DNA from: Ostrea edulis
Taxonomy: Eukaryota
Assembly (NCBI RefSeq): GCF_947568905.1
Contig: NC_079172.1
Span: 65,410,001 to 65,474,000, forward strand
Reading direction: 5' to 3'
DNA length: 64,000 nt
Part shown: piece by piece, positions 1 to 64,000 of the stretch
How the letters are laid out: each line of letters starts with the position of its first letter
Numbering within the stretch: position 1 is the stretch's first letter
Made by a program: the position numbers and the translations under genes
The notes under the pieces: model-generated
The model's database searches: none
Told to the model about the DNA's origin: nothing
The model's input: the letters and a program-made list of their open reading frames with translations, nothing else

Positions 1-1034
1 TGGCGGTCAAGCTGTTACACAATCCCAAACTGCCTTAATCTCACTGCCTTTTATTCATAGGAAAAGATAGATATGTAGTCTAAACATGGAAACCTAATGG
101 GTGAAGCAGTCCCAGTAATCAGAAGGGTGGTGCCGACAAAGCTCAATTATTTCCAGACAATGAGGAAGGACTGGGTCTCTCACATGCTTGGACTCGCCGA
201 TTCTTTTTTTTTAATGAGAGCATAATCAGCAACAAATTTAAAGGTGTCAACCCAAAGAGATATTCACAGTCTGTATTATAGATTAGGTATATACTGCGTG
301 TCAGTCACCAACATAACCTAACCTGTAAAAACCCATCAAATTAAAACATGATTCCTTCATAATCAGGAATAAAATTACACAGCACGACCCATATACATGT
401 CAAATGAATTAAAACTTTTAAACTGGCAAAACAAAAATTTGTTTTGAAATTAAGTTTTGTCAGTTGTATTATAGGAATAGATCAACATTGTACATTCACA
501 CGCTAAAAATTTCACTGTTCACAAAACTATATACTGCTACCACAATGCCTACCAGATTTATTGTCAGATTCCTAAACACTACTCCACAGATTTTTATTTG
601 GTCGGTGAAAATTGGTTATGGGCAAGTGCTCTGAAATCATGAAAACTGCTGAACCTTAGAAAAATGAAACATTTCTTGCTCAGACTTTTCAGAACACGTT
701 CTATTATATGAACAAGAGACAAGTTCTACACGTTAATCATTGATCATCCATCAATACACAACATCCCCTGCATACTAATTCAAAGAGATTTGTCACTGTG
801 CATAAATTATCCAGCTAGAGTTTGTAATACATACTAATAAGATATATCTTTGAGGATTTTAAGTATCATTAACATTTTTATATTTAATTGTATCAATTAA
901 TAATGTTGTATGTATACTACTCAAACCTAATAAGTAAAGAGTAGCAGGTGATCGAATGCCCCTCACAGAAATGAGCCTTTATGAATGTGAATTTAATAGG
1001 TCAAAAAATTCCCCTCAGTCCTTGGTCCACTTCT

Positions 1035-1330
1035 AACATTCAGTAAATATCCCTTAACCCAAATATCAAACTACCAGTCAGCTACGCATCTGGGAGGGGA
1101 GGGGGGGGGGTCTACAAACCTAGACACGTAAATAAATGTTCCCTAACCCAAATATCAAACTTTCAGTCAGCTTACGCATCGGGAAAGCAGACCGGGTGGG
1201 GGGGGGGGGGGGGGGGGGACGACCATCTACAAACAAGGATACGTAAATAAATGTTGCCTAACCTAAATATCAGACCACCGATCAGCTACTTATTATCAAG
1301 GAAGAAACAAATATCTACAAATAAGGACAT
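1035..1330. repeat. About 3 degenerate 100-130-bp units separated by poly-G runs
   Basis: CCTAACCCAAATATCAAAC...CAGCT(T)ACGCATC and TCTACAAAC..GA(C/T)ACGTAAATAAATGTT recur. Confidence 0.7.
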
Positions 1331-1869
1331 GCATCATTACACCACTGACACGCATCATTTAACATCTCGACTGGAGTTGTTGTTATTCCCCCTTGCAGAA
1401 GAGTTTCCGGGGGGGGGGGGGGGGGGGGGGGATAATTAAACATGATAGTGAATGTGTGAGTGACGCCTGAACACAAAATACATCCTTTTCACTTTATCAC
1501 TATTTTCTGTTGTCAGGGGATGCAGCACTCTCGTTTTCTGTTGTCAGGGGATGCAGTGCTCTCGTTTTCCAGGGTGAAGATTATCTTTATTTAACATCAA
1601 TTTATCATGGAGTACTTTACCATTTCTGACCTCTCCACAAATTCACAGCCTTAATTTTTAGTGAAAAATCATATTCACCTGAATCCCCCCTACCCACCCA
1701 CCAAAAAAAACTGAATTAAGTTCAAGATAATCTATTCAAATTATTAACAGTATTTTGTTATGATAGAATTAAATTGGATAAAACTATAAACTATAGAATC
1801 ATTTTAATAACTGAGAGAGACATGCAGCTTTAATGTTAAATCTAGAGGGTTTCCCCCTATACAAACATG

Positions 1870-3360
1870 TACATCTACAAAACAAATTAAACTTACTTGA
1901 AAAATATTGCAATGATTGGTGCTTAGAAATTAATACCAATAAGACAAAAGTAGTCATTTTTAATAAAAGCGGACACCTAATTAAAGAAAATTTTGTGTTC
2001 GGTAACATATGTATTGAATGTACTAACAAATATAAATATCTAGGAGTAATATTATCCTCCTGTGGTTCATTCAAGGAAGCAAAATCTTATCTATTCAATA
2101 AAGCTCTTAAGGCCTCATTCAAACTTTATAAAGACATCAAATCTATCGATCCACCAATTAAAACATTTTTGCATCTTTTTGACCATATCGTAAAACCCAT
2201 CGCCTTGTATGGCTGCGAGATATGGGGAACACTTTCAACACGCATGCTGGAAAAAGACAGAGATTTATATGATATCTTTAAAAATTGGGAGGTAGAAAAC
2301 CTGAATATTAAGTTTTGTAAACATCTACTGGGTGCCGGTAAAAGAAGTACTAATATTGCAATAATCGCTGAATTGGGTAGATATCCTATGTTCTGCTCTA
2401 TAATCCAAAGTATTTTACTATATTGGCATAGACTTGAGAATTGCCCAGAATCATCCCTGTTATACAGTGCTTATACAGAGAATATCAATCTGAATTCATA
2501 TAATATAAATTGTTGGCACAAAAACGTTAATTATTTTAAGGAAAAAATGGGCATTTTGGTACCCAATTGTAAAAATCTCAAATTCTCATTTTTCAAAAAA
2601 CAAATGAAGAATCAGGTACGGAAACAATTTTTACTTTACTGGTCAAAACGACGTGAAGAGGGTCAGAAATCAGGAAAACTCACAAAATATTTTTCGTATA
2701 AAGAAAACTTTACTATGTAAAGTTATATATTTTTAGAATCCCTAGAATTAAGAAAAACTCTATGTAGATTTCAAATTAGTGCACATGACCTTCGAATTGA
2801 AAGAGGAAGATATGAATTTACAAAAACCAATTCTGGCCAGAAGATTTCTTTAGAAAGAAACAAAAGAATATGTGAATTATGTAACCTTAATTGTGTTGAA
2901 GATGAATTTCATTTCCTTACTGATTGCCCATTCTATGTTGAAGGGAGAAATATATTTTTTAATGGTATATACAAGCTCAACAAAAATTTTATCTATCTAA
3001 CAAATAAGGACAAATTTACTTTGTTGATGATTATATAAATGAAGACAAACCAGTAATTGTCAAATTGAGTGAATATTTAGTGCAAACTTTCAGAAAAAGA
3101 AGTGATGCTTTAAAACTGCAAAAATCATTATAGTTTATTATTCATATATTGGTATAATACTGATACTGTCCATCTACTTGTATATATACATGATTAGCAA
3201 TTCATATATGTATGTACTTGTTTCCCCAACATGCTGCATCCACACGCAGTTTGCAGTCTCTGTAACCTGTAGTTCATGTTGTAAACTTTCTTTCTTTTTT
3301 GAATTTCCTTCTTTATAAAATGTCTTACTGTTATGCCCTCTGGGCCCAAAATTGGAAAAA
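1870..3360 (+). mobile_element. 5'-truncated non-LTR retrotransposon (RTEX/CR1-group-like): RT C-terminal half, thumb and C-terminal Cys/His domain, 3' UTR
   Basis: LQNKLNLLEKYCNDWCLEINTNKTKV, KYKYLG, KPIALYGCEIWG, ELGRYP motifs. After one in-frame TAA (2718) the frame continues RFQISAHDLRIERGRY...RICELC...VEDEFHFLTDCPFY. Ends TATGCCCTCTGGGCCCAAAATTGG. Confidence 0.9.
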
Positions 3361-3999
3361 TTGGAATTGTACGTGATTTTATCATCTGCCATTGGTTCAT
3401 CAAATAAATCGTATTGGGGACAGTGATATATACAAGAGGGGGGGGGGGATCCGGAGGTTGGAACCCCTTTCTGATGCATCTCTTTTGAGTGCTGAACTTA
3501 GTTCAACTTCCTAAGTCATTGGGCACAGCAAGCATGGATATATTGCAAGGGTCTTATGAGTGAGCCACATCACAGCTTCACTTTTGTTTGATACATAAAA
3601 CATCCACGAAAACATATAATCCTATATTCAAAACTCAATTCCTATACAGATAAGTTTGTTTCATATCAATAAAACAGTGATATGGATTTTTTCAATTTAT
3701 TGTGTATTTGTGAATAGGATAAACTCCAGCTTTAATTTTTCATGAGTATTATGAATGGGCCATCATTAATCTAGCACAATATGGACGAGTTCATCGCTGA
3801 TTAGAGGAGGCGATTGTTAAGCCATTAGTATATGTCCAAGAGTCTCTGCCTATAGTAAATAAATGAATGTACAAATTCACTGAAGCAAATTAACTTGACA
3901 AATTTAGTGGAAATATATCAATATTAAATAAAAAAAACCCAAAAAACCAGAAATATTAATTTGACATATAATTGAAAAATTTGTAATTAGTATTACAAA

Positions 4000-4175
4000 T
4001 AATCCCCGACTGTTATAATCTTCTGTAGCCAGTTTCTTTTTCTTTCTTTCTTTTATGTCAACATGTTACATGTACTGCTATCAATTTTTTACTTTCTTCT
4101 TTTATAAGTTACTCTTTACTTGTATGCCCTTAAGGGCCCCAAATTGGTCTCGATAATTTAAATCTATTCTATAAT
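4000..4175 (+). mobile_element. Second, short LINE 3'-end fragment related to the 1870-3360 element
   Basis: T-rich tract followed by TGTATGCCCTTAAGGGCCCCAAATTGG...AATCTATTCTAT, matching the terminal motif at 3331-3360. Confidence 0.5.
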
Positions 4176-4883
4176 TGATTCTTTTCTTTGAATTGTTCTC
4201 ATAAGAGAATCCACCTCTCTGGATTCAGAACACTTGGATTTCAAATACAAAGCATCTGATAATTAATTACTGTATCACAGGACAATTAAGTTCTGAATAT
4301 TTCCCCTCTCTCAAAATCCTATGGACATCTTACATTAATTATTAGGACTACTGATGTGAAGCCTGGATTTTCTGAGCCAATGTCACACCTTCTGACTCTA
4401 GATCTGTTGGATAAAAACAGGACAACCATAAAAGATACCCGACTCACAGAGATTTTATTTGACAAACCTCACTTTCACTTCCTGTCTATCCCGTGTTGTC
4501 ATGAATTTAACAAACCAACAGATTACTGAAACATACACTAGGGATAAGAAATGCGCTGTAAGTACACACTGCGTTGATTAACAGAACAGGTGAGAATAGA
4601 TATCTCTACAAGTTAGATATCAAAAGCTTCAACTGGTCAGCCATTATCTCTAACAGGGGTAGTCACATTTACAATTCTCCTCACCATACATACATGTACG
4701 TGTTCATTCAGAACAAGAAATTTCTGTGATGAAGAACAACATTGAAGCATTAGGGCACTATATCCATGAGGACTGTTTGTTTTGTAAATCTACTGTTACA
4801 TGAAAATAACTAAAAGAATTCAAGAGAATAGAAATTTTATGACAAATTAAAAGGAAATTCTCATCCCAGTGCCCATTACATAT

Positions 4884-5036
4884 GAGAGAGAGAGAGAGCA
4901 AGTGAGAGAGAGCAAGAGAGAGAGAAAGAAAGAGCAAGAGAACAAGAGAGAGAGAGGGGGAGAAGTGAGAGAAAGCAAGAGAGAGAGAGAGAGCAAGAGA
5001 GAGAAAGAGAGAGAGAGCAAGAGAGAGAAAGAAAGA
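4884..5036. repeat. Compound (GA)n/GAGCAA microsatellite
   Basis: Direct inspection. Confidence 0.9.
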
Positions 5037-6086
5037 GATTCTAATTGATGCCTCCTAACCTAATACTTGTCATTTAAAAAACCCAGTAATTTGCATATCT
5101 TAAAAAACACATATCGCTCTTTATTCAAAAGCATTATAAAGCATTATACATTACCTATCCACTGCATAAATATGAGTGGGTGACTTATCATTATCTAGAT
5201 AAATCCAGGATTTAAACCATTCTATAGAACTCCATAATAAGATTGAATAAATTTGTAATTAATTCACACATCAGGCAGTCAGAAAGAGGAAAAGAATTCA
5301 ACACCCAGAATCATAGTCAATCCACGAACCATTATAATAGAAAGCATCAATGCTATATATCATCAATTTCTATGGACAAGGTTCATTTTTCATACAGGCT
5401 CAGCCTGTTGCCTATTATCCTTAGTATGTTTTACAATCATAAAACAATTGTTCAATTTCTCATTTCGATCCTTTGAATACTCAAAACAGTTTGTCTCTCT
5501 CAATTTTTTTTTTTTTGTGTGTAAGCACTACCTTTGAACTTGTACACTTTCATCAGCAATCATATCATAAATTTCCTCCATATTATGTAGCAGTATAATG
5601 ACTGAATAATAACATGAGTTTTATTGCTACATAATACAGATATATGAATACACATTCCTTTATTTTAACAGGTCTGTAGATAATTTCATTATACTGCGCT
5701 ACATGATGTGTCGTAAGTTTTATTGACAACATTTTCAATCACATTTTAAAACCATGTTGTAACAAGTTACTGATAAAAATATCATATAAACTTCTCCATT
5801 AGTACATGAAAATTAGATTAATCAGTGAAATAGATCAGACACTGACCTAGATAATTTGAAAGAAGTAAAACTCCACATCAATATCGAAATAGGAAGTTTA
5901 TAGAGCAAGCCATGTTTATGGGTGAAATTCTGCTACACTTTCTCAGGTAATTAAATCAGATCAAAGCATTAAGAAATTAACAGTCACCCACAGGTAAACA
6001 GAGAGTATTGTCCAAAGTATTCACAGGGAATTAATTAAAGTCCAAGAACTTCTAATACAGGTGAGAATGATTTCAATTCATGGGGC

Positions 6087-6295
6087 ATTCTCACCCATAC
6101 CTCTGTAGACAACTAATTCTCACCCATACCTCTATACACAACTAATTCTCACCCATACCTCTCTACACAACTAATTCTCACCCATACCTCTCTACACAAC
6201 TAATTCTCACCCATACCTCTATACACAACTAATTCTCACCCATACCTCTATACACAACTAATTCTCACCCAATACTTCATTCTCACCCATACTTC
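6087..6295. repeat. 29-bp minisatellite, about 6.5 copies
   Basis: Unit ATTCTCACCCATACCTCTATACACAACTA. Confidence 0.92.
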
Positions 6296-6584
6296 TATAA
6301 GCTATAATTACTAAATCACTTTTCCAGCATTGAATCTTTACAGAGAAGAGTTTAATGTTTCCTATCAAATATGAAAAGACATCTTTCTATTACAATTTTA
6401 ATATACACAATGAAATACTTAAATCCAATGTGACATGAAATTTAAGTCACTAATTCAATGTTGATTCACTTTGATAGAAGAAGCTACCACCAAACTGAAA
6501 TTACAGCTAGCATTCACAAACTGATGTACTTCTTGATGTATTAATTACATAATTCATTACCGATATATTAATTAAAAATTCAGT

Positions 6585-6925
6585 AACGATATACTAATTA
6601 CAGAATTCAGTACTAACATACTAATTACAGAATTCAGTACTAACATACTAATTACAGAATTCAGTACTAACATACTAATTACAGAATACAGTACATGTAC
6701 TAACATACTAATTACAGAATTCAGTACCGATGTACTAATTACAGAATTCAGTACCGATGTACTAATTACAGAATACAGTGCTGATGTACTAATTACAGAA
6801 TTCAGTGCTGATGTACTAATTACAGAATTCAGTGCTGATGTACTAATTACAAAATTCATTACTGATGTACTAATTACAAAATTCAGTACTGATATACTAA
6901 TAAAAAATTCAGTACTGATGTATTA
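6585..6925. repeat. 27-bp minisatellite, about 12 copies
   Basis: Unit ATTACAGAATTCAGTACTAACATACTA. Confidence 0.92.
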
Positions 6926-7120
6926 ATCAATTTGATTTAATTAATGTACAGATTACTTTGGAAATACAGTACTGAAAACCCATGGCATCCAGAAGAAATT
7001 TCACTCTGTATGAAGGGCAATAACTCTTACATTCACCAATCCTCTACATATTCTTCCCACATCTGTGTTCTGACTGACCTCACCCCACTTTCACCTGAGA
7101 TTTATCACCTGAAATCTTAC

Positions 7121-7243
7121 CTGTGCTTGCTGTTCAAACTCCTCAAATTCCTGGAACAGTTCCTCCACTTTGGTCAAAGAATCTCCAATCTCGGACATTT
7201 TATTCAACAACCATTCTAATTTACGTTCCACTCCGAACTGATA
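7121..7243 (-). CDS. MCF2L: DBS/MCF2L-like GEF coding exon 9 (YQFGVERKLEWLLNKMSEIGDSLTKVEELFQEFEEFEQQAQ)
   Basis: TTCCTTTCAG acceptor, CAG|GTAAGA donor, 123 nt. IG.SL..VE.L....FE spectrin motif. The nine exons total 1446 nt, in frame. Confidence 0.88.
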
Positions 7244-7793
7244 CTGAAAGGAAAATCCACAAGACTTAGTTGTGTTTTTTCTACCATAGTTATAAACATC
7301 ATTTTCAAAACATAGACACTCAAGGTATTGTTCATTAAGAAGGAACAAGTAGGTTTTGAGTTAAACATAAATCTCCCTACGGCCGACCAATTATTATTAT
7401 TTATCATTATACCTTATTGATATCACCATGAAATGAGAAATTAACTATAAACGATAACATTAATTACTAATTAACATGTTAGACTTCAATACGAATGAGA
7501 AATTAACTATAAACGATAACATTACTAACTAACATGATAGACTTCAATTAGACACATCCAGTCTTTCAAAGAATATGAATTTTGTTTCCTATGCATAAAA
7601 TATTCATTGAACTAGAAACACATTTTGTAAATTTCAAAATCTTCAGGATTAATATATGTATACCAGAAAAATCGATCAGACTGCAATTTATAACATTTAA
7701 CTTTGACGCGTATCATTATACTTCATTACACTGTGATTGTACTGTATTCATCAAAGGACTATATTCATCAGTTAAAAAAACTAAAATACATAC

Positions 7794-7908
7794 TAGTTTG
7801 AATTCTTCCTCGAACTCTCTTAGAAGAAGTGTTTGATTCAATCGCTTCTCATGTTTATCCCAGAATCCCTCAAACTCTTTCTTAATTTCTTCAAGTTTGA
7901 TCAAAAGT
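7794..7908 (-). CDS. MCF2L: DBS/MCF2L-like GEF coding exon 8 (LLIKLEEIKKEFEGFWDKHEKRLNQTLLLREFEEEFKL)
   Basis: GTGACAG acceptor, CTA|GTATGT donor. F..FW.KH...L.Q.L.LR.FE motif of DBS. Confidence 0.92.
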
Positions 7909-8280
7909 CTGTCACAATGGAGAAAAAAGAATGATAATATACAATGATTGTTATAAATTATTGCCTTCGTCATAGAATAATTTTTGTTCAGTTAATGATT
8001 AAGTTACCGTTACTCTGTATCAGGGATTCAGCTATGAGAAAATACTCGTAGATTTTTACAATAAGTTTATTTGATCATTATACACAATATATTCTCTTTT
8101 GTATCTGATAACACAACTTGCTAGACATCATTTTATTATAAATTATTTTATTGTTATATGAGATGGAAGACATCATGTCTTATTTATATTCCAAACTAAA
8201 ATTTAAAAAAAACTACAATTAATTAAGTATATGTCATATAGTCCAAAAAATAAAATGTCTTTTAAAGAAAACCCACATAC

Positions 8281-8540
8281 TTATCTAGACTTCTGACATG
8301 TGTGGCCTGTGTAAAGTGAACATCTGAGTTATCTCCCCTAATACAGCTCAGCAATGTCTCTCCGTGGGTTACCGTGGACGTAATGTCATCGAGGATCTCC
8401 TTGCGGCCCTGGACGTGGTCTTGGATGAGTTTCTCCATCCCCGGGACGTCGTTCGGAATCTCTATCTCATCATATTTCTTCACCAGGATCTTTACAGCGG
8501 CAGACATCTTTTCTGTGTTGGATGCAAATTTTTCTACTGC
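8281..8540 (-). CDS. MCF2L: DBS/MCF2L-like GEF coding exon 7 (AVEKFASNTEK...EIPNDVPGMEKLIQDH...RSLDK), spectrin-like repeat
   Basis: CACCAG acceptor, AA|GTATGT donor (phase 2). Resembles the DBS segment AIESF...ELPNDV...H...EG..VL. Confidence 0.9.
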
Positions 8541-9849
8541 CTGGTGTGAAATTTTAAGCAAACAATGAATTGATCTTATAAGCAAATATCACATAGATTT
8601 CAATATACTTAATGCTTATGAGTTTTCACGGTACAAAGTTAATTTAATTCATCAATGTTGTACCCTACTATCTCTTCTATTGATTCAGTCTTTACTTAGG
8701 TTTTTAACATTATACCGTATTAGCTCTAAATCTGAAAGTTTTATTTTGTTGTAAAAATGTGCTATTATGATAGTTTTGTATATAATTTTTTAACCGTAGT
8801 CATTGATGAAATTAAAACAAAGTTTAAGATTTCATCAAAATAAAGATTTCAGTTCTATTGAATATATAGCATATTATACAGAAATCAATTTTTGTAATAG
8901 AAAGACAATAATGTAATTTTGCTTCTTCAGGGCCTCTGGATAGGTTGTTTAATACAAATATTAATAACAAAAGTTTATAAACCTATTTTTTCTGTCATTG
9001 AGATTGTACAATAATGAACTTAGAAACACTAATAAAATCTTCCTGTGACTTCTAGACTTGCAACTGACTGGGTGATCTTGTGTGAAACAAGGTATATGGG
9101 GTTAATCACGATTTCTCAAATGAATTTATTTTATCTCAGATAAAAAAGAAATAGCTCATTGTGATTTGAAATCTCTTACAAATTCTATCATTGATAAAAT
9201 ATTCAAGCTCAGCTCTGATGGGATATTCTCATACAATTCACCATGGGGAGGCCCTTCTGATCTAACTAGTATATCTCCCAGCTCTTTTGTCTATAAAAAT
9301 GGTATCCCATGATTTCATCATAATCTTAACGAAATAGATGGGGGACCAGGTGTTTATCACTCAATGAAGTGATAACATAAAATATATACCAAGGTCAAGG
9401 TCATTAAGACACTTACTCTTGATAGGAACATTGCACATGACTCAGCTGTAATAATGAATGATAAGGCCGAGTTCACACAATTACCAACAAAACTTGGTTA
9501 ACATGCATGGTCAGATCAGCATGATCAATATATCAACAGTTATACATGTATATGCACGATAGGTTAGTCTGTAATCACTAATGCCGGTTATAATAAAAAC
9601 AATTATATCACTGTTTACCAACGTATATTGATATACATGTGACTTGAGTTTGTCTGGGGTTTTACATGCACATGGTCATAGAAGTTCCCTTGATTTAAAC
9701 ATAATTTTTTAATATTTCATATATAATATAACAAAAGGTTCGAACACAAGTTCTTACACCTTACGAAGTTCTCACCTAAAAGTTCCCTTAAGATTTTTAA
9801 TGAAGAGAGATTTGAAGTAGAGAAGCATTGCATTTTGTTAATTACGTAC

Positions 9850-9966
9850 AGACTTATGTTGAGTCCACTCGTTAGCGTCAAATTCAAGTTTGCCTCCGAC
9901 ATCTGTTGTAATCTGGTCCTCACTGATGTAATCCAACATCTCGCTGGGCTCATTACACAACACAAC
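9850..9966 (-). CDS. MCF2L: DBS/MCF2L-like GEF coding exon 6 (VVLCNEPSEMLDYISEDQITTDVGGKLEFDANEWTQHKS)
   Basis: CCTTTGTAG acceptor, TCT|GTACGT donor, 117 nt. L..YI...Q.T.D.GG.L....W end of the SEC14 domain. Confidence 0.9.
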
Positions 9967-11505
9967 CTACAAAGGCAATATAAAGTTAATATCAAACATC
10001 TCACTGGGCTCATTACAAAACACTACCTACAAAGGCAATATAAAGTTAATATCAAACATCTCACTGGGCTCATTACAAAACACAACCTACAATGGCAATA
10101 TAAAGTTAATATCAAACATCTCGCTGGGCTCATTACATAACACTACCTACAAAGGCAATATAAAGTTAATATCAAACATCTCACTGGGCTCATTACATAA
10201 CACAACCTACAAAGGCAATATAAAGTTAATATCAAACATCTCGCTAGGCTCATTACAAAACATTACCTACAAAGGCAATATAAAGTTAATATCAAACATC
10301 TCACTGGGCTCATTACATAACACTTCCTACAAAGGCAATATAAAGTTAATATCAAACATCTCACTGGGCTCATTACATAACACTACCTACAAAGGCAATA
10401 TAAAGTTAATATCAAACATCCCACTGGGCTCATTACATAACATTACCTACAAAGGCAATATAAAGTTAATATCAAACATCTCACTGGGCTCATTACATAA
10501 GACAACCTACAAAGGCAATATAAAGTTAATATCAAACATCTCACTGGGCTCATTACATAACATTACCTACAAAGGCAATATAAAGTTAATATCAAACATC
10601 TCGCTGGGCTCATTACATAACACAACCTACAAAGGCAATATAAAGTTAATATCAAACATCTCACTGGGCTCATTACATAACATTACCTACAAAGGCAATA
10701 TAAAGTTAATATCAAACATCTCGCTGGGCTCATTACATAACACTACCTACAAAGGCAATATAAAGTTAATATCAAACATCTCACTGGGCTCATTACAAAA
10801 CACTACCTACAAAGGCAATATAAATTTAATATCAAACATCTCACTGGGCTCATTACAAAACACTACCTACAAAGGCAATATAAATTTAATATCAAACATC
10901 TCGCTGGGCTCATTACAAAACACTACCTACAAAGGCAATATAAAGTTAATATCAAACATCTCACTGGGCTCATTACATAAGACAACCTACAAAGGCAATA
11001 TAAAGTTAATATCAAACATCTCGCTGGGCTCATTACATAACATTACCTACAAAGGCAATATAAAGTTAATATCAAACATCTCACTGGGCTCATTTCATAA
11101 CACTACCTACAAAGGCAATATAAAGTTAATATCAAACATCTCACTGGGCTCATTACATAACACTACCTACAAAGGCAATATAAAGTTAATATCAAACATC
11201 TCACTGGGCTCATTACATAACACTACCTACAAAGGCAATATAAAGTTAATATCAAACATCTCACTGGGCTCATTACATAACACTACCTACAAAAGCAATA
11301 TAAAGTTAGTATCAAACATCTTGCTGGGCTCATTACAAAACACTACCTACAAAGGCAATATAAAGTTAATATCAAACATCTCGCTGGGCTCATTACATAA
11401 CATTACCTACAAAGGCAATATAAAGTTAATATCAAACATCTCACTGGGCTCATTACAAAACACTACCTACAAAGGCAATATAAAGTTAATATCAAACATC
11501 TCGCT
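9935..11505. repeat. 60-bp tandem array (26 copies) spanning the DBS exon 6 acceptor
   Basis: Unit AACATCTCGCTGGGCTCATTACACAACACAACCTACAAAGGCAATATAAAGTTAATATCA; exact 60-bp register. Confidence 0.97.
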
Positions 11506-12032
11506 AATTATCATTACATGACTGGCATAACATAACACTACCTTACAAAGGCAACATGATTTATTTCAAATATCTCGCTGGGCTCATTATCTAATCTAAT
11601 ATTACCTAGATGGGCAATATAAAGTTATATCAAACATTTTACTAGATTTGTAACTTTAGAGTGATTATTATCTTTATATCATTGAGCTTGTTACACGAAA
11701 TTACTGATAAATGGTAAATTAAAATCAGTTTACCGCACTCATTACATAACAATGCTTGAATTGGTAAAAAAAAAGTTTACTAATTTCCAAGTTAAGAAAG
11801 AAATTATCCATTAATATGATGTATTTGATTACTTTATGTACCAACTTAAAATATACTGAATTGCTCAAATCCTTTCCCCATGAATAAAAGTAGAAAGCAA
11901 ACCCAACATTCTTACAAACCTATATTAACATTGATGTTTTACACATATAAGAGAAGATTAAATATCTTTATATCCTTTCAAAATAATGCAATATAATGAT
12001 ATGTTAAAAAGGCCTTTAGCCCTGCACCTCAC

Positions 12033-12146
12033 CTTGAATTCTAATTCTTCTTTCACAAACTTGGATTTCATATCAGCAAAAGCTCTTTGGAAGAATCCCT
12101 TTGGTTGAAGTAGGAATACAACTTGTATATGGTTTGGGAAAAACTC
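12033..12146 (-). CDS. MCF2L: DBS/MCF2L-like GEF coding exon 5 (EFFPNHIQVVFLLQPKGFFQRAFADMKSKFVKEELEFK)
   Basis: TTCTTGGCAG acceptor, AAG|GTGAGG donor, 114 nt phase 0/0. FP....V..L.P.GFFQR motif. Confidence 0.92.
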
Positions 12147-12149
12147 CTG

Positions 12150-12321
12150 CCAAGAAACAATATAGACTATCAGTATTTAGAACCTACAGAAACAATATAG
12201 ACTGTCAGTATTTATTACACTCTACAGAAACAATATTGACTGTCAGTATTACACTCTACAGAAACAATATTGACTGTCAGTATTTATTACACTCTACAGA
12301 AACAATATTGACTGTCAGTAT

Positions 12322-12355
<34 letters not shown>

Positions 12356-13040
12356 TGTTTTGTTTGACCCGAGAAGCCTTCGGCTTCGGGCAACAGATCG
12401 GTTCTTGGGTCAAACAAAACAGTGTTGTCCGAGGACACCGTCCATAACTGTTTTGTTATACATCTTCGTTTTCTAAAGGTTGTTTTTACGAGATGCACAT
12501 GGTTTGTTGACTTCGAACTTTTAACAAGACAGTGTAATTTAACTGCGTAGTACGTTTATCAATGAATCCACTAATTAAAAGAAAACACACCCAATATCCG
12601 AATTAATAATCAATCATTACATTTTTCGTATTCCTGTTTAGTGTTTCATCTAATAAATTCTGTATTTCATCATCAGTTAAATCACTCAACCTCGCCATTG
12701 CATAAGCAAAGCAGCAGATCGATAATCACGTGACTTGCGTAGCCAATGGACAGAAGGCAGACTATTGCCCGGTCATTAGTTCGTAAACTGTTGACCGGTC
12801 AATAGATATGAGTGTGAGAATTGGTTTAACAGTTAAAATGTTAGTTCTAAATCGTATTAGTTTTATATAGGAAAGAAAATGAAGGTGTATAACAATACAC
12901 TCTACAGAAACAATGTTGACCGTCAGTATTTAGATTCTACAGAAACAATGGTTTTTAGATGTTACATAAACAATAGTATTTAGATTCTACAAAAACTGTC
13001 AGTATTTTTTACACTCTACAGAAACAATACTATCAGTGTT
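12150..13040. repeat. 35-39-bp array abutting the DBS exon 5 acceptor, split by the hairpin element
   Basis: Unit CTACAGAAACAATATTGACTGTCAGTATT(TATTA)CACT at 12150-12320 and degenerate at 12895-13040. Confidence 0.85.
12321..12892. mobile_element. Non-autonomous DNA element with long terminal hairpin (superfamily uncertain)
   Basis: About 50-bp arms at 12325-12374 and 12403-12451 are near-perfect inverted repeats. Termini TTATACA...TGTATAA. Interrupts a 35-39-bp array that resumes at about 12895. Confidence 0.65.
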
Positions 13041-13299
13041 CACAGTTTACATTTGTACACAACATCTTTGTTTTCTCGGCTGATTTTGATTGAGTAGACT
13101 TTAACAGTAGGAAATAGATGAATTTAGTAGTTCCTTCTCTTTTTGTCAAAAGGGATCATTCTTATTAATCTCTTACAAATGACAAAACTTTCAGTAAAAT
13201 ACAAATTACAAATAGATATTGATGTGAACAGTTGAAGAGGACAAATAATTCAGGCAAGGAAATCCCAGTAGACAATATAATTTTCAAATTTCCAGCCGT

Positions 13300-13640
13300 A
13301 CTGACCAGTATCAGTGGCTAAGTGGTTAGAGAATTTGCTAAGTGACCGGGAGGTCATGAGTTCAAGCCCCATGCATCAAATTTAAGATGTAAACATCGGT
13401 AGTGACTGCTCCTATGCTAAACATCTGGCATTTAGAAGTGAGAAATGCGGGTCTTTTGGACAAGATCTTCAAAACCGAGGTCCCGTGTTGCGGCAGACAT
13501 TGGCACGTTAAAGAACCCTCACTGCTTCGGCCGTAAGCGCCATGCATAGGTCAAAATTGGGACACTTCACCTACAGCTGGCAACATCTTAATACAAGTGA
13601 AAAATTCTCAAAGGAACATCAAAACAAAAAAAGAAACAAA
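13300..13640 (+). mobile_element. tRNA-derived SINE with Meta-type core
   Basis: A-box-like GTGGCTAAGTGG and B-box-like GAGTTCAAGCCC; core AAACCGAGGTCCCGTGT...TGGCACGTTAAAGAACCCTC; (A)nC tail. Confidence 0.8.
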
Positions 13641-13649
13641 GGTACTGAC

Positions 13650-13740
13650 CGACATTTTGAGTAAGAGTGCCCTGACATCATTCCAGCTTGCCTGTCTTCT
13701 GTCTAATATAATCACAAACCCCTGTTCAGATTCCACCACC
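13650..13740 (-). CDS. MCF2L: DBS/MCF2L-like GEF coding exon 4 (VVESEQGFVIILDRRQASWNDVRALLLKMS)
   Basis: TTGTTGCAG acceptor, CG|GTCAGT donor. GF..I.DRR...W..V motif of DBS/Trio SEC14. Confidence 0.9.
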
Positions 13741-14141
13741 CTGCAACAAAAACATGCTATATTTCAAAAGAAAACTGCCTCCTCCTCCCCCCACCCCTGC
13801 CAAAAGAAATAATTCTAAGGGGAAAAAAATCACCCTTTAACACCATGACTGGGTTACACAATTACTCTATTTAACACTATTTTCATAGATCACAACATTA
13901 TTGTAATAGATCACAACGTTCAAACAGATCACAATGATGAATCAAAGAGACAGTGAAGCATTATTTCTTGCTTTTCTTCATTAGATTGAGACATTGACAC
14001 AAGAGACTCGGGATGGACAACATCAGTCGCTAATCTCTCAACAGAGAGAGGAATTAACAAACACGGTCCTTACTCACTGAATAATAAACATAGACAGTCT
14101 CGCCCTTTGGCAGGTTTGTATCCATACAAAATGCGACTTAC

Positions 14142-14256
14142 GTTGGTACACAACACAGGAAGTTGACGAGCTTTCGGTACTCTTCGTCGGGTATTTGTGG
14201 GTGTTGGGGGTTTTCTGGAAATGTGAGGATCAAGGCGCCATTCTTTGCTTTTCCAC
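14142..14256 (-). CDS. MCF2L: DBS/MCF2L-like GEF coding exon 3 (GKAKNGALILTFPENPQHPQIPDEEYRKLVNFLCCVPT)
   Basis: TTCCTACAG acceptor, AC|GTAAGT donor, phases 1/2 fit neighbours. GG...G..I.TFP motif of the Trio/DBS SEC14 domain. Confidence 0.9.
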
Positions 14257-14610
14257 CTGTAGGAAAGTGGTCATGTTAATCATGCAGACACAGTTACATA
14301 GTCATCAATCAGAGGGGGGGGGGGGGGGGAGGGGGTGTAGGAAAGTCATGTTAATCAGACACAGTCACATTCATCAAACTGAGGGGTGGTTGTGGAGAAG
14401 TCTCAAATCATAACACCGTAACACAAGCAAAGTACTGCTTAACGCTAACTCCAGCATTGTTTTACCTAGGTCAGCAGGAAGCAATGGAGAAGTACATCTA
14501 AGTGTTAACAAGTTATGTACACTCTTACATATCAGTTAGACTGCTACTTCTGACATTTATCTGTCATCAATGCATTTACGATTGTATAAAAGAGCTACAT
14601 CTTACATGCA

Positions 14611-14760
14611 CCTGTGATAAATGCGTATCATGATTGTATACCTGTGATAAATGCGTATCATGATTGTATACCTGTGATAAATGCGTATCATGATTGTATG
14701 CCTGTGATAAATGCGTATCGTGATTGTATACCTGTGATAAATGCGTATCGTGATTGTATC
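14611..14760. repeat. 30-bp array (5 copies) spanning the DBS exon 2 donor
   Basis: Unit CCTGTGATAAATGCGTATC(A/G)TGATTGTAT(A/G). Confidence 0.95.
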
Positions 14761-14818
14761 AGAGAAGCCACATCCAGGACACTGTATGGACATTCTTGCT
14801 CTTCCATTAAGTCGCTAT
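14732..14818 (-). CDS. MCF2L: DBS/MCF2L-like GEF coding exon 2 (DSDLMEEQECPYSVLDVASLIQSRYAFITG)
   Basis: TTTACAG acceptor, CAG|GTATAC donor. Matches the start of the SEC14/CRAL-TRIO domain of DBS-type proteins (..D..L..R.AF..GG). Confidence 0.85.
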
Positions 14819-15105
14819 CTGTAAATAAACAAAACAGTGTCACAAGAAAATGAAAGGAACATATCAGACAAGAACTTCCATATTGTAAATCAAATTTCAG
14901 TTGCTACAGTAATTCACAATTTAAATGGTTGATAGGCAGTCAACAAACCAAATAACATCGAATGGATATACAATTGTTGTTTCCCTTTGTTAAACTTATT
15001 CTGTGAGATGTTAAAACTATTTACGTATAGTCAGGTGGTGAGAACAAATGATTAACATGTTGTTTATATACTACACAGCAAAATATCATCTGATGCAAAT
15101 AAGTT

Positions 15106-16292
15106 CATGAGTTTTCAAGGTTAAAGATCTCATCATGAGTTTTCAAGGTTAAAGATCTCATTGTGAGTTTTCAAGGTTAAAGATCTCATCATGAGTTTTC
15201 AAAGTTAAAGATCTCATCATGAGTTTTCAAGGTTAAAGATCTCATCATGAGTTTTCAAGGTTAAAGATCTCATTGTGAGTTTTCAAGGTTAAAGATCTCA
15301 TCATGAGTTTTGAAGGTTAAAGATCTCATCATGAGTTTGGAAAGTTAAAGATCTCATCATGAGTTTTCAAGGTTAAAGTTCTGATTGTGAGTTTTCAAGG
15401 TTAAATATATCATCATGAGTTTTGAAGGTTAAAGATCTCATCATGAGTTTGGAAAGTTAAAGATCTCATCATGCGTTTTCAAGGTTAAAGTTCTGATTGT
15501 GAGTTTTTAAGGTTAAAGTTCTGATTGTGAGTTTTTAAGGTTAAATATATCATCATGAGTTTTGAAGGTTAAAGATCTCATCATGAGTTTTTAAAGTTAA
15601 AGATATCATTGTGAGTTTTCAAAGTTAAAGATCTCATCATGAGTTTTCAAGGTTACATGTAGATGTCATCATGAGTTTTCAAGATTAAATATCTCATCAT
15701 GAGTTTTCAAGGTTAAAGATCTCATCATGAGTTTTGAAGGTTAAAGATCTCATTGTGAGTTTTTCAAGGTTAAAGATCTCATCATGAGTTTTGAAGGTTA
15801 AAGATCTCATCACAGGGCTCGAAATTAACATATGCCCGTCAGTCTGTGACTGGTTGAAAGTCTGGCGGACTGACTGACATTTGTTTTAGTCAGTCCAATG
15901 GGACTGGTTAATTTTCTAAAGCATCATTTTGGAAAATATATTTATGAAATCTTATACACACATTTGGCATGCTTCGATCTGTAGATATCAAACGAATTTG
16001 ATTCGTAAATATAAATCCCACATAAGTGTTACAATATTGTCTGAAGCATATTGAGTTAAATTTCATTTTAATAACATTAACGAAATCTGCTTAATTATTT
16101 CTGGAAAACTGTTGGACTGGTAAATTTTTCTGCGGACAGGTTGAAATTATACCTCATCAATCCGGCTGGACTGGTGACATGAAAAGTTAGCTTCAAGCCC
16201 AATGCATCATGAGTTTTCAAGGTTAAAGATCTCATCATGAGTTTTCAAGGTTAAAGATCTCATCATGAGTTTTCAAGATTAAAGATCTCATG
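15106..16292. repeat. 28-bp minisatellite (about 28 copies) interrupted by a MITE
   Basis: Unit CATGAGTTTTCAAGGTTAAAGATCTCAT. Confidence 0.95.
15813..16204. mobile_element. CAG-terminal MITE inserted in the 28-bp array
   Basis: Left CAGGGCTCGAAATTAAC, right GTTAGCTTCAAGCCC(AA)TG. Flanking CATCA duplicated (15808-15812, 16205-16209). Confidence 0.65.
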
Positions 16293-16299
16293 AAATCGG

Positions 16300-16490
16300 T
16301 ACAAATTCAGTTTATTTGAATCAGTCGTAGTAAATGAAATCAATACAAACTCAGTTTATTTGAATCAGTCGTAGTAAATGAAATCAAATACAAATTCAGA
16401 TTAATTGTATCAGTTGTAATAAATTGAATCAGTACACACTCAGTTTAATTGTATCAGTCATAATAAATGAAATCAGTACAAATTCAGATT
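16300..16490. repeat. Degenerate 41-45-bp repeat, about 4 copies
   Basis: TACAAA(T/C)TCAGTTTATTTGAATCAGTCGTAGTAAATGAAATC. Confidence 0.75.
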
Positions 16491-18504
16491 ATCTGGAAAA
16501 ACCTGATACGGACCCAAACAGATGGTCGGGCAGGATAAATTTTTGCAATCACAGTTATCTAACTTTACTCTATAAAAGTAATTTGTCAATTAATTCCCCG
16601 ACCAAATCAACTGTGTGTGTGGCACAACTTAATTGTAGCATTATAATAAAACGGGCGACTTTAAAAGCTGTATGTTCTGATGTTTCTGCAAATTTTGTCG
16701 ATAAAAATGCAGTTAACTTGTTACATTTATGTATTTACAAGGACATCCGACATGCCTATATATCATTACAATGTTCAGTTTTAGCCAGAACTTAATTTTG
16801 TTAACAAACATTGACTATCAAATGTACTTGTCCCTCAGCCATCCCCCAGTGTAATGCATAGTCAAGATTTAATTAGTCACATGATCATTTCACAAATATC
16901 AACAAATATAGGAAATGAAGTAAGAACATTTTGAAGCATTTGAGACTGCAAAAATTTGTGCAAAATGGTTTATTTGGTGATTAATCCGTGAACTAACTCA
17001 ATGGACAACTGCATTTTCTCTCTTTGATTCCATGTTACTTACATTGAAGTCATGCGTATGAGTAAGAGTTAATTCCCAACATCAACAAGCATATTCATGG
17101 TGTTAATTAAAACACTATATAATATTTATCGTTATAATCTTTCCACCATTTTCTTTTAATACAAATGTTTTGCAGTATATAATTTAGAAAAAGTCAATAA
17201 CATTATAAACCAATGCAGCTATATTAAAATAATTTTTGATGCTTTGGAAGAAAATTACAGGTCACACAACTTTGATTGTGACATCATAATCATGCAACAA
17301 GATTCGAGATACATTCTGAATTTCAAATCATCGTATAAAAGATGACGGATATAATTTCTTAAAAAATATCTTCTTTGAAATGTAAAATACATAAAATTCT
17401 AAGTAAATCTGATCACCCAGCACATCAGCTTGATGTGCCCTTCAGACATTATACTAGATCTTGAATCACCACGTGACATTGTTTATGAAATAAGATATCA
17501 TCTCCATTACTTCATTGGGATATAAAATGCACTTCGTAATGTGATCAAATCTTAAAGTAAATTATACTAGATATAGGATTTGATCATCATGTGACCATCT
17601 GCATCCACATCCCAATGAAATTATTGAAATGACATCTAAATATAACAAACTTCACTGCCCAACTTTTGAGTAAACCTACCGGTAATTAACCTCTCCCTCC
17701 CTGACTTCCCCACCCCCATTTCTTTTCCAATTTCTTTATTTGTCGTGGAGAAACAGAAAAGAGTAATGAAACCTGGCCCTTCAAGATGTAACAACAGTGT
17801 TTATAAAAGAGAGAGGCATTATAGATACCCAAGATAAATAAAAAAAACGCAGCCCAAATATATATAAATAATCCCGACCCCAACTCTATATTATGAATGT
17901 CTCAGTTCAGACACACAGCAAGCTCAATCCGACAGCATTACAATATACATGCATTATTATGTCAACATTAGCTAATAATTGACACTTTTCTGAAGCTGGA
18001 CTGGATAGTATTGATTCAGATGAAAAACCCAACATCTGACTCATGTTTTAGGATACATACTATGATAGACAAAACCTTTGCTATTTTTCTGCAGCCCCAG
18101 CCACAGAATCCCATCAGAATCGCATGATTTCGAATGACCGTAATAAACGATCAATCTCGTCACCAGTGCCACACTGGGAAATGAGATTCTAGGCTTCTTC
18201 TGTCTTTAAATGATTCTGTCAACTTCTACTTAATTCATGGGAGAAGTGGGAGATGTTTCAATTAAAGATTATAAATCAATTAAATGAATGGTAATCAACT
18301 AAAAAAAGATTATCTCATCCTTAGACAGAGATACAAATGTGGCTTTACATTGACACACATCAATAAATGCTTACCCGGACATTGTGCACTGAATTTGATG
18401 ATGAAATATTTAGCTTAAATGATTAAAAACCAACATCATTCACAAACCATCTTCAGTAAAAGTGATTGCGTCGAGAAATATTCATGCATGCAATTTGGTT
18501 GAAC

Positions 18505-18662
18505 CACAGGTATCTGAATTTTAATCAATAAATAGATATGAATAGAAAAAAAACCACTTTATCTATACATAACTACATAGTGTATTTATATATATATATA
18601 ATAGATATATTTTTTTCTATTTATATCTATAATAAATACTGATTAAAATTCAGATACCTGTG
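18505..18662. mobile_element. Foldback MITE, CAC...GTG termini, 7-bp TSD (P/Galileo-like), copy 1
   Basis: TIR CACAGGTATCTGAATTTTAATCA; flanks GTTGAAC/ATTGAAC. Same family as 45131-45273. Confidence 0.75.
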
Positions 18663-20679
18663 ATTGAACCAACAATGCATTTTTAAAGAACAACTGTGGT
18701 TCGAAACAAAAACAAATATTTGTGAAAAAGATGAGGTGTTTACAAATCTCATTCATTTTTCTTTCCTGTAGATAAAATGTGGTCTACAGTAACTGTAGTG
18801 AAACTAGATATTATCATTTTAATCCACTGACGTTACTACCTTGTATTTCTTACGGAAATCCAAATATTGATGAAAACTTTACTCCGGAGAATCACCTTCA
18901 ATCATGCATTCAATAAATAATTCAATCAGATAATTTCCTCAAAGCATTAGATTAAGCCCATCACACACACACACAGACAGTCAAGAAAATCCCCTGAAAA
19001 TTTCACAAGATGCTACATACTTCTCATATTGCAGACATTTCTATTAAAATGAGAACTACATCTGAATACAAGTTACCTGTATTGCATACCTGTAATTAGC
19101 TTCCTACCTGGACAAGTAAGTGGATACACATAAAATCCAGTCAGCTAGTTCCTTCTTGTCACGATTATCATTAAATGCCTCTACATGTAGCTTCCTTGTT
19201 TTTATAGGCCATTTTAGAATTCAAAATCTTAGTCCAGGAAAATCCATCTCACTTAATAATCTAGCTTAAACATCCATTTGATAAAAATGCAGGCACACAC
19301 ACAGGTATGTGTAGATTACAGATACCCCACAGCAAAATAAAAACATGTACTACAATGTCCATCAGATATATATCTGATAAAAAAGTCCCACCCTAAGCAA
19401 AACAAACAACAACAACAACGAAAACGAGCCAGTGTAACTCCATACCTAAAAGCTAACATATACTTAAAAGCACCTGCGGACAAAGAATTTAGTCCATAGA
19501 TAGAAAAAGTCTAAGCTGTCATCGTTAACTTATCCTGAGTTAATCATCATTAACCTATACTGAGTCAAAACACTACACAGGGTCGGTGACAATGACTGGG
19601 ATGTGTACAGGTATTAATCAATGGCAATCATTAGTTATTGCAGTTGTCCGTGCAGGTGCTTGATGGTCATTTCTACAGGTCGCGACGGCAGTACATGGAT
19701 TTACAAAGTCACACATTACTAACATGCATCAAGCATTCTGCTATCTGGGTCAAAAACTTTGACAGGGATCAGATATGCAAGATAGAATCAATATTGTATT
19801 GTACATGTATGTTAATTCCACAGTTTTTACCACACTAAATACGAATTTAATCGATTCCTAGTGCACTCTTGTCATTTTCTCAATCCACTGTGATGTCATA
19901 ATTCTAACTAGTAAATAATTACATTCTGAAGTATTTGATACTCACCCTAGTGCTGGAACACGTGTACTTTAACAAAACACACCTGAGAGACGGCTCCATC
20001 ACCACTGTATCTCAGTCAGTCCGCTATTTTTAGTATCTTACTTGGACCAGATCATTAAGCAATAATTTACCTATTGATCAATGATTTCATTCATGGAATT
20101 CCCATATTGTATACATATTTGATTTGTCTTATCTCTCATATCAGACCCTGGCTTTTCCAATCACGAAGATCCATGGCAACTCATGTCTCATCCGTGTTTA
20201 CATATGTATACCTCTAAGACTGGGGCCAAACCTGACAATAACTACATGCATCCTTGTACAAAAGAAACAGACATTAAATTTTAATTTTTTTTCTGTTTGA
20301 AGATGAATTTTCGACATGACAGCTTATCAGTGCTTGTCAGTAATGAGAACAAAACACGAGGGTCAGTGGTTACAGTAATTTGTTAACATCATTTCAGGGG
20401 GAAACAAGATCAGAGAATTCGAATTATGTTTGCTAAATTCTCATCACAAATTTTGAGAATCTACCTCTGATGATTTAATAATTTGTTAATTGTTACCTGA
20501 TGAGCATTTTGTAAAGCTACTAGTTAGAACGATTAATCAATACATGTGAATGGGAATCATTCTTCAAATAAAACTTAAAGAAAATTACTTTTCAAAATAT
20601 GAGTACTTCCTTTTCTTCTGTTGTGCAGTAACACTTTGATACTATCAGTATAACAGGCAGCAAGCTGGGTAAAAGTAAT

Positions 20680-21148
20680 GGAGAGAAAATGGAGAAGGAA
20701 GGACAGGGAGATAAGGGGAGTGGAGGAGAGAAAGAAAAGGGGAGAGGAGAGAAGTGGAGGAGAGAAAGAAAAGGGGAGAGAAGAGTAAAGGAGAGAAAAA
20801 AGGAGAGAGAGAAATGGAGGAGAGAAAGAAAAGGGGAAAGAAGAGAAGTGGAGGAGAGAGAGAAAAGGGGAGAGAAGAGGAGAGTGAAGAATGAAGGAGA
20901 GAAAGAAAAGGGGAGAGAAGAGGAAAGTAAAGGAGAGAAAGAAAAGGGGAGAGAAGAGGAGTGTGAAGAATGGAGGAGAGAGGGAAAAAGGGAGAGAAGA
21001 GTGAAGGAAAGAAAGAAAAGAGGAGAGAGGAGATGTGGAGGAGAGAAAGAAAAGGGAAGAAGAGAAGTGGGGAGAGAAATAAAAGGGAAGAGAAGAAGAG
21101 AGTGAAGGGGAGAGTAAAGTGAAGGAAGGAGAGGGAGAAAAAAAGAAA
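20680..21148. repeat. Purine-rich (G/A) low-complexity tract with loose internal repeats
   Basis: GGAGAGAAAGAAAAGGGGAGAGAAGAG-type units. Confidence 0.85.
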
Positions 21149-21165
21149 AGTATATCAGCCTGCAT

Positions 21166-21245
21166 GGTTAGTTCAGTGTTTAGTAATGCAAGGGTCCTGG
21201 GTTCGATCCTCTATTGATCCAAAGATTTTTCTCCCCTTTGCTACA
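21166..21245 (+). mobile_element. Partial/solo tRNA-like LTR related to the TRIM at 58500
   Basis: A-box-like GGTTAGTTCAGTG, B-box GGTTCGATCCT; ends CCCCTTTGCTACA followed by TCGGT. Confidence 0.5.
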
Positions 21246-21969
21246 TCGGTTAAGTAATATCCAAATATACAGCCTTCTGTAGTACTTTACACAACAGAAT
21301 ATGCTAACTCTAGAACACACATAGTAATTTAATACATCCCAAGCTTCTTTTTGTGGAAACAAGATAGGAAGCAAAGGAACTTGACCTGAAATGTCACCCA
21401 AAAAATCACTTATCATTGAGAAACCTTGCATAAGACCTTAAAGGAACTGTGTTGTATTTACTCCAATGAGTGAAGCTTTGACTTTAAATAACCTCGTCAA
21501 CTTCCACTGTATTTTCTGTATCATTATTCTGCCCCGTGAGCAATCGATCAATCAGTTTTTTCAATATTTAATGGAGGACCACAGTAAACATACAAACAAT
21601 ACTTCTGGTATCCGTGAAAAGAAGACAACAATGAATGAGTGAATTAATGTCCAGCCTCTCGGGAACAACCAATACAGATTCCGAGGACTTCCAATTCTCC
21701 GACAAATCCCTGATTGTAGAGGACTAATAAAGCCACAGATAATGGCTGTACATGTTTATTGTGATGCGTAATTCACATCGCAAATACCCAAAATAAACAT
21801 TGGTGATGAGATGTAGTAATTAATGGATAGAAGAACTGTAAAATCCCCTCTCCTCCAATTTATTCTGCGAGTACATTTAGAGGTCAGTAGCTGTAAGGGT
21901 TTATGTTATTAATATTCTGTAAGTACTTTGATAATGATGATGCATAATCAGTGTGTGGTCACTACTCTA

Positions 21970-22262
21970 CAAATAACTCCATAGCTATGTACGTCTCTAT
22001 CGTCAGATGGACAACAGAAAATAACTCCATAGCTATGTACGTCTCTATCGTCAAATGGACAACAGAAAATAACTCCATAGATATATACATCTCTATCGTC
22101 AGATGGACAACAGAAAATAACTCCATAGCTATGTACGTCTCTATAGTCAAATGGACAACAGAAAACAACTTCATAGATATATACATCTCTATCGTCAGAT
22201 GGACAACAGAAAACAACTCCATAGATATGTACGTCTCTATCGTCAGATGGACAACAGAAAAA
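21970..22262. repeat. 48-bp minisatellite, about 6 copies
   Basis: Unit TCTCTATCGTCAGATGGACAACAGAAAATAACTCCATAGCTATGTACG. Confidence 0.93.
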
Positions 22263-23955
22263 ATCCACAAAACAGATCAGTTAGAAATCTGCATTCAGCT
22301 GATGGACTCGCGTACAGAGGGTCCACTATTACCTGAAGAAGAGATATCATCAATGAGCTATGGACCTATGTTTCATGTCAGCAATTCCGAGGACACAATT
22401 AGTCAAAAGTTAGAATCTTCATGCTCACTTTGAGGGTGAAGAAGAAAATAAATGACCCTCATGAATTACATAGACAGCTGCCACAACCACTCCCCATAAC
22501 CAAAAGCTTGTTCTCTCATTTGTATGAGTACTGCACATCATCCATACTGGCTTTTAATGAAATCATTAACAAAATGACACTGCTGTAAATGTACATTTTT
22601 ACATGCGGTATTTATTTCCGCTAATTCCGCAATCACATAAGATCCGCGTAATTTCATACCAGCAGACTTAGTTATAATGTAAGCTATTTTCATGTAAGCC
22701 ATATGCAACTCAGCGAAATTTTGTACCAGTGGACCAAAACCAAAAATGATAATCTGTGAAATGATGACTCCTTCGAATTAAATAGGTCAAAGGTATTTTC
22801 TATGTGCTAAATTAATACCCACTTCTTGCAGATATCAGAACTTTTTTTGCATCACTGTTCCTTAAGGAGAAATGATCAATCGTCATAATGGCTAACTTTC
22901 TATCGAAAAACAAAGGCATGAATTATGAGACACCAGTCATAGACTCCTCAATGTCCTTTTAAATTTTGCTCAGTGGGCCGGGTAATGCATGCAGTTGTTT
23001 GATAACTAGATCATAAGTTCAAGTCCTATAAGGGTTTTAATTTTTTTCCCAGTGACTTTTGACTAAACCTACACTGATTTAGAATATTAGGATTTTAAAA
23101 TTTTCAATTTCAAAACACTATTGACAATTTCTTTCCACTTTCTATCTATAACAATTTTCTTTGTTGATTGTATTCTCCTTAACTTTCTCCAAAGAGGTGC
23201 ACCATTTAGAATTCATACTAGGATGTTAAGATCAAGCATTATCTGACATAGTCAGATCACTCTGTGGTTAAGGACATAGAATACCCCCCCCCCCCCCCCC
23301 CCCCCCCCCCATCCAATAATTGTTATAGAATTTTGTGAAATTATTTTGTAAGTGTTTTAATATTGCTACAAAACTTTCCTATCAAACCTCCTTTATTTTT
23401 GCATTATTCACAAACCTTTATTTGAAAATTCAGCAAAAAAGCATTACACCCAAAAATTGAAATCCTTCAAAAATGTCTTTTGATTGGTGCATGTCATGTT
23501 TTATTAAATAGACCAATTTACATTGCTGTTTGATCAAACAATAGAAAATTAGCCCATGTAAATACTGAAAAATTCTATTTCATTTGATGCATCCAAAATC
23601 TTGGGTTATCCTATGACCTTGAGACCACTAAATACCACTGGACACAATATCACTGGTTCAAGTCCCGAAGGAGTCTTTAAATCTTACAATAATTGGTACA
23701 TTTTCCTGTGAGCATCATTTGCTACATGTTTTGAATATTCCAATTTTTAAACTATCATTCAAATGGAGTGAACTTTGCCAAATGCAGACATATTAAGCCC
23801 TCTAACTTGAAAAGTTACAAACCAGCTCCATGAAAAAGATTACTCCTTCCCAATCTGAGCATCAAATAACATATCAGCTGATTAAATGTTGATTAAATAA
23901 ATTCCAGCAACAAACTACTATTTAATGTCCCTACACCTAATGAGCCTTTTGTTAC

Positions 23956-24379
23956 CTTTCTCTGTCACCTTCTGCTCCTCAGCGTTCTGAGTTTGAGCGT
24001 TGAGTTCTTTAATCCTATCCTCTTTTGAGATTTCCTCATCACAGTCCGGCCCCCACTCAGACTCGCTCGTCGTGTTGCTATACTGGTGGCGATGACCTTT
24101 CACAAATGTCGAAGGGGGCAGAAAATAAGATCTGTCCGGACTCTCGTCCGTGCACTCGTCAGTGGAGCACTGAGATGAGCTATAACCTGCAGGGGGGAGC
24201 CCGAGGGTCTCGCGCATATCCGTACCTGCTGGCAGATCCAAGGTAGAACTCTTCCGTCGGAAGTTCTCCAGGAATTCGTCAATATCATGTTCCACTTTTG
24301 ATACCTGGATTCCTCCTGTTTTCTTCGATCTGGGCGAGTTTGATTTGGTGGTATGTACACCCCTTCTTCCTGTTGCCAT
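23956..24379 (-). CDS. MCF2L: DBS/MCF2L-like Rho GEF (SEC14 + spectrin repeats), coding exon 1 (Ser/acidic N-terminal extension)
   Basis: ATG in ACCATGG context at 24379 with an in-frame TAA just upstream. 141 open codons, then donor AG|GTAAC (phase 1), which joins exon 2 in frame (G+AT=Asp). Candidate acceptor TTCCTGTTAG ends at 24396. No homology recognised in this exon; supported by phase and splice signals. Confidence 0.65.
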
Positions 24380-50316: not shown

Positions 50317-51585
50317 CACTTCCTATTGATCCCAACCCCTCCTATTGATCCCACCCCTCCTATTGATCCCACCCCTCCTATTGATCCCATCCCTCCTATT
50401 GATTCCCCTCACTCTTATTGATCCCACCCCTCCTATTGATCCCACCCCTCCTATTCATCCCACCCCTCCTATTCATCCCACCCCTCCTATTGATCCCACC
50501 CCTCCTATTCATCCCACCCTTCCTATTCATCCCACCTCTCCTATTCATCCCACCCTCCTATTGATCCCACCTCTCCTATTGATCCCACCCCTCCTATTGA
50601 TCCCACCCTTCTTATTGATCCCACATCTCCTATTGATCCCACCCCTCCTATTCATTCCACCACTTCCTATTGATTCCACTCCCTCCTATTGACCCCATCC
50701 CTCTTATTGATCCCACCTCTCCTATTGATCCCACCTTCCTATTCATTCCACCCCTCCTATTCATCCCACCCTTCCTACTGATCCCACCTCTCCTATTGAT
50801 CCCACCCCTTCCATTGATCACCTCTCCTTCTATTGTTCCCTCACTCCTATTGATCCCACCTCTCCTATTGATCCCACCCCTCCTATTGATCCCACCCCTC
50901 CTATTGATCCCATCCATCCTATTCATCCCATCCCTTCTATTGATCCTCCTTCCTTCTATTGTTCCCCTCACTCCTATTGATCCCACCTCTCCTATTGACC
51001 CCACCCCTCCTATTGATCCCACCCCTCCTATTCATCCCACCCTTCCTACTGATCCCACCTCTCCTATTCATCCCACGTGCAACATGTGGCCTTGCGTTGT
51101 CTTGCTGCAGAGTGATGTGATTTTGCTGTCTCTGTATGAAGGGTATCACATGGCGCTGAATAATTTCGTCTCAATAGCGTACGCAGGTGAGATGTCCATT
51201 GACAATTTGTAGAGGGGTCCTTCCACGTGCTGTTATTCCACCCCACACCATAACGTTACCTCCACCGAATTGTCGACGTTGCACAACATAAGTGTCCTGG
51301 TACCGCTTCCCAATGCGACGATACGCTCTACAACCTCGTCACTGCTACCCAAATGAAATCTGGATTCATCAGTGAACAAAATATTGGCCCAGTCCTGTAT
51401 TCTGAATCGCAGACGTCGCCTGCACCACGCTAGTCTAGCGATACGGTGACGTTGAAGCAGTATTGGGCGCACCGCTGAACGCCCTCCTATTGATCCAACC
51501 CTTCCTATTGATCCCACTCCTCCTATTGATCCCACCCTTCCTACTGATCCCACCTCTCCTATTGATCCCACCCCTCCTATTCATC
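50317..51585. repeat. 17-18-bp C-rich minisatellite flanking the Tc1 fragment
   Basis: Unit CCCACCCCTCCTATTGAT at 50317-51075 and 51481-51585. Confidence 0.93.
51075..51480 (-). mobile_element. Internal Tc1-like transposase fragment (frameshifted)
   Basis: Minus-strand peptides RHRIARLAWCRR..DWANILFTDESRF and IPFIQRQQNHITLQQDNARPHVAR (first two acidic motifs of DD34E). No TIRs. Confidence 0.85.
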
Positions 51586-51659
51586 TCAAACCACGTAGGA
51601 GGGTGAATCATTGTGTATGGCGATAAGAAATGACCATTATTCTTGATTACCACACAGTT

Positions 51660-51810
51660 CTTCAGTAGCAAGCAGGAGGTGGAGTGGATTCGACTGGGGT
51701 ACATGTATATGTACATGTACATGGAATCGACATGTGAATTGTTAAAAATGTCGTCGATATACATGTATCTGTATGTCGAGTTGAAGGCCACAGCAAAAAT
51801 TTTCTTCTAC
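51660..51810 (-). mobile_element. Penelope-like RT fragment, degraded
   Basis: Minus-strand AFNSTYRY[MY]IDDIFNNSHVDS..YPS resembles the PLE motif AFN.TFRYIDD.L..NN; broken by CATGTA insertions. Confidence 0.6.
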
Positions 51811-53319
51811 TCATGTACAAGTTTTTAAAGAAATAACACAAAAACAGGTCAACCGACAAAGGGGTACATATACAATGTGTACCTCTGGGCATGCAATCTC
51901 CGTGCAGAGTTGTCGTTCGTTACTCGTGATAGTGATGGGGATGTTGGAAGACACGGTCTCCAGAGACTACGTAGATATTGTCAATGAGGAACTCCGTCAT
52001 CTTTTATCATTAACAACTTCAAAGTGATTGTGCGTAGAATTAGTTTGGCTTTTAAAGAATATCTCCGAGTTACATTTTTTTAAATAGAATTAAGCAGCTG
52101 TCTATGATGTCTTTATAATTTATCGTGAGGACTTGTGGTGTAAAAAGTGTTGAAAAGTCGTATGTTTTGAAGCTGATGATTTTGGGAAAGTTTGGTGATT
52201 TCAAATTTATTAAAAGTTCTTTGGAAATTTTGAGAATTCACATTTGATATACACTACTCTTTCGTGAGGAGTAAAGATTGGGTCTTGGTAGAACATTGAC
52301 TGGATCCTGCAATGTATCTTTGTAAGAGTTTGTGTGAAGGTCTGGACTCCAGTATACAGTAACTCATATTCATCCGTCCCATTGACAAGGATATTGTGTT
52401 TACAACTGGAAGGTGATTTTCAAGAATGTCGTCATTAGAAGGGGAACTAGAGTATAAATTAAATTACCAAATGTTGAAATGTGAAATTAAAGCCGAGTTC
52501 CTTTTTATGAGCCTTACAAATAAAAACAATGTCGTTACAAGCTTTGCCAGCAGGATCCAGTAAATCTTCCTCACGTAATCTATTTAATTTTTTCATCACT
52601 TCCAGTTTTTACTGAACACAGAAAATCAGATGGTACACATTTTGTTTTTACGTGTCTAATGGGAGATCTTGATGTTCCTCTTTTTTATCTTCTGACAAAG
52701 TTTCAAGGTCCCACTCGTTACCTAATCGTCTGGCTTCGCTGGAATTCGTAAACGAGATGAAAGTTTGTCGACCAGAGTCGTCCGATTTTCGGATTTTTTA
52801 AAATGAGTGATTTTAGGTCGTCAATTTCAACTATATATACAAGACCAGTAATGATATACATATGTACACTATATAGTTGAAAGAAAAGAAACATGTTGAG
52901 GGATTTTGTATAAGATTGTCTATCCTTAGGCAGTGTAAAGTTTGCATGTAATTAAAATGTTTGGATGCAATAGCAGAAGTTTATTTGTAGGAAATACAGG
53001 GTGTAGACTTGATGAAATACAAGACAGACATCTATTCCTTTTGATGGAAATTTTCAGTTAAAAAAACCGACTATGTGATTCGGAATTATATTCTTCCGAT
53101 GGTCTGAGTAATGTCCATAAAACTACATAATTCTGTGTTCCGGTGTTGAAAAGTCCATACACGGACTTACTTTGACTTATTTAGATGCTGAACACGTTCA
53201 AAGGAAACACGTAGAGTTTCGACCAAAAATTTATGACGTGAAGTAAATATATGCCTCCGCACACGCCTTTGTGCATATTGGGGAAAATCTACAGAACGCG
53301 ATGGGGAAATTTTAAGGAT

Positions 53320-56300
53320 CCTTGCCGCAGGACATGCGAGACGCCATAATTGTAATCTTGTACAAGAAAAAGGGTGACAGAGGCGACTGTAACAACTACA
53401 GGGGCACCTCCCTTCTGAGCACCGTTGGCAAACTAACGCTCAATAGTGGATATGGTCTTCTCCACCCGCCAACTACAGGAAAATCTTCTCCCTCCACCAA
53501 CTACACGAAACGCGCAGAGAGAGCCGCAGAAAACCCTCTGTACAGTCGTCATTGACCTCACCAAAGCGTTTGACTTGGTCAGTCAGTTGGGAAGGACTCT
53601 TCAGCACCCCCCTGAAAACTGGATGCCCCCCCCCCCCCCCCCCCCCCACACACATCTATGACGATATGAAAGCGACTCTCCAGCACGAGGGTAGTATGTC
53701 GGATCCATTTGACGTCAAACAAGGCTGCATCATGGTGCCCTCCCTCTTTGGCATCTTCTTTCTCTCTGCTGTTGAAGCATGCTTTTGGAACGTCCAGCGA
53801 GGGAGTGCACCAGAACGGATGGACGATTCTTTAGTCTCGCCAGACTGAGAGCAAAGACCAAGGTGCACGAACCCCTCGTCAGGGACATGTTCTGATGACG
53901 CTGCTGTCACTTCACACACTGAACAGTAACTCCAGAGTCTCATGGACAGGTTTTCACAAGTCTGTAAAGACGTTGGGCTCACTATTAGCCAGCAAAAAAC
54001 CAATGTGATGTGCCAAAATATGGAGAGTACCCTGGTCATCATCATCGACAACTACGAACTGGACGTTGTCCACCAGTTTATGTACCTTGGTTCTGCCAAC
54101 AACGTCCATCTGTTCCTCGACGTTAAGATCAGTCAGCGCATCGGGAAGGCTGCAACAATGCTAGGTCGACTCACGTCTCGTGTGACTGTGTGGGAAAGTC
54201 CCAAACTGACAGCAGCTATCACGATGTCAGTGTACCAGACCTGCATCATCAGTACACCACTGTACGGCAGCATCAGTACACTATTGTATGGCAGCATCAG
54301 TACACTATTATATGGCATCATCAGTACACTATTGTATGGCAGTCAGTACATCACTGTACGGCATCATAAGTACGCCACTGTACGGCATCATCAGTACACT
54401 ATTGTATGGCATCATCACTACACTATTGTATGACATCATCAGTACACTATTGTATGACAGCATCAGTACACTATTGTATGACAGCATCAGTACACTATTG
54501 TATGACAGCATCAGTACACTATTGTATGGTAGCATCAGTACACTATTGTATGACAGCATCAGTACACTATTGTACGGCAACATCAGTACACTATTGTACG
54601 GCATCATCAGTACACTATTGTATGACATCATCAGTACACTATTGTATGACAGCATCAGTACACTATTGTATGACAGCATCAGTACACTATTGTATGACAG
54701 CATCAGTACACTATTGTATGGTAGCATCAGTACACTATTGTATGACAGCATCAGTACACTATTGTACGGCAACATCAGTACACTATTGTACGGCATCATC
54801 AGTACACTATTGTATGACATCATCAGTACACTATTGTATGACATCATCAGTACACTATTGTATGGCAGCATCAGTACACTACTGTACGACATCATCAGTA
54901 CACTATTGTATGACAGCATCAGTACACTATTGTATGACAGCATCAGTACACTATTGTACGACATCATCAGTACACTATTGTATGACATCATCAGTACACT
55001 ATTGTATGACAGCATCAGTACACTATTGTATGACATCATCAGTACACTATTGTATGACATCATCAGTACACTATTGTATGACATCATCAGTACACTACTG
55101 TATGGCAGCATCAGTACACTACTGTACGACATCATCAGTACACTATTGTATGACATCATCAGTACACTATTGTATGGCAGCATCAGTACACTACTGTACG
55201 ACATCATCAGTACACTATTGTATGACATCATCAGTACACTATTGTATGACAGCATCAGTACACTATTGTACGACAGCATCAGTACACTATTGTATGGTAG
55301 CATCAGTACACTATTGTACAGCAGCATCAGTACACTATTGTATGACATCATCAGTACACTATTGTATGACATCATCAGTACACTATTGTATGACATCATC
55401 AGTACACTACTGTACGGTAGCATCAGTACACCACTGTACGGCATCATCAGTACACTATTGTATGGCATCATCAGTACACTATTGTATGACATCATCAGTA
55501 CACTATTGTACGGCAGCATCAGTACACCACTGTACGACATCATCAGTACACTATTGTATGACATCATCAGTACACTACTGTACGGTAGCATCAGTACACC
55601 ACTGTACGGCATCATCAGTACACTATTGTATGGCATCATCAGTACACTATTGTATGGCAGCATCAGTACACCACTGTACGACATCATCAGTACACTATTG
55701 TATGACATCATCAGTACACTATTGTACGGCAGCATCAGTACACTATTGTATGACATCATCAGTTCACTATTGTATAGCAGCATCAGTACACCACTGTACG
55801 ACATCATCAGTACACTATTGTATGACATCATCAGTACACTACTGTACGGTAGCATCAGTACACCACTGTACGGCATCATCAGTACACTATTGTATGACAT
55901 CATCAGTACACTATTGTATGGCATCATCAGTACACTATTGTATGACATCATCAGTACACTATTGTATGACATCACCAGTACACTATTGTATGACATCACC
56001 AGTACACTATTGTATGACATCATCAGTACACCACTGTACGACAGCATCAATACACCACTGTACGACAGCATCAGTACACTATTGTATGACATCATCAGTA
56101 CACTATTGTATGGCATCATCAGTACACTATTGTATGACATCATCAGTACACTATTGTATGACATCACCAGTACACTATTGTATGACATCACCAGTACACT
56201 ATTGTATGACATCATCAGTACACTATTGTATGACATCACCAGTACACTATTGTATGACATCACCAGCACACTATTGTATGGCATCATCAGTACACTATTG

Positions 56301-56410
56301 TATGACATCATCAGTACACCACTGTACGCTGAGAATCCTGGACAACATATAGTGACACTTCTCAGAATGATTTTTATTGGGTTATGTTTACATTTCCAAT
56401 GTCTTACCGT
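53320..56410 (+). mobile_element. RTE (BovB-like) LINE relic with an internal 24-bp satellite expansion
   Basis: PQDMRDAIIVILYKKKGDRGDCNNYRGTSLLS, DLTKAFD, VKQGC, DDAA, LTISQQKTNVM, FMYLGS, RIGKAA...LYG motifs across frameshifts and stops. Confidence 0.9.
54244..56328. repeat. 24-bp satellite, about 85 copies, derived from RTE coding sequence
   Basis: Unit ATCAGTACACTATTGTATGACATC (ISTLLYD/GI/S). Confidence 0.97.
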
Positions 56411-56775
56411 CGGTATCCTTACCAGTTGAAATCCATTTCCTCGTGAATGTGAACAACGTGCGTTTGAATCTTGATGAATATATTACGACTATTCTAACAT
56501 CCTCACAATGTCAAGGTTTTGTGATTACGAAAAAAATCTTGACATTGCGATGATGCTATTTTAACGGCTGGGAATATTTCGACAGAAATGAAAGTGAAAT
56601 GTAAATATGAAATGGAAAATACATGAGGGTATGAACAGCAACGCTTCACGCCAAAGAGCTTCACGAAGTACATGTATATGCTAGCGTAAGTCGCACGCCG
56701 TGCCCTATTGTATTTTCAAACATGAAATTTATTTCTTAAAACCATAAACGTGTGCAGAATGCGCATTTCATAAGC

Positions 56776-56794
56776 TGTATGACAGTATATAAGC

Positions 56795-56859
<65 letters not shown>

Positions 56860-56946
56860 AGAAGACCGGTAACACGGTCGAAATATTTTTACAAAATGTT
56901 CAGGTTTTTTTTATATTTTACTTAGGGAAAAAAAAAATAAAAAAAT

Positions 56947-57007
<61 letters not shown>

Positions 57008-57050
57008 TATAAAGGGGGGGGGGGGGGGTACGGAGGGTCCGGACCCCCCC
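56776..57050. repeat. (GA)n, (TA)n and G-run/C-run hairpin cluster
   Basis: (GA)n 56776-56853, (TA)n about 56950-57005, then poly-G GTACGGAGGGTCCGGA poly-C. Confidence 0.85.
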
Positions 57051-57734
57051 CCCCCCCACTTTTGGGAACCAAAACGTTGAAGAGTTATTCAATTTAACGA
57101 GACTTTGAGTCAAAATGATATGAACCGTATACTGACATGTACTAGTAATTGCTTCATTCAAATTTGTCGATACCAGTATAACATTTAATTCTAGGATAAA
57201 TAAGACGACACACTGATATATATATCTACGATATTTTCGTCAGATGCAAGTATCACTTAAGAATTCTTAAGAAGTAATTGTAACATAAAAGTTTTGTTTA
57301 AAAAGAAGTGCCAGGAAATGCTCAGAATGCAGGAATGAAGTTTGAAGAAGAAAATATTTTTCTCATCTGTGTGATGATATTACTTGTTAAGCATATTTTC
57401 TACAATATAAAGAAAGGCGGACAGTTTACACTTTATTACAAAGTGTGGAACTTATTTTAATAAACTACTGAGAAATCATCTTCACAAGTCAAGGGTTATT
57501 CAGTGATTCGTTAGAGGTAACGAATCAATAACCACTGACTTGTGAAGATGCTGAGAAAGCTTAATATGAAATTTTAAACCGCATTCAAAAATGAAGATGA
57601 TAAATTTCAGTTTCTGTGAAAACTGGCACATAATAATACGGCAATGATGGTGATGTAACTGTTTAAACAATAAATAAAAAAATAACATTTCATGATGAAC
57701 TTATTCCGGAAATATGAAATTCTGAGTTTTACAA

Positions 57735-57811
57735 AATTTGTCACGTGACATATTGTTTACTTCCGGCAAGCTGCATCAGATAGCTTCCCGCCAAACAAAG
57801 AATATTTACAG
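57735..57811 (+). promoter_or_regulatory. Putative STAG promoter / non-coding first exon
   Basis: Palindrome TGTCACGTGACA (57739-57750), ETS-like ACTTCCGG (57759-57766), E2F-like TTCCCGCC (57785-57792), then donor CAG|GTAATT at 57812. Confidence 0.55.
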
Positions 57812-58499
57812 GTAATTAGTGATCCATAATTGTTGCATTTTACTTTTATTTTGGAAAATATATAGAAAATGTTTTGCTAGCGATACAGTTTATGTCAGTA
57901 AGTCTCAGTAAATGCACACTTCCATATTGATTCGACCCCCGGCCTGCAAAAATGTACATGGCATTAGGCCTAGCTTTTAAAAAAATTGAACACATTATTT
58001 CTAGTTTAAGTATATCAGATCTAATTTGTGTTAGGCACAAAGTGGATTTGTTATTGACCGACCTCCTTGTGATATAATGCATGTTGGTATACTATTATAA
58101 ATTGAATCAGAATGGTATATTATCATAAATGGTAATGTTTTTAATAATGCATTAAATTCTTATACAAGCTGTACAGAATTAGTCTATAACAAGCTCATCT
58201 CACTGAATTGCAAACATCTCCTTATAGCAGTAGATATACATTGATAAACATTCAATTACATCCGAGTTTGGATTTCAGAATGGAAAAGTTTGGGAGAAAG
58301 TATGCAGTCTGACATATGCAAATGGTTCATACTTATGTATGTAGTTATAGATCATCTGAAGTTGTTGGTTTTTGTTTTTCATTTCACATATTTTTTTATC
58401 AAGTCAGATTAGTGCTAGATGATCTAAATATTGGACATCGCCATTTGCAATGTTGTCATTAAGTACAGCATTATTTAACTCTATGTAACTGATACCAAT

Positions 58500-58850
58500 T
58501 GTAACTGTCAGGTAGAAAGGTTCGATCGTCGGTGGTTAGATAGCGCAGATGGTCTAGCATATCACTAGAGATTCAGGGGGGCCAGGTTTGAATCCCAATC
58601 TGGTCCGTTGCATTATCCCCCTTTCCTGTTACATTTGGTGCAGTAGACTAACCCCTGGAACTGACAGGTGAAAATGTCTGTCAGGGGATAAAGATCCTGG
58701 GTTGATGTCTTTAAGGTGGGAAGACATTTAAGGAGGGAGGTATGTGGTGGTTAGACGGGTTCAATGATGGTAGAGAACCTGACTAGAGATTTAGGGGGCC
58801 CAGGTTTGAATCCCGGTCTAGTTTGTTGCATTTTTTCTGTTCCTGTTACA
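58500..58850 (+). mobile_element. TRIM with tRNA-derived LTRs (Helenus-type non-autonomous LTR retrotransposon)
   Basis: TGTAAC start, TGTTACA end, 4-bp TSD CAAT (58496-58499, 58851-58854). LTR1 58500-58633, LTR2 about 58743-58850, each with A/B-box-like motifs. PBS-like TGGTGC after LTR1; PPT AAGGAGGGAGG (58730-58740). Confidence 0.8.
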
Positions 58851-59107
58851 CAATGATCAGTATTATTTTCAATTTTGAGGCTTGTATTTTGCTTTGTATG
58901 AAATGTTGTATATTTTTACTATATTATTGTTATTTCTAGATAGAAAGTAAAGGTCAAGAAAATGGTGCTCATTTGTAAAATTGTAAACAATGAGCACTTG
59001 TTTATTCTTTGAGATATAACTCCATTATTTTCAAATGAGAGAATGCAGAACCCCTTTCGTATTTCTCATTTAATACAATTAACCAAATCTCACTTGTTGT
59101 TTACAGG

Positions 59108-59190
59108 ATGCGGGGGGCAAGGAAGGCGAAAACCAAAGCCAAGATCACGGTGCAGGGGGCTTTTGTTGAAGCTACCTCAGATTTACCAAT
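59108..59190 (+). CDS. STAG1: Cohesin subunit SA (STAG1/2-like), first coding exon (MRGARKAKTKAKITVQGAFVEATSDLP)
   Basis: TTTACAG acceptor ends at 59106, ATG at 59108, AT|GTAAGG donor. Phase fits the next exon; low-complexity N-terminus, no direct homology. Confidence 0.6.
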
Positions 59191-59629
59191 GTAAGGCTGA
59201 TTACGGTTACAAGAGTAGTCAAGTTAAAGATTATCAGGCAACTGAAAAACAAAACTAAAAGGAATCTGATTCTTTTGGATGCTTTAATGAATAACACTTC
59301 CTCCATGGAATATATTAAATTTGTTTCAGCATATAAATGCATATTTACGCTTCCTCTCCCAAAACATTCAAGTTTCTAAATAAGGATCTTGCAACACACA
59401 GTAATGAACTAGCAACGATCTCGTAACGATTATTCACATTGATTTCAAATGTTTTAGTGGAGAATTAGATAGATCAAAACCAACTCTGCTAATTTCTCGT
59501 GTTGAAACTCGGAAATGAATTTCCTATTTTAGTTCTCTTGTTGTTTGTAAAACTGTAAGTAATGGCATTCTGTACAGTAATATTGTATGTGTGTAATGCA
59601 ACAGTCTTGTTTATTCCATTGATTTCCAG

Positions 59630-59735
59630 ACCCGAAAATGACTCTGACAGCGACTTTGAGGAGCCGATGTCAGTATCTAGTGGTGGTGTTGGTGGGGGAA
59701 GAGGAAGAAAAAGGGGGTCAGGCAGAGGTGGCAGT
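59630..59735 (+). CDS. STAG1: STAG coding exon 2 (PENDSDSDFEEPMSVSSGGVGGGRGRKRGSGRGGS)
   Basis: ATTTCCAG acceptor, AGT|GTAAGT donor. Acidic then basic/Gly tract typical of SA N-termini. Confidence 0.7.
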
Positions 59736-59851
59736 GTAAGTACAAAAGGGTCATAATGTAAGTACAAAAAGGTCACAATCAACAGTCTTGACATTTATTG
59801 CTTTCCTGAAGTCAAAAATTTAGTTAAACAAGGAGTGGAAAATTAAACAAC

Positions 59852-60585
59852 CAGAGTTCTTGAAAAGTGTTGGTAATGTCGGATTATCTGATAAAAGTAG
59901 TAAATGTCCGACACAAGTTACTTAATTGTCAGTCCTGATGTCCGATATAAGATCGGGATCGAAGTCCATTTTTACCGGGGGAAATGGCGGCCATGTGACT
60001 CAATTTTTCAAACCGATGCTAAATCCGGCAACAAACTGAAATGTAAACTACGAGGAGAAGAGAAACTGATTGTATCTCCGTCTGGCAATCTGGGAGACAA
60101 TGGCTTTTGTTTGCAGCGGTTTTACCTACTGCTTGGTGACACAATCTGCTCAAAGTCGAATCTGACGAAATACCAAGTACACCCGGGCAAAAATGAGAGA
60201 AAAAGTAGTTACAACGATTGCAGAGGAAGATGAGAAAGAAGTTGAGAGGAATATACAGGATAGAGAGAAAAGTGGAGGATGACAGAAGTAGAGGGTGAGA
60301 GAGAAATAGAGCAAGAAAGTGAAAGACTCGGATAGTGAAAGTGAGGAAGATTCATTCAAAGCGTAAGGAAGATGAGAAAAGGTATGAAAAGATAATTTAT
60401 GAACTTATAGCTGAGATGGAGATTGAATACAATTACACATGTAGTTGATTATAAATGAAATTTATAAAAACCTCAAAAGCATTGCATTTTTTTTCTGGAC
60501 TGACAAAATTTTGTTTGGGCTGACACTCTTTCTAACGATGTCAGACCAAATGTCTGACATTCGAAAAGAAATTTCAAGAACTCTG
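59852..60585. mobile_element. CAG-terminal DNA element with 6-bp TSD in a STAG intron
   Basis: TIR CAGAGTTCTTGAAA / TTTCAAGAACTCTG with weaker similarity to about 40 bp; TSD AACAAC (59846-59851, 60586-60591). Confidence 0.75.
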
Positions 60586-61027
60586 AACAACTAAGACCAT
60601 AGTTGTTTGGTTTTTTTTACCCCTCTGAAAAGGATTCTTCTACCTAAGGAGAAGATGGTCAAGAGTTCAGTGGTCAAACTACTCTGGACATAGGAAGGAT
60701 ATGTCTCTTCAATATCTTGTGAACCTTTTTCTGGATAGACTTCAAACTTCGTATATTGGTTCCTGCTAAGTAGGAGATAACACCTATTGATTTTGAGTGA
60801 CAAGGTCATTAATTAAACTACTCCGAGCGTAAGAAATTATTTTCTGGAAAATCATTTGCTTAATAGACATCAAACTTGGTGTATTGGTATCCCCAAGTTT
60901 TTACTATCATTATCAACATTCTAAATATAAAACTAATCCTTTTCAATATTGTTACATGTAAATTTTTATGTGTAGGCATTTATTTCATTCAACTGTACTT
61001 ACAGTGCTATGATTAAATACTTTAAAG

Positions 61028-61153
61028 GCTGTGAAGCGACCCAGACAGACCGGGAACGTGGGGAGAAGCAGAAAAAAGAGTGGCGGGGAGGAGGAGGACT
61101 CGGGGACAGGCTCAGTGTTTGACATTGTGAAGAGTGGAAAAGCATCGCTACAG
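61028..61153 (+). CDS. STAG1: STAG coding exon 3 (AVKRPRQ...GSVFDIVKSGKASLQ)
   Basis: TTTAAAG acceptor, CAG|GTGGGT donor. F..VK.GK..LQ motif preceding V.DWIESYK. Confidence 0.85.
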
Positions 61154-61570
61154 GTGGGTCTCTAAGGTCGTTGTTTGAAATTGCTTAAGGGGGAAAGGCT
61201 AGAAATAAGTCGTTGAAGTTGCTGAGTGACATCATTAATGGCAGAAATGTTTGTATTTTAGAAGGCCCCGGGGAAGAATAGTACCATGTACATGTACTAA
61301 TCGGTCTACCTTCTCTAAGTAAAGCATTATTATTATTATTGTAAATTGGTTGTTACAGATTAATTGCTGAATGACATCATTAATGGCAGAAAATTTATGC
61401 TTAAGGTGGATCACTAAGGTTCATTAAACATCGTTAAGAGCGGAAAAACGTCACATGTTTAGAGTTGTTCTTGACATTGTTGACAGTTTAAGAAGAAACA
61501 ATTTGTTAATACTTGGATTTCTTGGATAATGAATTGAAATGAATGCAGCGGTTATATCCTGGTTTTGTAG

Positions 61571-61744
61571 GTGACCGTGGATGAGTGGATAGAGTCATAC
61601 AAAAACGATCGAGACACGGCTTTAGTGGAGCTGATACAGTTCTTTATCCAGGCCTCGGGCTGTAAAGGAACCATAACTCCGTTCATGTATGCCAACCAGG
61701 AGCACGCCGAGATCATCCGTAAAATGACAGAGGAATTTGATGAG
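61571..61744 (+). CDS. STAG1: STAG coding exon 4 ([33 protein letters not shown]...[12 protein letters not shown])
   Basis: Near identity to the vertebrate STAG1/2 N-terminal domain; TTTTGTAG acceptor, GAG|GT donor. Confidence 0.95.
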
Positions 61745-62069
61745 GTTTTCATTTCACAATTATTGTAGCATTGAGTCACTCTAGTTCTTTCTAATCCATT
61801 GTGAATCTTTGTTCAACTCCACCTGTTTTTAATTTTTTTTTGCCAGCTACCTTATCTAAAATTTATTGCTTGATAGATTTTAAAAGTAAACTGTGTTGAA
61901 ATAAGATTTACAACTTATAACAGTAAACTTGTTTCAAATCTTTGTTTCTTGTGACTGAAGTAGATTTGTTACTTAGATATTTTTGTATTAGTGCTCTGAA
62001 CACTAGATATTGGTATATCTGAACTAATTATGAGGTCTAATCGATGAATATTGTATAATTTACCTTTAG

Positions 62070-62274
62070 GACAGTGGTGACTATCCTCTCATTATGTCGG
62101 GCCCAAACTGGAAGCGTTTCCGTGTCAATTTCTGCGAGTTTGTGCAGGTGCTTGTACGACAGTGTCAGTACAGCATTATCTACGACCAGTACATGATGGA
62201 CAACATCATCTCTCTACTGACCGGTCTGACGGACTCGCAGGTCCGAGCTTTCCGACACACCAGTACTCTGGCAG
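62070..62274 (+). CDS. STAG1: STAG coding exon 5 ([24 protein letters not shown]...[13 protein letters not shown])
   Basis: STAG domain signature [14 protein letters not shown]; CTTTAG acceptor, CAG|GTAGGA donor. Confidence 0.97.
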
Positions 62275-62576
62275 GTAGGAACGGTCCATTCTTATTAGAG
62301 CTAAGTCTGTATTCAGTCTTGATTGTCATTCTCTGGCAGGTTGGATCGGTCCATTCTTATAAGAGCTAAGTCTGTATGATTATTCTGCTTTCTATAAAAC
62401 TCTGGGTGATCAGGAGACTTCAGAACACTTCAGAAAGATTGTCAGTAATTTATATATGGTGTAATGTTTTTGTTGTGGTATACTTTGTGATGATTTAGTT
62501 GTAACACACTTTATGATGATTTATCTGTAGTGCATTTTATGATATTAGCTATAATACATTTTGTGATATTTTTTAG

Positions 62577-62728
62577 CTATGAAGTTAATGACAGCCTTGG
62601 TAGATGTAGCTTTGAATCTCAGTATAAACTTAGACAACACACAGAGGCAGTACGAAGCTGAGAGACAGAAACAACAGCCAAAGAGGGCCAATGATCGCCT
62701 GGAGATGTTGTTACAGCGTAGACAGGAG
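62577..62728 (+). CDS. STAG1: STAG coding exon 6 ([32 protein letters not shown]...[11 protein letters not shown])
   Basis: [14 protein letters not shown]...[11 protein letters not shown] motif; TTTTAG acceptor, GAG|GTAAGT donor. Confidence 0.97.
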
Positions 62729-63134
62729 GTAAGTGGAACAGCCAAAGAGGGTCAATGATCGCCTGGAGATGTTGTTACAGCGTAGGCAGGAGATAAGTGG
62801 AACAGTCATTGATCTCCAGAAAACTGACATGAGTCAGGAAAAAGAAGAGAAAAATAAGGAATTTATTGAACAAAATCTTCCAAATGTTATAATTTACTTT
62901 TAATGATTTTTCCCAATTTGAGGGAAAATGTCGCTATTTTTCCTCAATTCAAAAGGAGGGGTGCTTGTTCAAAAATGAAATCACGGTCTATCCATGTTTC
63001 AATACTGACTGATACAATGTCATGAAAATAAGTATAGGCTGAAAGGAGTGGGTTTATTTTAAAACAGCATTAAACTGAAGAAAATTCCTATTGTCTTTTC
63101 TCGCTAATAAGTCTTATGATTTGTTTTGTTTTAG

Positions 63135-63208
63135 TTGGAAGAAAACCAAGCTGAAATCCGAAATATGTTAACGTACATCTTCAAAGGAGTCTTTGTGCAC
63201 AGATACAG
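63135..63208 (+). CDS. STAG1: STAG coding exon 7 (LEENQAEIRNMLTYIFKGVFVHRYR)
   Basis: IFKG.FVHRYRD stromalin conserved domain; TTTTAG acceptor, AG|GTAAGA donor. Confidence 0.96.
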
Positions 63209-63396
63209 GTAAGATTTTCTTTAAAATCATCCGCACTAATGACTTCACGTTTCGATGAACTTCTCTGATCAAAGTTTTAGACTGCTGCATTCCAGGCAAG
63301 GGAACTTGACTTGAATTATTCCTGTAGAAATCCTCTTGACAAAGTCCTGGATTTTGGATCTAAATTTTTTCGCTTAGCATGTCTTTCTTTCTGTAG

Positions 63397-63520
63397 AGAC
63401 ACACAGCCGGAGATTCGGTCGATCTGTATGTCGGAGATTGGAGTCTGGATGAAAAAGTATCCAAACATGTTCCTCGATGACGGATATCTTAAATACGTAG
63501 GATGGACTCTCTACGACAAG
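63397..63520 (+). CDS. STAG1: STAG coding exon 8 (DTQPEIRSICMSEIGVWMKKYPNMFLDDGYLKYVGWTLYDK); gene continues beyond window
   Basis: EIR.IC..EIGVWMK.Y...FL.D.YLKYVGWTL motif; TTCTGTAG acceptor, AAG|GTAGAT donor. The 8 exons total 1044 nt, in frame. Confidence 0.96.
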
Positions 63521-64000
63521 GTAGATAACTCTTGATTTCTTTTATGTTAGTTTCTGGAGTCGTATTCATAAAAATTCTAAGAATTTTCTTAAGTATATAC
63601 TTAAATTTCTTAAGTATATACTTAGCTAAGTAAGATTCTTAAGTTCCGTTGCATAAAACCTCTAAGCAACATGCTTAGTTGTTTTTAGCTAAGTACATCG
63701 CAATATGCTTAAGTTTATCGTTGCTATGTCAAACGTCATTTCCGCTTTCACTTTACCGTAAACACAGATTGCATGGAGTTGAACATTTTCTTGATAAGTC
63801 TCTCTTGTATCGCTAATAAATGATGGAATACTATAATTTTTTGTGTTATGCAAGGTTAATAAAATAAATAGACCAAAAATCAAATGTCGTTTTATATGAC
63901 GTTATCTCCGATTTTATCGTCTGCATCTGCATTGATCCTTGAAAATATGGCAGAAAGAGAAGGTGTTGAGAGTCAGTCATTACAGACAACTAAGAAAAGA

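What the first reader, a model, noticed from the sequence alone, without database searches (positions are those of the whole stretch)
9935..62810. Splice-junction echoes: exon boundaries tandemly amplified into introns in all four genes
Seen in sequence: at least 11 of roughly 50 junctions in the window carry a tandem copy of the junction or splice signal on the intron side. DBS-like gene: exon 2 donor (30 bp x5), exon 3 acceptor (x2), exon 5 acceptor (35-39 bp x4+), exon 6 acceptor (60 bp x26). TCTEX1D2: exon 2 donor (58/60 bp x9), exon 3 acceptor (x2). ELC: exon 2 acceptor (38 bp x6). STAG: three donors and one acceptor (x2 each). The exon-proximal copy is the one compatible with the ORF. 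Decoys either lost the dinucleotide (AG>AC, AG>AT, GT>AT) or give a stop or frameshift; one weak GC decoy is the exception. Inference: this could be a genome-wide mutational process focused at junctions (e.g. co-transcriptional slippage or R-loop repair), filtered by selection, together with unusually positional splice-site choice or heavy reliance on NMD. It could also be raw material for intron gain by tandem duplication. I know of no named system for this but cannot search the literature. The window has many unrelated minisatellites, so enrichment must be tested formally.
Basis: partly seen in the sequence, partly recalled or inferred. Interest (0 to 1): 0.9.

Follow-up and report, generated by a model that had tools for sequence, protein, structure and literature searches.

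The report
Splice-junction minisatellites in oyster genes
In four neighbouring oyster genes about a quarter of the exon-intron borders have been copied head-to-tail into the intron; this is the structure named 'mirage' minisatellites in amphioxus, and here it is about four to six times commoner than random placement predicts and differs between related oysters.

Summary
All 11 junction echoes are at the stated places. Gene models that use the exon-proximal copy give open reading frames collinear with homologues (46 homology-supported junctions).

Eight arrays contain exon sequence. Three end at the splice signal. One more starts 5 nt after a donor.

With each array collapsed to one unit, uniform seeding predicts 2.2 junction-spanning arrays out of 23; 8 are seen (P about 9e-4). 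It predicts 2.6 within 7 nt; 11 are seen (P about 2e-5). Against intergenic array density, P is 1e-4 to 1e-6.

The units are strictly local, not transposon-borne. Orthologous loci in other oysters carry arrays at the same junction with a different unit, at another junction, or none, so turnover is fast. Scallop and ark-clam ELC genes have none.

Amphioxus 'mirages' and the human F7 IVS7 VNTR have the same structure. A junction-focused mutational process remains possible but unproven, and no RNA data were available.

The scan noted this pattern in at least 10 other windows of this genome. One was followed up, with the same conclusion.

The parts
14610..14759 (-). DBS-like exon 2 donor array: 30-bp unit (28 nt exon + GT) x5. 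The exon-proximal copy is the working donor (exon 14732-14818).
   Evidence: TRF; sequence; decoy table; homologue collinearity; spliced ORF
14257..14386 (-). DBS-like exon 3 acceptor duplication x2 (about 55-60 nt, intron only). The distal copy reads AC instead of AG (exon 14142-14256).
   Evidence: sequence; local alignment score 60 vs null max 28
12147..12323 (-). DBS-like exon 5 acceptor array: 38-bp unit (tactgac + pyrimidine tract + ctgtag) x4.7, abutting exon 12033-12146. Further copies of the same family lie at about 12900-13030, beyond a roughly 570-bp unique stretch.
   Evidence: TRF; sequence; blastn of unit
9931..11505 (-). DBS-like exon 6 acceptor array: 60-bp unit (24 nt intron + 36 nt exon) x26. 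All 25 decoys keep AG, and each would add an in-frame TAG (exon 9850-9966).
   Evidence: TRF; sequence
32898..33413 (+). TCTEX1D2 exon 2 donor array: 58/60-bp unit (32 nt exon + 26-28 nt intron) x9. All 8 decoys keep GT (exon 32796-32929).
   Evidence: TRF; sequence; PDB alignment
34775..34884 (+). TCTEX1D2 exon 3 acceptor duplication: 61 bp x2 (about 17 nt intron + 32 nt exon). The decoy reads AT instead of AG (exon 34853-34922).
   Evidence: sequence; alignment score 68 vs null max 30; detector
35374..36391 (+). 37-bp x27 array starting 5 nt after the TCTEX1D2 exon 4 donor (exon 35305-35368). It is next to the junction but does not span it. Derivation from the exon end is not shown (P=0.07).
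   Evidence: TRF; sequence
43371..43591 (+). Myosin ELC exon 2 acceptor array: 38-bp unit (about 13-15 nt intron + 23-25 nt exon) x6. Older copies reach back to about 43208 (exon 43567-43713).
   Evidence: TRF; sequence; PDB alignment
59735..59779 (+). STAG exon A donor duplication: 22 bp x2 (1 nt exon + first 21 nt of the intron). The decoy keeps GTAAGT (exon 59630-59735).
   Evidence: TRF; sequence
62266..62377 (+). STAG exon D donor duplication: 65 bp x2 (9 nt exon + intron). The decoy keeps GT and would shift the frame (exon 62070-62274).
   Evidence: sequence; alignment score 79 vs null max 30; detector; PDB
62482..62576 (+). STAG exon E acceptor array: 26-bp unit x3.6 ending at the acceptor (exon 62577-62728).
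   Evidence: TRF; sequence; PDB
62673..62805 (+). STAG exon E donor duplication: 64 bp x2.1 (56 nt exon + 8 nt intron). The decoy has GT>AT, and a 5-nt AACAG repeat sits at the unit borders.
   Evidence: TRF; sequence; PDB

Best explanation
These are 'mirage'-type minisatellites.

How they arise: a short local tandem duplication (22-65 bp) happened to straddle or touch an exon-intron border. The copy next to the exon stays the working splice site. The other copies lie inside the intron as decoys.

How they change: some duplications then grew to 5-26 copies by slippage or unequal exchange, and they are gained, remodelled and lost quickly between oyster lineages.

Why they are tolerated (inferred): the spliceosome keeps using the exon-proximal site, and use of almost any decoy would add a premature stop or a frameshift. 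The one exception is the in-frame GC decoy of DBS e2.

What is shown: the structure, the local origin from conserved exon sequence, the reading-frame logic, the excess at junctions in this sample, and the differences between species.

What is inferred: which sites are used in RNA, the role of NMD, and the cause of the excess. For the cause I lean to a mutational bias, plus slower loss because a deletion reaching past the exon side is lethal.
For: Structure and coordinates.

The exon part of each unit encodes residues conserved in homologues, so the exon is the source and the array is the derivative.

Units have no copies elsewhere in the window.

Excess at junctions:
- 8 of 23 intronic arrays span a junction against 2.24 expected (P=9e-4).
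- 11 lie within 7 nt against 2.62 expected (P=2e-5).
- Against intergenic array density, 1.4 are expected and 8 seen (P=1e-4); 1.65 expected and 11 seen (P=1e-6).

Independent locus: in Saccostrea echinata the two largest arrays in TCTEX1D2 and ELC both span junctions (2 of 7 arrays, 0.32 expected, P=0.034).

Turnover between oysters:
- The TCTEX1D2 e2 donor array has a 42-bp unit in S. echinata and a 58/60-bp unit here.
- The ELC e2 acceptor array has a 74-bp unit in contig L003 and a 38-bp unit here.
- ELC e4 donor arrays occur only in L001 and L002.
- None of the four STAG duplications occurs in L007-L009.

The working copy of DBS e6 differs from all 25 decoys at two fixed sites. It is therefore left out of array homogenisation, as reported for amphioxus mirages (PMC3087553).

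The annotated S. echinata ELC protein P0043 equals the splice through the exon-proximal donor of its mirage.

Precedents for undisturbed splicing: RT-PCR on amphioxus mirages (PMC3087553, PMC3902484) and F7 minigenes (PMC1557585).
Against: No RNA evidence for this species could be obtained, so use of the exon-proximal sites is inferred from reading frames and homology.

The expected number of junction hits depends on the intron length available when the arrays were born. If the ancestral introns averaged about 300 nt or less instead of the roughly 800 nt used (about 540 nt in the 19-intron run), the excess would shrink to about 1.5-fold or vanish.

The window was flagged because it shows the pattern.

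For acceptors, a first-come rule would favour the upstream decoys, so tolerance of 25 intact decoy acceptors is not explained by the F7 donor model.
Confidence: 0.8

Rival explanations
1. Chance overlap. Minisatellites are born uniformly along non-coding DNA in a genome very rich in them. With short ancestral introns, many simply fall on a border, so there is no junction preference at all.
For: 24% of the window lies in TRF arrays. With TRF arrays alone in 19 introns, strict spanning is only marginal: 5 seen against 2.0 expected, P=0.03. The expectation rises steeply if ancestral introns were short. Related oysters L007-L009 show no junction arrays at 12 STAG junctions.
Against: 11 of 23 arrays lie within 7 nt of a border against 2.6 expected (P=2e-5). 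Array density away from junctions inside introns equals the intergenic density of about 0.8 per kb, so the whole genic excess sits at the borders. The two largest arrays in the S. echinata genes both span junctions. At least 10 other windows of the genome carry the same note.
Confidence: 0.15
2. Junctions are true mutational hot spots for tandem duplication. Possible causes are transcription- or splicing-coupled breakage, or replication slippage favoured by local sequence. The arrays would then be the visible product of that process.
For: The excess at junctions. The same junction carries arrays with different units in different oysters: TCTEX1D2 e2 donor and ELC e2 acceptor. The 64-bp STAG duplication is flanked by a 5-nt AACAG repeat. 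The TCTEX1D2 exon 2 end contains a GATATCA direct repeat.
Against: No direct evidence for any mechanism. Arrays at one junction in two species may share ancestry instead of recurring independently. Asymmetric loss could give up to about a two-fold excess without any hot spot. Close relatives lack the STAG duplications altogether.
Confidence: 0.3
3. The arrays are kept because they do something. Candidates are extra U1 or U2AF binding sites that strengthen exon recognition, stepwise (recursive) removal of a long intron through AG|GTA decoys, or backup splice sites.
For: All 25 decoy acceptors of DBS e6, all 8 decoy donors of TCTEX1D2 e2 and all 5 in-array ELC decoys keep intact signals. 20 of the 25 DBS decoys read AG|GTA, which could regenerate a donor after splicing, whereas the real exon starts GTT.
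Against: Arrays are absent, or have a different unit, at orthologous junctions in related oysters, which argues against a conserved role. High identity between copies fits youth or homogenisation as well as it fits selection. First decoys of low-copy duplications tend to lose the dinucleotide, which looks like disarming, not use.
Confidence: 0.1
4. Artefact: either the repeats are mis-assembled, or the exon boundaries were placed wrongly so that they happen to fall on repeats.
For: Arrays of 0.5-1.6 kb are hard to assemble and their copy numbers may be wrong. No RNA data were available.
Against: Boundaries were set from homology and reading frame, not from the repeats. The same kind of array appears in independent assemblies of other oysters from NCBI, ENA and Logan.
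Confidence: 0.03

Closest known systems
'Mirage' minisatellites of amphioxus (Adh3, globins BflGb6/BflGb9, troponin C, PGBD5; Canestro et al. 2002, as cited in PMC3087553 and PMC3902484)
   Same: Tandem repeats whose unit spans an exon-intron boundary, at both 5' and 3' boundaries. Units are tens of bp and there are 2 to many copies. Most copies keep AG/GT. The boundary unit is left out of array homogenisation. Copy number is unstable. They have been discussed as a route to intron gain.
   Different: The phylum is different (a bivalve mollusc). Here there are 11-12 junctions in four adjacent genes, with a formal test of excess and a comparison across related species. Undisturbed splicing was shown by RT-PCR in amphioxus but is only inferred here. 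I found no report of mirages in molluscs.
Human F7 intron 7 37-bp VNTR (PMC1557585)
   Same: The first repeat spans the exon 7-intron 7 boundary, so the real donor is followed by identical pseudo-donors that stay silent. It offers a model in which the most upstream donor is chosen by 5'-to-3' scanning.
   Different: It is a single human locus and concerns donors only. It does not explain the silent decoy acceptors upstream of the real one, and no claim of genome-wide excess was made.
Intron gain by tandem duplication of an AGGT-containing segment (Rogers model; PMC3265369, PMC4974935, PMC2891723)
   Same: A tandem duplication provides duplicate splice signals.
   Different: In that model the duplication lies inside an exon and creates a new intron. 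Here the intron already exists, no new intron or exon is seen, and all junction positions match those implied by homologues.
Transposon-borne satellite-like arrays of oysters (Helentron-associated repeats; PMC7492417)
   Same: Short dispersed tandem arrays are abundant in oyster genomes.
   Different: Those units occur at many loci and travel with mobile elements. The junction units here occur only at their own junction and contain the gene's own coding sequence.

Membership tests
Mirage minisatellites (amphioxus) | Head-to-tail repeats of minisatellite size (about 10-160 bp units) | tested here: met
   Units of 22-65 bp with 2-26 copies
Mirage minisatellites (amphioxus) | The unit spans an exon-intron boundary (exon part plus intron part with the splice signal) | tested here: met
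   8 arrays contain 1-56 nt of exon and 3 more end at the splice signal. Boundaries were fixed by homology.
Mirage minisatellites (amphioxus) | Both 5' and 3' boundaries can be affected | tested here: met
   5 donors and 6 acceptors
Mirage minisatellites (amphioxus) | Regular splicing is not disturbed | not testable with these tools
   No RNA data. Indirect support only: continuous reading frames, and the annotated S. echinata protein P0043 uses the exon-proximal donor of its array.
Mirage minisatellites (amphioxus) | Length instability or rapid turnover | tested here: met
   Shown between species only: different unit sizes, different junctions, or absence in orthologous loci. Variation within the species was not tested.
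Mirage minisatellites (amphioxus) | The boundary unit is excluded from array homogenisation | tested here: met
   The real DBS e6 copy differs from all 25 decoys at two fixed positions
Intron gain by tandem duplication (Rogers model) | A new intron lies between duplicated AGGT sites inside a former exon | tested here: not met
   Exon peptides align end to end with homologues, with no inserted or missing residues at the junctions
Transposon-borne satellite arrays (Helentron type) | The same unit occurs at many dispersed loci | tested here: not met
   blastn of 8 junction units found hits only at their own array. Only this window was searched.
Recursive splice sites (ratchet points) | An intronic AG|GTAAGT-like site that is used as an acceptor and regenerates a donor | tested here: inconclusive
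   20 of 25 DBS e6 decoys read AG|GTA(G/A)TG. Their use cannot be tested without RNA.

The most novel reading that the evidence does not exclude
Exon-intron borders are real mutational hot spots for tandem duplication in oysters, and perhaps in other very polymorphic broadcast spawners such as amphioxus. Junction-derived arrays would then be a main driver of intron growth: at least 18% of the intron DNA of these four genes is made of them. They would also be a standing supply of duplicate splice sites.
Probability: 0.3. Interest if true: 0.8.

Novelty: new member of a known kind. Interest (0 to 1): 0.6.

Why it matters
Dozens of decoy splice sites whose surroundings match the real site almost exactly sit beside it: 25 acceptors in one intron and 8 donors in another. 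This is a natural experiment on how the spliceosome chooses by position. Acceptors are the more interesting case, because the known donor-scanning model does not apply to them.

If the excess at junctions holds genome-wide, it would turn an amphioxus curiosity known from a handful of genes into a measurable process shared by two distant, highly polymorphic marine lineages. That would bear on how introns grow and how splice sites turn over.

There is also a practical point. These arrays can mislead gene predictors and short-read assemblies of oyster genomes.

Tried and rejected
Leads that did not hold:
1. A possible TCTEX1D2 exon 1 at 32255 (a 5-residue match) was dropped. The real exon 1 is at 27751-27821, found through the S. 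echinata gene.
2. A relic exon copy at the S. echinata ELC e2 acceptor is not significant (P=0.12, similar to the control acceptors).
3. Derivation of the 37-bp array from the TCTEX1D2 e4 donor is weak (P=0.07), and the 78-bp array shows no link to the e4 acceptor (P=0.91). The 61-bp x17 array shares a 21-nt motif with the exon 2 end (P=0.017), which is only suggestive.

Methods that were not used or were fixed:
4. TRF at score 30 gave 161 mostly tiny loci and missed the diverged x2 cases, so it was not used for the test.
5. My first ungapped detector crashed on output, and I rewrote its segment logic.

Data that could not be obtained:
6. Loci for P0001 (gene range too long), P0162 (file too large) and P0114 (not on record).
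7. The original mirage paper (PMC117041) is not held.
8. Downstream DBS-like exons after 7121 were not found in the window, so that gene model stops at exon 9.

Full report
**What is in the window.** The DNA is AT-rich (about 36% G+C). 24% of it lies in 43 TRF arrays. It holds four genes:
- a DBS/MCF2L-like RhoGEF on the minus strand;
- TCTEX1D2 (DYNLT2B), plus strand;
- a myosin essential light chain (ELC), plus strand;
- a cohesin STAG subunit, plus strand.

The ELC has the molluscan FDFWDGRDG motif. It is 92-95% identical to Saccostrea echinata and Magallana gigas proteins, so the genome is an ostreid oyster.

**Gene models.**
- For the DBS-like gene I obtained full-length homologues with one exon as query and mapped them by tblastn. 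Eight exons (14818-7121) join through GT-AG sites into one open frame collinear with P0001 and P0007.
- TCTEX1D2 (5 coding exons), ELC (5) and STAG (7 in the window) were modelled the same way.
- The two first exons were found through S. echinata.
- Single exons match solved structures end to end with consecutive numbering. STAG eD aligns to SA-1 residues 77-144 and eE to 146-195. TCTEX1D2 e2 aligns to DYNLT2B 39-82. ELC e2 aligns to squid ELC 12-57.

This gives 46 homology-supported junctions and 21 complete introns.

**The echoes.**
- Eight units contain exon sequence: DBS e2 donor 28 nt, DBS e6 acceptor 36, TCTEX1D2 e2 donor 32, TCTEX1D2 e3 acceptor 32, ELC e2 acceptor about 25, and STAG donors 1, 9 and 56 nt.
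- Three units end at the acceptor signal: DBS e3, DBS e5 and STAG eE.
- The three diverged x2 cases that TRF missed are far beyond chance, with alignment scores of 60-79 against null maxima of 28-30.
- I add a 37-bp x27 array that starts 5 nt after the TCTEX1D2 e4 donor.

The exon parts encode conserved residues, so the arrays derive from the junctions and not the reverse. The units occur nowhere else in the window, so they are not transposon cargo.

**Decoys.**
- All 25 decoy acceptors before DBS e6 keep the pyrimidine tract and AG. Each would add 60 nt ending in an in-frame TAG.
- All 8 decoy donors after TCTEX1D2 e2 keep GT, and six are identical to the real site over 16 nt.
- All ELC decoys keep AG.
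- Use of any decoy gives a stop or a frameshift. The exception is the first DBS e2 decoy (GC, +30 nt, in frame).
- Among the first decoys of low-copy duplications, the dinucleotide is lost in 3 of 5 (P=0.046), or 4 of 6 if GT>GC is counted (P=0.007). This is a mild hint of disarming.
- The working DBS e6 copy differs from all 25 decoys at two fixed positions. The array therefore grew from an already diverged decoy and does not homogenise with the real site.

**Is it more than chance?** I collapsed each array to one unit and asked how often a unit dropped uniformly into the 21 introns (16,938 nt collapsed) would span or touch a border. The array set was the union of TRF arrays scoring at least 50 and an ungapped tandem detector that found nothing in three block-shuffled windows. 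It holds 23 intronic arrays.

| Criterion | Observed | Expected | P |
|---|---|---|---|
| Spans a junction | 8 | 2.24 | 9e-4 |
| Within 7 nt | 11 | 2.62 | 2e-5 |
| Within 25 nt | 13 | 3.59 | 5e-6 |

Leaving out the two long first introns, or using TRF alone, gives the same picture.

The comparison with intergenic DNA points the same way. Arrays outside the genes number 0.80 per collapsed kb, and so do intronic arrays away from borders. At that density the junction zones should hold 1.4 spanning arrays (8 seen, P=1e-4) or 1.65 within 7 nt (11 seen, P=1e-6).

Two caveats apply. The expectation scales inversely with the intron length that existed when the arrays arose. And this window was chosen because it shows the pattern.

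**Other oysters.**
- The S. echinata locus (L004) keeps the TCTEX1D2-ELC synteny. Its two largest arrays both span junctions: a 42-bp x5.8 array at the TCTEX1D2 e2 donor (the same junction as here, with a different unit) and a 75-bp x3.7 array at the ELC e4 donor (no comparable array here). That is 2 of 7 arrays against 0.32 expected (P=0.034).
- Contig L003 from another oyster has a 74-bp x5.7 array at the ELC e2 acceptor, where this window has a 38-bp unit.
- L002 has a small array starting at the ELC e4 donor.
- Three contigs of a closer relative (L007-L009, exon identity about 88%) have none of the four STAG duplications and no junction array at 12 junctions.
- The ELC genes of a scallop and an ark clam have none.

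The arrays are therefore real in independent assemblies, lineage-specific and short-lived. They recur at some junctions.

**What is known.** Tandem repeats spanning exon-intron boundaries were named 'mirages' in amphioxus (Adh3, globins, troponin C, PGBD5). They occur at both kinds of boundary, leave splicing undisturbed by RT-PCR, are unstable in length, and were proposed as a source of new introns. The globin authors suspected a general cephalochordate phenomenon (PMC3087553 section 16; PMC3902484 section 17). The human F7 intron 7 VNTR is a dissected single case in which the most upstream of several identical donors is chosen (PMC1557585). My searches found no report for molluscs. The oyster literature deals with transposon-borne arrays.

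**Earlier notes of this scan.** First readers described the same pattern in at least ten other windows of this genome. One follow-up (s1-292092) reached the same conclusion for other genes. None of them names mirages.

**Reading.** The structures are mirage minisatellites in a new phylum: tolerated, fast-changing by-products of local tandem duplication. The excess at junctions is supported in this sample and in one independent locus. Its cause is open. A mutational hot spot is possible (about 0.3). Slower loss of border arrays may also contribute, because deletions cannot extend into the exon. A selected role is unlikely given the lack of conservation. Which sites are used in RNA, and the part played by NMD, remain inferences.

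Noticed in passing
window 33605-34669: The 61-bp x17 array in TCTEX1D2 intron 2 shares a 21-nt motif (17 of 21 bases) with the end of exon 2, and its copies read AT where the junction unit has GT. It may be an older, decayed generation of the same junction array (P=0.017). If so, more than 80% of that intron is junction-derived.
   Followed up: partly
window 9931-11505 (minus strand): 20 of the 25 decoy acceptors read AG|GTA(G/A)TG, which could regenerate a donor after splicing to exon 5 (which ends ...AAG). The real exon starts GTT. Stepwise (recursive) removal of the array is conceivable.
   Followed up: partly
window 12324-12900 and 12900-13030: Copies of the exon 5 acceptor unit lie on both sides of a roughly 570-bp unique stretch, as if something had been inserted into the array.
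   Followed up: no
window 23921-24391 (minus strand): A 157-codon ORF starting with ATG (MATGRRG...) lies 9 kb upstream of DBS-like exon 2. It may be that gene's first coding exon or a separate gene.
   Followed up: no
window 1815-3035; 51000-51580; 53300-54430 with 54244-56326: Transposon remains are present: a reverse-transcriptase ORF, a Tc1/mariner-like transposase fragment beside an 18-bp x42 array, and a LINE-like RT fragment that runs into a 24-bp x87 array.
   Followed up: no
window 35098-35282 and 43778-43844: A 78-bp x2.4 array ends 22 nt before the TCTEX1D2 exon 4 acceptor, and a (TC)33 run ends 18 nt before the ELC exon 3 acceptor. Both are near junctions but do not contain the splice signal.
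   Followed up: partly
L004 (Saccostrea echinata) 2421-14889 and 15848-20203: TCTEX1D2 followed by ELC is syntenic with the window. Downstream lie a YqaJ-type exonuclease ORF and a THAP/DDE transposase, which look like mobile-element genes. Only 5% of this locus is in TRF arrays, against 24% of the window.
   Followed up: partly
window 14610-14759 and 9931-11505: Changes in the decoy copies are often CpG to TpG (CGA>TGA in DBS e2 decoys; CAGCGA>CAGTGA in most DBS e6 decoys). This fits deamination of methylated gene-body CpG once a copy is no longer coding.
   Followed up: no

What the first reader, a model, noticed from the sequence alone, without database searches (positions are those of the whole stretch)
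9935..11505. 25 decoy 3' splice sites upstream of DBS exon 6, most reading AG|GTA
Seen: on the minus strand each 60-bp unit reads TGATATTAACTTTATATTGCCTTTGTAG followed by the first 32 nt of exon 6. The real AG (9967) is the last of 26 identical acceptors. Use of any upstream AG adds GTNGTG...TTG TAG, an in-frame stop. Of the 25 decoys, 19 are followed by GTAGTG or GTAATG, 5 by GTTGT(G/C) like the true exon, and 1 by GAAGTG. Inference: the drift toward AG|GTA creates acceptor-donor juxtapositions resembling recursive-splicing ratchet points, which could let the intron be removed stepwise. The +5 position is T, so these donors are weak; simple homogenisation of one variant is an alternative explanation.
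Basis: partly seen in the sequence, partly recalled or inferred. Interest (0 to 1): 0.8.

Follow-up and report, generated by a model that had tools for sequence, protein, structure and literature searches.

The report
Splice-junction minisatellite before DBS exon 6
In the flat oyster's DBS gene the border between intron 5 and exon 6 has been copied head-to-tail 26 times, leaving 25 spare splice acceptors; this is a known kind of repeat ("mirage"), and the idea that the spares help remove the intron stepwise has no support so far.

Summary
A 60-bp array of 26 copies lies at 9931-11502 on the minus strand. Each unit is the last 28 nt of intron 5 plus the first 32 nt of exon 6 of the Ostrea edulis DBS-like RhoGEF gene. 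After the 25 upstream AGs come 13 GTAGTG, 6 GTAATG, 5 GTTGT(G/C) and 1 GAAGTG. Every decoy would give an in-frame stop within 20 codons.

The array is absent from two Saccostrea species. Exon 6 starts with GTT in Saccostrea, Magallana and the true Ostrea exon, so GTA is derived. That T>A is already present in the decayed units at the array's old edge. It is about as common as two other variants, and the variants travel in 120-bp blocks. This fits a founder change spread by array growth.

After joining to exon 5, GTAATG would score like a mid-range real donor of this gene and GTAGTG like a marginal one. But the intron is only 2.1 kb, the sites are not conserved, and two other acceptor arrays in the window lack AG|GT.

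No RNA run was available, so splicing itself is untested. The kind is known from amphioxus "mirages" and human F7. This scan has already reported it on other DNA of the same genome.

The parts
9931..11502 (-). 60-bp minisatellite, 26 copies. Each unit is 28 nt of the intron 5 3' end (a branch-point-like TATTAAC about 20 nt before the AG, a pyrimidine tract, then TAG) plus the first 32 nt of exon 6.
   Evidence: TRF; unit table and variant columns
9967..9968 (-). Authentic acceptor AG of intron 5, the last of the 26
   Evidence: All four NCBI isoforms join EELEFK to VVLCNEPSEM; exact exon map of XP_048744725 on the locus; the orthologous junction in a M. gigas mRNA contig
9850..9966 (-). Exon 6 (117 nt, phase 0 at both ends), the end of the CRAL_TRIO_2 domain
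12033..12146 (-). Exon 5 (114 nt), donor AAG|gtgaggtg
9967..12032 (-). Intron 5, 2,066 nt, of which about 1.5 kb is the array
11503..11680 (-). Decayed older units at the 5' edge of the array. They already read AG|GTAATA and AG|GTAGTG.
12153..12322 (-). A second acceptor array in the same gene (38 bp x 4.7) in front of exon 5. Most of its decoys read tgtag|AGTGTA and none reads AG|GTA.
14610..14759 (-). Donor array (30 bp x 5) behind exon 2 of the same gene

Best explanation
This is a lineage-specific splice-junction minisatellite (a "mirage") in the Ostrea edulis DBS-like RhoGEF gene. A 60-bp piece spanning the intron 5 / exon 6 border was duplicated in place and amplified by slippage or unequal exchange to 26 copies. 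The AG|GTA reading comes from one early T>A change at the third base of the copied Val codon. A G>A change was added later on that background. Both were carried to their present frequency by array growth and block duplication, not by selection for a donor. The mRNA is made from the last AG. The inferred reason is that only this AG is followed by the rest of exon 6 and its donor 117 nt away (exon definition). Occasional use of a decoy would give a stop codon and probably nonsense-mediated decay. Shown here: the anatomy, lineage specificity, direction of change, block structure and annotated junction. Inferred: the way the real site is chosen and the fate of mis-spliced RNA.
For: The window is O. 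edulis chromosome OX387712.1 and the gene is DBS-like. There is no array in intron 5 of Saccostrea cucullata (735 nt) or S. echinata (1,405 nt). The unit's intron part shares TTATATTG with the S. cucullata acceptor region, so it arose in place. Exon 6 starts with GTT in both Saccostrea, in M. gigas mRNA and in the true O. edulis exon, so GTA is derived. Otherwise the array consensus equals the S. cucullata exon start. The decayed edge units already carry GTA. The A at +3 is in 20 of 26 units, while two other majority alleles that differ from the true exon are in 17 of 26 each. Four of the 6 GTT units sit directly after a GTAATG unit (permutation p 0.015), and units two apart are more alike than neighbours, which points to 120-bp block duplication. 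All four annotated isoforms use the last AG. Contigs of three other samples stop at both array edges. The kind is described in amphioxus and human F7, where normal splicing is kept (PMC3087553, PMC3902484, PMC1557585).
Against: No RNA reads were available, so silence of the decoys is not shown. The two commonest changes next to the AG both raise donor likeness. I estimate the nominal chance of that at about 0.005, before allowing for AT-biased mutation and for the many arrays this scan screened. AAG|GTAATGTT is almost the same as a real donor of this gene in Saccostrea (AAG|GTAATGTC, exon 1), and CAG|GTAATA is a real donor in O. edulis (exon 24). Old duplicated-acceptor experiments cited in PMC1557585 gave conflicting results on which copy is used.
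Confidence: 0.75

Rival explanations
1. Recursive rescue or ladder: the decoy AGs are used, the join to exon 5 recreates a donor (AAG|GTAATG or AAG|GTAGTG), and re-splicing to a later AG finally gives the correct mRNA. Selection favoured GTA because it makes mis-splicing self-correcting.
For: 24 of 25 decoys read AG|GT. GTA is derived. The regenerated GTAATG site scores 6.2 bits, above 9 of 25 real donors of the gene, and GTAGTG scores 4.0, above 3 of 25, while the true junction scores 0.6. TT at -5 and -6, as at fly ratchet points (10.1101/006163). Recursive lariats have been reported in short human introns too (PMC10156609).
Against: The intron is 2.1 kb and the steps would be 60 nt. Fly recursive introns are 11 kb or more and the removed segments 2.6 kb or more (10.1101/006163). 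The array is not conserved. No unit has G at +5, and 13 of 19 GTA units carry the weak GTAGTG. Acceptor arrays before exon 5 and before the myosin light-chain exon have no usable AG|GT (four of five and all five decoys read AG|A; one exon 5 decoy reads AG|GTTCTA, -2.0 bits) yet sit in conserved genes. The GTA frequency is matched by neutral-looking variants. No junction evidence exists.
Confidence: 0.07
2. Regulatory decoys: the 25 complete acceptor modules bind U2AF and U2 unproductively or are used at a measurable rate. This would slow removal of intron 5 (intron detention) or send part of the transcripts to decay, so array length would tune DBS output.
For: Each unit keeps a branch-point-like motif, a pyrimidine tract and an AG. 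All 26 AGs are intact, and only 5 of 728 cells in the intron-derived part vary, against 37 of 832 in the exon-derived part. Decoy exons are known to promote intron retention in human cells (PMC6097662, PMC7373989).
Against: The low variation of the intron part rests on four shared old variants and is not significant by columns. Such arrays are very common in this genome, which points to a mutational by-product (earlier notes). Reports from amphioxus describe normal splicing (PMC3087553, PMC3902484). No RNA evidence was obtained here.
Confidence: 0.12
3. Assembly artefact: the array or its length is a misassembly.
For: Short-read contigs cover the interior only in patches.
Against: Contigs from three other samples run from unique flank into the first and the last unit and stop there, as expected for a real long repeat. 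The units carry an ordered pattern of variants. The same sequence stands in the chromosome-level record.
Confidence: 0.02

Closest known systems
Amphioxus "mirages" (Adh3, globin BflGb6/BflGb9, troponin C, PGBD5)
   Same: Minisatellite-like tandem duplications whose unit spans an exon-intron border, at 5' or 3' borders. Many units keep the AG or GT signal. The authentic site next to the exon is used. Units evolve in concert, with the array edges left out of homogenisation (PMC3087553, PMC3902484).
   Different: This one is in a mollusc. With 26 copies it is far longer than the 3-6 units of BflGb6. Every decoy keeps a full acceptor module. Splicing here is known only from gene models, not from RT-PCR.
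Human F7 intron 7 37-bp VNTR
   Same: The first repeat spans the splice junction, so several identical pseudo-sites follow the real one. The pseudo-sites are functional in principle but silent, and only the exon-adjacent site is used (PMC1557585).
   Different: F7 multiplies a donor (5-9 copies). This array multiplies an acceptor (26 copies), and the real site is the last one transcribed, not the first.
Drosophila zero-nucleotide ratchet points (recursive splicing)
   Same: AG|GT juxtaposition with a pyrimidine tract and TT at -5/-6.
   Different: Ratchet points lie in introns of 11-133 kb, number one to six per intron, remove segments of 2.6 kb or more, carry consensus-like donors and are conserved between species (10.1101/006163). 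None of this holds here.
Decoy exons that promote intron retention (SF3B1, OGT)
   Same: Intronic splice sites that can engage the splicing machinery without giving a product (PMC6097662, PMC7373989).
   Different: Those are single conserved cryptic exons with both splice sites, and their effect has been shown. Here there are repeated acceptor modules with no tested effect.

Membership tests
Mirage / splice-junction minisatellite | Head-to-tail repeat of minisatellite unit size | tested here: met
   60 bp x 26.2, 95% matches
Mirage / splice-junction minisatellite | The unit spans a real exon-intron border and includes the splice signal | tested here: met
   28 nt of intron plus 32 nt of exon 6. 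The exon map is exact, and the exon part matches the Saccostrea exon at 31 of 32 bases.
Mirage / splice-junction minisatellite | The authentic site is the copy adjoining the rest of the exon | tested here: met
   The last AG at 9967 is the one used in four gene models and at the orthologous M. gigas mRNA junction
Mirage / splice-junction minisatellite | Normal splicing is kept despite the decoys | not testable with these tools
   No RNA run was found. Only DNA-like contigs could be laid. No truncated open reading frames were found in the protein collection.
Mirage / splice-junction minisatellite | Length instability or polymorphism | not testable with these tools
   Short-read contigs break at the array edges
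Recursive splice site (ratchet point) | Juxtaposed acceptor and donor, AG|GT | tested here: met
   24 of 25 decoys
Recursive splice site (ratchet point) | The regenerated donor is of real-donor strength | tested here: inconclusive
   GTAATG (6 units) scores 6.2 bits, which is mid-range. GTAGTG (13 units) scores 4.0 bits, above only 3 of 25 real donors. Position +5 is T in all units, against G in 64 of 75 real donors.
Recursive splice site (ratchet point) | Long host intron | tested here: not met
   2,066 nt, against 11,341 nt or more in flies (10.1101/006163)
Recursive splice site (ratchet point) | Conservation of the site between species | tested here: not met
   Absent from intron 5 of two Saccostrea species
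Recursive splice site (ratchet point) | Exon-to-site junction reads and site-anchored lariats | not testable with these tools
   No RNA run was served

The most novel reading that the evidence does not exclude
Decoy acceptors that begin with GTA(A) are self-correcting. If exon 5 is joined to one of them, the join recreates a working donor. AAG|GTAATGTT is nearly identical to a real donor of this gene in Saccostrea. The transcript would then be spliced again to a later AG. Selection for such re-splicing would explain how oysters tolerate long acceptor arrays. In the three O. edulis acceptor arrays looked at here, most decoys carry a more donor-like motif within 0-15 nt of the AG than the true exon does.
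Probability: 0.07. Interest if true: 0.7.

Novelty: new member of a known kind. Interest (0 to 1): 0.3.

Why it matters
The array is a clean natural experiment in acceptor choice. It offers 26 near-identical branch-point, pyrimidine-tract and AG modules in one 2-kb intron of a conserved gene, and only the last one appears in the gene models. If the decoys are truly silent, position next to the exon body outweighs both site strength and order of transcription. If they are used and re-spliced, recursion would work at 60-nt steps in a short intron, which would be new. The array also preserves the ancestral synonymous state of the exon start, so it acts as a small dated fossil of the exon. As one more case of a repeat class that is very common in this oyster genome, it is ordinary.

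Tried and rejected
- **RNA evidence.** The run search returned four holders, none on record as RNA. Laying them gave only genomic-looking contigs that break at the array.
- **Truncated products.** A protein search for truncated products of decoy use found none. There are no O. edulis transcript contigs for this gene in that collection.
- **Magallana genomic locus.** It is not on record for the isoforms tried, so only its mRNA contig was used.
- **A second O. edulis haplotype.** The fetched locus is the same record as the window.
- **RNA structure hiding the decoys.** Four units fold no better than shuffles, z = -0.09.
- **Free U1 duplex energies.** These were uninformative because the pairing slips out of register. 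I replaced them with a matrix from 75 real donors.
- **My own idea about the internal CCA|GTGAGA.** I thought the true exon had escaped this donor-like motif (AGT>AGC) because the motif is harmful. I rejected this because both Saccostrea real exons carry a GTGAGA there.
- **Selection on the intron-derived half of the unit.** The difference in variant cells comes from four shared old variants and is not significant by columns.
- **Pfam on single exons.** It gave only sub-threshold CRAL_TRIO_2 hits. Identity was settled with a full-length relative and the NCBI names.

Full report
**What is there**

On the minus strand, 9931-11502 is a 60-bp tandem array of 26.2 copies with 95% matches and no indels. 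TTGTAG recurs 26 times at exact 60-nt steps, with the G of each AG at 9967+60k. The unit has two halves.
- The first half is 28 nt of intron. It holds TATTAAC, which fits the metazoan branch-point pattern YNYURAY (my own knowledge) and lies about 20 nt before the AG, then a pyrimidine-rich stretch, then TAG.
- The second half is the first 32 nt of the exon.

After the 25 upstream AGs stand 13 GTAGTG, 6 GTAATG, 3 GTTGTG, 2 GTTGTC and 1 GAAGTG. Twenty-two of the 26 acceptor halves are identical, and four differ by one or two bases. Exon 5 ends in phase 0 and a unit is 20 codons. Each decoy therefore adds an in-frame stop, at the unit's own TAG in 24 cases and after 3 codons in one.

**Which gene and genome**

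The window region 9700-12300 is identical to Ostrea edulis chromosome record OX387712.1 of assembly GCA_947568905.1. The gene is annotated as guanine nucleotide exchange factor DBS-like, with four isoforms. I mapped the longest isoform exactly onto the locus.
- The gene has 26 coding exons.
- Exon 5 is 12146..12033, intron 5 is 12032..9967 (2,066 nt), and exon 6 is 9966..9850.
- All four protein models join exon 5 to the last AG, and none contains decoy-derived peptide.
- A Magallana gigas mRNA contig has the same two junctions around exon 6.

**Is it real DNA?**

Contigs of three other samples of the same organism run from unique flank into the first unit (to 9988 or 9994) and from the last unit or the decayed edge outward (from 11476 or 11563). 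They stop there, as short-read assemblies do at a long repeat. A fourth sample was too thinly covered to show this.

**Origin and age**

- Intron 5 of Saccostrea cucullata (735 nt) and of S. echinata (1,405 nt) has no such array. The array therefore arose on the Ostrea side.
- The intron half of the unit shares TTATATTG with the S. cucullata acceptor region, so the unit was copied in place.
- Exon 6 begins with GTT in both Saccostrea, in Magallana and in the true O. edulis exon. GTA in the decoys is therefore derived.
- At the other two common variable sites the array consensus (TTA, AGT) equals Saccostrea. The true O. edulis exon has since moved to TTG and AGC, both synonymous. The decoys thus preserve an older state of the exon.

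**Does GTA need a special explanation?**

- The A at +3 is in 20 of 26 units. Two other majority alleles that differ from the true exon are in 17 of 26 each.
- The decayed units beyond the 5' edge (11503-11680) already read AG|GTAATA and AG|GTAGTG, so the change is old.
- Four of the six GTT units come directly after a GTAATG unit (permutation p = 0.015). Units two apart differ less (2.33 differences) than neighbours (2.76). Variants have therefore spread as 120-bp blocks.
- One caution remains. Of the four common variants, the two next to the AG both raise donor likeness. I estimate the nominal chance of that at about 0.005. It is weakened by AT-biased mutation in a 64% A+T window and by the large number of such arrays screened in this genome.

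**How donor-like are the sites?**

I built a position weight matrix from the 75 real donors of this gene in O. edulis and the two Saccostrea species. The scores after joining to exon 5 are:

| Site | Score (bits) | Real O. edulis donors scoring lower |
|---|---|---|
| AAG\|GTTGTG (the true junction) | 0.6 | 0 of 25 |
| AAG\|GTAGTG | 4.0 | 3 of 25 |
| AAG\|GTAATG | 6.2 | 9 of 25 |

- Real donors without G at +5 do exist here: 11 of the 75, all preceded by AAG or CAG.
- Examples are AAG|GTAATGTC (exon 1 of both Saccostrea) and CAG|GTAATA (O. edulis exon 24).
- The six GTAATG units could therefore plausibly act as donors once joined to exon 5. The thirteen GTAGTG units are marginal.

**Why I do not favour recursion**

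- Fly recursive introns measure 11,341-132,736 nt. The removed segments are 2,596 nt or more, there are one to six sites per intron, and the sites are conserved (10.1101/006163). Here the intron is 2,066 nt, the steps would be 60 nt, and the sites are lineage-specific.
- Two other acceptor arrays in this window cannot be rescued this way.
  - Four of the five copies before DBS exon 5 read tgtag|AGTGTA, and the fifth reads tgtag|GTTCTA, which scores -2.0 bits as a donor.
  - The five before the myosin light-chain exon read AG|ATATGAA.
  - Both sit in conserved genes.
- The array RNA has no unusual fold that could hide the sites (z = -0.09).
- Recursion in short human introns has been reported at low level (PMC10156609), so it cannot be excluded.

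**What could not be tested**

- No RNA run holding this locus was served, and the four holders gave only genomic-looking contigs.
- A protein search found no truncated products, and there are no O. edulis transcript contigs for this gene in the collection.
- Whether the decoys are silent, leaky or re-spliced is therefore open.

**Most likely working**

The repeat is a by-product of a very repeat-prone genome. TRF gives 44 rows at score 100 or more in this 64-kb window. I infer that the last AG wins because only it is followed by the remainder of exon 6 and its donor 117 nt downstream. This is the exon-definition view and matches what was found for the exon-adjacent donor in F7 (PMC1557585). 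Decoy use would be removed by nonsense-mediated decay (inference).

**Comparison with what is known**

This is the "mirage" class of amphioxus: Adh3, globins, troponin C and PGBD5 (PMC3087553, PMC3902484). It is also the acceptor-side counterpart of the human F7 intron 7 VNTR (PMC1557585). I found no paper describing it in oysters. This scan has already reported the same kind on other DNA of this genome: TPCN1, MBTPS1 and three housekeeping genes. It has also raised the recursive-splicing idea for several arrays.

**Verdict**

This is a real and precisely described array, a new member of a known kind. The recursive reading is unsupported but not excluded.

Noticed in passing
window 12153-12322 (-) and L001:11346-11515: The acceptor of DBS exon 5 also carries a tandem array in O. 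edulis (38 bp x 4.7). S. cucullata has a different array (57 bp x 3.0) at the same border. Either the border is hit repeatedly or an old array has turned over.
   Followed up: partly
window 14610-14759 (-); L003:9248-10314; L001:9525-10147: The exon 2 donor border carries arrays of different unit length in O. edulis (30 bp x 5) and S. echinata (64 bp x 16.7, unit ending CACAG|GTAA). S. cucullata has a 38-bp x 16.4 array just upstream of exon 2.
   Followed up: no
window 9931-11502 (-), unit positions 29-60: Six of the 10 variable columns in the exon-derived half are third codon positions (hypergeometric p = 0.027), including three of the four common variants. This would fit variants entering the array from synonymous polymorphism of the real exon by unequal exchange. 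It may also be chance.
   Followed up: partly
window 43372-43591 (+), 12153-12322 (-), 9931-11502 (-): In all three O. edulis acceptor arrays, most decoys have a more donor-like GT motif within 0-15 nt after the AG than the true exon has: 2.8-4.9 against 0.9 bits, 1.6-2.9 against -4.5, and 2.7-7.1 against -0.4. The S. cucullata exon 5 array shows nothing of the kind. The scores are low and n = 3.
   Followed up: partly
window 12322-12900 and 13400-13530: Contig depth in four public runs is hundreds of times the single-copy level, with many alternative joints. These are high-copy interspersed repeats inside DBS introns 3 and 4.
   Followed up: no
L004:16808 (a decoy inside the array in the window): A simple exact spliced aligner that required 6 matching residues after the acceptor stopped at a decoy. 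It needed 14 residues to reach the true site. Annotation pipelines may misplace this junction in the same way.
   Followed up: yes
window 47674-49673, 54244-56326, 15105-15812, 35378-36391: The window is dense in long minisatellites (25 bp x 80, 24 bp x 87, 28 bp x 25, 37 bp x 27). Their relation to genes was not examined.
   Followed up: no
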